This document shows, piece after piece, positions 1-64,000 of a DNA stretch of 64,000 nucleotides. A model generated the notes under the pieces. That model had not been told where the DNA came from and did no database searches. It saw only the letters and a program-made list of their open reading frames with translations. How positions within the stretch are numbered: the first letter of the stretch is position 1; each line of letters opens with the position of its first letter. The position numbers were made by a program, and so were the translations under genes. The DNA is from Chitinophagaceae bacterium (GTDB lineage: Bacteria > Bacteroidota > Bacteroidia > Chitinophagales > Chitinophagaceae), in NCBI GenBank assembly GCA_004173235.1, contig SEAC01000020.1, forward strand, positions 84,678-148,677. The letters are read 5' to 3'.

Positions 1-798
1 GAGTGTGATCTCGTTCTTGGTTTGCTGGTAGAAATAATTGAGCGCGTCCACAAGGGACTGCAGGTCGTTGGAGGCGTTGATGTTCATGATCTCGTTGCGC
101 TTGGCGTCGTTGGGCGCGTGGAGCGAAAGCGCGAGCTTGAACTTCACCTTATCGTCACCGAGCTGGCGGATGGCCTTGGCCACACCGGCCGTGGAAACCG
201 TGATGCGGCGCGGGCTCATGCCGAGACCGTCGGGAGCGGTGATGCGTTCGATGGCGCGGAGCACGTTCTTGTAATTGAGCAGCGGCTCGCCCATTCCCAT
301 GAAGACGATGTTGGTGAGCTTATGTCCGTAGATGCGCTCGCTTTGCTGGTTGAGGAGAACCACTTCGTCGTAGATCTCGTCGAAGTCGATGTTGCGCTTG
401 CGGTCGATGTAGCCGGTGGCGCAAAACTTACAGGCCAGCGAGCAGCCGATCTGGGAGGATACGCAGGCCGTAAAGCGCTCCTCGGTAGGGATGAGCACAC
501 CCTCGCACAAGTGTCCCTCGTGGGTGCGGAACCGGCTTTTCACGGTGCCGTCCGAGCTTTGCTGCGTGGCGTCAATGGTGAGCACGGGGAGCGTGAAGTG
601 CTCGCCCAGTTTTTGGCGCAGCTCTTTGCTCAGGTTGGTCATGGCCGAAAACGAGTGGGCCTGCTTGGCCCAAAGCCATTCCCACACCTGTTTGGCGCGG
701 AATTTCGGCTCACCCATCACTTCGAAATACTGGGTCAGCTCGTCGAGCGAAAGCTCGCGGATGTTGCGTACGCCCTTGGAATTTGCCGTTGCGCTCAT
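1..798 (-). CDS. rlmN: 23S rRNA (adenine(2503)-C2)-methyltransferase RlmN, radical SAM (3' end runs off the window)
   Basis: Manual translation from ATG at 798 gives MSATANSKGVRNIRELSLDEL...CVSSQIGCSLACKFCATG (CxxxCxxC radical SAM motif in RlmN context). Absent from the ORF track because it has no stop in the window. Confidence 0.93.
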   Translation of the reverse strand, partial: MSATANSKGVRNIRELSLDELTQYFEVMGEPKFRAKQVWEWLWAKQAHSFSAMTNLSKELRQKLGEHFTLPVLTIDATQQSSDGTVKSRFRTHEGHLCEGVLIPTEERFTACVSSQIGCSLACKFCATGYIDRKRNIDFDEIYDEVVLLNQQSERIYGHKLTNIVFMGMGEPLLNYKNVLRAIERITAPDGLGMSPRRITVSTAGVAKAIRQLGDDKVKFKLALSLHAPNDAKRNEIMNINASNDLQSLVDALNYFYQQTKNEITL

Positions 799-802
799 GC
801 CG

Positions 803-810
803 CAAAGATA
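803..810 (-). promoter_or_regulatory. Bacteroidota sigma70 -7 element (TATCTTTG) for rlmN
   Basis: Exact TAnnTTTG match 4 nt upstream of the rlmN ATG. Confidence 0.65.
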
Positions 811-875
811 CCTTAAAGGGCGCAGGGGAGTAGCGGGGAGGTGTTATCTTGCGTTGCTTTTAACAGCGAGAACCC

Positions 876-973
876 GTTTTCGGTTTTCGGTTTATAGTTT
901 TCGATTAAATCACAGAGAATAAGTGCAGGTGTGGTTTTCCTAACTGTAAACTCAAAGCTGTAAACTCTAAACT
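876..973. repeat. Imperfect heptamer-periodic inverted repeat upstream of thiolase
   Basis: Left arm GTTTTCG GTTTTCG GTTTATA GTTTTCG; right arm TAACTG TAAACTC AAAGCTG TAAACTC TAAACT. Confidence 0.65.
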
Positions 974-980
974 TTCTTCC

Positions 981-2174
981 ATGCGTCCCGTATACGTCAT
1001 CGACTGCCTCAGAACCCCCATTGGCCGCTACGGAGGCGCGCTTTCTTCGGTGCGCCCCGACGACCTGCTGGCCCATACCATAAAAGCTTTGTTGGCCCGC
1101 AACCCGGGCGTGGACCCCGAGGCGATCGAAGATGTGATTGCAGGAGATGCGAACCAGGCGGGTGAAGACAACCGCAACGTGGCCCGCATGGCAGCGCTGC
1201 TGGCGGGATTGCCCCCAACCGTCCCCGGCAACACCGTAAACCGCCTTTGCGCTTCGGGCCTCCAGGCCATCATGGATGGCGCGCGCCAGGTAATGACCGG
1301 CGATGCAGAGCTCATCATCGCCTGCGGCGTGGAAAGCATGAGCCGCGCGCCCTTCGTAATGGCGAAGTCGACGAGCCCGTTTCAGCGCACTGCCGAAGTG
1401 GCGGACACGACGCTCGGCTGGCGTTTCGTCAACAGCAGGTTGTCTGAAATGCATTACCCCTACAGCATGGGTGAAACCGGCGAGAACGTGGCGAAGCAAT
1501 GGAGCATTTCGCGGGAAGCGCAGGACCAGTGGGCGCTGCGCTCTCAGGAGAATTATTTCGCTGCCCTCGAGGCAGGCAAGTGGGCCGATGAAGTGATTCC
1601 CGTAGAAATACAGGAAGGCAAGGAGCGGAAGATGGTAGACACCGACGAGCATCCGCGCCGTACATCACTTGAAAAACTCGCTTCGCTGAAGCCGGCGTTT
1701 GTAAAAGACGGCACCGTAACCGCTGGTAATGCCGCCGGCCTCAACGATGGTGCGGCGGCGATGCTGCTTGCTTCGGAAGAAGCCGTGCAGAAGTATGGCC
1801 TGAAGCCGATCGCGAAGGTGCTTTCGATGGCTGTTGCAGGTGTTGATCCATCCATCATGGGCATCGGCCCGGTGCCTGCTACACAGAAGGCACTGAAGCG
1901 CGCCGCTCTTTCCATTGCCAACATCGGGCTGGCCGAGCTCAACGAAGCCTTTGCCGCGCAGGTGCTGGCTTCCATCCACGACCTGCAGCTGGATCCGCAA
2001 AAGGTGAACGTCAATGGCGGCTCCATCGCCCTGGGCCATCCGCTTGGTTGCTCGGGCGTGCGCATTTCCACCACGCTGCTCCACGAAATGAAACGCCGCG
2101 GCGAAAAGTACGGCCTTGCCACCATGTGCGTTGGTGTGGGCCAAGGCGCGGCGGTCATCTACGAAAGCGTTTAG
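981..2174 (+). CDS. Acetyl-CoA C-acyltransferase (thiolase, PcaF/PaaJ-like)
   Basis: Thiolase motifs NRLCASG, NEAFAAQ, GHPLGCSG, CVGVGQG; 397 aa. Confidence 0.93.
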   Translation: MRPVYVIDCLRTPIGRYGGALSSVRPDDLLAHTIKALLARNPGVDPEAIEDVIAGDANQAGEDNRNVARMAALLAGLPPTVPGNTVNRLCASGLQAIMDGARQVMTGDAELIIACGVESMSRAPFVMAKSTSPFQRTAEVADTTLGWRFVNSRLSEMHYPYSMGETGENVAKQWSISREAQDQWALRSQENYFAALEAGKWADEVIPVEIQEGKERKMVDTDEHPRRTSLEKLASLKPAFVKDGTVTAGNAAGLNDGAAAMLLASEEAVQKYGLKPIAKVLSMAVAGVDPSIMGIGPVPATQKALKRAALSIANIGLAELNEAFAAQVLASIHDLQLDPQKVNVNGGSIALGHPLGCSGVRISTTLLHEMKRRGEKYGLATMCVGVGQGAAVIYESV

Positions 2175-2177
2175 CGA

Positions 2178-2205
2178 AAGTTGGAAGCAGGAAGTGGGAA
2201 GCCGG
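2178..2205. repeat. Heptamer tandem repeat (AAGYNGG x4) after the thiolase stop
   Basis: AAGTTGG AAGCAGG AAGTGGG AAGCCGG. Confidence 0.6.
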
Positions 2206-2232
2206 GTCTGGTTCTTGCCTAATTTTCCGATT

Positions 2233-2676
2233 ATGAAACGCTTCGCTCCCTGTTTTTTGTTCCTGCTTTTTGCCTGCAATCCCTACAAGGCCATGCGTTC
2301 CGCATCGGCGGATTTTACTTCGGCGCAAGGGCCGGCGGGCTTGTCGTTCCTGGTGCCTAAAGGCTGGAAGGGCGTGCGCAACGAAACCGACAGTGCGGGC
2401 AGGGCCGTCAGGTTTTTCGAGTATGCCGGCGGCACCGTTTTTTACGTGGCCTATGCACCCAAGGGCGGCGACATTCAGCCCATCCCGCGCGACAGCCACG
2501 TGCCCAGGCTGATGCGCACCGGCGACACGCTCTACAAGGAGCAGTCCTCGCGTACGGGCCGCGTGTGGCGTGAAGACAAGAAGGGCGCGCTTCGTGCCGG
2601 TTACATCAATGTGAGCGAAGGCAAATCGGAAGCGCTTTTCGATTCGGCGGTGAATTCAGTGCGGGCAATACGGTAA
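2233..2676 (+). CDS. Hypothetical lipoprotein
   Basis: MKRFAPCFLFLLFAC lipobox-like signal; start moved to ATG 2233 within ORF 2116..2676. Confidence 0.7.
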   Translation: MKRFAPCFLFLLFACNPYKAMRSASADFTSAQGPAGLSFLVPKGWKGVRNETDSAGRAVRFFEYAGGTVFYVAYAPKGGDIQPIPRDSHVPRLMRTGDTLYKEQSSRTGRVWREDKKGALRAGYINVSEGKSEALFDSAVNSVRAIR

Positions 2677-2801
2677 GAGAAAGAACGCAGATGCCCCCTT
2701 CGGGGTCTCGCAGATGATTAAGATTGTTATGATTTGCTGACGCACAAAAAAACCTTATCCGCGCAAATCATAAAAATCATAAAGGATCCGCGTTCTTTCT
2801 C
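2677..2801. repeat. Nonamer-periodic inverted repeat between convergent genes
   Basis: Outer arms GAGAAAGAACGCAGAT (2677-2692) and ATCCGCGTTCTTTCTC (2786-2801), 15/16 complementary; inner arms TTATGATTTGC (2727-2737) and GCAAATCATAA (2763-2773), perfect. Confidence 0.85.
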
Positions 2802-4210
2802 TTCGCCGCGAAGCGGCCGACGAGCTCGCTGAACGCAACCGTTTCCTGTTTGCCCGTTGCAAGCTCTTTTACTACCGCCGTTTGCTGTTCCACTTCGCGC
2901 GAGCCGATGATGACGGCATAGGGGATCCCTTTCTTTTCGGCATACTTGAACTGCTTGTCCATCTTCGAAGCTTCGTGGTACAGTTCACCGGAGATACCGG
3001 CGCTGCGTAGTCCGTGCAGCAACGCGTAGGCTACGCGGCTTTCCGATTCGCCGAGGTTGAAGAAGAGCGTTGTGGTAGCCTGCGTGACGGTTTCCGGGAA
3101 CAATTTCAACTCCTCCAGCACATCATAGATTCGATCGACGCCGAAGGAGATGCCCACGCCGGGCATGTCGGGAACGCCAAACAAACCGGTGAGGTCGTCG
3201 TAGCGGCCACCGCCGCCAATGGAGCCCATCTTCACGTTGGCGGGCGCCTTCACTTCGAAGATGATGCCCGTGTAGTAGTTGAGGCCGCGGGCGAGGGTGA
3301 GGTCCAAGAAGATGTTCGGGCCGGGGTCGTGAGCCGTGAGTGGTGAGCCGTCAGCGCCAGCGCCGGAAACCATCTTCGTCACGAACGCTATTTCTTCTAT
3401 GCCTTTACGGGCTGTTTCATTTTCACCGAACAAGTCTTTGATCGCATCCAGCTTTTCTTCGTTGCTGCCGGAGATGTTAAGGAAGCGTTCGATGGAGGAT
3501 ATCTGCTCTTCGTTCAAACCGCGCTGGGCCAGTTCTTCCTTCACTTTTTCGAGGCCGATCTTATCGAGCTTATCGATGGCGATGGTGATGTCCATCATCT
3601 TGTCGGCACCGCCACAGGTTTCGGCCAGCGCGGCAAGCAGCTTGCGCGAATTGATGCGCAGCTCGTAGCCTTCGAGGCCCAGTTGTAGAAATACGGTATG
3701 GTAGATCCAGCAAAGGTCCACTTCGTTGAGCAGCGAGCGCGAGCCCACCACGTCGGCATCGCATTGGTAGAATTCGCGGTAGCGGCCGCGCTGCGGCTTG
3801 TCGGCCCGCCACACCGGCTGCATCTGGTAGCGTTTGAAGGGAAAGGTCAGCTGCCCGTGGTTCATGGCAACGAAGCGGGCAAAAGGTATGGTAAGGTCGT
3901 AGCGCAGCGCGCGCTCGGTGAAGTCTTTCGTGCTTTTGCCCTGCAGCACTTTTTCAAAGGCGGCACGCGCGCTGGCTTCTTTCTCCGCGCGGTCGAGGCC
4001 GTTGTTGAGGATCTTGAAAATGAGCTTGTCGCCTTCCTCGCCATACTTGCCCATCAGCGTATCGAGGTTTTCCATTGCCGGCGTTTCGAGCGGCTGAAAG
4101 CCGTAGCGCTCAAACACGGTGCGGATCGTATTCAATATATATTGACGCTTGCGCACTACTTCGGGAGCGAAGTCGCGCGTGCCTTGTGGGAGGGATGGTT
4201 TGTTGCTCAT
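2777..4210 (-). CDS. hisS: Histidine--tRNA ligase
   Basis: PQGTRDF N-terminus, LRYDLT, WRADKPQRGRYREFYQCD, LARGLNYYTG, GGGRYD; ATG at 4210. Confidence 0.97.
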   Translation of the reverse strand: MSNKPSLPQGTRDFAPEVVRKRQYILNTIRTVFERYGFQPLETPAMENLDTLMGKYGEEGDKLIFKILNNGLDRAEKEASARAAFEKVLQGKSTKDFTERALRYDLTIPFARFVAMNHGQLTFPFKRYQMQPVWRADKPQRGRYREFYQCDADVVGSRSLLNEVDLCWIYHTVFLQLGLEGYELRINSRKLLAALAETCGGADKMMDITIAIDKLDKIGLEKVKEELAQRGLNEEQISSIERFLNISGSNEEKLDAIKDLFGENETARKGIEEIAFVTKMVSGAGADGSPLTAHDPGPNIFLDLTLARGLNYYTGIIFEVKAPANVKMGSIGGGGRYDDLTGLFGVPDMPGVGISFGVDRIYDVLEELKLFPETVTQATTTLFFNLGESESRVAYALLHGLRSAGISGELYHEASKMDKQFKYAEKKGIPYAVIIGSREVEQQTAVVKELATGKQETVAFSELVGRFAAKRKNADPL

Positions 4211-4214
4211 AATC

Positions 4215-4301
4215 AATTCAAAATTCAAAAGTAAAAAACTGGTTCTTCGTCAAATGCTGCATAGCAAGCGCTTTTGACTTTTTAATTTTGACTTTTGACT
4301 T
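4215..4301. repeat. AAAGTCA/TTTTGAC heptamer inverted-repeat element
   Basis: AATTCAAAATTCAAAAGTAAAA ... TTTTGACTTTTTAATTTTGACTTTTGACTT; right arm encodes the phosphatase C-terminus and stop. Confidence 0.9.
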
Positions 4302-4755
4302 CTCCGTATCTATTAATGACCGCACTACATGCGGCTTCTATCAAGGAGTACACATCATGGTACCCGGGCTCTTCTCCGTACCAGGGGTCGGGAACGTCTT
4401 CGTTCTTGCCCGGGTGCAGCTCGTTGAGCAGGAGGTCGACCTTGCCTGCGTTCCAGTGCCGCCCGGCGATGCGCTTCATATCCACCACCACGTCGTTGGC
4501 CATGGCGTAGATCTTATCATAGCGATGCAGGTCTTCGGCCACAAATCGGCGTGCGCGCTGCCGGCAGATGTCGACGCCATTGTGCTGCGCCACTTTCTGC
4601 GACAACCGGTGCGGCGCTTCGCCCACGTGGTAGCCGTTGGTGCCCGCGCTTTCCACCGTCCACTGCAGACCCTCCGCATCTGCCTTGTGCTGCAAAATGC
4701 CTTCCGCAAGCGGGCTGCGACAGATGTTGCCGAGGCATACCATCAGGATTTTCAT
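4282..4755 (-). CDS. Low molecular weight protein-tyrosine-phosphatase
   Basis: MKILMVCLGNICRSPLAEG P-loop and DVPDPWYG motif; ATG at 4755. Confidence 0.95.
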   Translation of the reverse strand: MKILMVCLGNICRSPLAEGILQHKADAEGLQWTVESAGTNGYHVGEAPHRLSQKVAQHNGVDICRQRARRFVAEDLHRYDKIYAMANDVVVDMKRIAGRHWNAGKVDLLLNELHPGKNEDVPDPWYGEEPGYHDVYSLIEAACSAVINRYGEVKSQN

Positions 4756-4761
4756 CGGGCG

Positions 4762-4769
4762 CAAAGGTA
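4762..4769 (-). promoter_or_regulatory. -7 element (TACCTTTG) for the LMW phosphatase/hisS unit
   Basis: Exact TAnnTTTG match 6 nt upstream of ATG 4755. Confidence 0.65.
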
Positions 4770-4810
4770 ATGGGGGAATGGGGTAATAAGGGAACTGCAT
4801 GATGTGACTT

Positions 4811-4842
4811 CCCTTCCCTTAGGGAAGGGGCAGGGGATGGGT
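4811..4842. repeat. REP-like hairpin of the family flanking DUF559 at 38.4-39.0 kb
   Basis: CCCTTCCC-TTA-GGGAAGGG-GCAGGGGATGGG has the same layout as CCCCTCTCC-TTT-GGAGAGGGG-CCGGGGGTAAGG. Confidence 0.65.
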
Positions 4843-4909
4843 CTGGCTAATGGGGTAATGGGGTATGGAATTGGATTCGCCGCCGCATCTCTTTACAAAA
4901 CCAAACGCC

Positions 4910-5707
4910 ATGAGTCCCAACGAAATTACCCGCAGCTCGCTGCTCGACCTGCTCTTCGAGCACCGCAACAAACAGTATGGTGCCTATGTGCTCCGCAAAT
5001 ATTACGGCAACCGCCTCAGTCTTTCCATCGGCATCATGCTCGGCACCGTGTTGCTCGTGCTGCTGCTGATGAACGTGTTGGCGGGCAAGCCCGAACGCGG
5101 CTTTCTGCCTCCCCAGAAAGTGATCGACATCGTGCTGGCGCAGGCGCCTGCGAAGACGCCCGACCCGGAGCCCATTAAGCCCGCCCGCCGCAGCGGCGCG
5201 CCCGTGCGCACCGACGTGTTCACTAAGCCGGTGATCACCAACGGCCCCACCAACATGCCGCCAAACGATAATTTCAATACGGCCGCCATCGGAACCGTTC
5301 GCTCGGACGGCGGCCCTGGCGACGGGCCTTCGATTCCTGCCGTTGAACCCGGCCCCCCGGCGCCCCTTCCCGCACCTATCGAGACGGCCCCGGAGCCCGA
5401 GGGCATTACCTCCGCGCCGTCGTTTCCGGGTGGTATGAAAGCGTGGACCGACTTCCTGGTGCGGCACCTCGTTCCGTCTTCGGATATGCAGCCCGGCGAA
5501 AGGCGCTCTGTGCTGGTTCGGTTCTGGGTAGATGAGGAGGGCGCCGTTGGCCGCTTCGAGATCGTGCAGTCTGCCGGCAGCGCATTCGACAACGAAGTGC
5601 TGCGCGTGCTGCGCAAGATGCCCCGCTGGAAACCCGCCCTCCAACGCGGCCGCGCCGTTGCTACTTCGTTCGTGCAGCCGGTCACTTTTCAGGCCCCTGA
5701 CGAATGA
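4910..5707 (+). CDS. tonB: Energy transducer TonB
   Basis: SLLDLLFEHRNKQYGAYVLR N-terminus, one TM helix, Pro-rich linker, TonB_C (FPGG, VRFWVDEEG, WKPALQRG); ATG 4910. Confidence 0.9.
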   Translation: MSPNEITRSSLLDLLFEHRNKQYGAYVLRKYYGNRLSLSIGIMLGTVLLVLLLMNVLAGKPERGFLPPQKVIDIVLAQAPAKTPDPEPIKPARRSGAPVRTDVFTKPVITNGPTNMPPNDNFNTAAIGTVRSDGGPGDGPSIPAVEPGPPAPLPAPIETAPEPEGITSAPSFPGGMKAWTDFLVRHLVPSSDMQPGERRSVLVRFWVDEEGAVGRFEIVQSAGSAFDNEVLRVLRKMPRWKPALQRGRAVATSFVQPVTFQAPDE

Positions 5708-5748
5708 AAATGTGCTAATTTGCCCAACCCAAATTGCCCGGAGTTATC

Positions 5749-5991
5749 ATGGTAGAGGAATACGAACAGAAAAGACGGAAACAGGTGAGCCGCATACGCT
5801 CGATAATGGACTACACGATGGGGCTGGTATTCAGCGTGCTGGGACTCCTGTTCCTATATTTCCAGATCAGCAACCGCGAGTTGCTCGGGCGCCGTCCCGA
5901 CACCTGGAACTATTTCATCGGCCTCCTTTTTCTTTGTTACGGCTGCTGGCGCATTTACCGGGGTTACAAGAAGAACTATTTCCGCGAATGA
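5749..5991 (+). CDS. Small two-TM hypothetical membrane protein
   Basis: Two hydrophobic segments, YGCWRIYRGYKKNY C-terminus; ATGA overlap with the next gene. Confidence 0.75.
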   Translation: MVEEYEQKRRKQVSRIRSIMDYTMGLVFSVLGLLFLYFQISNRELLGRRPDTWNYFIGLLFLCYGCWRIYRGYKKNYFRE

Positions 5992-6923
5992 AAAGGCTGA
6001 TGGCTAAACTGGTACGGAGCGCGCCCCTGTGGCTGCTTTGCTCGGCCCTGTTCACGGGCTGCGGCGAGAGCGGTCCCGCATTGGGGGTGCCGGCCGATAC
6101 GCCCGACAGCGGCACCATCCACATATCGGTCGACGAGTCGTTCAAGCCCGTTATCGATAGCGAGATCGCCGTGTACGAGTCGCTGCATCCCGGCACGCAC
6201 ATCATCGCCCATTACAAGCCCGAGGCCGATTGCCTGCGCGACCTGCTTACCGACTCCACGCGCTGCATCATTGCCACGCGCACCTACAGCGCGGCGGAGC
6301 GCAACATCGTCAACGACTCGCTCAAGACTGACCTGCGCTACAACGTAGTGGCCTATGACGCCATCGCGGTGATCACGCATCCGCAATCGCCCGACTCGCT
6401 TTTCAGCACCGAGGAACTGCGTGCGCTGCTTTCGGGACGATCGGCATCAAAGCTTCGCCCTGTATTTGATGGACTGAAGGCAACCAGCACCGTGCGTTTC
6501 ATCGTAGACTCCTTGCTCCAGGGAGGGAAGCTCGGATCGAACGTGACGGCGGCGGAAGGGAGCGAGGCCGTGATCGATTACGTGGCGGCCAACAAAGACG
6601 CGATCGGCTTTATCGGCGTGAGCTGGGTGGGCAACCGGCAGGACAGCTCGCAACTCAGCTACCTCAGCCGCGTGCGCGTGGCATCGCTGCAGGATGCACG
6701 CAACCCGGACAAATACGTGACGCCGGCGCAATACAACATTTACTTTAAACGTTACCCGCTGCGCCGCGATCTAGTATGCATTTTGAAGGAACGTCATATT
6801 GGCCTCGGACATGGCTTTTATAACTACCTCACGACGCAGAGCGGCCAGCTCATCTTCAACCGCGCATTTCTGATGCCGGCGCTGATGAACTTCCAGATCC
6901 GCGATGCACGCGTAAGTGATTAA
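5988..6923 (+). CDS. PstS-like substrate-binding lipoprotein
   Basis: Lipobox FTGC, GTIHISVDESFKPVID, VAYDAIAV, YPLRR; ATG 5988. Confidence 0.85.
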   Translation: MKRLMAKLVRSAPLWLLCSALFTGCGESGPALGVPADTPDSGTIHISVDESFKPVIDSEIAVYESLHPGTHIIAHYKPEADCLRDLLTDSTRCIIATRTYSAAERNIVNDSLKTDLRYNVVAYDAIAVITHPQSPDSLFSTEELRALLSGRSASKLRPVFDGLKATSTVRFIVDSLLQGGKLGSNVTAAEGSEAVIDYVAANKDAIGFIGVSWVGNRQDSSQLSYLSRVRVASLQDARNPDKYVTPAQYNIYFKRYPLRRDLVCILKERHIGLGHGFYNYLTTQSGQLIFNRAFLMPALMNFQIRDARVSD

Positions 6924-7013
6924 TAAACAGTTAGAAAGTCAACCTTAACATCTCACTGGTAAACTAAAGAATAATTTTTGCGCTCTAAATCGAATATAAA
7001 CTCAGATAGGACC

Positions 7014-8708
7014 ATGAAGAAATCTGCCCTTGTTATGTTGCTCGCCGTGTTCTTCGCCCTGGCAGGTGCCGCCCAATCCGTGCAGGAAGGGGTGAACCAC
7101 ATCTATGCCGAGCGGAACAACAGCGCGAAGGCCACGTTTGAGAAGATACTGGCCGCTAACCCCAATAACCTTGAAGCCATCTACTGGCTCGGCCAGGCAC
7201 AACTTGAGCTCGGCGCAGTTGCCGATGCCCGCATTACCTATAGCCGTGCTTTGACCACCAATGGCAATGCGCCCCTCCTGGTGGCCGGCATTGGTCACGT
7301 TTTGCTCGTTGAAGGCAAAAGCGCAGAAGCACGCCAGCAATTTGAGATGGCGCTCAACCTGAGCCGTGGCAAGAAAGGCGACGACCCGGCCGTGCTCAAC
7401 GCGGTTGGCCGCGCCAACGTGGAAACACCTTCGGGCGACGTGGCCTACGGCCTTTCGAAGCTCCAGGCTGCCTCCCAGCTGGCTCCGGCCAATGCCGACG
7501 TGCATATCAACCTCGGTAACGCTTACCGCCGTGCGCACGAAGGTGGCGAGGCCGTAAAAGCATATGGTGTGGCTGCCGCCAATGGCCAGCGTGCCGTTGC
7601 CCTCTACCGCATGGCACGCATCTACGAAACCCAGCGCAACTGGGACGTGGTAACCGAGAACCTCAACAATGCCATCGCCGCTGACCCCAAGTATGGCCCT
7701 GCCTACCTGCGTCAGTATGTATATAACCTCTTTTACAAGCAGGACTTCACCGCTGCCAACGAATGGGCGCAGAAGTATGTAGCCGTTGCCGAGCCTTCGC
7801 TCCAGAACGAGATCTTCAAGGCACAGCCGCTGTACCTGCAGAAGAAGTATTCCGAAGCGATCGCGATCGGTGACCGCATCATCCAGCAGAGCGGAAACGC
7901 CAAGATCGAGCCCACGGTTTACCGCCTGATGGCCTACTCGTACCTCGAAGGACCGAAGGACACTGCAAAAGCCCGCCAGTATGTGGACCAGCTCTTTGCT
8001 ACCGCCAAGAAGGACGAATTCGTAGCTAAAGACTATTCTCTGAAGGCTGCCATCTATTCGAAAGAAGCTCCGAATGAAGTAGTGAACGTTTATATGGATG
8101 CGATGGAAGGCGACACGACGCTGCGCAACAAGCTGCTCATCCTGCAGGAAGGCATTGACTGGGCCAAGTCCAGCGGCCGTAAAGTGGCCGAGGCCGACCT
8201 GCGCCTTGCCCAGTATCGCGTGAACCCGAACTCAAACCCTGCCAGCCTCTTCCAGGTGGGCCTGCCTTACTACCAGGGCGGTGCGTTTGCGAAGGCCGAC
8301 AGCGCGTTCCAGGCTTACAGCCGTGCTTTCCCGGACAGCCTCTACGGTTACCTGTGGAGCGCCCGTGCCCTCGCCAACATCGACACTTCGGGCAAACAGG
8401 GACTGGCTGTGCCCCAATACGAGCAGGTGCTCCGAGTGTCGGCAACCGATAAGGTGCGGTTTGCACCCTACGGCTACGAGGCGGCCACTAACCTCGCCAA
8501 CTACTATGTGAACGAGAAAGGTGACCGTGCCAAGGGAGCCGAACTCCTCCGCCAGGCCATTGCTTTCGATCCTTCCAAAGAGCCATCGCTGAAAGGAGTG
8601 ATCGAGCGGCTGGAAAAGCCCGCGGCGCCGGCCCGGCCTTCGAGGCCTTCCGGAGCCACCAAAGTGAAAACGGAAAACGACAAGACAAAGGCGAAAGTCA
8701 AAAAATAG
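7014..8708 (+). CDS. Tetratricopeptide repeat protein, exported
   Basis: Signal peptide MKKSALVMLLAVFFALAGAAQ and many TPR-like helical repeats. Confidence 0.9.
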   Translation: MKKSALVMLLAVFFALAGAAQSVQEGVNHIYAERNNSAKATFEKILAANPNNLEAIYWLGQAQLELGAVADARITYSRALTTNGNAPLLVAGIGHVLLVEGKSAEARQQFEMALNLSRGKKGDDPAVLNAVGRANVETPSGDVAYGLSKLQAASQLAPANADVHINLGNAYRRAHEGGEAVKAYGVAAANGQRAVALYRMARIYETQRNWDVVTENLNNAIAADPKYGPAYLRQYVYNLFYKQDFTAANEWAQKYVAVAEPSLQNEIFKAQPLYLQKKYSEAIAIGDRIIQQSGNAKIEPTVYRLMAYSYLEGPKDTAKARQYVDQLFATAKKDEFVAKDYSLKAAIYSKEAPNEVVNVYMDAMEGDTTLRNKLLILQEGIDWAKSSGRKVAEADLRLAQYRVNPNSNPASLFQVGLPYYQGGAFAKADSAFQAYSRAFPDSLYGYLWSARALANIDTSGKQGLAVPQYEQVLRVSATDKVRFAPYGYEAATNLANYYVNEKGDRAKGAELLRQAIAFDPSKEPSLKGVIERLEKPAAPARPSRPSGATKVKTENDKTKAKVKK

Positions 8709-8715
8709 CAAGCTG

Positions 8716-8739
8716 AAGCCCCCGGTCCGGGGGCTTTTT
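8716..8739 (+). terminator. Rho-independent terminator
   Basis: AAGCCCCCGG-T-CCGGGGGCTT followed by T tract, just after the TPR stop. Confidence 0.85.
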
Positions 8740-8789
8740 CGTGGCCCTGGCGCCGTGAAATATTAGTGCCGGGATTGATGGCGGTGCTG

Positions 8790-8797
8790 TATTTTTG
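8790..8797 (+). promoter_or_regulatory. -7 element (TATTTTTG) for the nuo operon
   Basis: TAnnTTTG match 18 nt upstream of ATG 8816. Confidence 0.55.
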
Positions 8798-8815
8798 CCG
8801 GCGATTCAAAAGCTT

Positions 8816-9226
8816 ATGTTCCATTTGCTTCAAGCCGACATTACCCGCGCTGTGCAAGACGTGCAAGGCGCTGGCAGCTACCTTCCCGTAGCGCTTCAGT
8901 TCCTGTTTGCATTCGGGATGATTGGTACCCTCATGGGCGTTACCCACCTGCTGGGCCCCAAGCGCAAGACTGCCGACAAGCTCGAAAACTTCGCCTCGGG
9001 CATCGAAAGCCATGGAGCTGCGCGTCAGCCGATGGCGATCAAGTATTTCCTGGTGGCCATTCTTTTCGTTTTGTTTGACGTGGAAGTGATCTTTTTCTAT
9101 CCCTACGCGGTTAATTTCCGTGGATTGGGCTGGGATGGGTTTGTGGCTGTGGTGATGTTCGTAGCCTTTTTCCTGTGCGGGTTCATCTACTGCGTGAAGA
9201 AAGGTGCGCTCAAATGGGAAGACTGA
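8816..9226 (+). CDS. nuoA: NADH-quinone oxidoreductase subunit A
   Basis: FASGIE, KYFLVAILFVLFDVEVIFFYP, KKGALKWE; start ATG 8816 preferred (ORF begins 8795). Confidence 0.95.
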   Translation: MFHLLQADITRAVQDVQGAGSYLPVALQFLFAFGMIGTLMGVTHLLGPKRKTADKLENFASGIESHGAARQPMAIKYFLVAILFVLFDVEVIFFYPYAVNFRGLGWDGFVAVVMFVAFFLCGFIYCVKKGALKWED

Positions 9227-9340
9227 ATTAAAAAGTCAAAATTCGAAAGTCAAAAAGCGGAGCCATCCCAGTTCCGCACTGTTTTTGACCTCGTTAACGC
9301 GTAACAATTTTGACTTTTGACTTTTAAATTTTGAATTATT
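9227..9340. repeat. AAAGTCA/TTTTGAC heptamer inverted-repeat element (nuoA-nuoB)
   Basis: AAAAGTCAAAATTCGAAAGTCAAAAA ... TTTTGACTTTTGACTTTTAAATTTTGAATT. Confidence 0.9.
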
Positions 9341-9925
9341 ATGGCACGTCCCGTATCGTTCAACATACACGAAAAACCGCTGGAGAGAGACATCTCGGTG
9401 GCTGAAATGCCTGATGGCTTCCAGGGGGAAGGATTCTTTGCCCAAAAGCTGAGCGAGGCCGTGGGCCTCGCGCGCAAGAATTCCATCTGGCCGCTCCCTT
9501 TTGCCACTTCCTGCTGCGGTATTGAATTCATGGCCACGATGGCCTCCCACTACGACCTTGCCCGCTTCGGCGCCGAACGCCTCGGCTTTTCGCCGCGCCA
9601 GTGCGACCTGCTGATGGTGATGGGCACCATCTCGAAGAAAATGGCACCGGTGGTGCGCCAGGTATACCTGCAGATGGCTGAGCCCCGATGGGTGATGGCC
9701 GTGGGTGCCTGCGCCTGCTCCGGCGGTGTGTTCGACTCGTACAGCGTGCTCCAGGGCATCGACCAGGTGGTGCCTGTAGACGTGTATGTGCCCGGCTGCC
9801 CGCCGCGCCCCGAGGCCATCATCGACGGCATCCTGCGCATCCAGGACCTTGTGGGCAAGGAAAGCCTGCGCCGCCGCAACAGCGATCATTATAAAACGCT
9901 CCTCGAGAGCTACGGTATACAATAA
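9341..9925 (+). CDS. nuoB: NADH-quinone oxidoreductase subunit B
   Basis: WPLPFATSCCGIE, SPRQCD, GACACSGG, YVPGCPPRPE. Confidence 0.97.
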   Translation: MARPVSFNIHEKPLERDISVAEMPDGFQGEGFFAQKLSEAVGLARKNSIWPLPFATSCCGIEFMATMASHYDLARFGAERLGFSPRQCDLLMVMGTISKKMAPVVRQVYLQMAEPRWVMAVGACACSGGVFDSYSVLQGIDQVVPVDVYVPGCPPRPEAIIDGILRIQDLVGKESLRRRNSDHYKTLLESYGIQ

Positions 9926-10014
9926 TTAAAAAGTCAAAAGTAACAAGTCAAATGGGTTCTTCGCCGATGATACTGAATGAGCTTTTGACTTTCGACTTTT
10001 GAATTTTGACTTTC
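9926..10014. repeat. AAAGTCA/TTTTGAC heptamer inverted-repeat element (nuoB-nuoC)
   Basis: AAAAAGTCAAAAGTAACAAGTCAAA ... TTTTGACTTTCGACTTTTGAATTTTGACTTT. Confidence 0.9.
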
Positions 10015-10569
10015 ATGAGTAACGAACAAATCCAGCAGCAACTCCAGGAGCACTTCGGCGACACCGTCAAGGGTTTCGAGGAGTCTTACGGCATGCTGAC
10101 TTTCGAAGCGGAAACCGGACGGAACATTGACGTGCTCCGTTTTTTGTATGAGCAGGGCTTCCGTTTTCTTACCGATGTGACGGCCGTGCACTACCCGGCG
10201 TTTGCCGGCCGCGAGATCGCCGTGGTGTATCACCTGCACAACCTGGTGGACAACATCCGCATCCGCTTCAAAGTGTTTGCGCCCATAGCGAAGCCCGACG
10301 TGGCGAGCGCAACGGCTATTTTTGAAAGCGCCAACTGGCAGGAGCGAGAGGCCTACGATTTCTTTGGCGTCAACTTCACGGGCCACCCCAACCTGAAGCG
10401 GATCCAAAACGTTGAGGAGATGGACTACTTCCCGCTGCGCAAGGAGTTCCCGCTCGAAGACCAGACGCGCATCGATAAAGACGACGAGATGTTCGGTCGG
10501 GGCGGCTCGTTCGATTTCGGAAACCGCCAGGAAGACGGCTCGCCCGCGCAGCTGGCAAACAATGAGTAA
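10015..10569 (+). CDS. nuoC: NADH-quinone oxidoreductase subunit C
   Basis: ANWQEREAYDFFGVNFTGHPNLKRI, FPLRKEFPL; ATG 10015. Confidence 0.96.
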   Translation: MSNEQIQQQLQEHFGDTVKGFEESYGMLTFEAETGRNIDVLRFLYEQGFRFLTDVTAVHYPAFAGREIAVVYHLHNLVDNIRIRFKVFAPIAKPDVASATAIFESANWQEREAYDFFGVNFTGHPNLKRIQNVEEMDYFPLRKEFPLEDQTRIDKDDEMFGRGGSFDFGNRQEDGSPAQLANNE

Positions 10570-10570
10570 T

Positions 10571-10595
10571 GCCCTTCGACTCCGCTCAGGGCGAC
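10571..10595. repeat. REP-like palindrome (reverse complement GTCGCCCTGAGCGGAGTCGAAGGGC)
   Basis: GCCCT...AGGGC stem with an internal loop and a terminal GAC/GTC tag. Confidence 0.7.
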
Positions 10596-10663
10596 AAGCC
10601 CTCCGCAGGGTCAAGGAGTAAGAATAAGTTTAAACGGTGAAGCCGGAATTTTGGATGAAAGCC

Positions 10664-10691
10664 ATTCACGATTCACGATTCACGATTCACG
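10664..10691 (+). repeat. Perfect heptamer tandem repeat (ATTCACG)4
   Basis: Four exact copies ending 6 nt before the nuoD ATG. Confidence 0.95.
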
Positions 10692-10697
10692 ATAACA

Positions 10698-11933
10698 ATG
10701 GCCACAACAAATCCGCATTCCCACATCCCGCTTCCGGAAGGAGCGCTTGAGAAGGAAACGACGACCATCAACCTCGGCCCCACGCACCCGGCCACGCACG
10801 GCGTGTTCCAGAACATCGTGGAGCTCGATGGCGAAACCGTGGTGTCGGCCGAGCAGACCATCGGCTATATCCACCGGGCCTTCGAAAAGATCGCCGAGCG
10901 CCGCCCGCTTTACCAGATCACGCCGCTGACCGACCGCCTCAACTACTGCTCGGCGCCCATCAACAACATGGGCTGGCATATGACCTGCGAAAAGCTTCTG
11001 GGCATCCAAACGCCGAAGCGCGTAGATTATCTCCGCGTGATCATCATGGAACTGGCCCGCATCGCCGATCACATCATCTGCAACTCCGTGATCGGGGTAG
11101 ACACCGGCGCTTTCACCGGCTTCCTCTACGTGATGCAGTACCGCGAACTCATCTACGAGATCTGGGAAGAAGTGTGCGGCTCGCGCCTCACCACCAACAT
11201 CGGCCGCATCGGTGGCTTCGAGCGCGACTTCAACAACATCGCTTTTACCAAGCTGGAAAAATTCCTTGCCGAATTCCCCGACGTACTGCGGGAGTTCGAT
11301 AGCCTCTTCACGCGCAACCGCATTTTCATGGACCGCACCATCGGCGCGGGCCCCATTGGAGCGGAGCGCGCCCTCAACTACGGCTTCACCGGTCCCAACC
11401 TGCGTGCAGCGGGTGTGGATTACGATGTGCGCGTGCATTCGCCCTACTGCTCTTACCAGGACTTCGAGTTCAGCATTCCCACCGGCACCACCGGCGACTG
11501 CTACGACCGCTTCCTGGTGCGCAACGGCGAAATGTGGGAGTCGATCTCCATCGTGCGCCAGGCCTACCAGAAGCTCCAGGACATAAAGGGCGCGGATGCA
11601 TCGGTGTACCACGCCGACGTGCCCGAGTATTACCTCCCCGACAAGAAAGATGTGTACACGAAGATGGAAGCGCTGATCTACCACTTCAAGATCGTCATGG
11701 GCGAGGTTAATATACCGCCGGGCGAAGTATACCACAGCGTGGAAGGCGCCAACGGCGAGCTGGGCTTCTACCTCATCTCCGATGGTGGCCGCAGCCCGTA
11801 CCGCCTGCACTTCCGCCGTCCCTGCTTCGTATACTACCAGGCCTACGAAGAACTGGTAAAAGGGGGCATGTTGTCCGACGCCATCATCACGATGTCGTCG
11901 CTCAACCTGATCGCCGGCGAAATGGATGGGTAA
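10698..11933 (+). CDS. nuoD: NADH-quinone oxidoreductase subunit D
   Basis: NLGPTHPATHG, GYIHRAFEK, DRLNY, EGANGELGFY, IAGEMD. Confidence 0.97.
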   Translation: MATTNPHSHIPLPEGALEKETTTINLGPTHPATHGVFQNIVELDGETVVSAEQTIGYIHRAFEKIAERRPLYQITPLTDRLNYCSAPINNMGWHMTCEKLLGIQTPKRVDYLRVIIMELARIADHIICNSVIGVDTGAFTGFLYVMQYRELIYEIWEEVCGSRLTTNIGRIGGFERDFNNIAFTKLEKFLAEFPDVLREFDSLFTRNRIFMDRTIGAGPIGAERALNYGFTGPNLRAAGVDYDVRVHSPYCSYQDFEFSIPTGTTGDCYDRFLVRNGEMWESISIVRQAYQKLQDIKGADASVYHADVPEYYLPDKKDVYTKMEALIYHFKIVMGEVNIPPGEVYHSVEGANGELGFYLISDGGRSPYRLHFRRPCFVYYQAYEELVKGGMLSDAIITMSSLNLIAGEMDG

Positions 11934-12044
11934 AGACGCACCATGTGCGTCTCTGTGTGAGATGTAAAGACGCACCATGTGCGTCTCCGATAGCGTAAAG
12001 ACGCACCATGTGCGTCTCCAGTAAAGACGCACTATGTGCGTCTC
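11930..12044 (+). repeat. Four tandem 24-bp GTAG-type REP palindromes
   Basis: GTAAAGACGCACCATGTGCGTCTC at 11930, 11964, 11995 and 12021 (last has one substitution); spacers 10, 7 and 2 nt. Confidence 0.95.
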
Positions 12045-12059
12045 CTAAAACGAACGACA

Positions 12060-12557
12060 ATGACCTTTTCAGAAGACAAACTCAATAAAGTACGCGAGAT
12101 CGTGGCGCGCTACCCCGAAGGGAAGCAGAAGAGCGCCCTCATCCCCGTGCTGCACCTGGCACAGGAAGCCAACAATGGCTGGCTGTCGTCGGACGCGATG
12201 GATTACGTGGCTTCGCTGCTCGACCTGAAGCCGATCGAAGTGTACGAGGTGGCGACCTTCTACAGCATGTTCAACCTGAAGCCGATCGGCAAGTACCTGT
12301 TTGAGGTGTGCCAGACCGGCCCCTGCATGGTGAACGGCTCCGACGATATCATCGCCTACATCAAGCAGAAGCTGGATATCGGCGTGGGTGAAACCACTAC
12401 CGACGGCATGTTCACGCTGAAGACCGTTGAGTGCCTTGGCGCCTGCGGTTATGCGCCCATGATGCAGCTGGGCAAATTTTACAAAGAGCACCTCACTCCT
12501 GAAAAGGTGGATGCGATCATTGACGAATGCCGTAGAAATGCGGTTGCTAATAATTAA
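12060..12557 (+). CDS. nuoE: NADH-quinone oxidoreductase subunit E
   Basis: VATFYSMF, VCQTGPC, ECLGACGYAPMM 2Fe-2S motifs; ATG 12060. Confidence 0.96.
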   Translation: MTFSEDKLNKVREIVARYPEGKQKSALIPVLHLAQEANNGWLSSDAMDYVASLLDLKPIEVYEVATFYSMFNLKPIGKYLFEVCQTGPCMVNGSDDIIAYIKQKLDIGVGETTTDGMFTLKTVECLGACGYAPMMQLGKFYKEHLTPEKVDAIIDECRRNAVANN

Positions 12558-12643
12558 AAAGTCAAAATTCGAAAGTAAAAACGCTCATGCGATACCAACA
12601 GCGTAGAACCGGTTTTTGACTTTTGAATTTTGAATTTTGACTT
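12556..12643. repeat. AAAGTCA/TTTTGAC heptamer inverted-repeat element (nuoE-nuoF)
   Basis: AAAAAGTCAAAATTCGAAAGTAAAA ... TTTTTGACTTTTGAATTTTGAATTTTGACTT. Confidence 0.9.
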
Positions 12644-12650
12644 GTACACC

Positions 12651-14003
12651 ATGGGTAGAAAATTATTACTCGAACACGAACACGTAGAAGGCATCCGCTA
12701 CTACGAAACCTACCGCCGCAACGGTGGTTATGCCGCCGTGGAGAAGGCCTTCAAAATGGGCCCTGCCGACATCGTGGAAGAAGTGAAGAAGAGCGGCCTC
12801 CGTGGCCGTGGTGGCGCCGGCTTCCCTACCGGTATGAAGTGGAGCTTCCTTGCCAAGCCCGAGGGCGTTCCGCGCTACCTCGTTTGCAACGCCGACGAAT
12901 CGGAGCCCGGTACCTTCAAGGACCGCTACCTGATGGAGTTCCTCCCGCACCTGCTGATCGAGGGGCTCATCATTTCTTCGTTTGCGCTGGGCTCCAACCG
13001 CACCTATATCTATATCCGCGGCGAATATGCCTGGATCGTAGATATACTGGAGCAGGCTATTGCCGAAGCCAACCAGGCGGGCTTCCTCGGAAAGAACATT
13101 CTCGGCTCGGGCTTCGACTGCCAGATCTATGTGCAGCGCGGCGCGGGTGCCTATATCTGCGGTGAAGAAACCGCGCTCCTCGAATCGCTCGAAGGCAAGC
13201 GCGGCAACCCACGCATCAAGCCGCCCTTCCCCGCTATCAAGGGACTCTACGACTGCCCCACCGTGGTCAACAACGTGGAGACGCTCGCAGCGGTGGTGCC
13301 CATCATCAACATCGGTGGTGAGGAGTATGCGAAGATCGGCGTGGGCAAATCAACCGGTACCAAGCTCATCTCGGCCTGCGGCAACATCAACAAGCCCGGC
13401 ATCTACGAGATCGACATGACCATCTCGGTAGAAGAATTCATATACGGCGAGGAATACTGCGGCGGCATCCCCAAAGGCAAGCGCCTGAAGGCTTGCATTC
13501 CTGGTGGTTCTTCGGTTCCCATCCTGCCTGCCAACCTCCTGCTCAAAACGGCAAAAGGCGAGCAGCGGATGATGACCTACGAAAGCCTCGCCGATGGCGG
13601 CTTCCCCACGGGTTCGATGATGGGCTCGGGTGGATTCATCGTGCTGGATGAAGACCAGTGCGTGGTGCGCCACACTTATTCGCTGGCACGCTTCTACCGC
13701 CACGAAAGCTGCGGCCAGTGTTCGCCCTGCCGCGAAGGCACGGGCTGGATGGAAAAGATCCTGCACAAGATCGAGCACGGTAAAGGCGATATGCGCGATA
13801 TCGACCTGCTGTGGGATATCCAGAGCAAGATCGAAGGCAACACCATCTGCCCCCTGGGTGATGCGGCTGCCTGGCCGGTGGCTGCGGCCATCCGCCACTT
13901 CCGCGACGAATTTGAATGGCACGTGCTGAACCCCGAGGAAAGCCAGAAGCGCAACTTCGGGCTGGCGCATTATGCGGATCCGATTTCGGTTGCCGTAGGA
14001 TAA
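12651..14003 (+). CDS. nuoF: NADH-quinone oxidoreductase subunit F
   Basis: GLRGRGGAGFPTG, NADESEPGTFKD, GAYICGEETAL, ESCGQCSPCREG; ATG 12651. Confidence 0.97.
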   Translation: MGRKLLLEHEHVEGIRYYETYRRNGGYAAVEKAFKMGPADIVEEVKKSGLRGRGGAGFPTGMKWSFLAKPEGVPRYLVCNADESEPGTFKDRYLMEFLPHLLIEGLIISSFALGSNRTYIYIRGEYAWIVDILEQAIAEANQAGFLGKNILGSGFDCQIYVQRGAGAYICGEETALLESLEGKRGNPRIKPPFPAIKGLYDCPTVVNNVETLAAVVPIINIGGEEYAKIGVGKSTGTKLISACGNINKPGIYEIDMTISVEEFIYGEEYCGGIPKGKRLKACIPGGSSVPILPANLLLKTAKGEQRMMTYESLADGGFPTGSMMGSGGFIVLDEDQCVVRHTYSLARFYRHESCGQCSPCREGTGWMEKILHKIEHGKGDMRDIDLLWDIQSKIEGNTICPLGDAAAWPVAAAIRHFRDEFEWHVLNPEESQKRNFGLAHYADPISVAVG

Positions 14004-14007
14004 ATAG

Positions 14008-14351
14008 AAAGTCAAAATTCAAAAGTCAAAAGGCCTCGCTGTTCGCACAGTTTTATAGGTTTGAGACTTCTAAATTTTGACCGGATGGAGTTTGAAGATC
14101 TTTTTTTATTGGAAGACGGCGAGAAGCGATCGCTTTGAAGTCGGCCAATGAAACGAAATATTGGATTTGCCTGATCCGTGAAACGATGGATTTGGACAAA
14201 CGAAAACTAAATGAGTTGCTCCAGGAAGCCAACGAGCTTTCGAAGATAATCGCCAGTATTATCACAAGTGAGTGATTCGAATTGAGTACGCTGGCCAACG
14301 AGCGGAGTCTACGACCTGCTTTTTGACTTTTGACTTTTGAATTTTGACTTT
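14008..14351. mobile_element. Heptamer inverted-repeat element enclosing a four-helix-bundle gene remnant
   Basis: Left arm AAAGTCAAAATTCAAAAGTCAAAA (14008-14031) is perfectly complementary to 24 nt of the right arm (14321-14351); the interior is AT-rich. Confidence 0.7.
14096..14275 (+). pseudogene. 3' fragment of a four helix bundle protein gene (TIGR02436 / 23S rRNA IVP-like)
   Basis: Manual translation ...IALKSANETKYWICLIRETMDLDKRKLNELLQEANELSKIIASIITSE* fits the A-x-E-T-x-Y-W ... E-L-x-x-I-I C-terminal half; in-frame TGA at 14093-14095 and no start that includes the ETKYW motif. Confidence 0.75.
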
Positions 14352-14353
14352 AT

Positions 14354-15544
14354 ATGTCAGAAGAGAAGAAACTTTTTAAGGTAACGATCGACAACATCAC
14401 GGTGGAAGTCGAGCAGGGCACTACGATCCTCATGGCCGCCCGCAAGATTGGTGGCGATATAGTGCCGCCCACGATGTGCTACTACAGCAAGCTCGATAAG
14501 ACAGGTGGTTATTGCCGCACCTGCCTCGTGCGCGTGGCTGCAGGCTCTACCGCCGACCCGCGCCCGATGCCCAAGCTCGTGGCCTCCTGCCGCACGCAGG
14601 TGATGGACGGAATGATCGTGGAAAACATCACCAACCCCACGGTGCTCGAAGCACGCAAGGGCGTTGTTGAATTCCTGCTGCTCAACCACCCGCTCGACTG
14701 CCCCGTGTGCGACCAGGCCGGTGAGTGCGACCTGCAGGATCTTTCGTACCAGCACGGTAAGGAGGGCACCCGCTACGAGTTTAAGCGCCGCACCTTCGAG
14801 CGTATCGACCTCGGGCCTTATATCCAGCTGCACATGACGCGCTGCATTCTTTGCTACCGCTGCGTGCACACCGCCAACCAGGTGGCCGGCGGCCGCGAGC
14901 ACGGCGTGCTGGATCGGGGCGACCACGCGCAGATCGCAACCTATATACAGAAGTCGCTTGATAACGAAATGATCGGCAACGTCATCGACGTTTGTCCGGT
15001 AGGCGCGCTTACCGACCGCACGTTCCGCTTCAAGAACCGCGTGTGGTTTACCAAGCCGGTGGACGCGCACCGCGATTGCACCCATTGCAAGGGTGAAGTG
15101 CGCCTGTGGATGCGCGGCGACGACGTGCTGCGCGTTACCGCCCGCAAAGATCAGTGGGGTGAAGTGGGTAACAACTCCGATGGCAGCACGGGCTGGATCT
15201 GCAACGAATGCCGCTTCGAGAAGAAGCAGGTGAGCGACTGGACCATCGAAGGTCCTACGCGCGTAGACCGCCACTCGGTGATCAATGCGGGACACTACAC
15301 GAACACGGTAGTGCCGAAAGAAACCTTCCAGGATGTGATGAAGGGCCGCGATCCGAAATTGCTGATGGACATCCACAGCGTTTCCGATGTAAATACAGTG
15401 GACCTCAACGTGCTTCCCGGACCGGCAACCAGCGCCACCTTCAACGGCCACCCGCAGGCCAGCGGCGTCAACGTTACCGATGTGAAGGAAGGCGTGGGAA
15501 GAAACAAAATGGGAACGGATTCGACGAATGCCAATACTCCGTGA
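14354..15544 (+). CDS. nuoG: NADH-quinone oxidoreductase subunit G (short, Fe-S domain only)
   Basis: CYY...CRTCLV, HPLDCPVCDQAGECDLQ, CILCYRCV, CPVGALT. Confidence 0.95.
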   Translation: MSEEKKLFKVTIDNITVEVEQGTTILMAARKIGGDIVPPTMCYYSKLDKTGGYCRTCLVRVAAGSTADPRPMPKLVASCRTQVMDGMIVENITNPTVLEARKGVVEFLLLNHPLDCPVCDQAGECDLQDLSYQHGKEGTRYEFKRRTFERIDLGPYIQLHMTRCILCYRCVHTANQVAGGREHGVLDRGDHAQIATYIQKSLDNEMIGNVIDVCPVGALTDRTFRFKNRVWFTKPVDAHRDCTHCKGEVRLWMRGDDVLRVTARKDQWGEVGNNSDGSTGWICNECRFEKKQVSDWTIEGPTRVDRHSVINAGHYTNTVVPKETFQDVMKGRDPKLLMDIHSVSDVNTVDLNVLPGPATSATFNGHPQASGVNVTDVKEGVGRNKMGTDSTNANTP

Positions 15545-15610
15545 ACCGTGAGCCTGGAACCGTGAGCGCCATCCGGCTACCTGCTCACGGCTGACGGCTG
15601 ACGCTTCACG
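15541..15610. repeat. GTGARCC/GCTSACG heptamer inverted-repeat element (nuoG-nuoH)
   Basis: GTGAACC GTGAGCC TGGAACC GTGAGC ... GCTCACG GCTGACG GCTGACG CTTCACG; contains the nuoG stop. Confidence 0.85.
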
Positions 15611-15652
15611 AAACGATATCATCACGGGGCGCAGCTCCACACTGAAGCAACT

Positions 15653-16786
15653 ATGCACTTACTAATGGCAGAATGGGTCATCACCCTCATTGAAAAATTT
15701 GCACTGGTGGCGATCATCGTAACGGTGTCGCTGGTAGTGGCGATGTACAGCACCTATGCGGAGCGCAAGATCGCGGCCTTCCTCCAGGACCGCCGCGGCC
15801 CCAACCGCGCCGGGCCTTTCGGCCTCTTGCAACCGCTTGCAGATGGCGTGAAGCTGTTCATGAAAGAAGAGATCATCCCGAACACGTCTTCGAAATTCCT
15901 CTTTATTGCAGGCCCACTGCTCGCAATGATCACGGCTACCATGACGAGTGCGGTCATCCCCTGGGGACCAACCTCGACGATGTTCGGCCACACCATGCCG
16001 CTGCAGATCGCCGACATCAACATCGGCGTGCTCTACATCTTCGGTGTGGTTTCGCTGGGCGTATACGGCATCATGATCGGCGGCTGGGCCTCCAACAATA
16101 AATTCTCGCTGCTGGCAGCCATCCGCGGCGCCTCGCAGATGATCTCCTACGAACTGGCGATGGGCCTTTCGCTCCTGGCCGTGCTGCTCATCGTGGGCGA
16201 CCTGCGCATGAGCGTGATCGTGGACTACCAGATCCAGCATGGCTGGAACGTGCTCTACCAGCCGCTTGGCTTCTTCATTTTCTTTATCTGCGCCCTTGCC
16301 GAGTGCAACCGCACGCCCTTCGACCTTCCGGAAGCGGAGAACGAGCTGAACATGGGCTACCATCAGGAGTATTCTTCGATGAAGCTTGGTTTCTACCTCT
16401 TTGCGGAGTATATCAACATGTTCATTTCGGGTGTGGTGATGGCGACGCTCTTTTTCGGCGGCTGGGACATCCCGTTTTTCAACGAAGCGGCGCACGGCGG
16501 CGCGTGGTGGGTTGGACTGCTCAGTTTCGCCTGCCTCATGTGCAAAGCATTCTTCTCCATCTTCCTGTTCATGTGGATCCGCTGGACCATCCCGCGCTTC
16601 CGCTTCGACCAGCTGATGAACCTCGGGTGGCGTGGCCTTCTGCCGCTGGCACTCGCCAACATGGTAATCACCGCAGGACTCGTTCTGTGGCTCAATAATG
16701 ACGCTGCGCCCGCCCCTCAAAAAGGAGTAATTTCGCAGCCGTCGCAAACTCAACAAGTAAGCCTGACAAATGCAACTCACCAATAA
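15653..16786 (+). CDS. nuoH: NADH-quinone oxidoreductase subunit H
   Basis: ERKIAAFLQDRRGPNRAGPFGLLQPLADGVK, AECNRTPFDLPEAE, PRFRFDQLM. Confidence 0.97.
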   Translation: MHLLMAEWVITLIEKFALVAIIVTVSLVVAMYSTYAERKIAAFLQDRRGPNRAGPFGLLQPLADGVKLFMKEEIIPNTSSKFLFIAGPLLAMITATMTSAVIPWGPTSTMFGHTMPLQIADINIGVLYIFGVVSLGVYGIMIGGWASNNKFSLLAAIRGASQMISYELAMGLSLLAVLLIVGDLRMSVIVDYQIQHGWNVLYQPLGFFIFFICALAECNRTPFDLPEAENELNMGYHQEYSSMKLGFYLFAEYINMFISGVVMATLFFGGWDIPFFNEAAHGGAWWVGLLSFACLMCKAFFSIFLFMWIRWTIPRFRFDQLMNLGWRGLLPLALANMVITAGLVLWLNNDAAPAPQKGVISQPSQTQQVSLTNATHQ

Positions 16787-17312
16787 GAACAAGCCGGTAG
16801 ATCGCCGGCCGATGACGGTGGCCGAGAAGCTGTACATCCCCGCGATCATCAAGGGCATGGGCATCACCTTCAGCCACATGTTCAAGAAGAAGCCGACGAT
16901 CAGCTATCCCGAGGAGCAGCGCCCATTCTCGGCAGTTTTCCGCGGGCTGCAGATCCTCAACCGCGACGAGGAAGGACGTGAGCGCTGCACCGCCTGCGGC
17001 CTGTGCGCCCTTGCCTGCCCTGCCGAAGCCATTACGATGGAAGCGGCGGAGCGCCAGGCTGGCGAAGAGCACCTCTACCGGGAAGAGAAGTACGCAGCCA
17101 GGTACGAGATCAATATGCTGCGCTGCATCTTTTGCGGACTGTGCGAAGAAGCCTGCCCGAAGGATGCCATCTACCTCTCTCAAACTTTTGCGCCCGCCAA
17201 CTACGGTCGCAAGGGCTTTATTTATAAGAAGGACGACCTGCTGATACCCGACCCGACGACGGATCCGGAAGGCTACGCGAAAGCGAAAGGAACGATCCCC
17301 CAATCGAAATAA
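16770..17312 (+). CDS. nuoI: NADH-quinone oxidoreductase subunit I
   Basis: CTACGLCALACP and CIFCGLCEEACP 4Fe-4S motifs. Confidence 0.97.
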   Translation: MQLTNKNKPVDRRPMTVAEKLYIPAIIKGMGITFSHMFKKKPTISYPEEQRPFSAVFRGLQILNRDEEGRERCTACGLCALACPAEAITMEAAERQAGEEHLYREEKYAARYEINMLRCIFCGLCEEACPKDAIYLSQTFAPANYGRKGFIYKKDDLLIPDPTTDPEGYAKAKGTIPQSK

Positions 17313-17326
17313 ACCACAACCTGCTC

Positions 17327-17884
17327 ATGGGAATTACGGAAATACTCTTTTGGATCCTTGCGGTGGCCTCCATCGGCAGTGCGCTGATGGTGGTCACGAG
17401 CAAGAACCCCATCTTCAGCGTGATCTGGCTGATCGTAACCTTTTTTACCATCTCCGGTCACTACATCCTGCTCAACGCGCAGTTCCTGGCCGTGGTGAAC
17501 ATCATCGTGTACGCCGGCGCCATCATGGTGCTGTTCCTCTTCGTGATCATGCTGATGAACCTCGATAAGAACACCGAAGTGCAGAAGGGACGCTGGATGC
17601 GGCTCATCGGCGCCGTTGCGGGCGGATGCCTGCTGCTGGTGCTCGTGGCCGGCCTGCGCAGCACCGAAGCGCGCGCAACCCAACTGGGTACGGGCGACAT
17701 CGGCCTCATCCAGAACCTTGGCCGCGTGCTGTTTACCGAATACGTAGTGCCTTTCGAACTGAGCTCGGTGCTCTTCCTCACTGCGATGGTAGGCGCCGTA
17801 GTTATCGGCAAGCGCGACCAGACCGGCCGTGCCGCCGTGGCTACCGCGGCCGCAACAACCGCAGGAACGTTGGAAGCGGAGTAA
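17327..17884 (+). CDS. nuoJ: NADH-quinone oxidoreductase subunit J
   Basis: IVYAGAIMVLFLFVIML, PFELSSVLFL. Confidence 0.96.
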   Translation: MGITEILFWILAVASIGSALMVVTSKNPIFSVIWLIVTFFTISGHYILLNAQFLAVVNIIVYAGAIMVLFLFVIMLMNLDKNTEVQKGRWMRLIGAVAGGCLLLVLVAGLRSTEARATQLGTGDIGLIQNLGRVLFTEYVVPFELSSVLFLTAMVGAVVIGKRDQTGRAAVATAAATTAGTLEAE

Positions 17885-17911
17885 ACCTCAAAACAAGCGA
17901 ATAACATCCTC

Positions 17912-18241
17912 ATGGATATCCGATACTACATTTTTCTCTCCATCGCGCTGTTCGTCACCGGCATCATCGGTGTGCTCACGCGTCGCAATGCCATCGTCAT
18001 CTTCATGTGCATTGAGCTGATGCTGAATGCTGTGAATCTGCTGCTGGTGGCTTTTTCGAAGATGCACTATAAGGCGCTCGCCGCCACGAACCCTACGGCG
18101 GGCACCGACGGACAACTGTTCGTGTTCTTCATCATGGTGGTTGCCGCAGCTGAAGTAAGCGTCGGCCTGGCTATCATCGTGATGCTATACCGCAACACGC
18201 GCTCGGTAGATATTAACTTTCTGAATCGTCTTAAACATTAA
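17912..18241 (+). CDS. nuoK: NADH-quinone oxidoreductase subunit K
   Basis: [32 protein letters not shown]. Confidence 0.96.
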
Positions 18242-18313
18242 TTCAAAAGGCGAAAGTCAAAATTCAAAAACCGGTTCGTTGCAAACGCTTTTGACTTTTG
18301 ACTTTTGAATTTT
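18241..18313. repeat. AAAGTCA/TTTTGAC heptamer inverted-repeat element (nuoK-nuoL)
   Basis: ATTCAAAAGGCGAAAGTCAAAATTCAAAAA ... TTTTGACTTTTGACTTTTGAATTTT. Confidence 0.9.
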
Positions 18314-18321
18314 CCTTCGTC

Positions 18322-20226
18322 ATGAAGAATCTGATCGCACTCATACCGCTTCTACCCCTCGCCGGTTTCCTCATCAACGGGCTTGGGCGTAATTTCCTGT
18401 CGAAGGGCCTCGTGAGCATCATCGGCTCCGGCACCGTGCTCGGCTCCTTCATCATCAGCTGCATGCTTTTCTCGCGGGGCGAGTTCTCGAGCGTTCCCTA
18501 CAAGTACTTCGACTTCATCAACGTCGGCACGCTGCACATCCCCTTCGCATTCCAGATCGACCAGCTGTCGACCCTGTTCCTGCTGATCATCACGGGCGTG
18601 GGCTTCCTCATCCACGTGTACTCCACGGCTTATATGCACGAAGAGAACCGCGGGCACTTCGGCCGCTACTTCGCGTACCTCAATCTCTTCGTATTCTCGA
18701 TGCTCCTGCTGGTGATGGGCGCCAACTACCTGATCATGTTCATCGGCTGGGAAGGCGTGGGCCTTTGCTCTTACCTGCTCATCGGCTACTGGTTCAAAAA
18801 CATCGATTACACCAAGGCGGCAAAAAAGGCCTTCGTGATGAACCGCATCGGCGACCTCGGCTTCCTCCTCGCACTCTTCTGGATGCTGCAGCGATTCGGC
18901 ACACTATCGTACCACGAGCTGTTCAGCGCCAATGGCATCATCGCCTCACTACACACGCTCGATACCACCGATATCGTAGGCATCACATTGCTCCTCTTCG
19001 TGGGCGCAACGGGTAAGAGCGCACAGATCCCGCTCTACACCTGGCTCCCCGACGCCATGGCAGGTCCAACGCCCGTGTCGGCGCTGATCCACGCCGCAAC
19101 GATGGTGACCGCAGGCATTTACATGATCGCGCGCAGCAACATCCTGTATAACCTTGCGCCCTCCACTCTTACCGTGATCGCTTATGTGGGTGGTGCTACC
19201 GCGCTTCTCGCAGCCACCATCGCCGTGAAGCAGAACGATATCAAAAAGGTACTCGCTTATTCCACCGTGAGCCAGCTCGGATACATGTTCCTCGCCCTCG
19301 GCACCGGCGCTTACGTTGCCGGCGTCTTCCACGTGATGACGCACGCATTCTTCAAGGCGCTGCTGTTCCTCGGCTCCGGCTCTGTGATCCACGCTATGAG
19401 CGGCCAGCAGGATATCCGTTTCATGGGCGGCCTGCGCAAGAAACTCAAGATCACCTATCTCACTTTCCTCATTGGTTGCATTGCCATCGCCGGCATCCCG
19501 CCATTCAGCGGCTTCTTCTCCAAAGACGCCATCCTGCTCAGCGCATTCGAACACGAAAAGTTTCTCTGGGTAGTGGGCCTGCTTACCGCAGCACTCACCG
19601 CTTTCTATATGTTCCGCCTGCTCTTTGTTACGTTCAACGGTTCCTTCCGCGGCACCGAGGAGCAGCGTCATCATGTGCATGAAAGCCCCGCAGCAATGAC
19701 CATCCCGCTCATCGTGCTGGCCATCCTCTCGATCGTTGGCGGGTTTGTGGGCGTGCCCGAAGTGTTTGCAGAAGGAGGGGAGCGGCTCGCTGCTTTCCTC
19801 TCGCCGGTGATCGCGCAGCACCACGGGAATGTGGAGCATGCAGGCGTATCGCACGGTACCGAGCTGGCGCTGATGGCCGGCACCACGATTCTTGCGCTGC
19901 TTGCCATCGGGTTTGCATGGTTCCGCTACCGCAACTACCGCGAAGAACAGAACGGCGCGTTTGGAAAAGTGCTGGAGAACAAATGGTATGTGGATGAACT
20001 CTACGATTCGGTGATCGTAAAACCGCTCAACGGGCTCGGTCGCTTTGCCGATGTGTTCATCGAACGCAGCGGCATCGATGCACTCGTAAACGGGGTGGGC
20101 CGCGCGGTGAACTATGGTGGTCGCCAACTACGCTGGCTGCAAAGCGGGCAGGTAGGAAGCTACGTGCTGTTGATGGTGATCTCGATGGTGTTGTTCTTTG
20201 TGATGGAATTCTTTCTAAAAAAGTAA
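18322..20226 (+). CDS. nuoL: NADH-quinone oxidoreductase subunit L
   Basis: GWEGVGLCSYLLIGYW, KSAQIPLYTWLPDAMAGPTPVSALIHAATMV; ATG 18322. Confidence 0.97.
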   Translation: MKNLIALIPLLPLAGFLINGLGRNFLSKGLVSIIGSGTVLGSFIISCMLFSRGEFSSVPYKYFDFINVGTLHIPFAFQIDQLSTLFLLIITGVGFLIHVYSTAYMHEENRGHFGRYFAYLNLFVFSMLLLVMGANYLIMFIGWEGVGLCSYLLIGYWFKNIDYTKAAKKAFVMNRIGDLGFLLALFWMLQRFGTLSYHELFSANGIIASLHTLDTTDIVGITLLLFVGATGKSAQIPLYTWLPDAMAGPTPVSALIHAATMVTAGIYMIARSNILYNLAPSTLTVIAYVGGATALLAATIAVKQNDIKKVLAYSTVSQLGYMFLALGTGAYVAGVFHVMTHAFFKALLFLGSGSVIHAMSGQQDIRFMGGLRKKLKITYLTFLIGCIAIAGIPPFSGFFSKDAILLSAFEHEKFLWVVGLLTAALTAFYMFRLLFVTFNGSFRGTEEQRHHVHESPAAMTIPLIVLAILSIVGGFVGVPEVFAEGGERLAAFLSPVIAQHHGNVEHAGVSHGTELALMAGTTILALLAIGFAWFRYRNYREEQNGAFGKVLENKWYVDELYDSVIVKPLNGLGRFADVFIERSGIDALVNGVGRAVNYGGRQLRWLQSGQVGSYVLLMVISMVLFFVMEFFLKK

Positions 20227-20251
20227 TTCCTCGCCTTCGCTCGGAATGGCA
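20226..20251. repeat. REP-like palindrome (reverse complement TGCCATTCCGAGCGAAGGCGAGGAAT)
   Basis: ATTCC...GGAAT stem with a TCGC/TCG loop; followed by a lone TTTTGACTTTTGAATT heptamer arm (about 20274-20290). Confidence 0.65.
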
Positions 20252-20302
20252 AAACGATGGCGGCAAGCTGCCTTTTGACTTTTGAATTGAATTGACTGTA
20301 TT

Positions 20303-21778
20303 ATGACCGTATTACTACTGTTCCTTCTTCCGCTCATCGGCGGCCTCGTCACCTTCGCTTTGAAGGATGCGAAGCTGGCGCGCGGCTGGGCGCTGCTCGT
20401 AGCTTTCGCCGTGATGGCGCTTTCGCTTGCCGGCTTCGCAGCACTCCGCTCCGGTGAAACGCTTGCATTCAACGCACCCTGGCTCGGCTCGCTTGGCTCT
20501 TCGTTCAGCCTTTCGCTGGATGGACTTTCCGGCATCCTCACCCTGCTCACGGGCGTAGCGTATCCCATCATCCTGCTGGCTACGTGGAAGACGGACTACC
20601 GCAAGGCCGCCAACTTCTTCGGGCTGATGCTGCTCACGCAGGCCGGCCTGATGGGCGTGTTCCTCGCCACCGACGCGCTGCTGTTCTACTTCTTCTGGGA
20701 GCTCGCGCTTATCCCCGTCTACTTCCTCTGCTCGGGCTGGGGCAACGAGCGCCGCATTCCTGTTACGTTCAAGTTCTTCATCTATACGTTCCTCGGTTCG
20801 GTGATCATGCTCATCGCACTGCTGTATCTCTATGCGCAAACACCCGACAGCTCTTTCGCCATGCAGGCGTTTTACAAGCTGCGCCTGAGCAACGGCTCGC
20901 AAAGCTTCCTGTTCTGGATGCTCTTCGTCGCGTTTGCGGTGAAGATGCCGATCTTCCCTTTCCACACCTGGCAGCCCGACACCTACGAGCAATCGCCCAC
21001 GGCGGTGACGATGGTGCTCAGCGGCCTGATGGTGAAGATGGGCGTGTTTGGCGTGCTGCGCTGGGTGCTGCCCGTGGTGCCCAATGCCGCGTTCATCTGG
21101 GGTGATGTGGTAATGAGCCTTTGCGTCATTGGCATCATCTACGCTTCACTCATCGCGCTGCAGCAGGACGATCTCAAGCGCCTCGTCGCCTATTCTTCCA
21201 TCGCCCACATCGGGCTGATGGGTGCGGCCATTTTTGCGGAGACCCGCACCGGTCTGCAGGGCGTGCTCATCCAGCTCTTTCACCACGGCATCAACATCAT
21301 CGGTCTCTGGATCGTAGTGGAGCTGATCGAGCGCCGCTTCGGCACGCGCAAGCTTTCCGAGCTCGGAGGCATCGCGCACAAAGCACCAGCGCTCACCATT
21401 TTGCTGGTGGTAGTTGCCTTCGCCAACATTTCCCTGCCGCTTACCAATTCCTTCCCGGGTGAGTTCCTGATGTTCAACGGCATCTGGAGCTCGGGAGGAA
21501 CGAAATACAATGTGCTCTTCACCGTGCTGGCTGCAACGAGCATCATCCTGGGAGCGGCTTACACGCTCAAGATGGTGCAGCGCGTTTTCTTCGGTGCCGC
21601 CAACGAGCGCACCGAGGCTGGCTATCGCCTGCAGACGCCCGAAACGGTGGCACTGCTGCTGGTGGTGGGAATGATCCTTTGGTTCGGCTTCTACCCGCAG
21701 CCCCTCATCAGCGCAACTGAAGGCTTTGTGAACGGCCTGCTGAAAGTGGCCAATTATTCAAACTTTGTAGTACGATAA
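20303..21778 (+). CDS. nuoM: NADH-quinone oxidoreductase subunit M
   Basis: FFWELALIP, VKMPIFPFHTW, KRLVAYSSIAH, FPGEF. Confidence 0.96.
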   Translation: MTVLLLFLLPLIGGLVTFALKDAKLARGWALLVAFAVMALSLAGFAALRSGETLAFNAPWLGSLGSSFSLSLDGLSGILTLLTGVAYPIILLATWKTDYRKAANFFGLMLLTQAGLMGVFLATDALLFYFFWELALIPVYFLCSGWGNERRIPVTFKFFIYTFLGSVIMLIALLYLYAQTPDSSFAMQAFYKLRLSNGSQSFLFWMLFVAFAVKMPIFPFHTWQPDTYEQSPTAVTMVLSGLMVKMGVFGVLRWVLPVVPNAAFIWGDVVMSLCVIGIIYASLIALQQDDLKRLVAYSSIAHIGLMGAAIFAETRTGLQGVLIQLFHHGINIIGLWIVVELIERRFGTRKLSELGGIAHKAPALTILLVVVAFANISLPLTNSFPGEFLMFNGIWSSGGTKYNVLFTVLAATSIILGAAYTLKMVQRVFFGAANERTEAGYRLQTPETVALLLVVGMILWFGFYPQPLISATEGFVNGLLKVANYSNFVVR

Positions 21779-21781
21779 GAT

Positions 21782-23155
21782 ATGAACGCACTTCTTTTTT
21801 CGGCGATCAGCGGTGTCCTGATGATGTTCAGCGGAATTTCGGTGAAGCGCAATGCAACCGTGCGCGGACTCGCCATCGTGCTGCTGCTGGTTGTGCTTGC
21901 CGGCACCATCCTCGACCTGCAGGGCGTGCGGCTATTGCACATCAACACCGAGGGGATGCTGGGCTTCAGCCGATTCTCGTCGCTGTTCATGCTGGTGGCC
22001 GTGGTTTCCACACTTGCTTATTTTCTTCTGTCCGCGCGCGACATGGAAGCGGTGGGCAATCACTACAGCGAATATTTTGCACTCATCTTTTTCATTCTCA
22101 CCGGTGTGGCCATGACCGCCGGTTTCCAGTCTTTGCTCATTCTCTTCCTCGGCATCGAAGTGCTTTCCATTCCACTTTACATCCTTGCAGGCGCCGAAAA
22201 GAACAACCTCAAAAGCAACGAGGCGGCACTCAAATATTTCCTCATGGGTTCGTTCTCCACCGGCTTGCTGCTGATGGGCATTGCACTCGTGTACGGCGCA
22301 ACGGGCACGTTCGCTACGGTGCCCTTCACACCTGCTGACGGCAAGGTTCCCGTGCTGCTTACTACCGGCATGATGATGCTCCTGTTCGGGCTTTCTTTCA
22401 AAGTGTCGGCGGCGCCGTTCCACTTCTGGACGCCTGACGTATACGATGGATCTCCAACCGTATTCACATCATTTATGGCAACGGTTGTGAAAGCTGCCGG
22501 CTTCATTGCGTTCATGCGTCTTTTCAACGATGCTTTCTCCAACATCGCGCCGCAGTGGAAGCTGCTGGTTGCGGTGATTGTGGCGGTAACGCTCTTCGTG
22601 GGCAACATAACGGCGGTGTTCCAGCAAAGTGTAAAGCGGATGCTGGCCTATTCGTCCATTGCGCAGGCGGGCTTTATGATGATGGCCGTGTACGCACTCA
22701 ACAGCGACGCGCAGGATGGATTGATCCTCTATGCGGCTGCTTATTCTTTTGCCACCATCGGCATCTTCGCCGTGCTGATCCGCATGAAAGACCAGAGCTT
22801 TGAAGGCTTCAACGGCTTTGCGCGCCAGCAACCGCTGCTCGCTGCCACGCTGGTAGTGTTCCTGCTATCGCTGGCAGGCATTCCGCTAACGGCAGGCTTC
22901 CTTTCTAAATTGTACATGCTGCGCGCAACCATGCAGGCCGGCTCGCTGGCACTGCCGCTCTTTGCGGTGCTGATGGCCGCCATCTCGGTATATTATTATT
23001 TCCGCCTGCTGCAGGCCATGTATTTCCGCGAAGGCAACAGCGGTGCCACCCTCCAGGTAACCGGCGGCTTCAAAGTGACACTGGTGCTGCTGGCCGCCGC
23101 AACGATCCTCCTGGGTGTGTTTCCGGAGCTGCTTACGCAGTGGCTTTACTTCTAA
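21782..23155 (+). CDS. nuoN: NADH-quinone oxidoreductase subunit N
   Basis: EAALKYF, FKVSAAPFHFWTPDVYDG, KRMLAYSSIAQ, SLAGIPLTAGF. Confidence 0.96.
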   Translation: MNALLFSAISGVLMMFSGISVKRNATVRGLAIVLLLVVLAGTILDLQGVRLLHINTEGMLGFSRFSSLFMLVAVVSTLAYFLLSARDMEAVGNHYSEYFALIFFILTGVAMTAGFQSLLILFLGIEVLSIPLYILAGAEKNNLKSNEAALKYFLMGSFSTGLLLMGIALVYGATGTFATVPFTPADGKVPVLLTTGMMMLLFGLSFKVSAAPFHFWTPDVYDGSPTVFTSFMATVVKAAGFIAFMRLFNDAFSNIAPQWKLLVAVIVAVTLFVGNITAVFQQSVKRMLAYSSIAQAGFMMMAVYALNSDAQDGLILYAAAYSFATIGIFAVLIRMKDQSFEGFNGFARQQPLLAATLVVFLLSLAGIPLTAGFLSKLYMLRATMQAGSLALPLFAVLMAAISVYYYFRLLQAMYFREGNSGATLQVTGGFKVTLVLLAAATILLGVFPELLTQWLYF

Positions 23156-23286
23156 AGCGGAAGTCGGAAGCAAACGTTCGACGTTGCCACTTACAAAAAT
23201 TACTATTTGCCCCGCAGCGGAGCGGGGCTTTTTCTTGTCCAAGCGGTAATGCAAAACTTCCCACTTCCAACTTCCCAACTTAACTT
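23155..23286. repeat. GAAGYNG/ACTTCC heptamer inverted-repeat arms flanking the nuo terminator
   Basis: AAGCGG AAGTCGG AAGCAAA ... AACTTCC CACTTCC AACTTCC CAACTT. Confidence 0.7.
23209..23233 (+). terminator. Rho-independent terminator of the nuo operon
   Basis: GCCCCGC-AGCGGA-GCGGGGC-TTTTT. Confidence 0.8.
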
Positions 23287-23295
23287 ACAGGCGTC

Positions 23296-24573
23296 ATGAG
23301 GCTAACCGACGTGTACTCTCTCGCTTCCCGCACCGTGCGCGGCAACAAGCTGCGCACAGGCATTACCGTTGCCATCATCGCCATGGGCATCTGGGCGCTC
23401 ATCTTCATCATCACCTGCATCCAGGCCATGAGCCAGAAGTTTACCGAGAGCTTTTCCACGATGGGCGCCAACGGTTTTACGGTGCGTTACAAAGAGCGCA
23501 ACGTGCAGTTTGGCGGGGGCAACAACAACGACCTCAAGGTGTCGAAGAAGGGAGGCCGCCGGCAGAAGAAATCCTCGCTGGGCAAGCCCATCACGCAGGA
23601 GCAGGCAGAAGGCTTCGCACGTGCCTATCACTTTCCCGCATCTGTTGGCCTGTCCACCTTCGCTTCGCGCAATGCCATCATCAACAACGGCACGCGCAAA
23701 ACAACGCCCAACGTATTTCTTTTCGGTGCCGATGAAAACTATACCGCGCTCAACGGCTTCACGCTGCATAGCGGTCGCAACTTCGGCCGCCAGGAGGTGC
23801 AAAGCGCGCAGAACGTTTGCCTGCTCGGCTACGACGTTGCCAAGCGCCTCTTCAAGCCCCGCATGGAAAGCGCGGTAGGAGCGGTGGTGCGCGTCAACGG
23901 CATTCCGTTCCGCGTTGTGGGGATACTGGGGAGCCGCGGATCGTCGTTCGGGTTCAGTCGCGATAACATCGTGATCGTGAGCTACAAGGCCGTGCGCCGC
24001 TACTTCGACCCCAACGGATCTTTTGCCATCGGCGTGCTTGTCAACGACCTCCACCAGGTGGAGGAAGCCATGGGAGAGGCCGAAGGCGTGTTTCGGCCCG
24101 TGCGCCACCTGAGCACCACCGAAGAAAGCAACTTCGTGATCGACCGCAGCGACAGCATTGCCGAGAAGGCGATGAACAGCCTGGGCTTTCTCACCATATC
24201 GGCCACCGTTATCGGCATCATCACGCTTATCGGCGCCGCCATCGGTTTGATGAACATCATGCTCGTGGCCGTAACGGAACGCACCAAAGAGGTGGGACTG
24301 GTAAAGGCCATCGGCGGAAAGAGCCGCACCGTGCGCATGCAGTTTTTGTTCGAGTCGTTGATCATCAGCGTGCTCGGCGCAATCTTCGGCATCATCATTG
24401 GAATCCTCACGGGCAACATCGTGGCGATTGCGATGGGCACGGGTTTCGTGGTGCCGTGGAATTGGGTGCTGCTGGGCATCATCATCTGCAGCGGCGTGGG
24501 CCTGCTGGCAGGATTGTATCCGGCGCTGAAGGCCGGACGCCTCAACCCGATAGAGGCGCTTCGCTACGAATGA
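23296..24573 (+). CDS. ABC transporter permease, MacB/FtsX family
   Basis: NKLRTGITVAIIAMG, MNIMLVAVTERTKEVGL, YPALKAGRLNPIEALRYE. Confidence 0.93.
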   Translation: MRLTDVYSLASRTVRGNKLRTGITVAIIAMGIWALIFIITCIQAMSQKFTESFSTMGANGFTVRYKERNVQFGGGNNNDLKVSKKGGRRQKKSSLGKPITQEQAEGFARAYHFPASVGLSTFASRNAIINNGTRKTTPNVFLFGADENYTALNGFTLHSGRNFGRQEVQSAQNVCLLGYDVAKRLFKPRMESAVGAVVRVNGIPFRVVGILGSRGSSFGFSRDNIVIVSYKAVRRYFDPNGSFAIGVLVNDLHQVEEAMGEAEGVFRPVRHLSTTEESNFVIDRSDSIAEKAMNSLGFLTISATVIGIITLIGAAIGLMNIMLVAVTERTKEVGLVKAIGGKSRTVRMQFLFESLIISVLGAIFGIIIGILTGNIVAIAMGTGFVVPWNWVLLGIIICSGVGLLAGLYPALKAGRLNPIEALRYE

Positions 24574-24702
24574 GGCCCGGCGCGGGTTTCCTGCCATCAA
24601 AAAAAATGCAACCTTGTTAACAATTGAACCGTTTTTTGCTTAGAATTGTGACCTCTTAATCGTTAGTTCAATATTCATCTCAAAAAATCTAAAAACAGAA
24701 TC

Positions 24703-25563
24703 ATGGCTGATCAAAGACCCGCTGCAACTGCAACTTCCACAAAGGCTACCTCCGTGCAGCCGAAACGCAGCAGCAACATCATCTCGTGGCTGGCGCCCAT
24801 CATTTGCATCATTGTAGGTTATATCATCTGGCGCTATGGCATGGGTAATGCAGACGGTTTCCGTGAGCCCGCCGCAACCGGCGGATTCTGGCCCGAGCAT
24901 AAACACCCGAAGACCGCATTCAACCGTATCTATGAAGGTGGTATCATCGTTCCCCTGCTGATCGGTATGCTGCTTATGGTGATCACGTTCTCCATCGAGC
25001 GCTTCCTCACCATCAGCCGCGCACTGGGTTCGGGCAACATCGCCGACTTCATCCGCAAGGTGCAGTATCACCTCGCCAACCGCAACGTAGACGCAGCAAT
25101 CGCCGAGTGCGACAAGCAGCGTGGCTCGGTAGCCAACGTAATGAAGGCCGGTCTCCGTCGCTACAAGGAAATGATCAGCGAAGGTGGTCTCGATACGGAG
25201 CAGAAAGTAATGTCCATCCAAAAGGAAGTTGAAGAAGCTACGGCCCTCGAACTTCCGATGCTGCAGAAGAACCTCGTGTTCCTTTCCACCATCACTTCGG
25301 TTGGTACGCTCATCGCCCTACTCGGTACGGTAATCGGTATGATCAAATCGTTCTCCGCCCTCGGTGACTCGGGTGGTGGCAACGCAGCCGACCTCGCCGT
25401 TGGTATCTCGGAAGCCCTGTACAACACCGCCCTCGGTATCGGTACGTCGGCGCTCGCCCTGATCATGTACAACGTGTTTACTACCAAGATCGACAGCATC
25501 ACTTACGGCATCGATGAGTCTGGCTTCACGCTGACGCAAAGCTTTGCATCGCTTTACAAATAA
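24703..25563 (+). CDS. exbB: MotA/TolQ/ExbB proton channel protein
   Basis: TLIALLGTVIGMIKSF, ISEALYNTALG. Confidence 0.92.
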   Translation: MADQRPAATATSTKATSVQPKRSSNIISWLAPIICIIVGYIIWRYGMGNADGFREPAATGGFWPEHKHPKTAFNRIYEGGIIVPLLIGMLLMVITFSIERFLTISRALGSGNIADFIRKVQYHLANRNVDAAIAECDKQRGSVANVMKAGLRRYKEMISEGGLDTEQKVMSIQKEVEEATALELPMLQKNLVFLSTITSVGTLIALLGTVIGMIKSFSALGDSGGGNAADLAVGISEALYNTALGIGTSALALIMYNVFTTKIDSITYGIDESGFTLTQSFASLYK

Positions 25564-25626
25564 GCGGAGCTTGTTTTGTGGAAATCGTGAGCAACCAGCA
25601 TCTTATCAATCAAATTTTCTCTCAAC

Positions 25627-26289
25627 ATGCCAAGTGTTAAAATTCCCAGGAAAAGTACCGATACGGATATGACGCCCTTCGTGGATGTGGCGTTCCTGAT
25701 CCTGTCGTTCTTCATGCTGGCGACCAAATTCAAACCACCGGAGCCGGTAGAGATTACGACCCCGAATTCGGTGTCGACGATCAAGCTCGGCGAGCACGAT
25801 GCCATCCTGGTGGCGATGGACCCCAAGGGCCGCGTATTCTTCGACTTCATGCCGAAGGATGGTCCTGGTCAAAGCAAGAAGTACGATCTTATCAAGAACG
25901 TCAACCAGGGCCGCAACCTCGGCCTGACGGAAGCCGAAATGCGCGAGTTTGCGAAGCCCGGCCCCGTAGGCGTTCCGTTTACCAACCTCAAGCAGGTTCT
26001 GTCCGGACAGGCCACTAACCCCAACAGCTGGCCCGGCATCCCGGTGAAAGACTCCGCTACCAACGAGCTGGTGTACTGGATCCGCGACGCGGTGACGCTG
26101 CTGGCCGGTCAGCAGGTAGACTATATGATCAAAGGCGACAACAGCTCGAAGTACCCTGATTTCAAGAACGTGCTCGAGGCTTTCAAGCGCAATGATATCT
26201 ACAAGTTCAAGCTCGTGACGATGCCCGAAGAAGCGCCGGCCGGAAGCCCGCTTTCGCTGGAGCGCGCCTCAGGCAAGACGACGGAGTAA
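25627..26289 (+). CDS. exbD: Biopolymer transporter ExbD
   Basis: DMTPFVDVAFLILSFFML. Confidence 0.9.
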   Translation: MPSVKIPRKSTDTDMTPFVDVAFLILSFFMLATKFKPPEPVEITTPNSVSTIKLGEHDAILVAMDPKGRVFFDFMPKDGPGQSKKYDLIKNVNQGRNLGLTEAEMREFAKPGPVGVPFTNLKQVLSGQATNPNSWPGIPVKDSATNELVYWIRDAVTLLAGQQVDYMIKGDNSSKYPDFKNVLEAFKRNDIYKFKLVTMPEEAPAGSPLSLERASGKTTE

Positions 26290-26319
26290 ACCCAATCATT
26301 CAACCCAAAAGCAAAGAAA

Positions 26320-26883
26320 ATGGCAAGTATAGATACCGGTGGAGATGGCGGCCATAAGAAAGGCCCGGGCGTCAAGAAAGCGAAGAAGCTGTCCACCCGC
26401 GTGGACATGACGCCGATGGTAGACCTGGGCTTCCTCCTGATCACCTTCTTCATCTTTACCACCACCATGAGCACGCCGGCAGCAATGTCGCTGTTCATGC
26501 CGAAGGATACCGACAAGCCGGAGGAGCAGAACAAAGCGAAGGAGTCGGGCGCCCTCACCATCATGCTGGGCAACGACAACCACGTGTACTACTACGAAGG
26601 CCAGCTCACTCCCGACGCGTCGAACTTCAAAACGACCTCGTTCGACCCGGAGAAAGGCATCCGCTCGGTGATCATGCAAAAGAAGCGCACGACGCCTCCC
26701 GAAGACATCGTGATCGTGATCAAGCCGAACGAGCAGGCATCGTATAAGAACACCGTGGATATCCTCGACGAAATGACGATCGCCAACATCAAGCGTTTTG
26801 CGCTGATCGACATTACGCCCCAGGAAAACATGCTCGTGCATGCTACCGAAGGCACGCCGATGCCAGCCGGAAGCCCACAATAA
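26320..26883 (+). CDS. exbD: Biopolymer transporter ExbD (second copy)
   Basis: DMTPMVDLGFLLITFFIFTT, YKNTVDILDEM. Confidence 0.9.
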   Translation: MASIDTGGDGGHKKGPGVKKAKKLSTRVDMTPMVDLGFLLITFFIFTTTMSTPAAMSLFMPKDTDKPEEQNKAKESGALTIMLGNDNHVYYYEGQLTPDASNFKTTSFDPEKGIRSVIMQKKRTTPPEDIVIVIKPNEQASYKNTVDILDEMTIANIKRFALIDITPQENMLVHATEGTPMPAGSPQ

Positions 26884-26943
26884 TGGTCCCAATGTTGTGG
26901 AATGTGTCCCCTGGGCGCATCTCACTAAAAACAAAAACAACTA

Positions 26944-27750
26944 ATGGAAGCAAATAAGATTCTGAGTGCGGACATCCTCGACATCGTGTTCGAGAACCGC
27001 AACAAGGAGTACGGGGCGTACGAGCTGCGCCGGGCTTACAACAAGCGGATCACGACGGCCTTGCTGGCTACCGCCGCGCTGTTGATCCTCGGCCTGGTGG
27101 CTTCGTTCATCTCCAAGCAGCTCGACAACGGCCCCGCCGAGATCGAGGTGAAAGACGTGCAGCTGGAGAAGATCGAGCAGCCCGAAGAGAAGAAGCCCGA
27201 GCCGCCACCGCCACCGCCGCCCAAGACCGAGCCGCCACCGAAAGTGGAAATGACCAAGTTCACACCTCCCAAGATCGTTAAGGATGAAGAGGTGAAGAAA
27301 GAAGACATTCCGCCGGAAGTAGAGAAGCTCGAAGACACCAAGATCGACGTAGTAAACCAGGAAGGCGTGAAGCAGGACGTAGCCGTTCCTCCCGTGGATG
27401 AAAACAAAGGCGTGGTTGCTGCCCCGAAAGACGAGACCAACTACGACCAGACCTTTACCAAGGTGGAAGTGGATGCCGGCCAGCCGGGCAACTGGGGTTC
27501 TTACCTCCAGCGCACGCTGCAGGCTCCCGGTGATGCCCCTCCGGGCTCCTACACGGTGCGTGTTCGCTTCGTGGTGGACAAGGAAGGCAACGTGAGCGAT
27601 GTGGACGCCCTCAACGACCCCGGTTACGGGATGGCTGAAGAAGCCGTTCGCGCCGTGAAAAAGGGACCGAAGTGGACGCCCGCCATCCAGAACGGCCGCC
27701 AGGTGAAAGCCTACCGCACGCAGCCGATCACGTTCATGATCTCCGAATAA
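26944..27750 (+). CDS. tonB: Energy transducer TonB
   Basis: ILDIVFENRNKEYGAYELR, poly-Pro linker, VRFVVDKEG, WTPAIQNG. Confidence 0.92.
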   Translation: MEANKILSADILDIVFENRNKEYGAYELRRAYNKRITTALLATAALLILGLVASFISKQLDNGPAEIEVKDVQLEKIEQPEEKKPEPPPPPPPKTEPPPKVEMTKFTPPKIVKDEEVKKEDIPPEVEKLEDTKIDVVNQEGVKQDVAVPPVDENKGVVAAPKDETNYDQTFTKVEVDAGQPGNWGSYLQRTLQAPGDAPPGSYTVRVRFVVDKEGNVSDVDALNDPGYGMAEEAVRAVKKGPKWTPAIQNGRQVKAYRTQPITFMISE

Positions 27751-27769
27751 TCGCATCGGTTTTATACCC

Positions 27770-27793
27770 GTAGAGACGCACCATGTGCGTCTC
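27770..27793 (+). repeat. GTAG-type REP followed by a T tract (probable exbBD-tonB terminator)
   Basis: GTAGAGACGCACCATGTGCGTCTC then TTTTTTTT; same unit as the 11930 array. Confidence 0.9.
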
Positions 27794-27943
27794 TTTTTTT
27801 TGCCACCGCAGGTGGCAACCGGCAACGAAGTTGCCCTGCCCCCCACCGCAGGTAGCAACCCTCCGCCGTTGCATTCCTCGCCTGCTGCGTCGGAGTACAT
27901 GTGAGCCGCATGGGATGCGTCGATTGATCCCACAACTGCAAAG

Positions 27944-27974
27944 TTGAGACGCACATGGTGCGGCTCTACCTTTG
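27944..27974 (+). promoter_or_regulatory. Candidate mnmE promoter (-33 TTG, 20-nt spacer, -7 TACCTTTG)
   Basis: TTG 27944-27946, TACCTTTG 27967-27974, ATG at 27979. Confidence 0.6.
27946..27969 (-). repeat. GTAG-type REP, inverted relative to 27770
   Basis: GAGACGCACATGGTGCGGCTCTAC is the reverse complement of the unit with one mismatch. Confidence 0.88.
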
Positions 27975-27978
27975 CGTC

Positions 27979-29251
27979 ATGTTGAACAAATTGTCCGGTT
28001 GGTCCGACACCATTGTTGCCCTTGCCACGCCTCCCGGGGTCGGCGCTATTGGGGTCATCCGGCTGAGTGGCAAAGAGGCGTTGGCGATTGCCAACCGGCT
28101 CTTTCCTTCCAAGGATCTCGAGGCGCAACGCACGCATTCGATGCACGTGGGCATGCTGCGGCACTTGGTCGAGGACCTCGACGAAGTGGTGGTTTCGCTT
28201 TTCAAAGGACCGCGTTCCTATACCGGCGAGCACGTGGTGGAATTTTCCTGCCACGGATCTCCGTACGTGCAGGCCCGCGTTATCGATGCCTGTATTGCCG
28301 AAGGGGCAAGGCTGGCGAAGCCCGGGGAGTTCACGCAGCGGGCTTTCCTTAATGGCAAGCTCGACCTGGCTCAAGCCGAATCGGTGGCCGACCTGATCGC
28401 CGCCAACACAGCGGCTTCCGCACGAACCGCGCTGCAGAATATCCGCGGCGGATTCTCGAAAGCGCTGGGTGTTCTCCGCGAGCAGCTGCTCACGTTTTCG
28501 GCGCTCATTGAACTGGAGCTCGACTTTTCGCAGGAAGACGTAGAGTTTGCCGACCGCTCAAGGCTGCGCGCACTGCTCCACGAGGCGCGTGCGCTCACGG
28601 GGCAACTGCTGCAGTCGTTTCGTCTCGGCAACGTATTGCGCAACGGTGTTTCGGTGGCCATCATCGGTCGCCCGAATGCGGGCAAGAGCACGCTGCTCAA
28701 TGCGTTGCTCAACGAAGAGCGTGCGCTGGTGAGTGAGATCGCGGGCACCACGCGCGACAGCATCGAAGAAACCCTCCGATCTCGTGCTGTTCCTGTTTGA
28801 TGCTTTCAACACATCCTCCGTAGAACTACGGGAGCTGGAAAGCGAGCTGCCGCACGAAGGCAAGCCCTGGATATCGGTGGCCAACAAGGTGGATGCCGGC
28901 ACGCCATCGGAGCTGCAGGCACGCTGGCAGGACCGCACCGACCTGCTTTATTTGTCTGCGAAGGCCGGTGATGGGATCGATGTTTTAAAGAAGGCCATGG
29001 TGGAAAAGGTGCTCGAAGGCGCGACGCAGAGCGAGAACGTGATCGTTACCAATGCCCGTCACTACGCGGCGCTCCAGGAAGTGCAGCAATCGGTGCAGGA
29101 AGTGCTGGACGGCCTCGACACCGGCCTTCCCGGCGACCTGCTTGCGCTCGACATCCGGCGCTGCATGCATTTTCTCGGCGAGATCACCGGCGAGATCACG
29201 AACGAGGATCAGCTGGATTACATTTTCAGTAAGTTTTGTATCGGGAAGTGA
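27979..29251 (+). pseudogene. mnmE: tRNA modification GTPase MnmE (TrmE), split by an internal deletion with frameshift near 28775 (or an assembly error)
   Basis: Part 1: [40 protein letters not shown] then out-of-family RSRAVPV*. Part 2, in another frame: [29 protein letters not shown]. The G3 DTAG segment is absent. Confidence 0.85.
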
Positions 29252-29327
29252 CCTGCCGCCCCACGCTCGTCTGCGGGCAACTATTTTTTTGCAGACGGCA
29301 ACGAAATAAATGAAAATTGATTGCTAT

Positions 29328-29343
29328 ATCGTAATATTGCAAT
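29328..29343. promoter_or_regulatory. Candidate ArsR operator upstream of arsR
   Basis: Imperfect palindrome ATCGTAATATTGCAAT, repeated at 29704. Confidence 0.6.
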
Positions 29344-29355
29344 CAAATATCGCAT

Positions 29356-29685
29356 ATGGGAATCACCAAATCGGAAATGTACACGGCGAAGCAGAACGCT
29401 CTGGCAACGATGCTTAAGGCGGTGGCGCATCCTGCCCGCATCGCCATCCTTCAACACCTCATCAAGGCCAACGCCTGCATTTGCGGCGATCTGGTAGGAG
29501 AGCTGGGTCTGGCGCAGGCAACGATCTCCCAACACCTGCGGGAATTGAAAAGTGTAGGGCTGATTCAGGGCACTGTTGAGGGCACGAGCGTATGCTACTG
29601 CATCGATCCGAAGGTGTGGGGCCGGTTTCAAAAAGAGCTGGACGCGCTCTTTGGATCGTATAAGGGCGGCACCGCCTGCTGCTGA
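29356..29685 (+). CDS. arsR: ArsR/SmtB family transcriptional repressor
   Basis: KAVAHPARIAIL, CICGDLV, LAQATISQHL, C-terminal ACC; first gene of the ars cluster. Confidence 0.92.
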   Translation: MGITKSEMYTAKQNALATMLKAVAHPARIAILQHLIKANACICGDLVGELGLAQATISQHLRELKSVGLIQGTVEGTSVCYCIDPKVWGRFQKELDALFGSYKGGTACC

Positions 29686-29703
29686 TTTTTTTTGCTCCCA
29701 ATA

Positions 29704-29719
29704 ATCGCAATATTACAAT
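29704..29719. promoter_or_regulatory. Candidate ArsR operator upstream of arsM
   Basis: ATCGCAATATTACAAT, 14/16 identical to the 29328 site. Confidence 0.55.
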
Positions 29720-29737
29720 AAACAAAAAACGACAGTT

Positions 29738-30571
29738 ATGCAAACAGAACAACAACTGAAAGATCTGGTGCGGGAAAAGTATGCCCGGATTGCCGGCCAG
29801 GACAAAAACACCAATGCTGCCTCCTGCTGCGGCGCAGGTGGGTGCTCTACGGAGGTTTACAACATAATGTCCGACGACTATACCCGGCTCGAAGGCTACA
29901 ACGCAGATGCTGACCTGGGCCTCGGCTGCGGACTCCCCACCCAGTTTGCGATGATCGAGCCGGGCCAGACCGTGATCGACCTCGGATCGGGCGCCGGCAA
30001 CGACGCCTTCATCGCCCGCCATGAGGTGGGTGAAAGCGGCAAGGTAATCGGCATCGACTTCACTCCCCAGATGATCGAAAAAGCCCGTCACAATGCCGAA
30101 GTGCGCGGGTTCAACAACGTGGAGTTTCGCCAGGGCGATATCGAGAAGATGCCGGTGTCGAACAACACTGCCGATGTGATCGTAAGCAACTGCGTCCTGA
30201 ACCTGGTGCCGAACAAAGACGGTGTGTTTAAAGAGATCTTCCGTGTGCTGAAGCCTGGTGGCCACTTCTCGATCTCCGACATCGTGCTGGTAGGAAATCT
30301 GCCTGCCAACCTTCGGAATGCCGCGGAAATGTATGCAGGGTGCGTAAGTGGTGCGATCCAACGGGATGTGTACCTGGAGCTGATCAAAGTAAACGGGTTC
30401 ACCAGCATCCTGGTTCAAAAAGAAAAGCCCATCATCATCCCCGACGACATCCTGCGCAACTATCTATCGGATTCCGAGCTGGACTCCTTCAAGCGCTCAG
30501 ACGTCGGCATCTTCAGCATTACTGTTTACGCACAGAAACCTTGCTGCGACCCTGCCGGTGGCTGCTGCTGA
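29738..30571 (+). CDS. arsM: Arsenite S-adenosylmethionine methyltransferase
   Basis: [42 protein letters not shown]. Confidence 0.93.
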
Positions 30572-30603
30572 ATCGTTTGGTTTTAACTACAATTCACCTG
30601 CTC

Positions 30604-31698
30604 ATGTCGGCAAACAACTGTGCCCCTTCTGCTGAACGAAAGCGGTTGGGGTTCCTGGATCGCTACCTGACGTTATGGATCTTCGGGGCCATGGCCATCG
30701 GCGTCGCTATTGGTTACTTTTTCCCGTCGTCTTCAGGGTTCATCAACTCCTTTTCCAGCGGTACTACCAACATCCCGCTGGCTGTGGGCCTCATCCTGAT
30801 GATGTATCCGCCGTTTGCAAAGGTTCGCTACGAGCAGCTGGGCCAGGTGTTCCGCAACACGAAGGTGCTCGGAGCCTCCCTGTTCCTCAACTGGATCGTC
30901 GGACCCGTCCTCATGTTCGTGCTGGCCATCGTCTTCCTGCACGACTATCCTGAGTACATGGTGGGCCTCATACTCATCGGCCTCGCCCGCTGCATCGCCA
31001 TGGTGATCGTGTGGAACGAGCTGGCCGGGGGAAGCCGTGAATACGCCGCGGGCCTTGTCGCCCTCAACAGCATTTTCCAGGTGCTCTTATACAGCGTATA
31101 CGCCTACGTTTTCGTGACCGTACTGCCGCCGCTCTTTGGCATCCGCGGCACGGAAGTCAACATAACGATCGGGGCCATTGCGAAAAGCGTTGCCATCTAC
31201 CTGGGACTGCCGTTCGTAGCGGGGCTGCTCACACGGTTAATCCTGAGACGGGCCAAAGGTGACGATTGGTACCACAACAAGTTCCTGCCCCTCATTTCTC
31301 CAGTCACACTCATCGCGCTGCTTTTCACCATCGTGGTGATGTTTAGCCTCAAAGGCGAGCTGATCGTGCGCATCCCGCTAGACGTGGTACGGATCGCCAT
31401 CCCACTGGTAATCTATTTCGCCATCATGTTCCTGGTGAGCTTCTTCATCGGTAAGAAGATGGGAGCCGACTACGCGCGCAACGCCTCCATTGCCTTCACG
31501 GCGGCTGGCAACAATTTCGAGCTGGCCATCGCAGTTGCTATCGGAGTGTTCGGAATAAATTCTGGCCAGGCATTCGCTGGCGTCATCGGGCCATTGGTGG
31601 AGGTGCCTGCGCTGATCGCCCTGGTGAACGTCGCCTTCTGGCTCCGAAAGAAGTATTACACAATCGATTCAGACGAAAGCGTTTCGTCGGAAGCGTAA
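30604..31698 (+). CDS. acr3: ACR3 family arsenite efflux transporter
   Basis: [46 protein letters not shown]; ATG 30604. Confidence 0.95.
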
Positions 31699-31708
31699 AT
31701 CAAACATC

Positions 31709-32485
31709 ATGAAAATTGCTCTGTTCAGCGATATCCACGCGAATCTTCCTGCACTGGAAGCCTGTTTGAAAAGCATCGAGGAACAAAAGACCGATGCGGT
31801 TTATTGCCTCGGCGACCTGGTAGGATACAACATCTGGCCCAACGAAGTAGTGAACGAGATCCGCCGCCGGGGCATCCCCACCATCGCGGGCAACTACGAC
31901 CAGGGCATCGGCCTCATGAGCGACGAGTGCGGCTGTGCCTACAAGACGGACAGCGAGAAGGATATGGGAAAGATCTCGATCTCCTACACGAACTCGATCG
32001 TGAAACCCGACGAGCGCCGCTACCTCCGCACGCTGCCTGCGCACATCCGTGTGGAATTCAAGCTGAACGAACACGAGCGACTGAACCTGGTGCTGGTACA
32101 TGGTTCCCCGCGGAAGATCAACGAGTACCTCTTCGAAGACCGGGACGAGAAGAGCCTGCTACGGATCATGGAAGGCGCGGATGCCGACATCATGTGCTTC
32201 GGCCACACCCACAAGCCTTACCACCGCATTCTGCCGGCGGGAAGAGACCAGGGCGATCACTTCCGCCACGCGATCAACACTGGGTCTGTAGGGAAGCCGA
32301 AAGACGGCGATCCCCGCGGATGTTACGTGTTGCTCACGATCAACGCCGACAGCTCCATCGGTGCGAAGGACTCCGTGCAGGCGGAGTTTGTTCGGGTTGA
32401 GTACGATGTGGAGAAGGCTGCAAGGGCCATTGAAGAAAGCCCTCTCCCCAACGAATATGCAGACATGCTACGAAAGGGGTACTGA
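31709..32485 (+). CDS. Calcineurin-like metallophosphoesterase
   Basis: SDIHAN, CLGDLVGY, AGNYD, HGSP, FGHTH motifs. Confidence 0.92.
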   Translation: MKIALFSDIHANLPALEACLKSIEEQKTDAVYCLGDLVGYNIWPNEVVNEIRRRGIPTIAGNYDQGIGLMSDECGCAYKTDSEKDMGKISISYTNSIVKPDERRYLRTLPAHIRVEFKLNEHERLNLVLVHGSPRKINEYLFEDRDEKSLLRIMEGADADIMCFGHTHKPYHRILPAGRDQGDHFRHAINTGSVGKPKDGDPRGCYVLLTINADSSIGAKDSVQAEFVRVEYDVEKAARAIEESPLPNEYADMLRKGY

Positions 32486-32681
32486 AACATGGGTGGTTAG
32501 CAGATAGAGGCAAAGCAACATCGTCGTTGATGAATCATTATGGCGGAAACCGCGGCAAAAGCGCAAAAACGCCATCAGTTTGTACGCATCTTGCACCTAC
32601 GATGTGTGAAACGCTTACCAGAAGCGGACTTTTACTTTCTGTATTGGGAAGTGAACTGTATTTCTACTGATGCTTGATTTG

Positions 32682-32984
32682 CTAGCGCAGGATCTTCAGC
32701 TTATTGATCATATCCGTAGTGAGGCTGTCCGCGTATACACCATAGGCATCCATCATGGTGCCTTTTATTCCTTCTTTAGATGAAATGGCATAGATGATGG
32801 CGCTGTCATCGGGATTGCTTGCGCCTTCAAAGCGAAAGAACTTGTCGATGATAAAGTCTTCGGGATGCAGAGTGATGTTGAGCGATTCGCATTCCACGCA
32901 ATCGGGCTTCAGGTTGAAATCATGTACGTAGCCCTCTTTTTTCAATGCGTTCAGCGTGTCGGTGACAGTTGTATAGCCATTCAT
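32682..32984 (-). CDS. Conserved ~100-aa Bacteroidota hypothetical protein (family often mislabelled phosphoribosylpyrophosphate synthetase)
   Basis: MNGYTTVTDTLNALKKEGYVHDF...FFRFEGASNPDDSAIIYAI...GTMMDAYG; ATG 32984. Confidence 0.8.
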   Translation of the reverse strand: MNGYTTVTDTLNALKKEGYVHDFNLKPDCVECESLNITLHPEDFIIDKFFRFEGASNPDDSAIIYAISSKEGIKGTMMDAYGVYADSLTTDMINKLKILR

Positions 32985-33081
32985 AATTTCAATTTTTTGC
33001 AGGTCAGGTTTTGGGAAGTTACCAAGACTTTTTGGAGAAAAATGGTTGTTGCCATGGCTCATCGCCTGAGTTGCCGCACTC

Positions 33082-33268
33082 TTGATGAAGCAAATGCTGC
33101 AGCACTTATTTTTTGGCACAGGATTGGAAAACGATAAAGTGCTAACCTATCAAACACCTTTTTTACATCAGTTGCGGATGGCGGCGGAACGGCACACCCT
33201 GGGAGGAAGTGCAGGAGCAACGATTCGAAGTGACCTCACTCGGGCGTCGCGCTGCACCGCTACCGTAG
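33082..33268 (+). pseudogene. Possible frameshifted paralog of the small protein at 55187..55444
   Basis: The frame ending at TAG 33266-33268 reads RNGTPWEEVQEQRFEVTSLG, matching NGAEWKALQELRHDVTEL; the upstream part lies in another frame. Confidence 0.35.
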
Positions 33269-33307
33269 AACTACGGGATTGGAGCCCGGCTCTGTTGCGC
33301 GCAGTAG

Positions 33308-33709
33308 CTAGGATCCACACATCTGGATAATGTGGCCGGCAATCCGGTTCATTTCTTTGTAGTCCATCGGCTTGCTGATGAATTCGGCACCCAGTGAATT
33401 GAAGTATTCCTTGTCGTGGGGGTTGAGACTGCTCGTGAAGATGATGACGGGAATATTCTTCAGCGATTCGTCGGCGCAGATGCGGCCAAAGACCTCGCGT
33501 CCCCCGATAAAGGGTAGGTTGAGGTCGAGCACGATGAGGCACGGACGGCGGTCACCGCCTTTTATCGATGCCAGGTATTCAACGGCCTGCAGTCCATTTT
33601 CAGCAACGGCAATGTCAATGCCGTTGGTTTGTGCACGCACTGCATCAATCAGCAACTCGCGATCTTCAAAATCATCTTCCACGAACAGTATGCGCTTCGG
33701 TTGATACAT
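33308..33709 (-). CDS. Stand-alone response regulator receiver
   Basis: ILFVEDD, IVLDLNLP, IIFTSS, ISKP; ATG 33709. Confidence 0.92.
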   Translation of the reverse strand: MYQPKRILFVEDDFEDRELLIDAVRAQTNGIDIAVAENGLQAVEYLASIKGGDRRPCLIVLDLNLPFIGGREVFGRICADESLKNIPVIIFTSSLNPHDKEYFNSLGAEFISKPMDYKEMNRIAGHIIQMCGS

Positions 33710-34913
33710 ATCCGGTGTTTTGTGCTCCTTCGGACGCTTGCGTCCGTGCGAGCGGAAAGAATAAGATAACGGCCGTACCAGCCCCGGGCGTGCTTTCCAG
33801 CCGGATGCTTCCACCGTGGTGGTCGAGGATCTTCCGGCACAACGCGAGGCCGATGCCGCGGCCGCTGTTGCTATGAAGCCTCCGGAACAATTCGAAGGCC
33901 TGGCCTGCATAGGCGGGATCAAAGCCTTGCCCGTCGTCTTCAATGCGCAGCCGGCCATACTCTTCGTAGGCATAGTGATCCTCGAGATTGCGAAACCGGT
34001 TTTGCTGCACGATATCGTAGCGCACACGCACCGTTGCCGACGATGGTTCTCTACGAAACTGTATCGCGTTGTGAAGCAGCTCGTAAAGCAACCAATGCAA
34101 TTGCTCGCGATCGGCCGGAAAGCTGCATTCCTCCGGCATGTGGAGTGCCAGGTGCACGGCAGGAAAATCTTTCTCCGAACGTGCAGCGATGGCCCGCAGC
34201 ATCGGAACGATGTCAACGGGTTCGATGCGCATAGGTGCATCGTTCAGCCATACGTATTGCTGAAGTCCTGCAATGATGTCGCGCAACTGGCCCGTTGCCC
34301 TGCAGATCTTCTCCACCAGCGGATGCTTTTCTGCCCGGGCTCCATCTTCCAGCATCATATTGGCAAATACCTGCAGCTTGCGCAGCGGCTCCTGCACATC
34401 ATGCGTTACTACCCTGTTGAATTGCCGCAGTTCGGAGTTCTGCCGCGACGTTTGCTCCATCTCCGCATCCAGTTGCTCGCTGTGCCTCCGCAACGCTTCC
34501 TTCGCTTCGAGCAGCGCAGAATTTTCGTTGAGTGCCGTCTCCGCAGCTTTGCGTGCTGCGATAAGTTCTTCTTCAAACTGCTTGCGCTGGCGCACCACGA
34601 TGCCGGCATAGTGGATCTCCAACACCTCTTCACGCCGTTCGGCGTTGATGAGCATCGGGAGGTCGTCGCCGGTGCGTGGACGCAGGTGCAGGAAGATCTC
34701 TTCGGCAAAGCCCTGCATCTTCAATAAAGGAAACAAGTGCGTTTGCTGAAAGATGCGCGTGGCGGGCGGCAGAAGGAGATCGGAGCGTTGACCGACCAGC
34801 TCGGCGGCGCTGTAACCCAGCCGCGCGGCAAGCGCTTCGTTGATGTCGAGCAGTATGCCATCGTCGGAGGTCACGAAATAAAGGCAGGGAGATTTTGCGA
34901 TCCGTGCATCCAT
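33672..34913 (-). CDS. PAS domain sensor histidine kinase
   Basis: N-terminal PAS, THDVQEPLRK H-box, NAIQF, DDGQGF, GIGLAL. Confidence 0.9.
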   Translation of the reverse strand: MDARIAKSPCLYFVTSDDGILLDINEALAARLGYSAAELVGQRSDLLLPPATRIFQQTHLFPLLKMQGFAEEIFLHLRPRTGDDLPMLINAERREEVLEIHYAGIVVRQRKQFEEELIAARKAAETALNENSALLEAKEALRRHSEQLDAEMEQTSRQNSELRQFNRVVTHDVQEPLRKLQVFANMMLEDGARAEKHPLVEKICRATGQLRDIIAGLQQYVWLNDAPMRIEPVDIVPMLRAIAARSEKDFPAVHLALHMPEECSFPADREQLHWLLYELLHNAIQFRREPSSATVRVRYDIVQQNRFRNLEDHYAYEEYGRLRIEDDGQGFDPAYAGQAFELFRRLHSNSGRGIGLALCRKILDHHGGSIRLESTPGAGTAVILFFPLARTQASEGAQNTGYVSTEAHTVRGR

Positions 34914-35722
34914 CAGGCTGCTGTTGAGAGGTATTCTTTCATTAACTGGATCGTTTCCTCGGGCTCGCTCATATGCGGACAGTGGCCGGTGGCGCGCATC
35001 ACGCGCAAGGTGCTCCTCGGCATCGTTGCTGCAAGGTATTCACCTACTTCGGAAGGAGCGATGATGTCTTCGGAGCATTGAAGGATCAGGGAAGGCACGC
35101 TGTTTTGCGCGAGGTCGCGGCGATTGTCGGAAAAGAATGTGGCTTCCGCAAAGCGCCGCGCGATCTTCGGATCGGTGGAGCAAAAACTTCGCGTCAACTC
35201 TTCACCTAGCTCCGGTCGGTCTTTGTGCCCCATGATGGCCGGCGCCAGGAAGTTGGCCCATCCGATGTAGTTCTGGTCCATCGTTTCGAGCAGGCCTTCA
35301 ATGTCCTTGCGTTCGAATCCGCCTTTATAGCCTGCATCGTTGATGTAGCAGGGTGAGGGTCCTACCATGATGAGCCGGCTGAAATAAGAAGGCTCCGCAT
35401 TTGCCGCGAGCAGTCCGATCATGGACGAAACCGAGTGGCCAACGAAGATGGTATCACGGAGGTTGAGCTCGGCGCAGATGTCGAGCACGTCCTGTGCATA
35501 CCCCCGGAGGGAGCTGTAGCGTTGTTCGTTGTAAGCCGATGCGTCTGAATGACCGGAACCAACGTAGTCGAAGAGGATGATCTGGTAATCGTTTTCGAAG
35601 GCGGGCGTGAGGTAGCGCCACATATTCTGGTCGCAGCCAAAGCCGTGTGCGAAAAGCATGGGCGTAGTGCCCTTGCCGAAAACGTGTACGTTATTGCGTT
35701 GAAGAACGTTGCTGGAATTCAT
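34913..35722 (-). CDS. rsbQ: RsbQ-family alpha/beta hydrolase (KAI2/D14-related)
   Basis: HGFGCDQNMW, GHSVS nucleophile, GHCPHMS; TGATG coupling to the kinase. Confidence 0.88.
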   Translation of the reverse strand: MNSSNVLQRNNVHVFGKGTTPMLFAHGFGCDQNMWRYLTPAFENDYQIILFDYVGSGHSDASAYNEQRYSSLRGYAQDVLDICAELNLRDTIFVGHSVSSMIGLLAANAEPSYFSRLIMVGPSPCYINDAGYKGGFERKDIEGLLETMDQNYIGWANFLAPAIMGHKDRPELGEELTRSFCSTDPKIARRFAEATFFSDNRRDLAQNSVPSLILQCSEDIIAPSEVGEYLAATMPRSTLRVMRATGHCPHMSEPEETIQLMKEYLSTAA

Positions 35723-35755
35723 TAGAAGTTGAGGTTAAGGGTAGCCGAAGCATTT

Positions 35756-35763
35756 CAAAGTTA
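35756..35763 (-). promoter_or_regulatory. -7 element (TAACTTTG) for the rsbQ operon
   Basis: Exact TAnnTTTG match upstream of rsbQ. Confidence 0.55.
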
Positions 35764-35854
35764 AACACCGGCCGTCAAAGTGCACATTAGTAAACGGCAA
35801 TGTGCGAAGACCTATTTTTGCGGTGCCCACCTCATCCCTTAACAAAGCTCACGA

Positions 35855-38350
35855 ATGGATAGCACGCAGTCCGCCACTTACGCCCGGTTTCTCCAGTCCG
35901 GCGGCCAGATGGGCGAGCGCATCCGGAATTTCGATTGGTCGAACCATCCGCTGGGACCGATCGAGGAGTGGCCCGTACTACTACGTACATCGCTCAGCAT
36001 TTGCCTCAACGCGGGCTTTCCCATTGCCATTTACTGGGGCCCGGAGCTTTATCTTTTGTATAACGATGCGTGGAGCGCCATACCTGGCGACAAGCATCCA
36101 TGGGCACTCGGGCAGCGCGCTGCCGATGTGTGGCCGGATATCTGGGACACCGTTGGCCCGCAATTCGAAGAGACGCTCGCGGATGGACGTTCGTTTCGTT
36201 CCACCGACCAGTTTCTTCCGATGCAGCGTTTCGGTTTCATTGAAGAAACCTATTTCGATTATAGCCTGTCGCCGATCTTCGAGTCGGACGGCAGCGTTGC
36301 GGGTGTGTTCAATGCCGGCATCGAAACCACCTACCGCATCATCAACGAACGGCGGAACCGCTTTCTGGGCAAGCTGGTGGAAGACCTCAGCACCGCGCGC
36401 AATGCGCAGGAAGTGTTTGTGAACGCTGGCGCCGCATTTTCGGAGATTCCCATCTCGATCCCGTTCGTGATCTTTTACACCATCGAAGCCGACGGCCGCA
36501 TTGTGCAGGCGAATGCAGCGGGATTGCCCGAAGGCATGGAGATCGAGCCGGAGGCCTGGACTTTTTCGGCTGTAAGAGAAAGTGGTGCGGCCCGCCTGGA
36601 GCCGATCACACACGTGGCGTTGCACGACCTCCCCGGCTATTGGCCGGAGGCAGCGCGCAATGCGATATTGCTTCCCTTGTACACCGATAGCACCCTTACC
36701 GGTTTCCTCGTTTGCGCCGTCAGCCCGCGTCGAATCATGGACGCAGCCTACCAGCAATACCTTGTAACCACTGCGCTGCACATCAGCACGGCGCTCACGC
36801 GCAGCGCTGCAATGGCCAAGGAAGAAGAGGTGCGTGCGCAGCTGGCGGAAAGCGAAGACAACCTGCGCCGGCTTTTCATGCAGGCACCCATGGGCATCTG
36901 CATTTTGAGTACGGAGGATATGATCGTGGAGCTGGTCAACGATGTGTACCTGTCGATCGTGCAACGCGAGCGGGCCAGCTTTGAGCACCGTCCTTTGTGG
37001 GAAGGACTCCCCGAGGTGCGCGACCAGGGCTTCGACGATATTCTCCGCAACGTGCTGCGCACCTGTGAGCGGTTTATCGGGCGCGAGGTGCCCGTGCAGA
37101 TCCTCCGCAACAACGTGGAAGAAACCATCTATGTAGATTTTGTTTACGAGCCGATGCGCGAGAACGATGGTCGCTGCAGCCGCATCATGGCGCTGGTGAT
37201 CGATGTTACCGACAAGGTGCAATCGCGCCGTGCCATCGAGCTTTCGGAAGAACGTGCGCGGATTGCAATCGAGTCGGCAGACCTGGGAACTTTTGATGTG
37301 GATCTTACCACCGATGATTTGAAGGCTTCGCAACGGATGGCCGACATCATGGGCGTGTCGGACCGTAACAACCGGGCATCGTACATCCGCGTGCTTCATC
37401 CCGACGACCTGCACATTCGTGATGCTGCCTATGAGCGCGCTTTCAAGGATGGCTATCTTTTATACGAGTGCCGCATCATCCGCGAAGACGGCAGCCTGCG
37501 CTGGTGCCGCTTCAAAGGCCGCATCTTTTTTGAAGACGGAAAGCCAGTGACCCTGCTCGGCGTGGTGCAGGACATTACCGAGGTAAAGCAGTTTGCCGCC
37601 GAGCTCACGCGCATGGTGGAAGAGCGTACGCAAGCACTTCAAGCTGCTAATGCAGCACTCGAGCGCCAGAACTCCGAGCTGGAGCAGTTTGCTTACGTAT
37701 CCAGCCACGACCTCCAGGAGCCGCTGCGGAAGATCCGGATGTTCGCCGATTTCATCCGCGAGCACGAGTGGGAACGACTGAGTGAGCTGGCCCGCAACCG
37801 TTTTGAAAAGATCAGCGCCTCTGCCGACCGCATGAGCCGCTCGCTGCGCGACCTGCTCGAATTTGCATCGCTCGACCGCGCCGAACATCGCGAGCCCGTT
37901 GACCTCAACGAAGTGCTTCACCAGGTGCGGCAGGACCTGGAACTGGCCATCGCACAGAATGGTGCAGAGATCGTATCCGAATCATTGCCCACGCTGCCTG
38001 CCATCCCGCTGCAGATGCACCAGTTGCTTTACAACCTCGTGAACAACGCGCTGAAGTTTGTGCGCCCCGGCGTGCCGCCTCGCGTGGAAGTGCAATGTCG
38101 CGAGGTGACCGAAGGCGGAAAGGAATACTACGAGATCCGCGTGCACGACAACGGCATCGGTTTTTCGCAGCAGTACGCGCAGCGCATCTTTACCATCTTC
38201 CAACGCCTCCACGATCGCAGCACGTATACGGGCTCCGGCATCGGCCTGGCCATATGCAAGAAAGTGGCGGAGAACCACGGCGGGTCAATCCGTGCGGAGG
38301 GCCGGGTTGGAGCGGGTGCGACGTTTATAGTGGTGCTGGCGGCCCGGTGA
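35855..38350 (+). CDS. Multi-sensor PAS/GAF histidine kinase
   Basis: LGPIEEWP...WGPELYLLYNDA PAS-like N-terminus, further PAS domains, SHDLQEPLRK, DNGIGF, GSGIGLAIC. Confidence 0.92.
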   Translation: MDSTQSATYARFLQSGGQMGERIRNFDWSNHPLGPIEEWPVLLRTSLSICLNAGFPIAIYWGPELYLLYNDAWSAIPGDKHPWALGQRAADVWPDIWDTVGPQFEETLADGRSFRSTDQFLPMQRFGFIEETYFDYSLSPIFESDGSVAGVFNAGIETTYRIINERRNRFLGKLVEDLSTARNAQEVFVNAGAAFSEIPISIPFVIFYTIEADGRIVQANAAGLPEGMEIEPEAWTFSAVRESGAARLEPITHVALHDLPGYWPEAARNAILLPLYTDSTLTGFLVCAVSPRRIMDAAYQQYLVTTALHISTALTRSAAMAKEEEVRAQLAESEDNLRRLFMQAPMGICILSTEDMIVELVNDVYLSIVQRERASFEHRPLWEGLPEVRDQGFDDILRNVLRTCERFIGREVPVQILRNNVEETIYVDFVYEPMRENDGRCSRIMALVIDVTDKVQSRRAIELSEERARIAIESADLGTFDVDLTTDDLKASQRMADIMGVSDRNNRASYIRVLHPDDLHIRDAAYERAFKDGYLLYECRIIREDGSLRWCRFKGRIFFEDGKPVTLLGVVQDITEVKQFAAELTRMVEERTQALQAANAALERQNSELEQFAYVSSHDLQEPLRKIRMFADFIREHEWERLSELARNRFEKISASADRMSRSLRDLLEFASLDRAEHREPVDLNEVLHQVRQDLELAIAQNGAEIVSESLPTLPAIPLQMHQLLYNLVNNALKFVRPGVPPRVEVQCREVTEGGKEYYEIRVHDNGIGFSQQYAQRIFTIFQRLHDRSTYTGSGIGLAICKKVAENHGGSIRAEGRVGAGATFIVVLAAR

Positions 38351-38358
38351 GGTATCCC

Positions 38359-38978
38359 GACCTCGCCCCCGGCCCCTCTCCCAGGAGAGGGGTGCCTCTG
38401 CGGGACATTTTTTTCTGTCTTCTAACTGCCTTTCTTTGAGAAAAACACCGCCTGAATGTGGTGAAAAACACATGGTTCAGTCACTTGAAGTTGGGTTCTT
38501 TAGTGCATGAAAAGGCCGATCAGGAAACACTATGAATTATCCCATCCAGCCATCTACAAGTTTGTTTTCCCTTTCGCAAAAGAAAATCGCAAGTCACCCA
38601 CTGCAGCTGAAGCGAAGCTTTGGAAACACATCAAAAATCGCCAGATAGACGGTTTCAAGTTTCGACGGCAGCATGTTGTTGATCGTTACATACCCGATTT
38701 CATTTGTATCGATGTGCGATTGATTGTGGAGGTTGATGGCAGCATTCATGAAGAAGAGGAACAACGCAAATATGATCTGGAGCGCACGTCCGATCTGGAA
38801 GCACTGGGTTTTAAATTAATCCGATTCACCAACGAACAAGTTCTGGAACATACACGTGTTGTATTGGACGAAATACGAAGGGCGCTTCATGAATGTGCAA
38901 CCAACATGCAGCAACAAACTAATTAGTCTGTACAACTGAGGCACCCCTCTCCTTTGGAGAGGGGCCGGGGGTAAGGTC
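38359..38978. mobile_element. DUF559 gene bracketed by ~40-bp inverted REP-like repeats
   Basis: Left GACCTCGCCCCCGGCCCCTCTCCCAGGAGAGGGGTGCCTC (38359-38398); right arm 38938-38978 has reverse complement GACCTTACCCCCGGCCCCTCTCCAAAGGAGAGGGGTGCCTC. Confidence 0.7.
38507..38926 (+). CDS. DUF559 (Vsr-like) endonuclease domain protein
   Basis: RKSPTAAEAKLW, GFKFRRQH, YIPDFIC, VEVDGSIH, IRFTNEQV; AT-richer than the flanks. Confidence 0.9.
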   Translation: MKRPIRKHYELSHPAIYKFVFPFAKENRKSPTAAEAKLWKHIKNRQIDGFKFRRQHVVDRYIPDFICIDVRLIVEVDGSIHEEEEQRKYDLERTSDLEALGFKLIRFTNEQVLEHTRVVLDEIRRALHECATNMQQQTN

Positions 38979-39396
38979 AGGGGGCCTTCTCAAACCGCTC
39001 CGTCCTCCCCAGCAGCGAAAACCCGATAAAGCCGCGTGCATTCAGCGTTTTACCATTGTTGGTGATCCAGAGCTTGCAACTGTATACTTTGCCGTTTTGC
39101 GGGTCGTACACCTTGCCGTCTACCCACTCCTTATCGTCGCTGTCGTAGCTGAAGTTGGTGAAGAGGTTGCTTCCCATCAGTTCGCGGCCCCGGAGTGATG
39201 CGTCGGGGTTTTTATCATCCTTCTTTCCCGGGTTTTTGGTCCACACGAGGCGGCCGAAATACTTGCCGTTGCTTTTGTAGAATTCGATCTGTCCGTCGCG
39301 CTTCGGGCTCCACCAGCGACCAAGCAGTGCGTCTTGCGCGGAAGCGGCCAGGGTGAGCAGGAGCGTGAAGGCGAGCAGCGAAAGTGCCTTATGCAT
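38977..39396 (-). CDS. DUF2147 domain exported protein
   Basis: Signal peptide, DKNPDASLRGRELMG, GKVYDPQNGKVYSC, GFIGFSLLGRT. Confidence 0.88.
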   Translation of the reverse strand: MHKALSLLAFTLLLTLAASAQDALLGRWWSPKRDGQIEFYKSNGKYFGRLVWTKNPGKKDDKNPDASLRGRELMGSNLFTNFSYDSDDKEWVDGKVYDPQNGKVYSCKLWITNNGKTLNARGFIGFSLLGRTERFEKAP

Positions 39397-39415
39397 AGTA
39401 GGTGTTTTTGTGAAT

Positions 39416-40435
39416 TTACGCGAACTGCGGGATGACCTGCGTGCCGTATAGCTCTATGGATTTCATGAGTGCCTGCTGCGGCACGGCGCCGATGCTCATT
39501 TGCGCGGCGAAGCGCGTGCAGCCGAAGATCTCGCGCTGGTATGCGATCTTATCGGCAACCTCCTGGGGCGAGCCCACGAGCAGGTGCCCACTGGGAGCGC
39601 AACCTGCGTCGAACTGGGCGCGCGTCATTGGCGGCCATCCACGCTCGCGGCCAATACGCGTCATCACGGCGGCATAGGCAGGCCAGAAGGTATCGCGCGC
39701 GGCCTGCGATGTTTCGGCAATGAAGCTGTGTCCGTTGATGGCGAATTCCATCTGCGCGGCATCGTGTCCCGACTTCGTCCAGGTTTCCTTGTAAAGATTT
39801 ACCAGCGGAACGAAATGCGCAGGCTGTCCGCCTATGATAGCGATGGCGAGGGGCAGCCCATTCTGCGCGGCGCGCACCACGCTTGCTGGCGTGCCACCTA
39901 CAGCGATCCACACCGGCAGCGGCTGCTGCACCGGCCGCGGAAAGACGCCCCGCTGGCTGATGCGTTGCGTGTGCTTGCCTTCCCAGTTAACGATAACGCT
40001 GTTGCGCAGGCGGAGCAGCATTTCGAGCTTTTCTTCGAAGAGCACGTCGTAGTCGTCGAGGTCGTAGCCGAAGAGCGGGAAGGATTCGATGAACGACCCG
40101 CGGCCCGCCATGATCTCCGCGCGCCCGTTCGACAGTAGATCTACGGTAGCGAATTGTTGGAACACGCGCACCGGGTCTTCGGACGAAAGCACCGTGACCG
40201 CACTCGTAAGACGGATCGTGGATGTGCGCGCAGCTATGGCGGCAAGCACGGTAGCGGGCGACGACACTGCGTAATCGGGACGGTGGTGCTCGCCGATGCC
40301 GAACACGTCGACACCCACCTGCTCGGCAAGCACCGCCTCTTCGATGAGGTAGTTCATCCGCTGCTGTGCGGTGATGGTTTCGTTGGTAGATGGGTTGGTG
40401 CCGATGTCGCCGAAGGTGAAGAGTCCGAATTGCAT
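39416..40435 (-). CDS. LLM class flavin-dependent oxidoreductase
   Basis: FGIGEHHRPDY, IRLTSAVTVLSSEDPVRV, GRGSFIESF; ATG 40435. Confidence 0.92.
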   Translation of the reverse strand: MQFGLFTFGDIGTNPSTNETITAQQRMNYLIEEAVLAEQVGVDVFGIGEHHRPDYAVSSPATVLAAIAARTSTIRLTSAVTVLSSEDPVRVFQQFATVDLLSNGRAEIMAGRGSFIESFPLFGYDLDDYDVLFEEKLEMLLRLRNSVIVNWEGKHTQRISQRGVFPRPVQQPLPVWIAVGGTPASVVRAAQNGLPLAIAIIGGQPAHFVPLVNLYKETWTKSGHDAAQMEFAINGHSFIAETSQAARDTFWPAYAAVMTRIGRERGWPPMTRAQFDAGCAPSGHLLVGSPQEVADKIAYQREIFGCTRFAAQMSIGAVPQQALMKSIELYGTQVIPQFA

Positions 40436-40439
40436 GGGA

Positions 40440-40447
40440 CAAATGTA
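40440..40447 (-). promoter_or_regulatory. -7 element (TACATTTG) for the LLM gene
   Basis: Exact TAnnTTTG match 4 nt upstream of the ATG. Confidence 0.6.
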
Positions 40448-40462
40448 ACAGCAGGACGGGTG

Positions 40463-40639
40463 GCGCACGGAATACACGGAAACCCGAAGGTGGACGATCA
40501 ATGGGGGGCTGCGTGCCCGGTTACGATCAAGGCATCACTTTACGTGTATCGTACCGCGTTCTCGTTCCGAATAGGCGCGCAGCCTCCGTCAATACAAAGA
40601 GTGTATTTTCTTTCCGTGTATTCCGTGATTTCCGTGCGC
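40463..40639. repeat. Nonamer-periodic inverted repeat
   Basis: CACGGAATACACGGAAA (40466-40482) perfectly complementary to TTTCCGTGTATTCCGTG (40611-40627); extra TTTCCGTGCGC unit on the right. Confidence 0.88.
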
Positions 40640-40640
40640 T

Positions 40641-41630
40641 TTACTTCTCTACGCTGCGCATCATGCTCTCCGGGTACCGCCCTCCGGCAGCCACTCCTTT
40701 CGGTGCGATGGCGTCGAGCAGCTCGAGTTCTTCGGGGCTTAGGGCGACATCCATGGCGCCGATATTTTCGGCGAGGTATTCGAGCTTCTTGGTGCCGGGG
40801 ATGGCGAAGATGTCGTCGCCCTGGGCGAGCACCCAGGCAAGGGCGAGCTGCGCCGTGGTGCAGCCTTTGGTGGTGGCGAGGGTGCCGATGCGTGCTACGA
40901 GGTCGAGGTTCTTCTGGAAGTTTTCGCCCTGGAAGCGCGGTGAGTTGCGGCGGTAGTCGTCGGCTGCGAAGTCGTTGAAGCTTTTGAGTGCGCCGGTGAG
41001 GAAGCCACGGCCCAGCGGGCTGTAGGCCACGAAGGCGATGCCCAGCTCGCGGCAGGCCGGCAGCACTGCGTCTTCGGGGTCGCGGGTCCAGAGGGAGTAC
41101 TCGCTTTGGAGGGCTGCGATGGGATGCACGGCGTGTGCGCGGCGCAGCGTTTCGGCATTCACTTCGCTGAGGCCGATGGCGCGGATCTTTCCTTCTTCTT
41201 TCAGCCTGGCCATTTCACCCACGGTGTCTTCGATGGGCACCTGCGGGTCGAGGCGGTGGAGGTAATAGAGGTCGATGACGGAAGTGCCGAGGCGCGTGAG
41301 CGATCCTTCGATGCTGGCGCGTACGTATTCGGGGCGGCCGTTGAAGCCGCGTTTGGTAGGGTCGGAGGGGTCGCGGACGATGCCGAACTTGCTGGCCAGC
41401 ACGATGTTTTGGCGGAAGGGTTTGATGGCGCGGCCCACGAGCTCTTCGTTCGTATACGGGCCATAGATATCCGCTGTATCGAAAAAGGTGATGCCGCGAT
41501 CGAAGGCCTCCTTAATCACGCTCTCGGAGACTTCATCATTGCGTTCGCCATAAAATTCGCTCATGCCCATGCAGCCCAGGCCCTGGCGGGAGGCGTAGAG
41601 GGTGGAATTGCCTAACTGTCGTGTTCGCAT
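40641..41630 (-). CDS. Aldo/keto reductase
   Basis: [37 protein letters not shown]; ATG 41630. Confidence 0.94.
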
Positions 41631-41638
41631 ATGGGGAA

Positions 41639-41735
41639 AGGTTCTGAATAGGTTTTTGAAAGGTTTTGAGATGGTTCTGAAAAGGTTCTGAGAAGGTTCT
41701 GAATAGGTTTTGAAGGGTTTTGGGAGGTTCGTTGA
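41639..41735 (+). repeat. Degenerate 11-bp tandem array (AGGTTYTGARW, about 9 units)
   Basis: AGGTTCTGAAT AGGTTTTTGAA AGGTTTTGAGA TGGTTCTGAAA AGGTTCTGAGA AGGTTCTGAAT ... Confidence 0.85.
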
Positions 41736-41793
41736 TATCCCTTGCAAATGGAGCGCCGAAGACAATCGGGAAGGGCTCAGTTACCTACTCCCT

Positions 41794-41838
41794 GAGATTG
41801 CTTCACCAGCTCCACTTCGTTCGCTGGTTCGCAATGAC
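41794..41838. repeat. CGTC-type REP-like element
   Basis: GAGATTGCTTCACCAGC...GCTGGTTCGCAATGAC: ATTGC/GCAAT and CCAGC/GCTGG stems with a GACGG tag. Confidence 0.7.
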
Positions 41839-41869
41839 GGCAAGGGATGGGGGCCGTCGCTGGTGTCCG

Positions 41870-42030
41870 CAACTGCAAACTGGAAAACGGCAAGCGCAAA
41901 CTGCAAACTGGAAACTGGAAAAACGCAAAACGCAAACTACAAACTGCAAACCAAAAACGCAAACCGCAAACTGGAAAACCGCAAACTGCAAACCGAAAAC
42001 TGCAAACTACAAACCACAAACTTCAAACTC
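41870..42030 (+). repeat. Long degenerate heptamer array (CAAACTG-like, about 23 units)
   Basis: CAAACTG GAAAACG ... CAAACTA CAAACCA CAAACTT CAAACTC, ending next to the helicase stop. Confidence 0.92.
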
Positions 42031-42035
42031 CCCCC

Positions 42036-43397
42036 TTACCTCGCCATATCAATCTTAATCTTCTTCCCCTTCAGCTTTTCGTCTTTGATGTCGGCGAGCA
42101 CGCGGGAGGCCTGGCTGCGGCGCACGGCGGCGAAGGCCATATGGTCTTTCACCTCGATGATGCCGATGTCTTCTTTGTTGAGGCCGCCCACTTTGGAGAG
42201 GAAGCCCACGATGTCGATCTTGTTCACCTTGTCTTTTTTGCCGGCGCTGATGTAGAGCGTTGTCCAGCGCGGCTTTTCGGGCAGCTGCAGGTCTTCGGGC
42301 AGCTCGATGAAATCGACGGGCCCGGTGATGTATTCGGGGATGTCTTCGCCGGGGCTTACGATGAGCACGGCGGTCCCCGAGGCGTCGGCGCGGGCGGTGC
42401 GGCCGTTGCGGTGGGTGAACTCCGACTCGGAGTTGGGAATATGGTAGTGCACCACGGCGCGGATGTGCGGGATGTCGAGGCCGCGCGCGGCGAGGTCGGT
42501 GGTAACGAGGAAGGGGTCGGAGCCGTTGCGGAAGCGGGCGAGGGCCACTTCGCGTTCGCGCTGCTCGAGGGCGCCGTGGTACCAGCCGGCGGCGATGCCG
42601 GCTTCGCGGAGGTAGCTGGCCGTGCGCTCCACGCTTTCGCGGTGGTTGAGGAAGATGATGGCGGGGCCGCGGCCGAGGAGGCAGAGGTAGCGGAAGAGCG
42701 TGTCGAGCTTGTCTTTTTCGGAAGCACGCAGTGCCTGCAGCGTGAGGCGGGCGCCGAAGCTGACGCCGGCTTCCTCGTCGTCGGTTTGTCCGTCGGCGCG
42801 TGTAGACGGGTCGGCTTCGTGGCGCAGCACGTGCGCGTTGGAAGCACCCACGAATGCGGGTATCTCGGCGGAGGTGGCGGAGGTGAGGATGCGTTTTTGG
42901 ATGTTGGGCAGGTGGCTGAGCACTTCTTCGAGTTCGTCCTGGAAGCCCAGCTCTACCGACTTGTCGAATTCGTCGAGCACGAGGAAGGTGACGGTGTCTT
43001 TGTGGATGTTGCCGCGGCGCAGGTGATCGGCGAGGCGGCCGGGGGTGCCCACGATGAGCACGGGTGCTTCGCCGGCGATGGACGTTTCTTCGATCTCGCG
43101 TTTGTGGCCGCCATAGGTGGCCAGCACCTTGCGGCCGGTCTTCAGTTTGCGCCACACTTCTTCGATCTGGAGGGCGAGCTCGCGCGAGGGCGTTACGATG
43201 ACGGCCTGCGTGGAGATGCCTGGCTGCAGGCCGTTGAGGATGGGCAGCAGGAAGGCGAGCGTCTTGCCCGAGCCCGTGGGCGCGAGCAGCACGAGGTTGT
43301 CGTGTTCCTCCGCGGCGGCAAGCGCCGACTCCTGCATCGGGTTAAGGGCGGCGATGTTGAGGTTGGAGAGGAGGGAGGGGAGATTGAGGGGGGGCAT
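42036..43397 (-). CDS. DEAD/DEAH box RNA helicase with DbpA-type C-terminal RNA-binding domain
   Basis: Q-motif LNPMQ, APTGSGKT, PSRELALQ, GTPGR, DEFD, SAT, ARGLD, HRNGRTAR, C-terminal AGKKDKVNKIDIVGFL. Confidence 0.93.
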   Translation of the reverse strand: MPPLNLPSLLSNLNIAALNPMQESALAAAEEHDNLVLLAPTGSGKTLAFLLPILNGLQPGISTQAVIVTPSRELALQIEEVWRKLKTGRKVLATYGGHKREIEETSIAGEAPVLIVGTPGRLADHLRRGNIHKDTVTFLVLDEFDKSVELGFQDELEEVLSHLPNIQKRILTSATSAEIPAFVGASNAHVLRHEADPSTRADGQTDDEEAGVSFGARLTLQALRASEKDKLDTLFRYLCLLGRGPAIIFLNHRESVERTASYLREAGIAAGWYHGALEQREREVALARFRNGSDPFLVTTDLAARGLDIPHIRAVVHYHIPNSESEFTHRNGRTARADASGTAVLIVSPGEDIPEYITGPVDFIELPEDLQLPEKPRWTTLYISAGKKDKVNKIDIVGFLSKVGGLNKEDIGIIEVKDHMAFAAVRRSQASRVLADIKDEKLKGKKIKIDMAR

Positions 43398-43556
43398 GGG
43401 GCGAAGGTACGCGCAAGAAGGCGCTTAGTAGGTTTGACTTACGCAAATGGGAATTATCCGGCACAGATATCGATTTTAGATTTTAACCAGGCACGAAATT
43501 TTTGGGGGAGAACCTTGGACTTCACCTTGATTATTCATCAAGTACGATTTGACAAG

Positions 43557-45833
43557 CTAGTATTGATATTTCTTACCCTGTTCGATCAACAATGACGGCC
43601 AGAAAGAAGGATTGATGATGTACACGATCTCGCGTTTGAACTTGTGTATAAATCCTTTTAAAAGAGGCATGTTGTAGTTGAAATTGTAGATATAGTGAGG
43701 GGTGTCATCAGATATCCTCTTAACGCCAAGGAATCCGTGCCAAAGTAGCAAGTCGACAACTTTGGCTGTTAGTCCCTGTGGCGGAACTACTTCTTCTAAC
43801 AAATTAGTTAGTTTATTTTCAGAAAGTTCCGGCTCAGAAGCGATAAACGTGTAGAGAATGTTTTCCGCCTCAGGCAGCACATCTCGGATTTCGTAGTTGA
43901 TATCCGTCAACAGGTCAGTTGAGTAAGAGCGAAAGCCTTTCTCAATGTCATCCGCTTCAATTTTGATATGATTTAAGTTCACTGCAAAGCCTTTGCATTG
44001 GTTGATGATATTGATCAAAAATCGTGGCCTCATTAAAGATCGCTCGATCAGGTACTGAGAGGTCTCTTCTCCCTTATAATGACTGACACAGATTTTTCTC
44101 CAAATGTTTTCGAAAGTGTCTGTTTCGATTTCCAAACTTGAAACAATTCTCAGTCTTAGTATTTCACGCAATAGATCTGGATCTACCCAGTCAATGAGTT
44201 CTTTAGCTTCTTTTTGTCGATCCGATGTTTTCTCCACCAACAATTCATAAACGTCGTTTCTCAAGAAGAGTATAGGGTACAAATCAATTCTCTCTTTGCT
44301 CAGACTCCTTTGTATGTTCCGCAACGCATCTATTAGCGTTCTCATAATTAAGAAGTCTTCATGTTGTAATCCCGATGAAGGCCAACCCTTATCGATATTG
44401 TCAAGTAGAAGCCAAACTTTATCCTTGTGTTTCAAATAATTAACCAAGTCATTTCTTAATGCAGAGATGTCTGACTTGTGCAGCAGATTCGTTATCTCTG
44501 GGATTGAAAGCCTAATGTTAGTGGACTGTCCAAATTTGATTTTATATGAGCTCGTCAAATTGTCCATGAGCTTTGACATTCTCTCAGAAAAATCACCTTC
44601 AGTTAAATAATGCTCTTTTTTATAGCTTTCTGCTAAAGCTCGATAGGGTTCGAATAAGTTCGTATCAATTTTATGCCTGCTTTTGTCATTTTCGATAACC
44701 CGGTGACAAATTTCTAGTAAAAGGATGTACTCCCAAAATGCTGTTATAGTATGACTCAGTGTGCCTTCCTGCAAATATTGCAGAATCTGTTCTTTGAACT
44801 TGATAAGTTTGTAGCCCTCTGGCTTGAGATCTAAAACGATGTTTTTGCTTTTGCTTCTTTCTTTGTCACGTATTTGAAGAAAGATTGCAGACTTACCGGA
44901 CCCCTTTCGACCAACAACCAATTGAACCTCTCCCCTCAAAGCTCGATTAAAAGCATCGGTCTTAAGATAGTAGCCTTGCAGGGTCTTCATTTCATTCTCG
45001 GCTGAGGAAGAGCCGAAATCAAGCTTTTGTAAAATGGTAGTGTCCCTAGACGTTTCGTAGGAATGTCCGTCTTGGAAGGCTTCAACAACCTTCGCTGCAA
45101 ATTCTGCAACGATTGTGTCGATATCATCAAAGTTGTAATAAACGTTTACAAAATCCCGATAGTCAATTGGCACGGGATCGTCACCATGTTGTAGGACGCA
45201 AACTGCTTTTTCCATTCCGTGGGCGAGCCCAAGAATGAATGCTGCTCGTAGGTTATGAATTTTATGATCAGTTGTTTCTTTCGATAGGAGAGATACTAGC
45301 ACGCCGTACGATTGTGAGACCTGATTGATGGCATCATTAGCTGATAGTCGTGGCGTTTCGTTTGGGTCGAAGCTCCTATATATGTACCGAGCCTTCTTTA
45401 TCCTAGAAGTAATCCTAGTTGCGTAATCTGTCTTGAATTTCTGTTCTAAGATGTACAAGGGTGCTTTGTTGTTTAGTTTTGGGGCATCTCCCCTGAGGGC
45501 ATTAGTTTTTGAATGTAAGAGTACCTTATAGAGTTCATCTGAGTTATTATATTCTAGATACCCGATAGTGTCAAAAATTCCGACCTCCGCGATCTTAGGA
45601 TCCATTTCAATAATCGCCTTGTTCTTTACAAGGAGAACTTTTTTGCCTTTACCAATTGCATATCCGACTTCGTAGGTGACGTTAAAATTCAAAGCCGTTA
45701 TGTCAGCAACAAAGGAATCCTCTTGATTGATCGCATCCTGAATACTGGAGATAATGAAAGCGCCAACTATGTCCAACTCCTTCCAAGACCTGATTTTCTG
45801 GTCCAGTCCATTGTATTTTTGAACAGCACTCAA
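43557..45833 (-). CDS. NDT/TIR-like domain(s) fused to a FunZ/Sll1717-like P-loop ATPase; probably 5'-truncated; candidate defence protein
   Basis: ADITALNFNVTYEVGYAIG, GSSSAENE, VVGRKGSGKS (Walker A), WLLLDNIDK (Walker B), FLRND, RPR; AT-rich codons; only a TTG start, with an in-frame stop at 45840-45842. Confidence 0.8.
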   Translation of the reverse strand: MSAVQKYNGLDQKIRSWKELDIVGAFIISSIQDAINQEDSFVADITALNFNVTYEVGYAIGKGKKVLLVKNKAIIEMDPKIAEVGIFDTIGYLEYNNSDELYKVLLHSKTNALRGDAPKLNNKAPLYILEQKFKTDYATRITSRIKKARYIYRSFDPNETPRLSANDAINQVSQSYGVLVSLLSKETTDHKIHNLRAAFILGLAHGMEKAVCVLQHGDDPVPIDYRDFVNVYYNFDDIDTIVAEFAAKVVEAFQDGHSYETSRDTTILQKLDFGSSSAENEMKTLQGYYLKTDAFNRALRGEVQLVVGRKGSGKSAIFLQIRDKERSKSKNIVLDLKPEGYKLIKFKEQILQYLQEGTLSHTITAFWEYILLLEICHRVIENDKSRHKIDTNLFEPYRALAESYKKEHYLTEGDFSERMSKLMDNLTSSYKIKFGQSTNIRLSIPEITNLLHKSDISALRNDLVNYLKHKDKVWLLLDNIDKGWPSSGLQHEDFLIMRTLIDALRNIQRSLSKERIDLYPILFLRNDVYELLVEKTSDRQKEAKELIDWVDPDLLREILRLRIVSSLEIETDTFENIWRKICVSHYKGEETSQYLIERSLMRPRFLINIINQCKGFAVNLNHIKIEADDIEKGFRSYSTDLLTDINYEIRDVLPEAENILYTFIASEPELSENKLTNLLEEVVPPQGLTAKVVDLLLWHGFLGVKRISDDTPHYIYNFNYNMPLLKGFIHKFKREIVYIINPSFWPSLLIEQGKKYQY

Positions 45834-46041
45834 AGCGTATCACAAAAGCCTGGGTGATGCCGGAAAGGGGGTAGATGAGGCTGCGGCGGCCCTGCGCAGT
45901 GCCCGAAGCGAGCGCAACAAACTTTTTTATGATGAAGAGCGCGGGATGAGCGCACGCCGCAAGCTTATGGGCAACTACTTCAAATCGCGCAAAGGCGGCG
46001 ACAACCCGCTGAAGGGAATTTCGTTTCGCAACTTCGGATAA
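45823..46041 (+). pseudogene. 3' fragment of a hypothetical protein gene with no start codon for the fragment
   Basis: Open frame ...AAALRSARSERNKLFYDEERGMSARRKLMGNYFKSRKGGDNPLKGISFRNFG* in host-like GC, followed by a terminator. Confidence 0.55.
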
Positions 46042-46070
46042 CAACACACGCATTTTGGTGAACCATCTAC

Positions 46071-46103
46071 GAGTCGCTCCTTTCGCGGAGGGGCTCTTTT
46101 TTT
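46071..46103 (+). terminator. Rho-independent terminator
   Basis: GAGTCGCTCC-TTTCGC-GGAGGGGCTC-TTTTTTT. Confidence 0.7.
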
Positions 46104-46173
46104 GCAAAACGCAGCCGGCTGTACGTGGGATGAGCGCGCTTTACACCGCAAGGGCTACGCCGCTGTAACCGAG

Positions 46174-46446
46174 GGTTGAGCGAAGGTTGTGTGGGGTAGC
46201 GGCAAAGTCGGGCGGGGGTAGGCCTCCGGCATACGTGGTTGTGCCGTCGTTGCGCGTGGTTATGGCTCCGTCGTTCGGGGTTGCGCCTTCGCTCTGCGGG
46301 GTTATGGCTCCGTCGTTTGGGGTTGCGCCTTCGCTCTGCGGGGTTATGGCATCGTCGTTTGTGGTTGGGGCTCCGTGGTATGCGGTTTTGCCACCGTTGC
46401 GCGGGGTTGAAGCATCGGTGGAAGCCAGTGTGCCACCGTTGCAGGT
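46174..46446 (+). repeat. Degenerate 21-bp tandem array (about 13 units; one near-exact 42-bp duplication)
   Basis: Most units start GGTT/GGGT every 21 nt; GGTTGCGCCTTCGCTCTGCGG at 46279 and 46321; GGTTATGGCTCCGTCGTT at 46258 and 46300. Confidence 0.85.
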
Positions 46447-46555
46447 GTGGCGCAAGCGCCGCCGCATTGAGCGCGAGAAGCGGGAGGGCGAGGCGCTGCT
46501 GCTCCGCGCCGATGCGCGCACGTAAGGGCTGCTGTTCCTTGCTTACCTTACTGCT

Positions 46556-46993
46556 GTGAAGGCCTTCTATTCTTTTCTGGGGTCGCTGGGCGCCATGATC
46601 GCCGGGGTGCTGAGCACCATCGCGCTGGCTATCGCCGTGCGGCTACTGTTGCCCGAATCTTTTTTTGAATTCACGATGAGCATGCAGGCGCCGGGGCTGC
46701 TGGAGTATGCCCGGCTCTTCGCGTTCGCGGCGCTGTTCATCGGTGTATCGGGAGCGGTCACCGCGGCGCTGTCGCTTGCGCGCTGGCCCGGCCCCGTGCT
46801 CGGCCTCGGGTGGCTGCTTGCCGGCGCCGCCGACGGCTCGGGCGACTGGTCGATGCTCCGCGGCGGGCTCCTCGGCGTCTCCCTCTTCGCGCCCATCATT
46901 GCCCACGCGCTCGTGCTCAACTACCGCTTTCGCCGCCGGCTGCGCAAGGCGAGCATGGAACTGGAGCTGGAAGGGGAGCGGGAGGACGCGTGA
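46556..46993 (+). CDS. Hypothetical membrane protein
   Basis: GTG start, 3-4 hydrophobic segments, basic/acidic tail. Confidence 0.55.
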   Translation: MKAFYSFLGSLGAMIAGVLSTIALAIAVRLLLPESFFEFTMSMQAPGLLEYARLFAFAALFIGVSGAVTAALSLARWPGPVLGLGWLLAGAADGSGDWSMLRGGLLGVSLFAPIIAHALVLNYRFRRRLRKASMELELEGEREDA

Positions 46994-47891
46994 CGGCGCC
47001 CATCACGCAGCTGCGGTGCGGGCTGCAGGAAGCATGTGGGATGCTCCATCGGGTGGCGTCATTCCGGTGCGCAGCACTGGGATCTAAAGGGGGGTGATGC
47101 TACAACGCGCAGCGGGGACATCAACGAGGGTGTTGCACTACGCGCAGCACCGGGATCTAAAGGAGGGTGATGCATTTTGCCAGGGGGAATGCCGGCCAGG
47201 GGCTTTCGTTCTATGCGTCCGCGGCGTCCCCGCGCGCATGCGTCGCCCTCATTCCCTTCGCGCATGCCTCTCCGTCATTCCCCGGCGCATGCGCGGCGCA
47301 TAGATCCCGGCGGCAAGCGCCGGGATGACGGCGCTGCGCGGGGCGCAAAGGGGCCCCATGACAGCAGTATCCTCTGTTCCGGGCATCCGGGTGATGGGGC
47401 CCCGTAAGTGCAGGATTTCCTCATTCCTGCGTCCAAGCCGCGAATGTTCCCCCGCGTGTGCGCGGCCATCATTCCCCCGGCGCATCCGCGGCGCATAGAT
47501 CCCGGCGGCAAGCGCCGGGATGACGGCCCTGCGCGGGGCGCAAAGGGGCCCCATGTCAGCAGTATCCTTTGTTCCGGGCATCCGGGCGATGGGGCCCCTT
47601 AGGTGCAGGACTTCCTCGTTCCTGCGTGCGAGTCGCGACTGTTCCCCTGAGTGTGCGGCGCCCTCATTCCCCCCGCGCATACGCGGCGCGTAGATCCCGG
47701 CGGCAAGCGCCGGGATGACGGCCCTGCGCGGGGCGCAAAGGGGCCCCATGGCAGCAGACCCCTCTGTTCCGGGCATCCGGGTGATGGGGCCCCGTAAGTG
47801 CAGGATTTCCTCGCGGAATACTGGGAATAATCCCATGAACTGCTGGCCAAATGCACAGTGCGGGCGACAATGTGGGTTGCACCTTAGATGG

Positions 47892-48233
47892 ATGAAAGGC
47901 GGATACACGTACATACTCACCAACTACCGGCGCACGGTCCTTTACGTCGGCGTCACCAGCGATCTGCGCCGCAGGTTGCGCGAGCACCGGGAACAACTTC
48001 ATCCTGGTTCTTTCACGGCGCGCTACCAGTGCTTCTACCTTGTCTACTTCGAACAGGTGCCCGGTATTGTTGCCGCTATCCAAAGGGAAAAGCAATTGAA
48101 AGAATGGCCCCGCCAACGCAAGCTGGAACTAATCCGCACCGTCAACCCGCACCTGTATTTCTACCACCCACACACCTTACTGCTCTCCGATACCCGAAAC
48201 CCCTTGTGCAGCCGCGGTGTATGCTGCCGTTAA
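47892..48233 (+). CDS. GIY-YIG nuclease family protein
   Basis: MKGGYTYILTN...LYVGVTSDLRRRLREH...FTARY...LVYFE...AIQREKQLK; ATG 47892. Confidence 0.92.
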   Translation: MKGGYTYILTNYRRTVLYVGVTSDLRRRLREHREQLHPGSFTARYQCFYLVYFEQVPGIVAAIQREKQLKEWPRQRKLELIRTVNPHLYFYHPHTLLLSDTRNPLCSRGVCCR

Positions 48234-48488
48234 ATGTGGTGGATGCTACATCGGGGGGCCTTCCTTTATAAAAAAAGGGGAGCCGTCATCCCGGCGCTTG
48301 CCGCCGGGATCTAAAGAGGATGAAGCCAGGATGCGCAGCGCCGGGATCTAATGGGGATGATGCACTCCGCGCCGCGCCGGGATGACGGGCGTCGCAGGAA
48401 CGCATCGGGCCCCATGACAGCATCTCCCTCTGTCCCGGCATCCGGGCGATGGGGCCCCGTTAGTGCAGGACCTCCTCGCGGAATACTA

Positions 48489-48950
48489 CGCGCAGCGCCG
48501 GGATCGAATGCTGATAATGCACTCCGCGCAACACGGGGATCTAAAGTGGAGGATGCAGTAAGCGCAACACCGGGATCTAAAGGGGAGGATACACTCCGCG
48601 CAGCACCGGGATGTAATGGGGCGTTGCATTGCGCGCAGTCGTTGGAGGTATGCAAAGGGGTACTTTCATACTGTCCATTGCGATTGTTCCCCCAACGCAG
48701 TCGCCGGTAGATCCCGGCGGCAAGCGCCGGGATGACGGCGCTGCGCGGGGCGCAAAGGGGCCCCATGACAGCATCTCCCTCTGTCCCAGCATCCGGGCGA
48801 TGGGGCCCCGTTAGTGCAGGACCTCCTCGCGGAATACTACGCGCAGCGCCGGGATCGAATGCTGATGATGCACTCCGCGCAACACCGGGATCAAAAGGGG
48901 AGGATGCAGTAAGCGCAACACCGGGATCTAAAGGGGAGGAAGTCTTGGCG
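48489..48950 (+). repeat. Two runs of degenerate 36-bp tandem repeats (further units at 47068-47175 and 48330-48380)
   Basis: CGCGCARCRCCGGGATCTAAAGGGGAGGATGCACTC-like units at 48489, 48525, 48561, 48597 and 48840, 48876, 48912. Confidence 0.85.
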
Positions 48951-49364
48951 CAGCGCCCGAGGAACAATGAAAGAGTTTCCATTGCCAGGCTTGTGCGGAC
49001 GCTACTGCCGGATCATGTGGTGGATGCTACATCGGGGGCCTTCCTTTAAAAAAAAAAGGGGAGCCGTCATCCCGGCGCTGCCGCCGGGATCTAAAGAGGA
49101 TGAAGCCAGGATGCGCAGCACCAGATGGAACCAAACAAAAAGCCGCCCCTCGCGGAACGGCCCTTCTATAGAGACCAAGATCTTTATCCCTTGCAGCTTT
49201 GAAGTACACTGCGGAAGCACTAAAAATAACGTTCGCGAGCCAACGGTGCGGGCCCAGGGGAACGAAAGCTGCTTTTGTGGGACGCAATGTTCCTGCACAG
49301 TGCGGCCACGGCACCCCGCGTGCTGCGTATGGCCCTGCGGTAATTTGCAGTCTCAAAGAAACCT

Positions 49365-50381
49365 ATGGCAAAGCCCCTCTCCCAAATACCGCTGTCCGTG
49401 CTCGACCTGGCCACCATCGTGGAAGGCGAAGACCTGGCAGCCGCCTTCCGCCGCAGCGTGACAGGCGCACAAAATGCCGAGCGCCTCGGCTGCACCCGCT
49501 ACTGGTTTGCCGAACACCACAACATGGAAAGCGTTGCCTCCGCAGCCACCTCGGTGCTCATCGGCCACGTAGCCGGGCAAACAAAAAACATCCGCGTGGG
49601 CGCGGGCGGCATCATGCTTCCCAACCACGCGCCCATCGTCATCGCCGAACAGTTCGGCACACTCGAAGCACTATACCCCGGTCGCATCGACCTCGGGCTG
49701 GGGCGCGCACCCGGCACCGACGGACTCACCGCGGCCGCACTCCGCCGCAGCCTGCAGGGCGGCGACGACTTCCCACGCGACGTGATGGAACTCCTTCGCT
49801 TCCTCGGCCCCCGCGACCCGGAAGCCCGCGTGCGCGCCATTCCCGGCGAAGGCGCCCAGGTGCCCGTGTGGCTGCTTGGCTCGAGCACCTACAGCGCACA
49901 GCTCGCAGCCATGCTGGGACTGCCCTTCGCTTTTGCCTCGCACTTCGCACCTACCTACCTCCACGAGGCCCTCGCCGTGTACCGCCAACGCTTCGAGCCA
50001 TCCGTATATCTACGGGAACCCCACGCAATGGCGTGCGTGTCGGTGATAGCTGCCGACACCGATGCAGAGGCACAGCGGCTCGCAACTTCGTTTCACCAAC
50101 TCGTGCTCGGGCTGATACGCAACCAGCGCCGCCCGATGCCGCCACCCGTTGACGATATGAGCAGCATCTGGACACCTGCGGAGGAAGCAGCCGTGCGGCA
50201 GTTCGCGCACTACTCGTTCATCGGAAGCAAAGCGACGGTTGAAGAACGCCTCGGCGATTTCGTAGCCGAGACCGGCATAGACGAACTGATGATCACTGCC
50301 CACATCTACGACCTCGACGCACGCAGCCGCTCGCTCGAACTCGTTGCGCCCCTCTTTCAACAAAAAAACTATCCTGCATAA
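49365..50381 (+). CDS. LLM class flavin-dependent oxidoreductase (luciferase-like)
   Basis: [44 protein letters not shown]. Confidence 0.92.
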
Positions 50382-50382
50382 G

Positions 50383-51324
50383 ATGAAAGCGATCGTACTC
50401 AAAGCCGCTGGCGGCACCGAACAACTGGAATGGACCGAACTGCCGAAGCCCGCTCCTGCCGCCGGCGAAATACTTCTCCGCAACGAAGCGCTGAGCGTCA
50501 ACCCTGTGGACTTCAAGACCCGGAAGGGAGGCGCCTTCTTCGCGAAGTTGTCGGAAACGCCACCCATCGTGTTGGGGTGGGACGTGGCCGGAACCGTGGA
50601 AGCGGTAGGGGAAGGCGTTACCGGCTTCAGGCCCGGCGATCGTGCCTTCGGGATGGTGAACTTTCCCGGCGCAGGGCGTGCGTATGCCGAATATGTTGCC
50701 GCACCTGCCGATCACTTTGCACATATCCCTGACCGTATTTCTACGGAAGACGCGGCGGCCACCACGCTGGCGGCACTTACGGCATGGCAGGCCCTCGTAC
50801 ATCGCGGTGGTTTGCAGGCGGGCCAGCGCGTACTCATTCACGCAGCGGCAGGTGGCGTGGGACATTTTGCCGTGCAGATCGCGCGGCAGCTCGGTGCGGA
50901 AGTGCTGGGAACCGCGTCGGCAGCCAACCACAATTTCCTCCACAGCATCGGTGTGGCGCAGGCCATCGATTACCGTGCCCGGGACTTTCGCGACGTAGCA
51001 AACGATATCGATATCGTGCTCGATCCCATCGGCGGCGATACCGCGCTTCACTCACTGGACGTGCTGCGTCCCGGCGGGCTACTGGTATCGATCGTTGGTG
51101 GAGCCAGGGAGCAGGTAGTGCTTGCCGCGCAACAGCGTGGGCTTCGCGCGGAGAACTACCTCGTTCATTCGAGCGGCGCAGATATCGAGCAACTCGCGCG
51201 CCTCCTCGAAGGCGGCAACCTGCAACCTCTGATCGAACACCGTTTTCACTTTACGGAGATGGCTGCTGCACACGCGCAGCTGGAAACGGGCCGCACGCGC
51301 GGAAAGGTGATCGTAACGCTTTGA
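50383..51324 (+). CDS. NADP-dependent quinone oxidoreductase-like (MDR family)
   Basis: SVNPVDFK, LGWDVAG, GAGRAYAEY, HAAAGGVG, GRTRGKVIV; ATG 50383. Confidence 0.92.
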   Translation: MKAIVLKAAGGTEQLEWTELPKPAPAAGEILLRNEALSVNPVDFKTRKGGAFFAKLSETPPIVLGWDVAGTVEAVGEGVTGFRPGDRAFGMVNFPGAGRAYAEYVAAPADHFAHIPDRISTEDAAATTLAALTAWQALVHRGGLQAGQRVLIHAAAGGVGHFAVQIARQLGAEVLGTASAANHNFLHSIGVAQAIDYRARDFRDVANDIDIVLDPIGGDTALHSLDVLRPGGLLVSIVGGAREQVVLAAQQRGLRAENYLVHSSGADIEQLARLLEGGNLQPLIEHRFHFTEMAAAHAQLETGRTRGKVIVTL

Positions 51325-51329
51325 AGAAT

Positions 51330-52265
51330 TCAGGAACCCAGCGGCGCAAGCACATTCTTGCGAAAGCGTTCGCTGCCGGAGGCAGGCAGGTGCGCGCGCA
51401 CGGTTTCAGACAGTACTTCTACAATCTTGCGGCGTGCATAGTGCGGCGTGGTAACGATGCTGATCTCACGCACCGGCGCAGGGCTGCGAAAGGGCAGCAC
51501 GTTCTTTTGCTGCGCAGCGCTAAGTCCATCAATGGCCAGCTCGGGCAGGATGGTGATGCCGCCCTGCGCATCTACCAGGCGAAGCAACATTTCGAGCGAC
51601 CCGGTTTCGAACGCAAGCCTGCGGTTGCCTGCCTGGCCACCGCAAAGCTGGATCACCTGCGTGCGCAGGCAATGCCCTTCTGAAAGCAGCCATAATCGGT
51701 CGGTGTCGAGGTCGGTGGGAACCACGCCGTTCTTGCGCGGCAGTTTTTCACCGGCAGCAGCATACACGAAGAAGCGCTCGTAAAATAGCGGGTGCTCGGT
51801 GAGCGTCGGGCGTTCCAGCGGCGTTGCCAACAGTGCGGCGTCGATGGTATGATCTTCCAGACGGTCGATGAGCTCGCTCGTGTTGGCTTCGGTTACGCGC
51901 ACCTGCAGCTGCGGGTAAGATGCGAGCAGCGCGGGTAGAAAGCGGGGGAGCAGGTAAGGCGCCAACGTTGGAATGACACCGAGGCGCAACTCGCCGCTCA
52001 CCGTGCCCTGTGCTTCCTCCACCAGTTGCGTCATTCTTCCGGCTTCCTGCAAGATGAGGCGGGCCTGCGCCACCAGCACCTCGCCGATCGGCGTAGGCGT
52101 CACGGGCTGATGGCTGCGGTCGAACAGCCGCACCCCCAGCTCGTCTTCGAGCTTGCGGATCATCATGCTCAACGTTGCCTGCGTTACGAAGCAATGTTTC
52201 GCGGCATTTACAAAGTGCCGGTGCGTGTCGAGCGCTACAATGTATTCGAGTTGCTGCAGGGTCAT
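51330..52265 (-). CDS. oxyR: LysR family regulator, OxyR-like
   Basis: MTLQQLEY HTH, TQATLS, GVIPTLAPYLLP, EGHCLRTQVIQLC (C-x8-C redox pair). Confidence 0.75.
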   Translation of the reverse strand: MTLQQLEYIVALDTHRHFVNAAKHCFVTQATLSMMIRKLEDELGVRLFDRSHQPVTPTPIGEVLVAQARLILQEAGRMTQLVEEAQGTVSGELRLGVIPTLAPYLLPRFLPALLASYPQLQVRVTEANTSELIDRLEDHTIDAALLATPLERPTLTEHPLFYERFFVYAAAGEKLPRKNGVVPTDLDTDRLWLLSEGHCLRTQVIQLCGGQAGNRRLAFETGSLEMLLRLVDAQGGITILPELAIDGLSAAQQKNVLPFRSPAPVREISIVTTPHYARRKIVEVLSETVRAHLPASGSERFRKNVLAPLGS

Positions 52266-52301
52266 AAGCGCGGGCGGTGCGTGAGAAAGACGTTGCTGAT
52301 A

Positions 52302-54020
52302 TTAGGAAGATGGAACAGCGCCGGACGGATGGCGAGGATGGGTGGATTGTTGTTCCGGCAGCAGAATATCGAAGCGGGCGCCTTTGCCTTCTTCGCCGAT
52401 TGCGCGGATATGCCCGTGGTGGCTGTCGATGATGCGTTTGACTATAGCCAGGCCCACGCCGGTGCCTTCGTATTTGTCGCGCGTGTGGAGCCGCTGGAAC
52501 ACTTCGAATATCTTGTCTGCCTGCTCGCTGCGGAAGCCGATTCCGTTGTCGCTGTAGTGCAACATCCAGTGCCCGTTGGGGGCGGGCTCGGCTTCGATGC
52601 GGATCTCGGGGCGGCGGCCGCTCTGCGTGAACTTCAGCGAATTGGCCAGCAGGTTTTGAAACACTTGTCCCAACTGCAGCGACACGCCTTCAATGTGCGG
52701 AAGCTTGCCGATGTGGATGACGGCGTCTTTTTCTTTGATGGGAAGTTCGAGGTCTTCGAGTATGCGTCGCAGCAGCTCGTTGAGGTCTACGTCCTGGAAG
52801 TCGATCTCAGTGTGCGACAGCTTGGAGAAGGAAAGCAGGTCGTCGATGAGACGCAGCATGCGCCGTGATGAATTCACGATGTTGTCGAGGAAGCGGTTGG
52901 TGCCGGCATCCAGCTGGTCGTGGAGCTTCTCCTGCAGCAGCTGGCTGAATACGGAGATCTTGCGCACCGGCTCCTTCAGGTCATGCGACGCTACGGAGGC
53001 AAACTGCAGGAGGTCGTAATTGCGTTGTTCCAGTTCGGCCGTGCGTTCGCGCACTTTTTCCTCCAGCAACGCCATTGCTTTCTTTTCCTGCTCGCGGAGC
53101 TCGGCCTGCAGGCGTTGTTCCTCGGTGATGTCGCGCGAAACAGAAAGCACGTGCGGCTTTTCGCGGAAGAGGAATTGCGAGCCGTGGTAGGCTACTTCGA
53201 AGCGCGAGCCGTCGCTGCGGATGCGGCGGTTGCGGCCCGAGTAGCGGCCACCGGCCATCGCTATTTCTTTGAGGCGAATGAAGTCGTTGGGATCGTCGAA
53301 GAGGCGGCTGGCGTGCTGGCCAATGAGGTCTTCGTATTGAAACCCGAAGATGCGGCAAGCGGAAGGATTTGCTTCCACGATGAGGCCGTCTTCGTTATAG
53401 ATGATCATCGAGTCGGAGCTGGCGTCGAAGATGCTGCGGTACTGGTCGCGCTCTTCCTGCAGGCTGCGCTCGATGCGTTTCTTGTCTTCGAAAAGGCGCG
53501 CGTTGCTCATGGCAATGGCTGCTTGCAGCGCCATTCCTTCAATGAGCTTTTCCGATGCTTCGGTAAAGATCCCCGGCTCGGGGTGTCCAAAGAAAAGGCC
53601 GCCGATCACCTCGCGCGTAAACGGGTTGATAACAGGTACGGCAAGGTAGCTGCGCACGGGCAGGTGGCCTTCGGGCATGCCGTGGTAGGGCGGGTTTTGT
53701 CCGTAGGCCGTTTCCTTAGTTACGTCGTGGTAGCGTACGGTGCCGCGCGCCGAGAAGGTGGGTTCGAAAATCTTGGTGTTGCGCGGCATCGGGAACCTGG
53801 AGAACGCTTCGCGGGGCACACCCGAGATCGTGTACAGCACATACGATTCGCCGGCGGCATTGACCACATTATAAAAAAAGGCACCGAATTGTGCGCCGGA
53901 GAGTTCCGTGCCGATGTCGGTAACGCGTTGCACAACGGTCTCCAGCTCGATCTCCGATGCGATCGACTTGCCGGATTCCAGGAGTAGTTCGAAAATGTTG
54001 TTCGTAGCAGACGATTCCAA
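52302..54020 (-). CDS. GAF/PAS sensor histidine kinase
   Basis: GAF (AQFGAFFYNV, HLPVRSYLAVP), PAS, SHDLKEPVRK, DNGIGF, GTGVGL; TTG start. Confidence 0.9.
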   Translation of the reverse strand: MESSATNNIFELLLESGKSIASEIELETVVQRVTDIGTELSGAQFGAFFYNVVNAAGESYVLYTISGVPREAFSRFPMPRNTKIFEPTFSARGTVRYHDVTKETAYGQNPPYHGMPEGHLPVRSYLAVPVINPFTREVIGGLFFGHPEPGIFTEASEKLIEGMALQAAIAMSNARLFEDKKRIERSLQEERDQYRSIFDASSDSMIIYNEDGLIVEANPSACRIFGFQYEDLIGQHASRLFDDPNDFIRLKEIAMAGGRYSGRNRRIRSDGSRFEVAYHGSQFLFREKPHVLSVSRDITEEQRLQAELREQEKKAMALLEEKVRERTAELEQRNYDLLQFASVASHDLKEPVRKISVFSQLLQEKLHDQLDAGTNRFLDNIVNSSRRMLRLIDDLLSFSKLSHTEIDFQDVDLNELLRRILEDLELPIKEKDAVIHIGKLPHIEGVSLQLGQVFQNLLANSLKFTQSGRRPEIRIEAEPAPNGHWMLHYSDNGIGFRSEQADKIFEVFQRLHTRDKYEGTGVGLAIVKRIIDSHHGHIRAIGEEGKGARFDILLPEQQSTHPRHPSGAVPSS

Positions 54021-54070
54021 GGGCGTTTGTTAAGGGAGCTATCTAAACCGACTAAATTACAGAGAAATCG

Positions 54071-54634
54071 GTGATGGAACATTTTCTGGAACGGGTGCGT
54101 GCGTTTGCGGATGAAGCCCACGGCACGCAGCTCCGCAAATACAGTCCCGACCGCTACATCGTGCACCCGGTGCGCGTGATGGAGCTGCTCGCCGCACACC
54201 GGGCAACGCGTGCGCAGCTGGCGGCGGCACTGCTCCACGATGTACTCGAAGACACACCTGTAACAGAAGGGGAGCTGTCGCACTTCCTCCATTCCATTAC
54301 AGCTGCAGAAGAAGCTGAAGCGGTGATGCAGCTGGTGGTTGAGCTCACCGACGTATACACCTACGAGGCCCACCCGCAATGGGGGCGGAAGCGCCGCAAG
54401 GAAGCCGAGGTGGCCCGAATGGCCGGCGTCAGCACTGCTGCGCAAACGGTGAAGTATGCCGACATTATCGACAACACAAGCGAGATCGTGCGGGAAGACC
54501 CAGGCTTCGCTCCTAAATTCTTGAAAGAATGCCGTGCCTTGCTTCACGAAATGAAAGCCGGTGACGCAGAGCTGCGCGCGCAGGCATTGGACGTGATCCG
54601 GGCGGGTTTCGATGCGCTGCAGTCGGGTCGTTGA
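54071..54634 (+). CDS. HD domain protein, small alarmone hydrolase (SpoT/Mesh1)-like
   Basis: HGTQLRK...YIVHP, AALLHDVLEDT, VKYADIIDN. Confidence 0.85.
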   Translation: MMEHFLERVRAFADEAHGTQLRKYSPDRYIVHPVRVMELLAAHRATRAQLAAALLHDVLEDTPVTEGELSHFLHSITAAEEAEAVMQLVVELTDVYTYEAHPQWGRKRRKEAEVARMAGVSTAAQTVKYADIIDNTSEIVREDPGFAPKFLKECRALLHEMKAGDAELRAQALDVIRAGFDALQSGR

Positions 54635-54689
54635 GCATTCGTTTAACGGAAAATCAGATATTTGCCCTATCCTTTAAACACCCAATGCG

Positions 54690-54884
54690 TTGAATGTAGA
54701 AGAATTGAATGATGAGGAGCTGCAGGCGGAGCTCGCGCGGCTGAAGCAGCAGTTTGAGCATTCCGCAGCACAGGAAGACGCTTCGGCTCAAACCAACCAG
54801 CTTTACAGTGAATTTGTGCGCGCCCGCAACGAAGCCATCCGCAGGCTCATCCAGCGCTCGGATGCGTTGCCTTCAGGCGAATAA
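54690..54884 (+). CDS. Small helical hypothetical protein
   Basis: 64-aa ORF (TTG start) after an A-rich leader; coiled-coil-like composition. Confidence 0.5.
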   Translation: MNVEELNDEELQAELARLKQQFEHSAAQEDASAQTNQLYSEFVRARNEAIRRLIQRSDALPSGE

Positions 54885-54899
54885 AATTGTTTCCCGGGA

Positions 54900-55091
54900 T
54901 CAGGAATGATCGGCCGGCATATCGGTTACCACGGCGCCAAACTGGTTGATGGCATGTGCGATATCGAGCAGTTCGCAGTTGCAGATCACGAACAGGTCGG
55001 CGATGGACATCGACACGATCGCGTCGGGGGTCATCTTCCGGAATTGCTGGAAGTCCTGGGGTGTTTGAAACTGTACTTTCACATGCTCCAT
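54900..55091 (-). CDS. Small hypothetical protein
   Basis: MEHVKVQFQTPQDFQQF...; ATG 55091; natural-looking composition. Confidence 0.5.
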   Translation of the reverse strand: MEHVKVQFQTPQDFQQFRKMTPDAIVSMSIADLFVICNCELLDIAHAINQFGAVVTDMPADHS

Positions 55092-55186
55092 AAAAGCCCT
55101 CTTTGCCAATAGCGGGCCGGAAAATGGGAAATGGAAGCGAAATCGTTACGCCTTTGGTAAAGCCTGCATAGAAGGCGTTGCCCGCA

Positions 55187-55444
55187 TCAGGTGGTCACCG
55201 GCCCGGAGGCAGGGTCGGGAAAGGGGGCAGAATCGTCGGTAGAACGGATCTTTTTGTAAAGTGCGATCTCCAGTTCGGTCACGTCGTGCCGCAGCTCCTG
55301 GAGTGCCTTCCATTCCGCGCCATTGAGCAGTGCTTCTTTGAGCCGCGTGGCGGCGTCAACGTACATTACTTTCAATGCTTCCAGATCCAGCCGGAGAAAG
55401 TTCGTATGGTCCACTTTCGGTAGTGTTTTTGTTACGGCTAGCAA
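55187..55444 (-). CDS. Small helical hypothetical protein
   Basis: 85-aa ORF with LDLEALKVMY...LLNGAEW...RHDVTEL; a similar fragment lies at 33.2 kb. Confidence 0.6.
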   Translation of the reverse strand: MLAVTKTLPKVDHTNFLRLDLEALKVMYVDAATRLKEALLNGAEWKALQELRHDVTELEIALYKKIRSTDDSAPFPDPASGPVTT

Positions 55445-55575
55445 CTACAGGCGACCCAGCAACGAGTGTACCGATAGGCTAAGGGGCAGGCAAAATAAAA
55501 ATTTCCTGCACGTGCGAACAGATGAGCCCGCAACTTTTAATCTCCTCTTAATTTCACAGCGCGGCCGCAGGTGAC

Positions 55576-55604
55576 AAAAAAAAGGCCCCGAAAAAACGGG
55601 GCCT
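55576..55604 (-). terminator. Rho-independent terminator after the tRNA
   Basis: Minus strand AGGCCCCG-TTTTTT-CGGGGCCT-TTTTTTT. Confidence 0.85.
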
Positions 55605-55610
55605 GTTTCG

Positions 55611-55683
55611 AGCCAACTATCAGATTCGAACTGACGACCTATTCATTACGAATGAATCGCTCTACCAGCTGAGCTAAGTTGGC
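55611..55683 (-). tRNA. tRNA-Thr (anticodon CGT)
   Basis: GCCAACT TA GCTC AGCTGGTA GAGC G ATTCA TTCGTAA TGAAT AGGTC GTCAG TTCGAAT CTGAT AGTTGGC T cloverleaf; CCA not encoded. Confidence 0.96.
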
Positions 55684-55692
55684 GTGGGAGTG

Positions 55693-55700
55693 CAAATGTA
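55693..55700 (-). promoter_or_regulatory. -7 element (TACATTTG) for tRNA-Thr
   Basis: Exact TAnnTTTG match 9 nt upstream of the tRNA 5' end. Confidence 0.7.
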
Positions 55701-55809
55701 GGGAGTTTGACCAATTTTCCAAATGCATCCGGGGCACGTGCCGATCAACCAATGTGCTCCACCTGAGAAACCACTTCAAACCTTCCCTAATCGGTATCTT
55801 AGCGCCGCA

Positions 55810-56973
55810 ATGGGATTGGCTGCCGTTTTGTTCTGGCTCCTGCTCGCAGGCGTGTTTTTTGCCTACGTGGGCTATCCCGTGCTGCTCCTCGCCCTCGATC
55901 TGTTTCGCCGCCAACGCACGGCGCCTGCATCATCCACCTGGCCCTCGGTAACGCTGGTGGTTGCGGCTTACAACGAAGCAGCGATCCTGCCCGGGAAGGT
56001 CCGGAACGCCCTTGCCCTCGACTACCCCGGCGAGCTGCGCCTGCTGCTGGTGACCGATGGCTCTACCGACAACAGCGGCGAAGGAGTTGCCGCATTTCCC
56101 GGCGTGCAGGTGCTGCATCAACCCGAACGGCGCGGCAAGACGGCGGCGCTCAACCGGGCGGTGGCATTCGCCGATACTGAGCTGCTCGTTTTCAGCGATG
56201 CCAATACGAGCCTGCCTCCCGATGCGCTGCGTAAACTGCTCCGCCATTTCAATGATCCTGGCGTGGGTGCCGTGGCAGGCGAGAAGCGCGTGCAGCACAG
56301 CTCCGGGATGGGCTTTGCCGAAGGCTGGTACTGGCACTACGAATCGTTCCTGAAAAAGCTGGACGCGCGTTTTTACAGCGTGGTGGGCGCGGCCGGCGAG
56401 CTCTTCGCTTTGCGGCGTCCGTTATTTACGGTCCTGCCCGACGACACGGTGCTCGACGACCTGGCGCTCTCGCTCGAGATCGGCATGCAGGGGAAGCGGA
56501 TCGCGTATGAGCCCGAAGCGTTTGCGCTGGAGGCGCCTTCCGCGTCGCTGGACGACGAGCGGCGTCGTAAGGTGCGGATCGCTGCCGGCGCGTTTCAGTT
56601 GCTCGATCGCCTTTCGTGGGCAAAGCTGTTGCAGCAACCGGCGCTTGCCTTCCAGTTCTTCGTACGGCGCTGGCTTCGCTGGGCTTTTTGTCCGCCCGCG
56701 CTGCCCCTGCTCCTCCTGCTCAACCTGCTGCTCGCAATCGGGCATCCCGCTGCACTGTACGACCTGTTGCTTGCCCTGCAGGGAACCGTATATCTACTGG
56801 CCGGCGCCGGTGCGCTGCTGCTGCGCCGCAACCGCGCATTTTTCCTGTGCACGGTGCCGTTTTATTTCCTCTTTATGAACGCATGCCTGCTCGAAGGCTG
56901 GTGGCGTCATCGAAAGGGCGGGCAGTCGGTGTTGTGGGAGAAGGCGAGGAGGGGGAGAGAGGTAAAGGGTTAA
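55810..56973 (+). CDS. Glycosyltransferase family 2 protein
   Basis: VAAYNE, DGSTD, GKTAALN, FSDAN, GAAGELFALR, LDD, RRKVRIAAG; ATG 55810. Confidence 0.92.
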   Translation: MGLAAVLFWLLLAGVFFAYVGYPVLLLALDLFRRQRTAPASSTWPSVTLVVAAYNEAAILPGKVRNALALDYPGELRLLLVTDGSTDNSGEGVAAFPGVQVLHQPERRGKTAALNRAVAFADTELLVFSDANTSLPPDALRKLLRHFNDPGVGAVAGEKRVQHSSGMGFAEGWYWHYESFLKKLDARFYSVVGAAGELFALRRPLFTVLPDDTVLDDLALSLEIGMQGKRIAYEPEAFALEAPSASLDDERRRKVRIAAGAFQLLDRLSWAKLLQQPALAFQFFVRRWLRWAFCPPALPLLLLLNLLLAIGHPAALYDLLLALQGTVYLLAGAGALLLRRNRAFFLCTVPFYFLFMNACLLEGWWRHRKGGQSVLWEKARRGREVKG

Positions 56974-57097
56974 AGAGTTAAAGAGTTAAAGAGTTAAGGG
57001 GTTAATAGGTTACAGAGTTGGGTACTGCCCACTTTTCAACCCGTCCACTATTCAACTTTCCAACTCCTCAACCTTCCAACTCCTCAACTTCTAACCC
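56961..57097. repeat. Octamer-periodic inverted-repeat element
   Basis: GTTAAAGA x3 plus variants (56961-57020) ... TCCTCAAC/TTTCCAAC units (57033-57097); contains the GT2 stop. Confidence 0.88.
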
Positions 57098-57130
57098 GCT
57101 CTGCCGTATTTTTACGCAAACACCAGCGCC

Positions 57131-59236
57131 ATACCGAATTACACGAACATACTGGGCAATCCCATCGAATACCTGAAGGGCGTGGGCCCGCAGAAGGCCG
57201 ACCTGCTCAAGAAGGAACTGGGCATCTTCACCTTCGGCGACCTGCTACACCATTTTCCCTACCGACATATCGACAAAACGCGGTTCTCGCCGGTGATCGA
57301 CCTCAACCCGACGCTCGACTACGTGCAGGTGCGCGGCTTTCTAACCTATAAAGAAACCGCCGGTGAAAAAAGCGGGCGACGCCTGCTTGCCTACCTGCGC
57401 GACGAGACCGGTACCATCGAGCTCACCTGGTTCAAAGGCCTCAATTGGGTGGAGAAGCTGCTGCGCGAAGGCGCTCAATACACGGTGTTTGGCAAACTTT
57501 CTTTCTTCATGGGAAAGCCCCAGCTGGTGCACCCGGAGATCGAGCCCTACAACCCCGACGCCGTGCCCAACAGCCTCGAGCCCGTGTACAGCAGCACCGA
57601 GAAGCTGAAAAGCCGCGGCCTCGGCGGACGGCCCATCGGAAAGCTCGTTCAGGCCCTTTTCGAAATACTTCCCCACGAAGAACTTCCGGAAAACCTTCCC
57701 GATGCTATCCTTGAAAAAGGCAAGCTGATGGGACGCTACGCGGCCTACCGCGGCATTCATTTTCCACGCAGCCCCAAAGAATGCGCGCACGCCATCCGTC
57801 GCCTCAAGTTCGAAGAGCTGTTCATCGCGCAGGTGCGGCTGGCCCGTACCCGCTCCGAGCGCCACCGCCTTTCGCGCGGCGTCCTCTTCGACCAGGTAGG
57901 CGACCTGTTCAACACCTTTTATAAAGAACACCTTCCCTTCGAGCTTACCGGCGCACAAAAGCGCGTGCTGAAGGAGATCCGCACCGATACCGCATCGGGC
58001 CACCAGATGAACCGGCTGTTGCAGGGCGACGTGGGCTCGGGTAAGACCATCGTGGCATTGCTCGCCATGCTGCTTGCCAACGACAACGGCTACCAGGCAT
58101 GCCTGATGGCGCCAACCGAGATCCTCGCGCAGCAACACTACAAGGGCCTCAGCGAACTGCTCGCACCGATGGAACTGCCGATCCGTATTCTTACGGGAAG
58201 CACAAAGACGGCAGAAAGAAAAAAGATCCTCGGCGAACTGCTGGAGGGTTCCGTACGTATTCTTATCGGTACGCACGCGCTCATCGAGGAAGTGGTGCAG
58301 TTTCAAAACCTGGGACTGGCCATCGTGGACGAACAACACCGGTTTGGCGTGGCGCAGCGTGCGCGTTTATGGAAGAAGGCTACGGTGCCGCCGCACGTGC
58401 TGGTGATGACCGCAACGCCCATCCCGCGCACGCTGGCAATGACGGCCTACGGCGACCTCGATTGCAGCGTGATGGACGAACTGCCGCCCGGCCGCCTGCC
58501 CGTGCACACCGTGCATCGCCTCGACGACCAGCGCACGCGCGTGATGGAATTCATGCGCGGCGAGCTGGAGAAGGGACGGCAAGCCTACGTGATCTTCCCG
58601 CTTATCGAGGAGAGCGAGAAGGTGGATTATGAAAGTCTGATGGTGGGCTACGAGAACGTGAAGGCGTTTTTCCCAGAGCCACGCTATTGGATCAGCATGG
58701 TGCACGGCCGGCAAACTTCGGAAGTGAAGGAGGCGAACATGCAGCGTTTTGTGCAGGGCGACACTCAGATAATGGTGAGCACCACCGTCATCGAAGTGGG
58801 CGTGAACGTGCCGAATGCCTCGGTGATGGTAATTGAAAGTGCGGAAAAATTTGGACTATCCCAGCTGCACCAGCTCCGGGGCCGCGTGGGCCGCGGTGCC
58901 GAAAAAAGCTATTGCGTACTGATGACCAGCCCCAAGTTGAGCAACGACGCGCGGGAACGCCTGAAGATGATGTGCGCAACGAACAGTGGTTTTGAAATTG
59001 CAGAAAAAGATCTGGAGCTCAGAGGACCGGGAGAAATTGAGGGCACCCGACAAAGTGGATCGTTAAACTTCCGGCTCGCAGATCTCGTCAAAGACAAAAC
59101 CGTTCTCGACGCGGCGAAATCCTACGCCGAGCAATTGGTGGAAGAAGACCCGGAACTGGAGTCGGCCGACCACGTGCGTTTGAAACAGTACCTCTTGTCG
59201 CAAATGGGTAAGACCCCCTGGAGCCGCATATCTTAA
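57131..59236 (+). CDS. recG: ATP-dependent DNA helicase RecG (start uncertain; ORF track starts at GTG 57182)
   Basis: PIEYLKGVGPQKA, LQGDVGSGKT, APTEILAQQH, VDEQHRFG, MTATPIPRT, QLHQLRGRVGRG, DLELRGPG. Confidence 0.95.
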   Translation: MPNYTNILGNPIEYLKGVGPQKADLLKKELGIFTFGDLLHHFPYRHIDKTRFSPVIDLNPTLDYVQVRGFLTYKETAGEKSGRRLLAYLRDETGTIELTWFKGLNWVEKLLREGAQYTVFGKLSFFMGKPQLVHPEIEPYNPDAVPNSLEPVYSSTEKLKSRGLGGRPIGKLVQALFEILPHEELPENLPDAILEKGKLMGRYAAYRGIHFPRSPKECAHAIRRLKFEELFIAQVRLARTRSERHRLSRGVLFDQVGDLFNTFYKEHLPFELTGAQKRVLKEIRTDTASGHQMNRLLQGDVGSGKTIVALLAMLLANDNGYQACLMAPTEILAQQHYKGLSELLAPMELPIRILTGSTKTAERKKILGELLEGSVRILIGTHALIEEVVQFQNLGLAIVDEQHRFGVAQRARLWKKATVPPHVLVMTATPIPRTLAMTAYGDLDCSVMDELPPGRLPVHTVHRLDDQRTRVMEFMRGELEKGRQAYVIFPLIEESEKVDYESLMVGYENVKAFFPEPRYWISMVHGRQTSEVKEANMQRFVQGDTQIMVSTTVIEVGVNVPNASVMVIESAEKFGLSQLHQLRGRVGRGAEKSYCVLMTSPKLSNDARERLKMMCATNSGFEIAEKDLELRGPGEIEGTRQSGSLNFRLADLVKDKTVLDAAKSYAEQLVEEDPELESADHVRLKQYLLSQMGKTPWSRIS

Positions 59237-59297
59237 CAGATAGCGCACAATCGAAGCACAACATTTCGTTCGTATATTCTGTTTATATTACGAGAGC

Positions 59298-62200
59298 TTG
59301 AACGTGAAGAAACCCATACTGTCCGCCCTTTGCCTTCTCTGTGCCCTGCTCACCTTCGCACAGCCTAAGTCGCCCCTGTCTTTTACCGAAAATAAAGGTC
59401 AGTGGGAATCGTTCGTGCGCTACCGCGCCGAGGTTCCCGCAGGCGCTTTCTTCCTGCGCAACGGCGGATTTACCGTGCTGCAGCAGGACGTGGCCGACCT
59501 CACCCGCGCAATGGACATGCTCCACCGGCGCGAGAAGACCGGCCAGCAACTGACCGTTCGCAGCCATGCCTACAGCGCCGACTTCATCGGAGCCAATGAA
59601 AAGGCGGTGTTCGAGGCCGACAAGCCGCTACCCGGCATCAACAACTACATCTATGGTAACGATCCTTCGGCCTGGGCCGGCAACTGCCGCCAGTTTGGAG
59701 GCGTCACCGTAAAAGACCTTTACCCCAACATCGACCTGCGCTACTATTCCGATAACGGCCGCCTCAAATACGACCTCATCGTGCATCCCGGCGGCGATCC
59801 TTCCAAAATTGCGCTGCGCTACAGTTATACCAATGGCCTCAAGGTGAAAGACAAAGAGTTGAACATCGAAACGTCGGTAGGTACGGTGCGCGAAATGCCC
59901 CCCTACGCATACCAGTATGGGGATGCGGGCCGCCAGACCGTTACCTGCAACTACCGTCTGAAAGACAGCGTGCTCCGTTTCGACCTCCGCAACTACGACG
60001 AGAAAAAGGTGCTGGTGATCGATCCGACGATCGTGTTTGCCTCCTTTGCCGGCAGCACCGCCGACAACTGGGGCTTCACTGCAACGTATGGCCCTGACGG
60101 CGCCTTCTTTGGCGGGGGCATCGTGTTCGCCAACGGATTTCCCACGCAACAGGGCTCGTTCCAGCAAAACATGTCGGGCGGACGCGTTGATATCGGGATC
60201 ATCAAACTTACTCCGGATGGTTCCAACCGTGTGTATGCTACCTACATCGGCGGCTCGGCCGAAGAGCAGCCGCACAGCCTGTTCTGCGATCCGGCCGGCA
60301 ACCTCGTTGTGGCAGGTCGCACCAATTCCGACAACTTTCCCACCACCACCACGGTGGGCACCGCGGGTGGATACGACCTGTTTGTGCTGAAGCTGAATGC
60401 CACCGGTTCTGCGCTGCTGGGCAGCATGCGCGTAGCGGGTTCGGCCGATGATTGCGTGAACATCGATGCGCAGCGAAACCGTGCGTCGCTCAATTATAAT
60501 TATGGCGACGATGGACGGAGCGAAGTGATCCTCGATGCGGCAGGCAACGCCTATGTGGCTACCTGCACCAAGTCGACCGACTTCCCCGTCACCGATGGAT
60601 CGGTGTTCCGGGGCAGGCAGGATGCCGCGGTGCTCAAGATCAACCCGGGTATGAATCAGCTGCTTTGGGCTACCTACCTGGGGGGCACCTCCGACGACGC
60701 GGCTTACGTGCTTGCCATCAGCCCCATCAACGGCAATCTCTATGTAGCAGGAGGCACCAGCAGCACTACGTTCCCGCAAACCGCCGGCACCATGGGCCCC
60801 AATAACAATGGCGATATTGATGGCTTCGTTGCGCAATACAACAACGGTGTGCTCGTACGCAGCACGTTCGTAGGCACTCCGCAATACGACCAGATCTTCG
60901 GCATCCAGTTCGACCGCACCGGCTTTCCTTACATTACCGGGCAAACGATGGGGCAATGGCCGAACATCAACGCGGCCTTCCACGTCAACAACTCACGCCA
61001 GTTCATTGCCAAGCTGCAACCCGACCTGAGCGCTTTTGTATACTCGCTTGCCTTCGGCACCGCCAACGCGGCGCAGGTCAATATTTCACCCACCGCTTTC
61101 CTTGTAGACCGTTGCGAGAACGTATACGTGTCGGGCTGGGGCGGGCAGGTGTCCAACTTCCCCTCTGCCGGCACGTTTGGTTTGCCGGTGACTTCTGATG
61201 CGCTGGTGATGAACCCGCCTTACAGCTCGCCGGCCCAAACCGACGGCAAAGACTTCTATTTTTTCGTGTTGAAGAAGAACGCGACGCAACAGTTGTATGG
61301 ATCGTTCTTTGGCGAAAATTCTCCCGCTTCCTTCCCCGACCACGTAGACGGTGGCACCAGCCGCTTCGACGCCAATGGCGTCATTTACCAGTCTACCTGC
61401 GCCAATTGCGGCAATCCGCACCCGTTCTGGCCTGCCACGCCGGGTGCATGGTCGGAGCAGAACCCATCCAACAGCTGCAACCTCGGCATGATCAAGATCG
61501 CGCTCAACCTCTCGGGTCTCGCGGCAGGTGTGCAATCGGCCATCGACGGCGTTGTGCGGGATACGGCGGGCTGCCTGCCGCTCACCGTACAGTTCCGCGA
61601 CACCATCGCCAATGCGGTAACCTATGAGTGGGACTTCAACGGCGACGGTGTTAACGACCAGACGACAACGGTGCCCAATGCGCAATACACCTACACGGCC
61701 GCGGGCACTTACCGCGTGCGCCTCGTTGCGATAGATCCCAACAGCTGCAACGTCAGCGACACTTCGTACCTCCACATCCGCGTGGGTGTGCTGCAGGCTA
61801 CGCCGAGCTTTACGTTCCGCAAGCTCAACCCCTGCGATTCGCTTAAGTTTGAATTCACCAATACAACGCCGGTGGCACCGAGCCGGCCCTTCACCAACTC
61901 CACGTTCGTGTGGGACTTCCTCGACGAAGGCATTATTCAAACGCGGGATGCGAGCGTGTTCACGCACAACTTCCCCGGTCCCGGCAGCTACCGTGTGCGC
62001 CTCACCATCGTAGACACTTCTTTCTGCAATGCGCCCGAATCGATCGATACCATCGTGAACGTGGCGGTGCTGGTGAAAGCGCGCATCGAAACCCCGGCAA
62101 CTGGCTGTGCCCCGTACTATGCCGTGTTCACCAACACTTCGGATGGCGGCCAGACCTTCCACTGGGACTTCGGCGACAACACCACCTACGATGGCGCCAC

Positions 62201-62846
62201 ACCGCCGCCGCACCTGTACGCAGCCCCGGGCATCTACAACATTCGGCTCATTGCAATTGATTCGGGCACGTGCAACATCGTTGATACCGCTTATGCCCGC
62301 ATCGAGCTGTTTGGCAAGCCAGTGGCCGGCATCGGCACTGTGAGCCCGCAGCCGCCCGTGCCCAACATGGCACTCACCTTCCAGAACACTTCTTCCTCCG
62401 ACGCCATCCGCTTCAAGTGGCTGTTTGGTGATGGCGACTCGTTGCTCACCAACAACCTGCTGCCGGTGCGCCACGAATACAACACGGCGGATTCTTTCCT
62501 CGTGCTGCTCATTGCATACAATGCGGTGGGCTGCCCGGATACGGCGCGTCGCTGGGTGACCACGCTGGTAGAGCCTGCGGTGGACGTGCCGAACGCGTTC
62601 ACGCCCATGAGCGGTGGCGTCAACTCGCTCGTGTTTGCACGCGGCTTTGGCATCGCCAGGCTCCACTTCACCATTTGGAACCGCTGGGGGCAGAAAGTGT
62701 TTGAAACCACCGACCGCCACCTGGGCTGGGATGGCACCGTTAACGGAAAGCTGCAGCCGATGGACGTGTATGCCTACACCCTCGAAGTAACGTTCATCGA
62801 TGGAAAGAAGGCGACCAGGAAAGGCGATATTACCCTAATCCGATAA
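59298..62846 (+). CDS. T9SS type B sorting (gliding motility-associated C-terminal) protein with beta-propeller repeats and PKD domains
   Basis: Signal peptide, FTENKGQW and VLVIDP N-domain, ATYIGGS/ATYLGG repeats, WDFGD PKD motifs, C-terminal VPNAFTP...FTIWNRWGQKVF...WDGT...GDITLIR. Confidence 0.93.
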   Translation: MNVKKPILSALCLLCALLTFAQPKSPLSFTENKGQWESFVRYRAEVPAGAFFLRNGGFTVLQQDVADLTRAMDMLHRREKTGQQLTVRSHAYSADFIGANEKAVFEADKPLPGINNYIYGNDPSAWAGNCRQFGGVTVKDLYPNIDLRYYSDNGRLKYDLIVHPGGDPSKIALRYSYTNGLKVKDKELNIETSVGTVREMPPYAYQYGDAGRQTVTCNYRLKDSVLRFDLRNYDEKKVLVIDPTIVFASFAGSTADNWGFTATYGPDGAFFGGGIVFANGFPTQQGSFQQNMSGGRVDIGIIKLTPDGSNRVYATYIGGSAEEQPHSLFCDPAGNLVVAGRTNSDNFPTTTTVGTAGGYDLFVLKLNATGSALLGSMRVAGSADDCVNIDAQRNRASLNYNYGDDGRSEVILDAAGNAYVATCTKSTDFPVTDGSVFRGRQDAAVLKINPGMNQLLWATYLGGTSDDAAYVLAISPINGNLYVAGGTSSTTFPQTAGTMGPNNNGDIDGFVAQYNNGVLVRSTFVGTPQYDQIFGIQFDRTGFPYITGQTMGQWPNINAAFHVNNSRQFIAKLQPDLSAFVYSLAFGTANAAQVNISPTAFLVDRCENVYVSGWGGQVSNFPSAGTFGLPVTSDALVMNPPYSSPAQTDGKDFYFFVLKKNATQQLYGSFFGENSPASFPDHVDGGTSRFDANGVIYQSTCANCGNPHPFWPATPGAWSEQNPSNSCNLGMIKIALNLSGLAAGVQSAIDGVVRDTAGCLPLTVQFRDTIANAVTYEWDFNGDGVNDQTTTVPNAQYTYTAAGTYRVRLVAIDPNSCNVSDTSYLHIRVGVLQATPSFTFRKLNPCDSLKFEFTNTTPVAPSRPFTNSTFVWDFLDEGIIQTRDASVFTHNFPGPGSYRVRLTIVDTSFCNAPESIDTIVNVAVLVKARIETPATGCAPYYAVFTNTSDGGQTFHWDFGDNTTYDGATPPPHLYAAPGIYNIRLIAIDSGTCNIVDTAYARIELFGKPVAGIGTVSPQPPVPNMALTFQNTSSSDAIRFKWLFGDGDSLLTNNLLPVRHEYNTADSFLVLLIAYNAVGCPDTARRWVTTLVEPAVDVPNAFTPMSGGVNSLVFARGFGIARLHFTIWNRWGQKVFETTDRHLGWDGTVNGKLQPMDVYAYTLEVTFIDGKKATRKGDITLIR

Positions 62847-62859
62847 AAGTGGAGGAGCT

Positions 62860-63891
62860 ATGAAGCGTTTACTAACCATATGGAGCATCCTGGCACTGGC
62901 CGGCGGAAGCGCGTCCGCCCAGGACCTGCACTTCTCGCAGTTTTTCAACTCCCCGCTTTCCACCAATCCGGCCAACACGGGCTTCATTCCCGACGGCGAC
63001 TACCGCATTGGCGTCAACTATCGCAACCAGTGGTCCTCGATCATGTCGGTGCCCTACAAAACGATGAGCGCATTCGGCGATGTTCAGATCGGAAAGGATC
63101 GCTTTCAGAATGGTTGGATCGGGCTGGGCGGAATGGTTTTGAAGGATGTTGCCGGCGCGGGCAATCTTACATCCACCAAGGTATATGGCTCGGTTGCTTA
63201 TCACCAGATGCTCGGCTATTCGAGCCTGATCAGCGCCGGCTTCAACGTAGGCTATGCCAGCAAGCGCATTGATATGTCGGCACTCAAATTCCCCGACCAG
63301 TTTGACGGGCACTTCTTCGACAACAAGCTTCCCACGTCGGCCTTCCTCGACCGCACCAGCGTTGGCTACCTCGACCTGCAGGCCGGCCTCAACTTCGCGT
63401 ATTTTCCCACGAGCAATATTTACGTCAACAGCGGCTTTTCGATCGGCCACATCAACCGCCCACGCGAGTCGTTCTTCAACAACGATGCAAGCGACGTGGA
63501 CAACCGCATCCCGATGCGCAATACGGCGTTCCTCAATGGCTCGATTAAAGTCAACGACCAATGGATCGTCAACCCGAATTTCTACTTCAGCAGCCAGGCA
63601 GGTTCGTTTGAAGCCGTGGGCGGGCTGAATGCACATTACAACCTTTCGGGCGATGGCGAGAAGGTGCTGGTCGGGGGCATGTATTACCGCTACAAAGAGG
63701 CGCTCATACCGATGATCGGCCTTGGCCTGAACGACTACGTTTTCACCTTCAGCTACGACATCACCATGTCGCCCCTCAAAGCGTTCAACAGCTCGCGCGG
63801 CGCACTCGAGTTCTCCCTCGTCAAGCAGGGCGTGCTTACGAAATACAGCTTCAACCGCAGGCAGACGATTTGCCCGAGTTTTAAGAACTAG
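62860..63891 (+). CDS. PorP/SprF family type IX secretion system membrane protein
   Basis: QDLHFSQFFNSPLSTNPANTG, YRNQW, FSYDIT, GALEFS; directly follows the type B CTD gene. Confidence 0.93.
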   Translation: MKRLLTIWSILALAGGSASAQDLHFSQFFNSPLSTNPANTGFIPDGDYRIGVNYRNQWSSIMSVPYKTMSAFGDVQIGKDRFQNGWIGLGGMVLKDVAGAGNLTSTKVYGSVAYHQMLGYSSLISAGFNVGYASKRIDMSALKFPDQFDGHFFDNKLPTSAFLDRTSVGYLDLQAGLNFAYFPTSNIYVNSGFSIGHINRPRESFFNNDASDVDNRIPMRNTAFLNGSIKVNDQWIVNPNFYFSSQAGSFEAVGGLNAHYNLSGDGEKVLVGGMYYRYKEALIPMIGLGLNDYVFTFSYDITMSPLKAFNSSRGALEFSLVKQGVLTKYSFNRRQTICPSFKN

Positions 63892-63896
63892 GGACA

Positions 63897-63931
63897 AGTT
63901 TGGAGTTCATCGTTTGTGGTTTGTAGTTGGC
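63897..63931 (+). repeat. Heptamer run after the PorP/SprF stop
   Basis: AGTTTGG AGTTCAT CGTTTGT GGTTTGT AGTTGGC; GTTTGTGGTTTGTAGTT is the reverse complement of part of the 41870 array. Confidence 0.6.
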
Positions 63932-64000
63932 TGGCGCGCATTGAAGGCGTTTCTCCCGAACTTTGCCGCATGTTAACCGTTGATTCGCCGGTACTCCGGC

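Follow-up and report, generated by a model that had tools for sequence, protein, structure and literature searches.

Several small genes in this stretch of DNA are each enclosed by inverted repeats of their own, and the same kinds of repeat recur without genes, which raises the question of whether gene and repeat are partners. The window (the whole stretch that was analyzed, 64,000 nucleotides) comes from an uncultured Chitinophagaceae bacterium of the phyllosphere, whose assembly is 92% complete and contains at least 123 periodic hairpins. The presence of such units in the window was confirmed, and their earlier interpretation in the initial annotation was partly supported. Our own reading, to which we assign a probability of roughly 0.5, is that four partnerships of the REPIN-RAYT type run in parallel, alongside one classical REP-RAYT pair, with each protein reading its own repeat. 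The partner genes are the TIGR02436 four-helix-bundle (4HB) gene, the GxxExxY gene of the PD-(D/E)XK type, the stand-alone DUF559 gene for a Vsr-like nuclease, and the gene for an Ssn-like single-domain GIY-YIG nuclease.

Small genes and their arms

The first unit lies within the nuo operon.

14004 to 14355: element between nuoF and nuoG with heptamer arms of AAAGTCA/AAATTCA units (14004-14032 and 14327-14355)
14126 to 14269, plus strand: TIGR02436 4HB gene remnant, C-terminal half, sense to nuo (32 bits, model positions 59-107)

As had been described, the 4HB remnant is bracketed by AAAGTCA heptamer arms (29 nt, 97% complementary). The element fills its gap, starting 1 nt past the nuoF stop codon and ending 1 nt before the nuoG ATG, and 13883-14348 is covered by an RNA contig from the same sample. 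Inverted arms of tandem 7-8-mers were found at 9/9 TIGR02436 loci of this genome, and periodic inverted arms at 43 of 67 4HB loci in the genus and at 25 of 40 across Bacteroidota (about 17 families). Under a strict gapless test, flanking periodic inverted repeats occurred at 4 of 1000 random segments, which excludes chance.

A single arm common to all 4HB genes was not what we found; the unit differs from gene to gene and co-varies with the protein. The nine 4HB genes of this genome fall into nine different unit families (P = 0.0024 under random placement by family size), one gene per family. Similar proteins tended to have similar units, even where the sites were unrelated (Mantel r = 0.33, reached in 0 of 2000 permutations), and in 15 pairs of 4HB genes with at least 60% identity and non-homologous flanks, the best 12-mer shared 10-11 of 12 bases against a background of 7.1. 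Two paralogs within one genome (G004_C26_3724 and G004_C45_3938) are 81% identical and have a common unit at different sites. It was noted that co-variation of protein and unit could also come from common descent of gene and arms. We know of no catalytic fold in 4HB proteins. The homologue PDB 2gsc was deposited with five chains and has been described as a homopentamer (PMC4990558).

The DUF559 gene was likewise found between inverted arms of its own.

38359 to 38978: DUF559 element, arms 38359-38407 and 38929-38978
38436 to 38509, plus strand: upstream leader, GAGAAAAACACC..GGTGAAAAACACATGG.. about 24 nt ..CTTTAGTGC ATG (nhmmer E = 1.1e-9)
38507 to 38926, plus strand: stand-alone DUF559 gene, Vsr-like endonuclease fold, 139 aa (PF04480, E = 3.8e-36)
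4806 to 4850: orphan hairpin of a C run and a G run (CCCTTCCCTTAGGGAAGGGG + GGGGATGGG), in one arm family with the contig C30 DUF559 copy

The protein matches PDB 3hrl, an 'endonuclease-like protein' (1.7e-24). Each arm consists of a C-run/G-run self-hairpin (CCCCTCTCC..GGAGAGGGG) followed by a further G/C run; the inverted arms span 38359-38381 and 38956-38978, and the repeat search also gives a 42-nt version. No other copy of these exact arms was found in the genome. The hairpin near 4811 is of DUF559 type, as had been suggested, in matching the arms of the copy on C30, but not those of the window's own DUF559 gene. C-run/G-run hairpin arms accompany about 13 of 22 stand-alone DUF559 genes. 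The leader is common to 4HB, GxxExxY, GIY-YIG and RAYT genes and to some ordinary genes.

The GIY-YIG gene lies between CGTC arms, and its empty counterpart was recovered as well.

47280 to 47690: two more tandem 195-nt copies of the GIY-YIG element's left end (repeat search)
47691 to 48313: GIY-YIG element with CGTC-tagged palindromes (TAGATCCCGGCGGCAAGCGCCGGGATGACGGC), perfect 32-nt inverted arms 47691-47722 and 48282-48313
47892 to 48233, plus strand: gene for a single-domain GIY-YIG nuclease of 113 aa, sharing the frame of ORF 47715-48233 (PF01541, E = 6.7e-14)
48708 to 49119: gene-less GIY-YIG-type unit of left end, 36-nt tandem repeats and right end (repeat search)

The left and right ends of the gene-less unit are 94% and 87% identical to those of the element. 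Copies of the arm 32-mer are also present on 6 further contigs, for the most part at their ends, and the protein shows weak similarity to UPF0213 and SLX1 structures. Palindromes tagged with (C/T)GTCAT flank 12-13 of 13 non-tRNA GIY-YIG loci. This pairing with CGTC repeats is not new, Chenal et al. (2025, PMC11893778) having published it under the name Ssn/SRM. Like the present unit, the Ssn system joins a small single-domain GIY-YIG gene to (C/T)GTC-tagged NTS/SRM hairpins on both sides, which are also dispersed genome-wide; that paper noted that NTS-ssnA-NTS is laid out like an IS and that the pairs co-evolve, and its nucleases cut their own flanking hairpins as single-stranded DNA. Unlike in that system, the left end is here tandemly amplified and the gene-bearing unit has a gene-less neighbor. 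Of 13 such loci in this genus, only 1 fits the degenerate SRM pattern, and no locus of the window does.

The GxxExxY family is represented in the window by arms without a gene.

2675 to 2803: gene-less hairpin with GxxExxY-type arms (AGAAAGAACGC..; ATCATAA 9-mers), fold z = -5.4 (2670-2805)
40466 to 40627: gene-less inverted CACGGAAT(A) arms, GxxExxY-type, matching the arm of the GxxExxY element at C12:104987

The arm type at 2675, which encloses an inner GC hairpin, also flanks the GxxExxY gene at C39:39405 and has about 30 genomic matches. These 9-mer repeats, earlier listed as filling further gaps, belong to GxxExxY genes elsewhere in the genome (C39, C12). Inverted CRCRRAR-type arms were found at 15 of 25 GxxExxY loci. 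Arm style is particular to each gene family, in this genome as in congeners, and the proposed association of gene family with arm family was borne out.

The genome also holds a classical pair, and the label of a transposase-free system does not apply to it.

11930 to 12052: array of four classical REPs (GTAAAGACGCACCATGTGCGTCTC), further copies at 27770-27793

Copies of this AGACGCA..TGCGTCT REP stand on either side of a RAYT-like HUH gene (C3:7599-8147), which provides an internal control with like architecture.

Gene-less periodic hairpins

Arms without genes are present in tens of copies in the genome. Fold z-scores of those in the window were computed for RNA against shuffled sequences.

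876 to 980: weak hairpin, GTTTTCG / AGTTTAC heptamer family, fold z = -2.3 (870-985)
4215 to 4310: gene-less AAAGTCA-family hairpin (repeat comparison)
9219 to 9346: gene-less AAAGTCA-family hairpin (RNA contig spans 9089-9625)
9924 to 10014: gene-less AAAGTCA-family hairpin (repeat comparison)
12545 to 12645: gene-less AAAGTCA-family hairpin, nuoE-nuoF gap (this hairpin is missing from the gap in congeners)
15540 to 15612: gene-less CGTGAGC/CGTCAGC heptamer hairpin, nuoG-nuoH gap, fold z = -5.9 (15535-15615)
18240 to 18315: gene-less AAAGTCA-family hairpin, fold z = -4.2 (18236-18316)
23158 to 23285: GGAAGT-type periodic arms, fold z = -3.9 (23150-23290)
56961 to 57097: long imperfect hairpin of 8-nt units (GTTAAAGA / TCAACTCC), weak fold z = -2.0 (56952-57100)

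All five gene-less AAAGTCA elements that had been reported were recovered. Among the other periodic repeats, those at 15540, 2675 and 23158 fold at z = -3.9 or lower, whereas those at 876 and 56961 are weak. The unit family at 876 is that of the 4HB gene on contig C41, and the repeat at 23158 encloses a terminator-like hairpin (GCCCCGC..GCGGGGC plus a T run). CGTGAGC is the most abundant heptamer family (20 copies), and no 4HB gene for it was found in this 92%-complete assembly.

Arm order was identical within a family for 98 of 98 gene-less hairpins (always CGTGAGC..GCTCACG, for example), which points to copying rather than independent origin. A preference for sites right after stop codons was also evident, with hairpins starting at a median of 4-10 nt downstream; 33% lie between convergent genes, compared with 21% of gaps, and 15% between divergent genes. 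The loops are unrelated to those of gene-bearing elements, and many contain a conserved, family-specific inner terminator-like hairpin, so the gene-less copies, earlier called derivatives, are neither products of deletion nor simple derivatives.

The nuoF-nuoG gap in relatives

Across 81 genomes, the nuoF-nuoG gap was patchily occupied: 56 were empty, 8 held a 4HB gene, 10 a GxxExxY gene and 7 an empty hairpin, with all cargo sense to nuo. On the NuoF tree, these states require 22 changes versus 24.1 for shuffled labels. Sister genomes can differ by the whole element, as in L119/L138 (8 nt versus a 493-nt element) and L186/L190 (18 versus 436 nt), and the gap of L114 contains both the 4HB and the GxxExxY arm type. 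Since orthologous gaps vary in presence, arm type and cargo, the hairpin units are not ancient fixed terminators. The 4HB copies in this gap, intact or decayed in 7 other Chitinophagaceae, look orthologous across genera, and vertical descent plus loss therefore explains much of the patchiness. We observed no insertion, excision or transposition event, no duplication of a target site, no circular junction and no catalytic activity. Owing to the repeats in the arms, the sole read joint (14033-14321) is ambiguous.

Known systems and competing explanations

A close likeness is to REPIN-RAYT systems, or REPtrons (Bertels and Rainey 2011, PMC3116915; Di Nocera et al. 2013, PMC3733652), in which a gene present in single copy has a palindromic repeat of its own at its flanks, inverted doublets without a gene are numerous close to the ends of genes, and several families per genome, each with its own gene, are inherited for long periods and mostly vertically. 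The RAYT on C3 with the REPs at 11930 and 27770 is a true example. The other partner proteins here are not HUH-Y1 transposases, the 4HB protein being without a nuclease fold, and their arms are tandem 7-9-nt arrays or G/C-run hairpins instead of GTAG-tagged REPs. The DUF559 arms recall the intrastrand triplex motifs BoxC/PIT/TM (Holder et al. 2015, PMC4666352), which are intergenic, linked to variable loci, and likewise ordered as C-block, loop, G-block, short loop and G-block (e.g. CCCCTCTCC TTT GGAGAGGGG CC GGGGGTAAGG); that paper did not name a protein that goes with the motifs and saw no association with mobile elements. This three-block pattern occurs at only 4 of 22 DUF559 loci (random: 0 of 1000), and the majority of the arms here are therefore two-block hairpins of lesser length. 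Tandem heptamers such as the TAACTGA repeats and cyanobacterial STRR (MacGregor 2015, PMC4679880) are also intergenic 7-nt units close to gene ends, with strain-specific presence in Bacteroidetes and Cyanobacteria. They are, however, described as direct arrays for which a role in translation was suggested; for the focal genome, a single inverted repeat was listed, and the link to 4HB genes was not made.

The hairpins might instead be fast-evolving host terminators or signals for RNA stability or processing, with the genes as independent homing cassettes that use the loops as safe sites, the arm-gene link being a landing site only. Many loops do contain A-tract/GC-hairpin/T-tract terminators, the hairpins follow stop codons, are enriched between convergent genes and are crossed by RNA contigs, and the nuoF-nuoG gap accepts either cargo, in L114 with both arm types. 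However, random landing predicts several genes in large families, not nine in nine; arm style is gene-family-specific, unit similarity is predicted by protein similarity at unrelated sites, and the polarity is fixed, and we consider this explanation unlikely. A similarly low likelihood is given to elements that act in RNA, where RNase III would cut the long stem in the operon transcript, free the small-gene mRNA and separate the cistrons, with 4HB acting on RNA and the repeats mattering as dsRNA. The model is the ORF-bearing 23S rRNA intervening sequence (IVS) found in Coxiella burnetii and Leptospira (Warrier et al. 2016, PMC4990558), in which an S23p/PF05635-TIGR02436 gene, often decaying, occupies the loop closed by a stem of about 28 bp, with tandem heptamers adjoining the ORF; the Coxiella stem is cut by RNase III. 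The present elements also lie inside operons, their nuo cargo is sense to nuo, and the nuoF-nuoG element appears in a metatranscriptome contig. They differ from the IVS in lying between protein-coding cistrons and not in rRNA helices 25 or 45, and in having tens of gene-less copies per genome with a common unit. Moreover, G-U-compatible mismatches are not in excess over A-C on the sense strand (16 versus 19), about a third of the gene-less hairpins lie between convergent genes and others between divergent ones, and the GIY-YIG relatives act on ssDNA (PMC11893778).

It is quite improbable that all this reflects ancient, vertically inherited insertions in decay, with slippage and arm conversion keeping the units uniform and the gene-arm link a matter of common history. 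The 4HB copies with A-rich heptamer arms that several genera carry between nuoF and nuoG look orthologous and many are decayed, which would fit, and REPIN-RAYT inheritance is mostly vertical as well (bioRxiv 10.1101/2022.05.22.493013). Against this stand tens of dispersed hairpins per genome with near-identical units and one polarity, gene-and-arm paralogs at different sites within one genome, whole-element differences between close sisters, and NuoF-tree labels almost as scattered as shuffled ones.

Under the preferred reading of parallel REPIN-RAYT-type partnerships, we infer that the proteins bind the repeats, cleave them, and have a role in hairpin spread. Each would be a sequence-specific reader of its own repeat, probably as a single strand or hairpin; in the three nuclease folds (GxxExxY, DUF559, GIY-YIG) the reader would also be the cutter, and a 4HB homopentamer would recognize an arm by its 3-5 tandem units of 7-8 nt. 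Gene and arms would be inherited mostly vertically, with occasional copying to new sites as one unit and frequent decay. Gene-less hairpins with a matching unit would be made or maintained in trans, and may persist because they occupy transcribed non-coding positions, often carrying or acting as terminators. The pattern as a whole resembles REP/RAYT pairing, mostly with different proteins.

Gene-bearing units and the arms that bracket them

The window (C14:84678-148677, on the contig we call C14) belongs to a 3.76-Mb assembly of 41 contigs with 57% GC, and its 9-24 kb region is the nuo operon, the gaps of which are occupied by hairpins. The initial annotation had described three small genes as each being enclosed by its own inverted repeat, and this layout was confirmed for a remnant of a TIGR02436 four-helix-bundle (4HB) gene, a DUF559 gene and a GIY-YIG gene, as listed here with the related gene-less unit.

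Units in the window (window coordinates)
14004-14032 / 14327-14355: arms of the 4HB unit; 29 nt, 97% complementary, AAAGTCA/AAATTCA heptamers
14126-14269: TIGR02436 remnant within the heptamer arms; C-terminal half of a 4HB gene
38359-38381 / 38956-38978: arms of the DUF559 unit; each arm a CCCCTCTCC..GGAGAGGGG self-hairpin
38507-38926: DUF559 gene between the C-run/G-run arms; 139 aa
47691-47722 / 48282-48313: arms of the GIY-YIG unit; 32 nt, perfect inverted match
47892-48233: GIY-YIG gene; 113 aa, PF01541 (E = 6.7e-14) as sole domain
48708-49119: gene-less GIY-YIG-type unit; left end, then 36-nt repeats, then right end

The DUF559 protein matched the structure 3hrl, which is labelled 'endonuclease-like', and the GIY-YIG protein showed weak PDB similarity to UPF0213 and SLX1. 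Two additional left ends, each of 195 nt, were found upstream of the GIY-YIG unit.

Across the whole genome, we counted nine TIGR02436 loci, four DUF559, five GxxExxY, three small stand-alone GIY-YIG and four GIY-YIG loci adjacent to tRNA fragments. All nine 4HB genes lie within inverted tandem 7-8-mers, and the repeated unit is different at every locus, so that the notion of one arm family per gene family was dropped for 4HB. The placement of nine 4HB genes in nine unit families has a probability of 0.0024 if genes are placed randomly by family size. In a comparison with 30 congeners, TIGR02436 was present in 30 of 31 genomes, which held as many as 18 copies apiece, and periodic flanking inverted repeats were detected by a strict gapless test at 43 of the 67 4HB loci examined versus 4/1000 random segments. 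Phylum-wide, TIGR02436 was found in 62 of 81 genomes, and the same test was passed by 25 of the 40 sampled 4HB loci, from approximately 17 families. The other gene families had arm styles of their own, including quasi-periodic 8-10-nt repeats of the CRCRRAR kind (CGCAAAG, CACGGAA, CACATAG) at 15/25 GxxExxY loci, C-run/G-run hairpin arms at approximately 13/22 stand-alone DUF559 genes, and inverted (C/T)GTCAT-tagged palindromes at 12-13 of the 13 small GIY-YIG genes without an adjacent tRNA. The link between gene family and arm style is statistical and solid. The proposal that each gene family carries a cognate arm was upheld as an association, both in this genome and in its relatives, but not for 4HB in the form of one common arm. 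Our literature search returned no paper connecting TIGR02436, GxxExxY or DUF559 with these repeats.

The 4HB proteins were also found to co-vary with their units, and we regard this observation as solid. Among 43 well-defined 4HB loci, the best common 12-mer, in pairs with non-homologous outer flanks only, matched at 7.1 of 12 bases where protein identity was under 30%, at 9.9 for identities of 60-70% and at 10.9 where identity exceeded 70%, a steady rise; protein and arm similarity were correlated at a Mantel r of 0.33, a value reached in 0/2000 permutations. Paralogs within one genome had a unit in common at unrelated sites, and two proteins of the genome G004 with 81% identity (G004_C26_3724 and G004_C45_3938) both had GGTTTGT units. 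The related 4HB proteins on contigs C32 and C33, the latter a frameshifted copy, had units one base apart (TCGTGAA vs TGGTGAA).

Two further features of these small genes were noted. A common 75-nt leader, consisting of (A)TGGGAAAAAnnCC..N..TTTTTCCCATGG, approximately 24 nt, GCTTTG, 3-8 nt and ATG, stands upstream of 4HB, DUF559, GxxExxY, GIY-YIG and two IS200/RAYT-like genes. Because the leader is likewise found 5' of ordinary genes (a ComEA-like gene, a PepE-like gene and two histidine kinases), it was dropped as a component of the elements; it resembles a palindromic site for a regulator, located 5' of a Bacteroidota -7 box, and the corresponding regulon would be rich in selfish small genes. 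At Rfam gathering thresholds, the window returned one tRNA only, and the hairpins and the leader matched no described RNA family. A second GIY-YIG subfamily (KVYILWS.., YYLYIIYS..) is always found next to a tRNA gene, and on its far side the 3' part of that tRNA is present a second time, an arrangement that resembles cassette insertion into tRNA genes; its copy on C10 has two in-frame stops.

Copies of the leader and of the tRNA-linked genes
Leader: window 38436-38509; C12:120369-120443; C30:23004-23078; C22:59921-59996; C11:654-728; approximately 25 others
tRNA-linked GIY-YIG: C12:36350-36547; C16:87071-87289; C10:141207-141371; C38:7-156; in relatives, loci L193, L195, L200, L201, L202 and L208

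Gene-less hairpins in the genome

A census of inverted repeats over the whole genome (arm of at least 18 nt, loop of at most 1000 nt) yielded 240 loci, and 123 of these had periodic arms (period 7: 99; period 8: 18; period 9: 5), forming approximately 13 unit families with loops mostly of 20-110 nt. Every 4HB unit family had gene-less members too, and these numbered 18 for AAAGTCA, 11 for CTGATGT, and seven each for AGTTTAC and AATCGTG, among others. In the window, the gene-less heptamer hairpins of the initial annotation were recovered at 4215, 9219, 9924, 12545 and 18240. Its other periodic repeats fared unevenly: those at 15535-15615, 2670-2805 and 23150-23290 folded far better than shuffled sequences (z = -5.9, -5.4 and -3.9), and those at 870-985 and 56952-57100 were weak (-2.3 and -2.0). 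The recurrence of arm families without their gene was borne out, and the arms of the DUF559 gene on C30 are of the type seen in the hairpin at 4811; the supposed 9-mer repeats at 2677 and 40463 turned out to be arm types of GxxExxY genes on other contigs (C39:39405 and C12:104987, respectively).

The order of the arms within each family was identical in all 98 of 98 gene-less hairpins, on either strand, which favors templated copying or oriented recognition over independent origin. By crude gene calls, the hairpins start a median of 4-10 nt past the upstream stop codon, as had been proposed, and lie a median of 41-63 nt from the next start codon; their gene context is convergent for 33% (vs 21% of all gaps), co-directional for 52% and divergent for 15%.

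The view that gene-less copies derive from gene-bearing ones was not supported. Their loops are unrelated to the gene-bearing loops and many hold a family-specific inner hairpin, so that they are not deletion derivatives. Inner hairpins with A and T tracts were found in the CTGATGT family (AAAACGGATCGC..GCGATCCGTTTT, 6/11 copies) and the CGTGAGC family (GGATGCC..GGCATCC, at least 7/20 copies), the same nested layout was seen in the window hairpins at 23150 and 2670, and the four copies in the nuo operon have in common an inner motif similar to GGTTCTTCG, which may face either way, as read from sequence. Conserved interiors of the MITE kind were ruled out genome-wide, since the loops differ despite the terminator-like inner hairpin common to some families. 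In their layout, the gene-less copies look like arms wrapped around terminators.

Several features of the units themselves were also noted. Genome-wide, unit variants often swap G and C once around a GT[G/C]A core (CGTGAGC/CGTCAGC, TCGTGAA/TCGTCAA, GGTGAAT/GGTCAAT), and in 12 of 13 unit families G is no rarer than C in the 5' arm. At 41871-42031, a one-directional array of approximately 23 heptamers (GCAAACT and variants) stands without a local inverted partner, and its reverse complement matches 63902-63931, approximately 22 kb off. Four tandem GATTCAC heptamers at 10668-10695, the reverse-complement arm of the AATCGTG family, stand alone as a half-element directly 5' of an ATG at 10698.

Gain and loss of elements in the nuo operon

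We compared the nuoF-nuoG gap in 81 Chitinophagaceae and allies. The gap was plain (0-95 nt) in 56 genomes, held a 4HB gene, intact or decayed, within A-rich heptamer arms in eight, held a GxxExxY gene within CGCAAAG-type arms of either order in ten, and contained empty hairpins of one or other type in seven; the cargo was always encoded on the same strand as nuo. Mapped onto the NuoF tree, these states needed 22 changes versus 24.1 with shuffled labels, and well-supported branches forced at least four changes for 4HB and at least six for GxxExxY. The comparison of orthologous gaps that had been suggested for presence or absence revealed whole-element differences between sister genomes: the gap is TAATTATG in L119 and 493 nt long in its sister L138, and 18 nt in L186 and 436 nt in L190. 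No target-site duplication was visible at these filled and empty sister sites. The pattern of gain and loss at this gap is solid.

Two element types were stacked at one site in the Chitinophagaceae metagenome-assembled genome JADKJI010000003.1 (L114), in which the nuoF-nuoG gap holds a GxxExxY-type arm (TTTCACGCAAAGGAAAGCAAAG..) and then a decayed 4HB element with AAAAGTC arms. The nuoE-nuoF gap was noted as a second hot spot for small insertions, with a 72-nt hairpin in the window and, in congeners (L001, L003, L008, L010), 470-585 nt with unrelated small genes, one VOC/glyoxalase-like and the rest SnoaL/DUF4440-like by eye.

Relation to known systems and interpretation

These data are best read as a series of REPIN-RAYT-like partnerships in which the proteins are not RAYTs. 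As in REPIN-RAYT systems, a gene lies within inverted copies of a repeat, the repeat is dispersed as gene-less doublets as well, and there is one gene per repeat family (nine 4HB genes, nine unit families). Unlike those systems, the partner genes are TIGR02436, DUF559, GIY-YIG and GxxExxY by Pfam/NCBIfam rather than an HUH-Y1 (IS200-like) tyrosine transposase. HUH-type genes were found in this genome only on C36 (PF01797, 5.1e-24) and C3. The RAYT-like gene at C3:7480-8370, recognized by eye from its MPDHVHGILF motif and without a Pfam match at 0.01, is preceded by one AGAGACGCATATGATGCGTCTCT REP and followed by four, and the REP array at 11930-12052 in the window and a copy at 27770 are the repeats on both sides of this gene. 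Judged by its sequence, it forms with the window REPs a classical REPtron within the same genome.

The 4HB units resemble ORF-bearing intervening sequences (IVS) of 23S rRNA in that an S23p/PF05635-type ORF is enclosed by a long stem of terminal inverted repeats, accompanied by tandem heptamers. The Coxiella IVS has a 28-bp stem with tandem heptamers (GACAGAT) and an S23p ORF and is cleaved by RNase III within the stem, and four-helix bundles assemble into a homopentamer in the Xanthomonas S23p structure (PMC4990558). The C32 4HB protein matched this structure (PDB 2gsc, an entry of five chains) at 1.6e-22. The IVS interrupt helix 25 or 45 of 23S rRNA; every copy in the window instead occupies a gap between protein-coding genes, for example nuoF and nuoG.

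CGTC-tagged REPs were described in 2013 as lacking a dedicated enzyme (Di Nocera et al.; PMC3733652), and small GIY-YIG proteins flanked by such hairpins (Ssn, cd10448) have since been found to cleave them as single-stranded DNA, with an IS-like layout remarked upon (Chenal et al. 2025; PMC11893778). The window protein of 113 aa is likewise a single-domain GIY-YIG of the ~90-150 aa class, and its repeats by eye are (C/T)GTCAT-tagged hairpins. The published SRM pattern, HGTCWYN(0-2)YYVSBRHN(0-5)WNVSBRGN(0-2)RNCYNB, is absent from the window repeats, with 0 matches in the window, 15 in the genome versus 30 in the block-shuffled genome, and matches at 1/13 loci in the genus. The GIY-YIG leg is essentially published already.

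The DUF559 arms resemble the G/C-rich BoxC/PIT/TM triplex motifs, whose description names no protein partner (PMC4666352). The right arm in the window fits C-block N3-6 G-block N3 G-block by eye, and the three-block pattern (blocks of at least 7 nt) was found at 4/22 DUF559 loci versus 0/1000 random loci. Intergenic tandem heptamers have been described in Bacteroidetes and Cyanobacteria without a tie to 4HB genes (PMC4679880). Unlike MITEs, the gene-less copies have interiors that do not derive from a gene-bearing copy and no target-site duplication visible at sister sites.

Three other explanations are live. Homing cassettes may have colonised host terminators, a scenario consistent with the terminator-like inner hairpins; the outer periodic arms are unnecessary for an intrinsic terminator, for which a GC hairpin and a T run would suffice. 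The arms may serve RNA-level, IVS-like processing. Assembled metatranscriptome contigs from the same phyllosphere sample cover 13883-14348 and 9089-9625, so that some transcripts, at least, pass through two hairpins, but the arm mismatches show no sense-strand G-U bias (16 of G-U type vs 19 of A-C type) and so give no support for RNA-specific selection. A 14033-14321 joint in DNA and RNA contigs was dropped as an excision candidate because other family members could yield the same joint. Purely vertical decay would fit the 4HB proteins of the nuoF-nuoG gap, which look orthologous across genera, so that part of the patchiness reflects old residence and repeated loss.

Under the REPIN-RAYT-like reading, we infer that the proteins bind or cut their own arms and spread the gene-less copies. 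A wider joint reading, to which as a whole we give a little over one chance in three, combines word-reading proteins with a family of hairpin replicators. In it, tandem words of 7-8 nt may be recognized by S23p/Avd-like 4HB pentamers in a sequence-specific and programmable manner; every paralog would evolve together with a word of its own, such as TCGTGAA for C32 and TGGTGAA for the related C33; and 4HB, GxxExxY, DUF559 and Ssn-type nucleases would constitute one superfamily of replicators, each made of a small protein and the hairpin that belongs to it.

To our knowledge, several abundant repeat classes have no known protein partner (intergenic heptamer arrays, G/C-rich 'triplex' motifs and, until Ssn in 2025, CGTC-tagged REPs), and we know of no function for TIGR02436, GxxExxY and stand-alone DUF559, which are large families whose small proteins are annotated as 'hypothetical'. 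Because all of the gene-repeat pairs occur beside a classical REP-RAYT control in one genome, the general hypothesis is open to direct test. If the superfamily is real, it would explain the intervening sequences of rRNA as well as three kinds of bacterial repeat that lack an explanation, the intergenic heptamer, triplex-motif and CGTC-tagged ones. Should the proteins recognize their own repeats, they would be small nucleic-acid binders with sequence specificity, or nucleases acting on single strands, and the route of intervening sequences into rRNA genes would be explained as well.

Follow-up and report, generated by a model that had tools for sequence, protein, structure and literature searches.

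Gene-less heptamer palindromes in the nuo operon gaps of a Chitinophagaceae bacterium resemble cassettes of the rRNA intervening-sequence type

The window analyzed during this work, a stretch of 64,000 nucleotides from a Chitinophagaceae MAG, holds on its plus strand the nuoA-N operon of complex I (8816..23155), whose gene identities are backed by Pfam. The elements found between its genes are real hairpin-forming inserts with mirror-image runs of 7-base repeats. The five gene-less palindromes listed in a preliminary description of this DNA are all present and are built alike, with a (GTCAAAA/TTCAAAA)n array, a core of 14-90 nt with normal GC content and a (TTTTGAC/TTTTGAA)n array. They fill the nuoA-nuoB (9227..9340), nuoB-nuoC (9926..10014), nuoE-nuoF (12552..12645, hereafter the 12556 copy) and nuoK-nuoL (18241..18313) gaps, and one more lies at 4215..4301 between a plus-strand ORF and hisS, which is encoded on the minus strand with its ATG at 4211-4209. 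The claim that the nuo copies adjoin both the upstream stop and the next ATG is borne out, since their start coincides with the stop codon or lies 0-4 nt past it, and they finish 5-10 nt before the ATG; the nuoE stop TAA (12555-12557) is located inside the left terminus of the 12556 copy. The word TTTTGACTTTTGA, with at most one mismatch, is found 25 times in the window versus 0.08 expected from shuffles. On folding, the arms of the gene-less copies are predicted to form stems of 25-33 bp with MFE values of about -19 to -32.5 kcal/mol and z-scores of -2.4 to -3.6 (4215 copy, -18.8 kcal/mol and z -2.7; 9227 copy, -32.5 and z -3.6; 9926 copy, z -2.4; 12556 copy, z -3.0; 18241 copy, -23.5 and z -3.6). 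In the nuo copies, the predicted stems take in the stop codon and end 5-10 nt short of the ATG.

A half element in the nuoL-nuoM gap (20259..20296, z 0.0), in which TTTTGAC TTTTGAA units come after a GC hairpin and no left arm is recognizable, a sixth copy at 14008-14351 and sibling repeats in other nuo gaps are absent from the preliminary description. The siblings include a (CCGTGAG)n...(CTCACGG)n palindrome between nuoG and nuoH (15536..15610; MFE -37.6, z -5.4), a plus-strand solo array of 4.3 ATTCACG units (10664..10693) that ends 4 nt before the nuoD ATG and is a member of the AATCGTG family, whose palindromes occur at other places in the genome, and 3.8 copies of a 31-nt hairpin unit in another nuo gap (11930..12045). 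At least six heptamer families form such palindromes in this genome, with a polarity fixed for each family, and tandem arrays of period 7 (n=253) outnumber those of period 6 (n=81) and period 8 (n=69).

The copy in the nuoF-nuoG gap (14008..14351) is a decayed gene-bearing cassette with intact counterparts in relatives. It is composed of a left arm (14008-14033), a short inner right-type array (14068-14081), an interior of 289 nt and a right arm (14319-14351), the arms being perfectly complementary over 25 nt. The interior contains on the plus strand the 3' half of a four-helix-bundle gene (14096..14272) of the 23S rRNA intervening-sequence protein family (TIGR02436/PF05635); its translation matches positions 59-107 of the 109 of the TIGR02436 profile (E 1.4e-8; 34.9 bits for a cut-off of 24). 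Intact four-helix-bundle genes of 125-140 aa are enclosed by A/T heptamer arms in six relatives, and of the 75 metagenome loci belonging to this subfamily, 61 are flanked by complementary A/T heptamer arms at z>4. Among the 40 metagenome loci with flanks listed, almost all are located between nuoF and nuoG, and the arms at this site are kept across loci although the enclosed protein is only 53-76% identical. As judged from these comparisons, the gene-bearing A/T cassette is a long resident of the nuoF-nuoG gap in many Chitinophagaceae. It encodes a four-helix-bundle protein and not a transposase. The ORF is absent from the five gene-less copies, and gene-less intervening sequences also exist. 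On sequence grounds, the short elements look like gene-less copies of a cassette that carries, in relatives, a small gene of the rRNA intervening-sequence type. Besides, the same arrangement surrounds other genes of the source genome, as inverted arms of their own accompany each of the four remaining four-helix-bundle genes and all but one of the five GxxExxY genes. These arms are mostly arrays of 7-8-nt units (the exceptions being a plain inverted repeat on contig C39 and no evident arm on C22), and the unit differs from gene to gene, indicating that complementarity is kept rather than sequence.

Genome-wide, the copy count called for in the preliminary description yielded 37 short copies. 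In 37 of 93 cases, a T-rich array lies no more than 100 nt after the A-rich one, and the opposite order was met once, while 54 left-type and 47 right-type arrays are unpaired. Arms most frequently consist of four units, with a GC content of 23% against a genome-like 55% in the cores. All copies lie between protein-coding genes and none in a 23S or 16S rRNA helix, in an assembly that is devoid of an rRNA operon. The gene context of 39 genome copies (11 convergent, 20 tandem and 8 divergent) is in roughly random proportions and gives no sign of an operon-specific role.

The inner-edge strings quoted in the preliminary description were recovered, including their reverse complement in the 12556 copy, and had been taken as evidence of common descent with inversion. 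The cores of the 4215 and 18241 copies are of the CTGGTTCTTCG...GCGC and CCGGTTCG...ACGC types, and that of the 9926 copy belongs to the GGTTCTTCG subfamily, of which the 12556 core is an inverted homologue (end-to-end inverted alignment with 19 of 28 positions identical). Common descent holds for this subset: global alignments of cores give z>3 in 9 of 202 pairs. Involved are the 4215, 9926, 12556 (as reverse complement) and 18241 copies, together with a small number of further ones, most of them from this contig. It does not extend to most copies of the genome, among which local core similarity is no better than in shuffles; the lack of inner motifs shared genome-wide, which the preliminary description had set against its own reading, is therefore partly what was found. 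The common inner motif is real only in a diverged subfamily centered on this contig. The nuoA-nuoB core, which begins with GCGGAGCC (also present at C12:75143) and contains a terminator-like hairpin (9257-9277), is unlike the others, and the orientation of the cores is mixed across nuo.

Clustering in the operon is marked, with five short copies for 0.14 expected (35-fold, P = 4e-7). When nuo gaps were compared among relatives, as had been proposed, they proved variably filled. The element is found in 10 of 49 relatives, which requires 10 changes on the tree and shows no phylogenetic clustering. The same element type occupies differing nuo gaps in seven relatives, four others have compact, insert-free nuo operons, and the nearest relative has the same gaps filled by palindromes of other heptamers. 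One relative (L031) carries a gene-bearing cassette in nuoK-L and an empty nuoF-G gap. Because of the nuo clustering, the patchy tree, the nearest relative and the L031 placement, sequence comparison supports some mobility or turnover rather than pure in situ slippage. The mobility claimed in the preliminary description is upheld to that extent; against it, no transposase or other mobility enzyme and no near-identical copies were found for the elements. Nor was a target-site duplication detected, direct repeats at the flanks having a mean length of 0.81 nt versus 0.99 for the null of mismatched flank pairs, in a test that short duplications could escape as the element termini are fuzzy. Rfam 15 covariance models gave no match at E up to 1 in the 3500-24000 part of the window.

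Correia (NEMIS) elements of Neisseria offer a comparison. These short, multi-copy and gene-less MITEs are intergenic or intercistronic, are co-transcribed and have stems that are cut by RNase III; their sequence is conserved over its full length, with defined terminal repeats and duplication of a TA target. The elements reported here are similarly short, multi-copy, gene-less inverted repeats at intergenic and intercistronic sites, but their cores are mostly unrelated, a variable number of tandem heptamers makes up the arms and target duplication was not detected. They depart from classical MITEs: terminal inverted repeats are present, but target duplication, a conserved interior and a transposase parent were not found.

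We are highly confident that the elements belong, as gene-less "solo hairpins", to a class of palindromic cassettes with inverted 7-nt arrays as arms. The fuller explanation, to which we incline with modest confidence, is that they are gene-less cassettes resembling intervening sequences, evolutionarily mobile, stem-forming and probable RNase III substrates. It builds on the observed anatomy, copy number, arm polarity, link to the four-helix-bundle gene, recurrence in nuo gaps across genera and clustering in nuo. Selfish or near-neutral inserts would spread, or be replaced, over evolutionary time by a DNA-level route. In the transcript, the A-rich 5' arm would pair with the U-rich 3' arm, and this pairing may be the reason why the elements survive inside operons, as the stem of 25-33 bp would loop the insert out and bring the upstream stop codon beside the downstream start codon. 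The stem would then be a likely substrate of RNase III, as for the homologous rRNA intervening sequences, and cleavage would break up the nuo mRNA at these gaps.

Among the closest known systems is the 23S intervening sequence of Coxiella burnetii (helix 45), which has a terminal stem of 28 bp that is cut by RNase III and tandem heptamers adjoining the S23p ORF in a strain-variable copy number (Warrier et al. 2016, PMC4990558). Similarly to the ORF-bearing 23S intervening sequences of Coxiella and Leptospira, the cassettes described here combine an inverted-repeat stem, heptamers in the arms and an ORF of the S23p family (PF05635/TIGR02436), with gene-less and gene-decaying forms in both cases; the authors of the Coxiella study conclude that the RNA is of greater importance than the protein (PMC4990558). 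They differ by their location between cistrons or genes, by being mostly gene-less and by their number of about 37 per genome. RNase III cutting is shown in Coxiella (PMC4990558), whereas we infer it here. By analogy the idea is plausible, as the stems are long enough and the homologous Coxiella architecture is cut; an RNase III gene (rnc) is present on contig C33. On this analysis, processing of the stems may occur, at slightly less than even weight. A broader view is more tentative. Heptamer-array palindromes, gene-bearing or not, might all be mRNA intervening sequences and form with those of rRNA helices a single widespread class of selfish hairpins, which would colonize transcribed junctions (rRNA helices as well as cistron boundaries) and be tolerated because cleavage of the stem by RNase III excises or isolates the insert. 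The nuo transcript, with its 14 genes, would be cut into about six pieces at these sites, and the four-helix-bundle protein could act as the cognate factor, recognizing the 7-nt units and promoting the spread or maintenance of the arms.

In line with the preliminary description, which proposed stems that segment or stabilize the nuo mRNA and tune subunit stoichiometry, the elements could instead be intercistronic RNA elements that benefit the host; coupling of translation between neighboring cistrons would be a further way of setting the stoichiometry. Such a role would fit stems that begin at the stop codon and finish just ahead of the ATG, the filling of the same gaps by palindromes of a different unit in the nearest relative, and arms that are kept around a diverged nuoF-G protein or outlast the decayed gene at 14008. 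However, it accords poorly with the many relatives whose nuo operons are compact and element-free, with the scattered presence on the tree, with the copies located between convergent or divergent genes and with the mixed core orientation in nuo. In addition, the order of unit variants is not mirrored between arms (native arms at about the 0.5 percentile of block-permuted arms in three data sets), so there is no fine-scale compensatory signal for a stem. Altogether, we hold this alternative to be unlikely.

The unmirrored unit order would equally suit two independent arrays grown in place by polymerase slippage, without insertion or function, the heptamer being a favored unit and AT-rich gene boundaries a favored place. 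Heptamers are the most over-represented class of long simple-sequence repeats in many bacteria (Mrazek 2007, as cited in PMC4679880), and the elements satisfy the description of this class (tandem 7-nt units, intergenic, variable copy number). Solo arrays such as 10664-10693 and the unpaired arrays of both types, the absence of target duplication, and cores that are genome-like in GC and mostly unrelated point in the same direction. Yet slippage leaves unexplained the 37:1 order in which complementary arrays are paired, the fixed polarity of each heptamer family, the same arms around one gene family in 61 of 75 loci, the diverged common-core subfamily with one inversion and the perfect 25-nt mirror of the 14008 copy, which makes it quite improbable.

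Alternatively, the arms could be arrays of binding sites for a sequence-specific DNA- or RNA-binding protein, their inverted layout reflecting binding symmetry instead of a stem. The four-helix-bundle protein itself is a candidate, its relatives being pentamers that bind nucleic acids in diversity-generating retroelements. Other candidates are S1, Csp or Csr-type translation factors as proposed for TAACTGA repeats. The TTTTGAC/TTTTGAA unit is kept across genera spanning 36 to 57% GC, arms have about four units, and unmirrored variants fit independent site arrays. Moreover, repeat-binding translational regulators have been proposed by MacGregor 2015 (PMC4679880), and Nostoc TTTTGAA/TTCAAAA arrays near start codons alter reporter expression (preprint 10.1101/2022.06.06.494920). 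Nevertheless, the unit changes in each four-helix-bundle or GxxExxY cassette of the genome, which contains 37 A/T elements yet the matching gene only as a dead copy, and no protein is yet tied to any heptamer; we regard binding sites as highly improbable.

Transcription signals barely deserve consideration, be they bidirectional intrinsic terminators (A-tract, hairpin, U-tract) or portable Bacteroidota promoters that face outward. As to terminators, two of the seven nuo-region copies have a terminator-like core hairpin (9257-9277 and 20259-20272) that precedes T-rich units, as do certain cores of the sibling families. Terminator-like sites are nevertheless not enriched (27 versus 21.2 in shuffles), most cores fold weakly, and terminating between every second nuo gene would be harmful. 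As to promoters, the -7 box TAnnTTTG, created by TTTTTAC|TTTTGA and TTTTTAA|TTTTGA junctions, is found in 23 of 74 arms (genome density of 0.145 per kb per strand). Its frequency is not higher in the arms oriented toward gene starts (12 of 33) than in those oriented toward gene ends (11 of 41), and it is missing from the right arms of the nuo copies.

Intergenic heptamers have been reported in other lineages. Xanthomonas GGGAATC arrays are intergenic, frequently form closely spaced convergent pairs (70-75 per genome) and persist at the same gene boundaries in related species, varying in length and sequence (Rehm et al. 2015, PMC4692102). They share with our elements the paired convergent layout, about four units and an upstream stop that is adjoined or overlapped (PMC4692102). 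In contrast, their G-rich unit was investigated for quadruplex formation, and its authors do not connect it with a four-helix-bundle gene (PMC4692102), while the A/T-rich unit found here cannot form G4. Cyanobacterial STRR and other heptamer repeats, TAACTGA repeats included, are likewise intergenic tandem heptamers, often a few nt from start codons, such repeats are known in Bacteroidota too (10.1101/2022.06.06.494920; PMC4679880), and the TTTTGAA/TTCAAAA unit of Nostoc PCC 7120 also serves as one of two main units in the elements observed here (10.1101/2022.06.06.494920). However, they are described as direct arrays with a proposed translational or transcriptional role, whereas the elements studied here have paired inverted arms around a core or gene and also occur at convergent gene ends.

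To conclude, even with stems left unprocessed, the inserts that we favor as gene-less relatives of intervening sequences would still illustrate cleanly how palindromes can saturate an essential operon while leaving it intact. Should the stems be processed, the intervening sequences of rRNA would represent one form of a wider class of elements also found in mRNAs. This would provide a concrete origin for the unexplained heptamer repeats of Cyanobacteria, Xanthomonas, Geobacter, Beggiatoaceae and Bacteroidota, and a pointer to the role of the large uncharacterized four-helix-bundle (PF05635) and GxxExxY families. In the same vein, a core respiratory operon of a common soil and freshwater family would be routinely cut at inserted selfish hairpins.

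The gene-less A/T palindromes of this window are very probably best filed as members, devoid of a gene, of a class of IVS-like palindromic cassettes with heptamer arms. The five copies of the preliminary description, named by their starts (4215, 9227, 9926, 12556 and 18241), were all found exactly where it had placed them. In each, a core of unexceptional base composition is flanked by two to five GTCAAAA/TTCAAAA/GTAAAAA units on the left and two to five TTTTGAC/TTTTGAA/TTTTTAC units on the right. The 13-mer TTTTGACTTTTGA, with at most one mismatch, is matched 25 times in the window versus 0.08 expected from shuffles. Within the complex I operon, which runs from nuoA to nuoN at 8816-23155 (Pfam-confirmed), elements occupy the A-B, B-C, E-F, and K-L gaps, while the fifth lies outside nuo, between hisS and a divergent ORF. 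The upstream stop codon either forms the start of the left terminus or is contained in it, the nuoE stop TAA (12555-12557) being inside the left-terminus string ATTAAAAAGTC, and the predicted stem ends 5-10 nt upstream of the next ATG; the stop-to-ATG placement proposed earlier is thus confirmed. This observation is solid and extends further than first described, since a larger copy fills the F-G gap (14008-14351), a half copy is present in the L-M gap (20259-20296), and further short-repeat structures are found in the C-D, D-E, and G-H gaps.

The F-G copy links these palindromes to a gene. This copy has arms with 25 nt of perfect complementarity and a 289-nt interior that encodes in one frame ALKSANETKYWICLIRETMDLDKRKLNELLQEANELSKIIASIITSE, then a stop. 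This peptide matches positions 59-107 of 109 of TIGR02436 'four helix bundle protein' (NCBIfam; E 1.4e-8, above cut-off), a family that corresponds to Pfam 23S_rRNA_IVP (PF05635), so in this copy the gene has decayed and the arms have not. The F-G gap of five relatives (nuo loci L008, L036, L071, L004, and L059) contains an intact or near-intact four-helix-bundle gene of 125-140 aa, with A-rich heptamer arrays at its left and T-rich ones at its right. At L059 (11355-11980), the gene is interrupted by an insert of ~110 nt unrelated to the family, which is another decay stage of the F-G cassette. When an alignment of these F-G proteins was run against metagenome contigs, 80 loci were returned, 75 of them with both flanks; complementary A/T heptamer arms were detected at z>4 in 61 of these 75, and nearly all of the 40 loci listed with flanks lie in the interval that separates the nuoF stop from the nuoG start. 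The encoded protein retains 53-76% identity, with the arms kept throughout. The cassette at nuoF-G is therefore old and largely inherited vertically. A relocation is seen in L031: its F-G gap (29 nt) is empty, and the K-L gap contains the cassette.

Packaging between inverted arms is shared by other small genes. Profiles built here identified four other four-helix-bundle genes and five GxxExxY genes (TIGR04256, PDDEXK_3) in the genome, and their own inverted arms flank all four of the former and four of the five latter. Arrays of 7-8-nt units make up most of these arms, and the unit differs from gene to gene; the cassette on contig C39 has a plain inverted repeat instead, and inspection of the flanks of the gene on contig C22 revealed no evident inverted arms. 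The 8-mer TAATGGGG, which is the unit of the inverted arms around a four-helix-bundle gene on contig C25 (cassette at 8204-8623), also occurs as short arrays at 4769-4787 and 4848-4865 of the window. In seven relatives (L016, L019, L032, L044, L046, L053, and L079), a GxxExxY gene replaces the four-helix-bundle cassette in the F-G gap and sits between inverted CTTTGCG...CGCAAAG arrays; two unrelated small-gene families therefore share one site and one packaging. The large nuo gaps of relatives hold small genes of many kinds (DUF4440, 23S_rRNA_IVP, PDDEXK_3, HEPN/nucleotidyltransferase pairs, AAA_15, DUF2442, Uma2, and others). DUF4440 accounts for 23 of 106 gap ORFs, and many Chitinophagaceae (L002, L006, L016, L038, L045, L049, and others) have a gene of this family (~140 aa) closely fitted between nuoE and nuoF, with no arms beside it in the six loci listed with flanks. 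The window lacks this gene, its E-F gap consisting of a 93-nt palindrome alone.

The nearest known kinds are rRNA intervening sequences and the inverted heptamer arrays of the Xanthomonas type. The GGGAATC arrays of Xanthomonas resemble the present elements in forming convergent pairs of about four units that adjoin stop codons (PMC4692102). Families of four or five tandem heptanucleotides have been reported in Geobacter metallireducens (PMC2700814), TAACTGA arrays upstream of start codons in Beggiatoaceae, Cyanobacteria, and five Bacteroidetes (PMC4679880), and TTTTGAA/TTCAAAA arrays near start codons that alter reporter expression in Nostoc PCC 7120 (preprint 10.1101/2022.06.06.494920). The searchable literature on the Xanthomonas, Geobacter, TAACTGA, and Nostoc heptamers contains no link between gene-less operon palindromes and the four-helix-bundle cassette.

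The assembly (3.76 Mb, 56.7% GC, 41 contigs) yielded no 16S/23S rRNA signature on any of its contigs, the only match being 5S-like, on contig C10; it is therefore probably a metagenome-assembled genome, and it has no rRNA operon to carry a true 23S rRNA copy of the element. It contains 37 short A/T copies (median length 83 nt, median core 36 nt, most commonly four units per arm), with a GC content of 23% in the arms and 55% in the cores, and 11 of them are carried by the contig of the window (C14). In 37 of 93 cases, a T-rich array follows the A-rich one at a distance of no more than 100 nt, versus a single case of the reverse order. The nuo operon (14 kb) has five of the copies where 0.14 would be expected (P = 4e-7). 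Genome-wide, tandem arrays of period 7 (253) are about three times as numerous as those of period 6 (81) or period 8 (69) and comprise at least seven unit families with 19-36 arrays each. Several other heptamer families build similar palindromes with a polarity fixed per family (CGTGAGC...GCTCACG, AATCGTG...CACGATT, CTGATGT...ACATCAG, and others), and the nuoG-H palindrome at 15536-15610 (fold z -5.4) belongs to these siblings. TTTTGAC repeated three times in tandem places TGA in all three reading frames, and TGA is also contained in most of the abundant heptamer units here (CGTGAGC, CTGATGT, GTGAATC, AATGAGT, and GAGATGT), so that on one strand the arrays stop every reading frame.

Other repeats accompany these families. 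A solo direct array, (ATTCACG)x4.3 at 10664-10693, stops 4 nt short of the nuoD ATG without an inverted partner in the gap; its unit family counts 19 arrays in the genome and is palindromic at other sites. A 31-nt unit, repeated 3.8 times in tandem, fills the nuoD-nuoE gap (11930-12045); every unit has the hairpin GACGCAC-CATG-GTGCGTC, and the 25 occurrences of this hairpin in the genome define a REP-like family separate from the heptamer elements. Since the annotated GTG start of nuoE (12036) falls inside this repeat, the ATG at 12057 is more likely its true start. Further downstream are a long array of ~22 heptamers (AACTGCA/AAACGCA-like; 41871-42029) with higher-order periods of 56 and 63 nt and, known from the tandem-repeat table alone, a 195-nt unit x2.8 and two arrays of a 36-nt unit (47275-47813 and 48485-48940).

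Concerning the cores, the four inner-edge strings quoted in the preliminary description are present, and the 12556 copy has them inverted. A motif extending to the whole family was not supported, as local similarity over the 37 cores lies within the range of shuffled cores and the most frequent inner-edge 5-mers are unremarkable against shuffles; a conserved inner motif genome-wide was rejected on these grounds. Global alignment of cores of similar length gave z>3 in 9 of 202 pairs, an excess of related pairs that joins 4215, 9926, 12556 (inverted), and 18241 with copies at C14:63860, C14:219357, C22:599471, C38:13724, and a few others. The nuoA-B core differs from these and has GCGGAGCC in common with C12:75143. 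Of the proposed common descent with inversion, a diverged subfamily centred on this contig is thus retained, without a motif common to the family, and it fits local copying plus at least one inversion.

Predicted stem lengths are 25-33 bp, sufficient for an RNase III substrate, with roughly one mismatch in each unit, and the genome encodes RNase III (rnc). In Coxiella, the 23S intervening sequence combines a terminal stem of 28 bp, which RNase III cuts, with three or four tandem heptamers, in strain-variable number, beside the S23p ORF, and its relevant part was concluded to be the RNA, not the protein (Warrier et al., PMC4990558). Chiefly by this parallel, which is its strongest basis, RNase III might process the nuo mRNA at the element stems, a reading that we regard as tentative. 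The functional idea of the preliminary description, in which the elements could segment or stabilise this mRNA and tune subunit stoichiometry, stands as a candidate role. The order of unit variants speaks against a finely selected stem: pairing of right with left arms was no better than in block-permuted orders for our genome (n=32), the relatives (n=12), and the metagenome cassettes (n=18) alike, which places complementarity at the level of the unit family rather than of the individual variant and led us to reject fine-scale covariation of the arms. Classical transposition is disfavoured because neither target-site duplications at the genome copies nor a transposase with the elements were found and the cores are unrelated. 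A general role as Bacteroidota promoter was rejected, since TAnnTTTG -7 boxes, which are formed at unit junctions and frequent in arms, occur in 12 of 33 arms facing gene starts versus 11 of 41 facing ends. Gene context is about random (11 convergent, 20 tandem, and 8 divergent, as called by a rough rule on ORFs and GC3 with some cases mislabelled), and a scan of window positions 3500-24000 gave no Rfam match. A general terminator role was discarded, with just two terminator-like cores and no enrichment versus shuffles, as was phage carriage, the viral contig collection having no exact match to the element pattern.

NuoF of this genome is 84-90% identical to Chitinophagaceae sequences, and the nearest locus on a five-protein tree is that of a Flavisolibacter MAG (85% identity). 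In a gap table of 80 Chitinophagaceae nuo operons, some operons are compact (gaps of 3-60 nt in L009, L012, L034, and L041) and others have gaps of about 90, 450-520, 900, or 1600 nt. Gene-less A/T palindromes flush from stop to ATG are present in L073 (B-C, C-D, and K-L), L033 (B-C and H-I), L038 (D-E and E-F), L031 (A-B and E-F), L051 (B-C), L036 (D-E), and L024 (D-E), and nuo-gap palindromes built of other units in L004, L039, L060, and L015. All counts exclude the hits of a looser arm regex, which in AT-rich relatives were mostly noise outside gaps. The strict A/T element in nuo gaps (10 of 49 loci, 10 changes) clusters on the phylogeny no better than shuffled labels. In the nearest relative, L015, the A-B, B-C, E-F, and K-L gaps likewise hold palindromes, made of other units; occupancy of these gaps is therefore recurrent, and the occupant turns over. 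Evolutionary mobility or turnover of the elements seems reasonably likely.

What the first reader, a model, noticed from the sequence alone, without database searches (positions are those of the whole stretch)
14008..14351. Decaying four-helix-bundle gene captured between heptamer arms: the likely parent of the empty elements
Seen: the one enlarged heptamer element (289-nt interior) holds the 3' half of a four-helix-bundle ORF (ALKSANETKYW...ELSKIIASII*) with its 5' half missing, between 24-bp perfectly complementary arms. Known: this family was first found in Leptospira 23S rRNA intervening sequences, which are excised from the RNA without religation, and it is related to the DGR accessory protein Avd; its function is unknown. 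Inference: heptamer arms + four-helix gene may be an mRNA analogue of an intervening sequence, or a DNA element whose protein recognises the 7-nt-periodic arms. This copy looks like an intermediate in decay toward the empty form.
Basis: partly seen in the sequence, partly recalled or inferred. Interest (0 to 1): 0.76.

Follow-up and report, generated by a model that had tools for sequence, protein, structure and literature searches.

The report
Dying four-helix-bundle hairpin cassette in nuo
A small gene of the family first found inside ribosomal-RNA "intervening sequences", enclosed by mirror-image runs of a 7-base repeat, has sat between nuoF and nuoG in two orders of Bacteroidota; in this genome a 187-base deletion has just killed it while its hairpin arms survive.

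Summary
Window 14004-14355 fills the nuoF-nuoG gap. It has 25 bp perfectly complementary arms (29 bp with one mismatch) built of AAAGTCA/AAATTCA units. These enclose a remnant matching TIGR02436 positions 59-107.

The gene is not 5'-truncated. Its ATG and 14 codons remain, and a 187-bp internal deletion shifts the frame. Flaviaesturariibacter amylovorans holds the intact 125-aa orthologue at the same site with the same arms.

The gene was not "captured". All nine family genes in this genome, and members in four other phyla, have periodic inverted arms, mostly of period 7. This lineage lies exactly between nuoF and nuoG in 73 of the 80 closest loci (Chitinophagaceae and Mucilaginibacter). There it has conserved AAA[G/T]T[C/A]A units and mostly co-diverges with its host. 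Four relocated copies sit at other junctions.

Within the genus, six copies are pseudogenes and one is arms-only, so decay toward an empty hairpin is real at this site. About 30 dispersed gene-less hairpins share the arms, but their loops are unrelated, so parentage is unproven.

Best reading: a 23S-IVS-type hairpin cassette living in an operon junction and looped out of the transcript. RNase III cutting and heptamer reading by the protein are inferred, not shown.

The parts
12630..14003 (+). nuoF. The stop codon TAA is at 14001-14003 and the left arm begins at the next base.
   Evidence: ORF list. NuoF orthologues are 85-95% identical in relatives.
14004..14032 (+). Left arm. It consists of tandem heptamers AAAGTCA AAATTCA AAAGTCA AAAG; the perfect core is 14008-14032.
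   Evidence: the repeat finder pair I1. The same arm is present in the intact orthologue of G041.
14039..14067 (+). Conserved leader of the cassette (CTGTTCGCACAGTTTTATAGGTTTGAGAC). It contains TAGGTTTG, which fits the Bacteroidota -7 box TAnnTTTG and may be the cassette's own promoter.
   Evidence: The block is 29/29 identical between G000 and G041, although synonymous sites have dS of about 1. The promoter reading is an inference from the known consensus.
14085..14138 (+). Truncated reading frame. The ATG and 14 original codons (MEFEDLFLLEDGEK) are followed by an out-of-frame RSL and a stop.
   Evidence: Sequence. Alignment to the intact G041 gene.
14125..14128 (+). Junction of the 187-nt internal deletion. 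It removes codons 15-76 plus one base, and GC is shared by both edges.
   Evidence: Pairwise alignment A2, columns 139-325.
14126..14275 (+). Frame-shifted C-terminal half of the four-helix-bundle gene (helices 3-4: AIALKSANETKYWICLIRETMDLDKRKLNELLQEANELSKIIASIITSE, then a stop).
   Evidence: TIGR02436 34.9 bits, positions 59-107/109. PF05635 31.2 bits. dN/dS against G041 is 0.11.
14276..14326 (+). 3' trailer of the cassette, including an extra, unpaired heptamer unit at 14320-14326.
   Evidence: Alignment to G041. Repeat families D1 and I2.
14327..14355 (+). Right arm (CTTTTGACTTTTGAATTTTGACTTTATAT). Its last two bases are the AT of the nuoG ATG.
   Evidence: the repeat finder pair I1. The RNA fold closes the whole insert at -117 kcal/mol, z = -5.6.
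14354..15544 (+). nuoG. Its start codon lies at the base of the stem.
   Evidence: ORF list. Orthologues in relatives.
9227..9340 (+). Gene-less hairpin of the same AAAGTCA family in the nuoA-nuoB gap. It is orthologous in G041.
9926..10014 (+). Gene-less AAAGTCA hairpin in the nuoB-nuoC gap. It is orthologous in G041 with an unrelated loop.
12556..12644 (+). Gene-less AAAGTCA hairpin in the nuoE-nuoF gap. The nuoE stop codon overlaps the arm.
18241..18313 (+). Gene-less AAAGTCA hairpin in the nuoK-nuoL gap.
4214..4302 (+). Gene-less AAAGTCA-family hairpin outside the nuo operon.

Best explanation
SHOWN.
- Window 14004-14355 is a recently inactivated copy of a hairpin cassette.
- The cassette is a TIGR02436/PF05635 four-helix-bundle gene with its own conserved leader, enclosed by two inverted arrays of AAA[G/T]T[C/A]A heptamers.
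- This cassette lineage occupies the nuoF-nuoG junction in Chitinophagaceae and Mucilaginibacter and mostly co-diverges with its host.
- Where the gene is intact it is under purifying selection.
- It has occasionally moved, gene plus arms together, to other junctions between co-oriented genes.
- In this genome a 187-bp internal deletion with a frameshift killed the gene not long ago. The arms are still perfect.

INFERRED, how it works.
- The cassette is transcribed within the nuo mRNA.
- Its arms pair into a 25-29 bp stem. The base of that stem joins the nuoF stop codon (0 nt away) to the nuoG start codon (inside the stem).
- The roughly 350-nt insert (about 540 nt when intact) is thus looped out, and the junction geometry of an uninterrupted operon is restored.
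- This is the same trick that lets the family's members sit in 23S rRNA helices, where RNase III cuts the stem.
- I expect RNase III to process this stem too. That would release the cassette RNA and separate the nuoA-F and nuoG-N parts of the transcript.

INFERRED more weakly.
- The pentameric, Avd-like protein recognises its own heptamer arrays.
- This would explain why the unit sequence, and not just the pairing, is conserved across orders.
- It would also explain why gene-less hairpins with the same units accumulate in genomes that carry the gene.
For: Identity and decay:
- Family match on the remnant.
- The intact orthologue scores 77.1 bits on TIGR02436 and matches PDB 2RLD, which has five chains.
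- Alignment shows the 187-nt deletion.
- dN/dS of the remnant against G041 is 0.11 at dS 0.96. Between G041 and G044, dN is 0.27 with dS saturated.
- At the same site in the genus there are 5 intact copies, 6 pseudogenes with different lesions, 1 arms-only state and 1 copy cut by a contig end.

Gene and arms as one unit:
- All 9 family genes in this genome have periodic inverted arms, each with its own unit.
- In the phylum, 13 of 30 pass a strict rule against 0 of 180 shifted controls.
- Five plasmid loci from Nostoc, Euhalothece, Chlorohelix and Treponema have heptamer tracts around the gene.

Deep residence:
- 73 of the 80 closest loci lie between nuoF and nuoG.
- 70 of those 73 have intact open frames, and 65 of 73 have period-7 arms.
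- Arms start a median 5 nt after the nuoF stop and end 6 nt before the nuoG ATG.
- Distances between the 4HB proteins track host distances: r = 0.60, Mantel 0 of 2000, and the Mucilaginibacter copies are monophyletic at 0.954.

Relocation as a unit:
- Copies with the same arms lie in the nuoD-E, nuoC-D and ilvB-N gaps and beside a peptidase gene.
- On a short-protein tree whose support I did not inspect, these copies fall within the Chitinophagales nuoF-G group.

RNA:
- The fold closes the insert, z = -5.6.
- A metatranscriptome contig from the same sample spans 13883-14348 at depth 41, against 10-11 on nuoF and nuoG. DNA depth is flat at 37-50.
- An RNase III gene is present.
- RNase III cleavage of the Coxiella S23p stem, which contains heptamers, is published (PMC4990558).

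Arms co-evolve at this site: own-arm complementarity is 18.7 of 21 against 17.6 across species, with 7 of 20000 permutations as high.

Link to gene-less hairpins:
- Arms of 5 own cassettes match 39 of 80 gene-less hairpins. Thirteen foreign cassettes match 1.
- AAAGTCA arm counts per genome are higher where the orthologue is present (Mann-Whitney p = 1.5e-5, not corrected for phylogeny).
Against: - No RNA ends were mapped. Contig boundaries in the RNA run equal those in the DNA run, so they reflect the assembly graph and not processing.
- The higher RNA depth over the element argues, if anything, against rapid destruction after cutting. An internal promoter could also explain it.
- Two intact cassettes elsewhere in this genome show little RNA.
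- Stems of gene-less hairpins show no excess of G.U over A.C mismatches on the transcribed strand: 10 against 22.
- In the AAAGTCA family, an element's own arms pair no better than arms taken from different elements: 18.4 against 18.7 of 21. RNA pairing is therefore not visibly selected in the gene-less copies.
- Complete genomes hold many AAAGTCA arms without the orthologue: G007 has 54 and G083 has 44.
- The protein has no known catalytic motif. No binding data exist.
Confidence: 0.6

Rival explanations
1. A master gene with dependent DNA repeats, like REPIN-RAYT but without a known nuclease. The four-helix-bundle protein, alone or with a host enzyme, copies or maintains heptamer hairpins at the DNA level. 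The nuoF-nuoG copy is the vertically inherited master. The roughly 30-40 gene-less AAAGTCA hairpins are its non-autonomous offspring, now orphaned in this genome.
For: - The master gene is single-copy, site-fixed and mostly vertically inherited.
- It is flanked by its own repeat in inverted orientation.
- Gene-less copies with the same unit are dispersed over about 20 contigs.
- Their number ranges from 0 to 175 arms among congeners and is higher where the orthologue exists.
- Five cassettes in this genome each have a matching gene-less family.
- The unit sequence is conserved across orders although dS saturates within the genus.
- Arms are nearer perfect beside intact genes, about 19.8 of 21. 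Beside older pseudogenes or arms-only copies they score about 17.3 (small n).
Against: - The protein has no nuclease or recombinase motif, and nothing matched in PADLOC.
- No target-site duplication is seen at filled versus empty sites.
- Loops of gene-less copies are all different, unlike REPINs.
- Complete genomes keep dozens of arms without the orthologue.
- The largest hairpin family here, GTGAGCC with 21 members, has no gene-bearing copy.
- The association test is not corrected for phylogeny.
Confidence: 0.25
2. Host-selected cis elements with a passenger or regulator gene. Heptamer hairpins placed right after stop codons would be REP-like RNA elements (stabilisers, processing or coupling sites) or binding sites of a global regulator. 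On this view the four-helix-bundle gene is that regulator, or merely rides along, and its loss here is ordinary gene loss.
For: - 80 gene-less heptamer hairpins start a median 2 nt after the upstream stop codon. Their spread over co-directional, convergent and divergent gaps is close to background.
- Arms are conserved between G000 and G041 while loops are randomised.
- The element's RNA is more abundant than the flanking coding RNA.
- Long vertical retention under purifying selection suggests use to the host.
- Geobacter authors proposed heptanucleotide hairpins as global regulator sites (PMC2700814).
Against: - The gene family carries such arms in unrelated contexts. These include 23S rRNA, cas operons, restriction-modification operons and plasmids.
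- Gene loss is frequent within the genus, at 6 of 12 scorable sites.
- The same gap is occupied by unrelated cassettes or is empty in many congeners without visible harm.
- No G.U signature of RNA pairing is seen.
Confidence: 0.12
3. Neutral by-product. Heptamer arrays arise by replication slippage in AT-rich spacers, and the small gene lies between two of them by chance.
For: Heptamer repeats are generally over-represented in bacterial intergenic DNA (PMC4692102). The number of units varies between strains in Coxiella.
Against: - 9 of 9 family genes in this genome have inverted periodic arms, against 0 of 180 shifted controls.
- The same unit is kept with the same gene lineage across two orders.
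- The arms co-vary at the orthologous site.
Confidence: 0.03

Closest known systems
ORF-bearing intervening sequences of 23S rRNA (Leptospira; Coxiella burnetii helix-45 IVS with S23p; PMC4990558)
   Same: The protein family is the same (PF05635/TIGR02436). The insert is closed by terminal inverted repeats forming a stem of about 25-28 bp. The stem holds tandem heptamers. The ORF decays in some strains (a 176-bp deletion in Coxiella AuQ01, a 187-bp deletion here). Unit number varies between copies.
   Different: This element sits between two protein-coding cistrons of the nuo operon, not in an rRNA helix. Excision by RNase III is shown for the rRNA elements and only inferred here. This lineage has many gene-less hairpins with the same unit elsewhere in the genome.
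REP/REPIN-RAYT systems (PMC3116915, PMC3733652)
   Same: A single-copy gene, inherited mostly vertically at one site, is flanked by its own repeat in inverted orientation. Tens of gene-less hairpin copies of that repeat are dispersed between genes. Different paralogues in one genome have different cognate repeats.
   Different: The gene encodes a small four-helix bundle and not an HUH Y1 transposase. The repeats are phased 7-nt arrays, not GTAG/CGTC-tagged palindromes. The loops of the gene-less copies are not conserved.
Avd, accessory protein of diversity-generating retroelements
   Same: It is a related four-helix-bundle fold that assembles as a pentamer and binds nucleic acid. This rests on established knowledge; the homologue 2RLD has five chains.
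   Different: No reverse transcriptase, template repeat or variable repeat lies next to this gene. It sits alone between hairpin arms.
Intergenic heptamer repeats: cyanobacterial STRR, Xanthomonas GGGAATC and Nostoc GGGGAYT repeats (PMC4692102), Geobacter heptanucleotide elements (PMC2700814)
   Same: Tandem 7-nt units lie in intergenic DNA, often as convergent pairs, close to the end of the upstream gene and mostly between co-oriented genes.
   Different: Those papers name no associated gene family. Here, and in the Nostoc, Euhalothece and Chlorohelix plasmid loci examined, such arrays bracket a four-helix-bundle gene.

Membership tests
TIGR02436 / PF05635 four-helix-bundle (23S rRNA IVS) protein | Profile match above the curated cut-off | tested here: met
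   The remnant scores 34.9 bits on TIGR02436 (cut-off 24). The intact orthologue in G041 scores 77.1 bits. PF05635 on the fragment gives 31.2 bits, just under 33.8 as expected for half a domain.
TIGR02436 / PF05635 four-helix-bundle (23S rRNA IVS) protein | Complete four-helix open reading frame | tested here: not met
   Only profile positions 59-107 survive, out of frame with the retained start codon. A 187-nt deletion is the cause. This copy is a pseudogene.
TIGR02436 / PF05635 four-helix-bundle (23S rRNA IVS) protein | Pentameric assembly of four-helix bundles | not testable with these tools
   The orthologue matches PDB 2RLD at E = 1e-13, an entry with five chains. No assembly was modelled.
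ORF-bearing 23S rRNA intervening sequence | Located inside a 23S rRNA helix (9, 25 or 45) | tested here: not met
   It lies between the nuoF stop and the nuoG start. No Rfam family matches 13800-14500.
ORF-bearing 23S rRNA intervening sequence | Terminal inverted repeats forming a long stem that closes the insert | tested here: met
   The arms are 29 nt, with 25 bp perfect. The minimum-free-energy fold pairs them, z = -5.6.
ORF-bearing 23S rRNA intervening sequence | Tandem heptamers in the stem and an S23p-family ORF in the loop | tested here: met
   Compare GACAGAT x3 in Coxiella.
ORF-bearing 23S rRNA intervening sequence | Excised from the RNA by RNase III without religation | not testable with these tools
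   The rnc gene is present. The element is transcribed in the same sample's metatranscriptome, but only assembled contigs are available, so no RNA ends can be read.
REPIN-RAYT | HUH Y1 transposase (RAYT) as the associated gene | tested here: not met
   The gene is a four-helix bundle. The listed Pfam and NCBIfam hits include no transposase.
REPIN-RAYT | Gene flanked by its cognate repeat, with dispersed gene-less copies of the same repeat | tested here: met
   About 30 paired gene-less AAAGTCA hairpins were found. Five own cassettes match 39 of 80 hairpins, against 1 of 80 for foreign cassettes.
REPIN-RAYT | Gene-less copies share a conserved internal sequence | tested here: not met
   Loops are 11-88 nt long, with no significant similarity to each other or to the cassette.
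MITE / insertion sequence | Target-site duplication and a transposase (in cis or identifiable in trans) | tested here: not met
   No duplication is seen at the borders when filled and empty gaps are compared. No transposase domain is present.
Intrinsic terminator | GC-rich short stem followed by a T run | tested here: not met
   No terminator-like sites occur in 13900-14450. The stem is long and AU-rich and is followed by the nuoG ATG.

The most novel reading that the evidence does not exclude
Each four-helix-bundle paralogue is the sequence-specific reader of its own heptamer array. Gene plus arrays would form an ancient system resembling REPIN-RAYT but lacking a nuclease.
- The AAA[G/T]T[C/A]A lineage would have lived in the nuoF-nuoG junction since before Chitinophagales and Sphingobacteriales split.
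- It would seed gene-less hairpins just after stop codons at other operon junctions.
- It would occasionally relocate as a unit.
- The 23S rRNA intervening sequences, the 'IVP' genes inside cas operons and much of the unexplained heptanucleotide repeat DNA of bacteria (STRR and similar) would then all be faces of one system.
Probability: 0.3. Interest if true: 0.85.

Novelty: new variant of a known kind. Interest (0 to 1): 0.68.

Why it matters
The proteins encoded in 23S rRNA intervening sequences have had no known function since 1993. Bacterial heptanucleotide repeats have had no known origin.

This locus ties the two together in an ordinary operon and gives unusual evolutionary resolution:
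- One cassette lineage with one conserved repeat unit, fixed at one junction across two orders.
- Purifying selection on the gene where it is intact.
- Repeated independent decay, with intact, deleted, multiply broken and arms-only states at the same site.
- Four relocations of gene plus arms together.
- Matched families of gene-less hairpins in the same genomes.

Cultured strains with an intact copy exist: Flaviaesturariibacter amylovorans JCM 17919 and Flavisolibacter ginsengisoli DSM 18119. RNase III processing, protein-heptamer binding and effects on nuo expression can therefore be tested directly.

Tried and rejected
- The search for related loci with an alignment of the seven diverse paralogues failed because no conserved stretch was found. 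The single intact orthologue worked.
- Two detectors of periodic arms were too strict and missed arms visible by eye. An inverted-repeat-first rule with shifted controls replaced them.
- DNA and RNA 'joints' that skip the interior (14031/14033 to 14318/14321) looked like excision products. Their sides are only 20-30 nt, and their inserted letters match other family members: the nuoK-L hairpin and the hairpin at C9:20315. I rejected them as repeat artefacts.
- RNA contig ends cannot be read as processing sites, because the DNA contig has the same ends.
- I tested whether gene-less loops derive from the cassette. There is no similarity beyond shuffles: the lowest p is 0.015 among 29 tests. With dS near 1 even between the closest genomes, this does not exclude old derivation.
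- I tested for arm covariation within elements of the AAAGTCA family. The result was negative.
- I tested for a G.U bias on the transcribed strand. The result was negative.
- There was no Rfam match, no sigma-70 promoter or terminator pattern and no PADLOC match.
- Literature searches found no paper linking the protein family to heptamer arms in general, beyond the single Coxiella case.
Full report
**1. What is there**

The window carries a nuo operon (nuoA-N, about 8816-23155). The 350-nt gap between the nuoF stop (14001-14003) and the nuoG ATG (14354) is filled by one structure.
- The left arm is 14004-14032 and the right arm is 14327-14355. They are 29 nt and 97% complementary, with a perfect 25-bp core.
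- The arms are tandem 7-nt units, AAAGTCA and AAATTCA. The motif occurs 31 times in the window against 0.09 expected.
- Genome-wide, period-7 tracts (537) far outnumber period-6 tracts (124) and period-5 tracts (13).
- The interior encodes ...ALKSANETKYWICLIRETMDLDKRKLNELLQEANELSKIIASIITSE*. This matches TIGR02436 positions 59-107 of 109 at 34.9 bits (cut-off 24). It matches PF05635 at 31.2 bits, just under the gathering score as expected for half a domain.

**2. The lesion**

A same-genus genome, G041, holds the intact element at the same site with the same arms. One search identified G041 as Flaviaesturariibacter amylovorans JCM 17919. Its 125-aa gene scores 77.1 bits on TIGR02436 and matches PDB 2RLD, an entry with five chains.

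The pairwise alignment shows that the window copy keeps the ATG (14085) and 14 codons. It then lacks 187 nt, with a GC microhomology at the junction (14125-14128). This shifts the frame into a stop at 14136-14138. The gene is internally deleted, not 5'-truncated.

The surviving C-terminal half differs from G041 with dN/dS of 0.11 at dS 0.96. Nearly all of that divergence therefore accrued under selection, and the deletion is recent. Between the intact copies of G041 and G044 (Flavisolibacter ginsengisoli), dS is saturated and dN is 0.27. Where the protein is intact, it is under purifying selection.

**3. Gene and arms are one unit, not a capture**

All eight other TIGR02436 genes of this genome, one of them frameshifted, are also flanked by inverted arrays of short tandem units. 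Each has its own unit: AATCGTG, CTGATGT, ATTCAAT, GTGAATG, TATTGGT and others.

In 30 genomes sampled across the phylum, 13 pass a strict rule for periodic inverted arms. Ten have period 7 and three have period 8. None of 180 shifted control positions passes, and the median inverted-repeat score is 13.5 against 8.

Five plasmid loci from other phyla carry heptamer tracts around the gene: Nostoc punctiforme, Nostoc TCL26-01, Euhalothece, Candidatus Chlorohelix and Treponema saccharophilum. Four are clear inverted arms; in the Treponema locus some tracts are in direct orientation. A sixth locus, from Anabaena cylindrica, is nested and unclear. Some of these genes lie inside cas or restriction-type operons.

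The published Coxiella IVS has the same anatomy. It has an S23p ORF, a 28-bp terminal stem, GACAGAT tandem heptamers, RNase III cleavage in the stem and a 176-bp ORF deletion in one strain (PMC4990558).

**4. The lineage is an old resident of this very junction**

I searched named genomes with the intact orthologue and found 260 relatives. Of the 80 best loci, 73 place the gene exactly between nuoF and nuoG. They come from Flaviaesturariibacter, Flavisolibacter, Filimonas, Ferruginibacter, Sediminibacterium, Pinibacter, Segetibacter, Flavipsychrobacter, Chitinophaga and Mucilaginibacter, and so span two orders.

Among those 73 loci:
- 70 have intact open frames.
- 65 have period-7 arms.
- The unit is AAA[G/T]T[C/A]A throughout.
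- The arms start a median 5 nt after the nuoF stop and end a median 6 nt before the nuoG ATG.

Distances between the 4HB proteins track NuoF+NuoG distances (r = 0.60, Mantel 0 of 2000). The Mucilaginibacter copies are monophyletic with support 0.954. Inheritance is therefore mostly vertical.

Synonymous sites saturate even within the genus. Keeping the same unit sequence across orders therefore means selection on the sequence itself, not merely on pairing.

**5. It can move**

Four members of the same lineage, with the same arms, sit elsewhere:
- between nuoD and nuoE (L137);
- between nuoC and nuoD (L193);
- between the large and small subunits of acetolactate synthase (L180);
- after a peptidase gene (L190).

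The flanking genes were confirmed by Pfam. On a tree of this short protein, whose branch support I did not inspect, all four fall within the Chitinophagales nuoF-G group. Gene plus arms thus appear to relocate as a unit, rarely, and three of the four landed in a junction between adjacent co-oriented genes.

**6. Decay at the orthologous site**

Among 13 species of the genus that carry this element in the nuoF-nuoG gap, the states are as follows:

| State | Genomes |
|---|---|
| Intact (5) | G041, G044, G051, G061, G066 |
| Pseudogene, each with a different lesion (6) | G000 (187-nt deletion), G055 (1-nt deletion), G067 (about 11-nt deletion), G076, G078 (stops), G002 (multiple lesions) |
| Arms only, imperfect (1) | G005 |
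| Cut by a contig end (1) | G070 |

Other congeners have no element (gaps of 7-80 nt). Some have a hairpin with another unit. Others have a GxxExxY nuclease cassette with CTTTGCG-type arms of about 9-11-nt period.

Arms outlive the gene. Own-arm complementarity exceeds cross-species complementarity (18.7 against 17.6 of 21; 7 of 20000 permutations as high). It is highest next to intact genes.

**7. Are the gene-less hairpins its offspring?**

This genome has 80 gene-less heptamer hairpins in at least 28 unit families. About 30 paired ones carry AAAGTCA-type arms and are spread over about 20 contigs. They include the nuoA-B, B-C, E-F and K-L gaps, which are shared with G041 but absent from G044.

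Points in favour of a link:
- Arms of five of the nine cassettes in this genome match 39 of the 80 hairpins at 13 or more of 14 positions. Thirteen foreign cassettes match one.
- Across 72 congeners, AAAGTCA arm counts range from 0 to 175. They are higher where the orthologue is present (Mann-Whitney p = 1.5e-5, not corrected for phylogeny).

Points against simple parentage:
- The loops are all different and unrelated to the cassette.
- An element's own arms pair no better than arms from different elements.
- Two complete genomes keep dozens of arms without the gene.

With dS near 1, lost loop homology is expected for anything old. Parentage is therefore unproven rather than refuted.

**8. How it probably works**

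Shown:
- The stem base abuts the nuoF stop codon and includes two bases of the nuoG start codon.
- The RNA fold closes the insert at -117 kcal/mol, z = -5.6.
- The element is present in a metatranscriptome of the same sample on a contig reaching from nuoF into the right arm. Its depth is 41, against 10-11 for nuoF and nuoG, while DNA depth is flat.
- RNase III is encoded in the genome.

Inferred:
- The hairpin loops the insert out. It restores the stop/start proximity seen in congeners with a 7-nt gap, which is why such inserts are tolerated both in rRNA helices and at cistron junctions.
- RNase III probably cuts the stem, as it does in Coxiella.

Cautions:
- Contig ends are not RNA ends.
- Two intact cassettes elsewhere show little RNA.
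- Gene-less stems carry no G.U-over-A.C bias on the transcribed strand (10 against 22). Selection on them seems to act on unit sequence more than on RNA pairing.

That last point, together with the order-wide conservation of the unit, points to a sequence-specific reader. The encoded pentameric, Avd-like protein is the obvious but untested candidate.

**9. Comparison and novelty**

The element works like, and shares defining parts with, the ORF-bearing 23S rRNA intervening sequences, but it is not in rRNA. It resembles REPIN-RAYT in population structure but lacks the transposase and the conserved loops.

In the searched library, no paper links this protein family to heptamer arms beyond the single Coxiella case. 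Other papers describe heptamer arrays without naming a gene (PMC4692102, PMC2700814), or describe the gene inside cas loci without mentioning arms (PMC3936711).

Earlier notes of this scan describe the same class in other genomes. What this locus adds is a site-fixed lineage across two orders, an orthologous decay series, relocation events, and matching between cassettes and gene-less hairpin families.

Noticed in passing
L016, L023, L031, L026 (nuoF-nuoG gap of G014, G007, G020, G022): In these congeners the same gap holds a GxxExxY-type (PD-(D/E)XK-like) small gene instead. It lies between inverted arms built of CTTTGCG-containing units with a period of about 9-11 nt, not 7. The periodic arms therefore seem to be specific to the gene family they enclose. 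The family call was made by eye; no profile search was run.
   Followed up: partly
window 15545-15652 (nuoG-nuoH gap): This gap holds a gene-less hairpin of a different heptamer family (GTGAGCC/GTCAGCC). It is the largest family in the genome, with 21 or more hairpins, and no gene-bearing cassette for it was found in this 92%-complete assembly. G041 has a GGGAATC/GGCAATC hairpin at the same gap.
   Followed up: partly
window 11934-12059 (nuoD-nuoE gap): This gap holds a head-to-tail array of four 24-bp palindromes (AAAGACGCACCATGTGCGTCTC). In the metatranscriptome, contig depth there is 121-146, more than ten times that of neighbouring nuo coding sequence. G041 has heptamer arms at this gap instead.
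   Followed up: no
G000 genome-wide (80 hairpins): Heptamer hairpins begin a median 2 nt after the stop codon of the upstream gene (interquartile range -2.5 to 7). Some include the stop codon in the arm, for example nuoE TAA|AAAGTCA at window 12555-12564.
   Followed up: partly
L085 (G041), L087 (G002), L088 (G005): nuoE-nuoF gap: Relatives carry an extra 600-1100 nt with a small gene between nuoE and nuoF. In G041 the protein begins MTLTPYIMFNGTCEEALNFYAGALGG and I have not identified it. The window has only a 93-nt hairpin there.
   Followed up: no
L021 (G001) and L133: A P-loop ATPase-like gene is inserted directly after nuoF, or after the cassette. Its product begins ...IEIKNFKSI.HQKIE.C..(V/I)NVF(V/I)GYPNVGKSNILE. 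This is another independent occupant of the same junction.
   Followed up: no
L080, L081 (Nostoc sp. TCL26-01 and Anabaena cylindrica plasmids): A four-helix-bundle gene with AGTAAAA heptamer tracts around it lies between cas2 and cas1, on the strand opposite to both. This fits the earlier report of 18 such genes in cas loci (PMC3936711).
   Followed up: partly
G000:C33:55041-55345: A second family gene in this genome is split into two overlapping frames (hits L008 and L009), so it is probably frameshifted. It still lies between GTGAATG/GTCAATG arms.
   Followed up: no
window 14039-14067: The cassette leader is 29/29 identical to G041 despite saturated neutral divergence. It contains TAGGTTTG, which fits the Bacteroidota -7 promoter box. 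An internal promoter could explain the higher RNA depth over the element.
   Followed up: no
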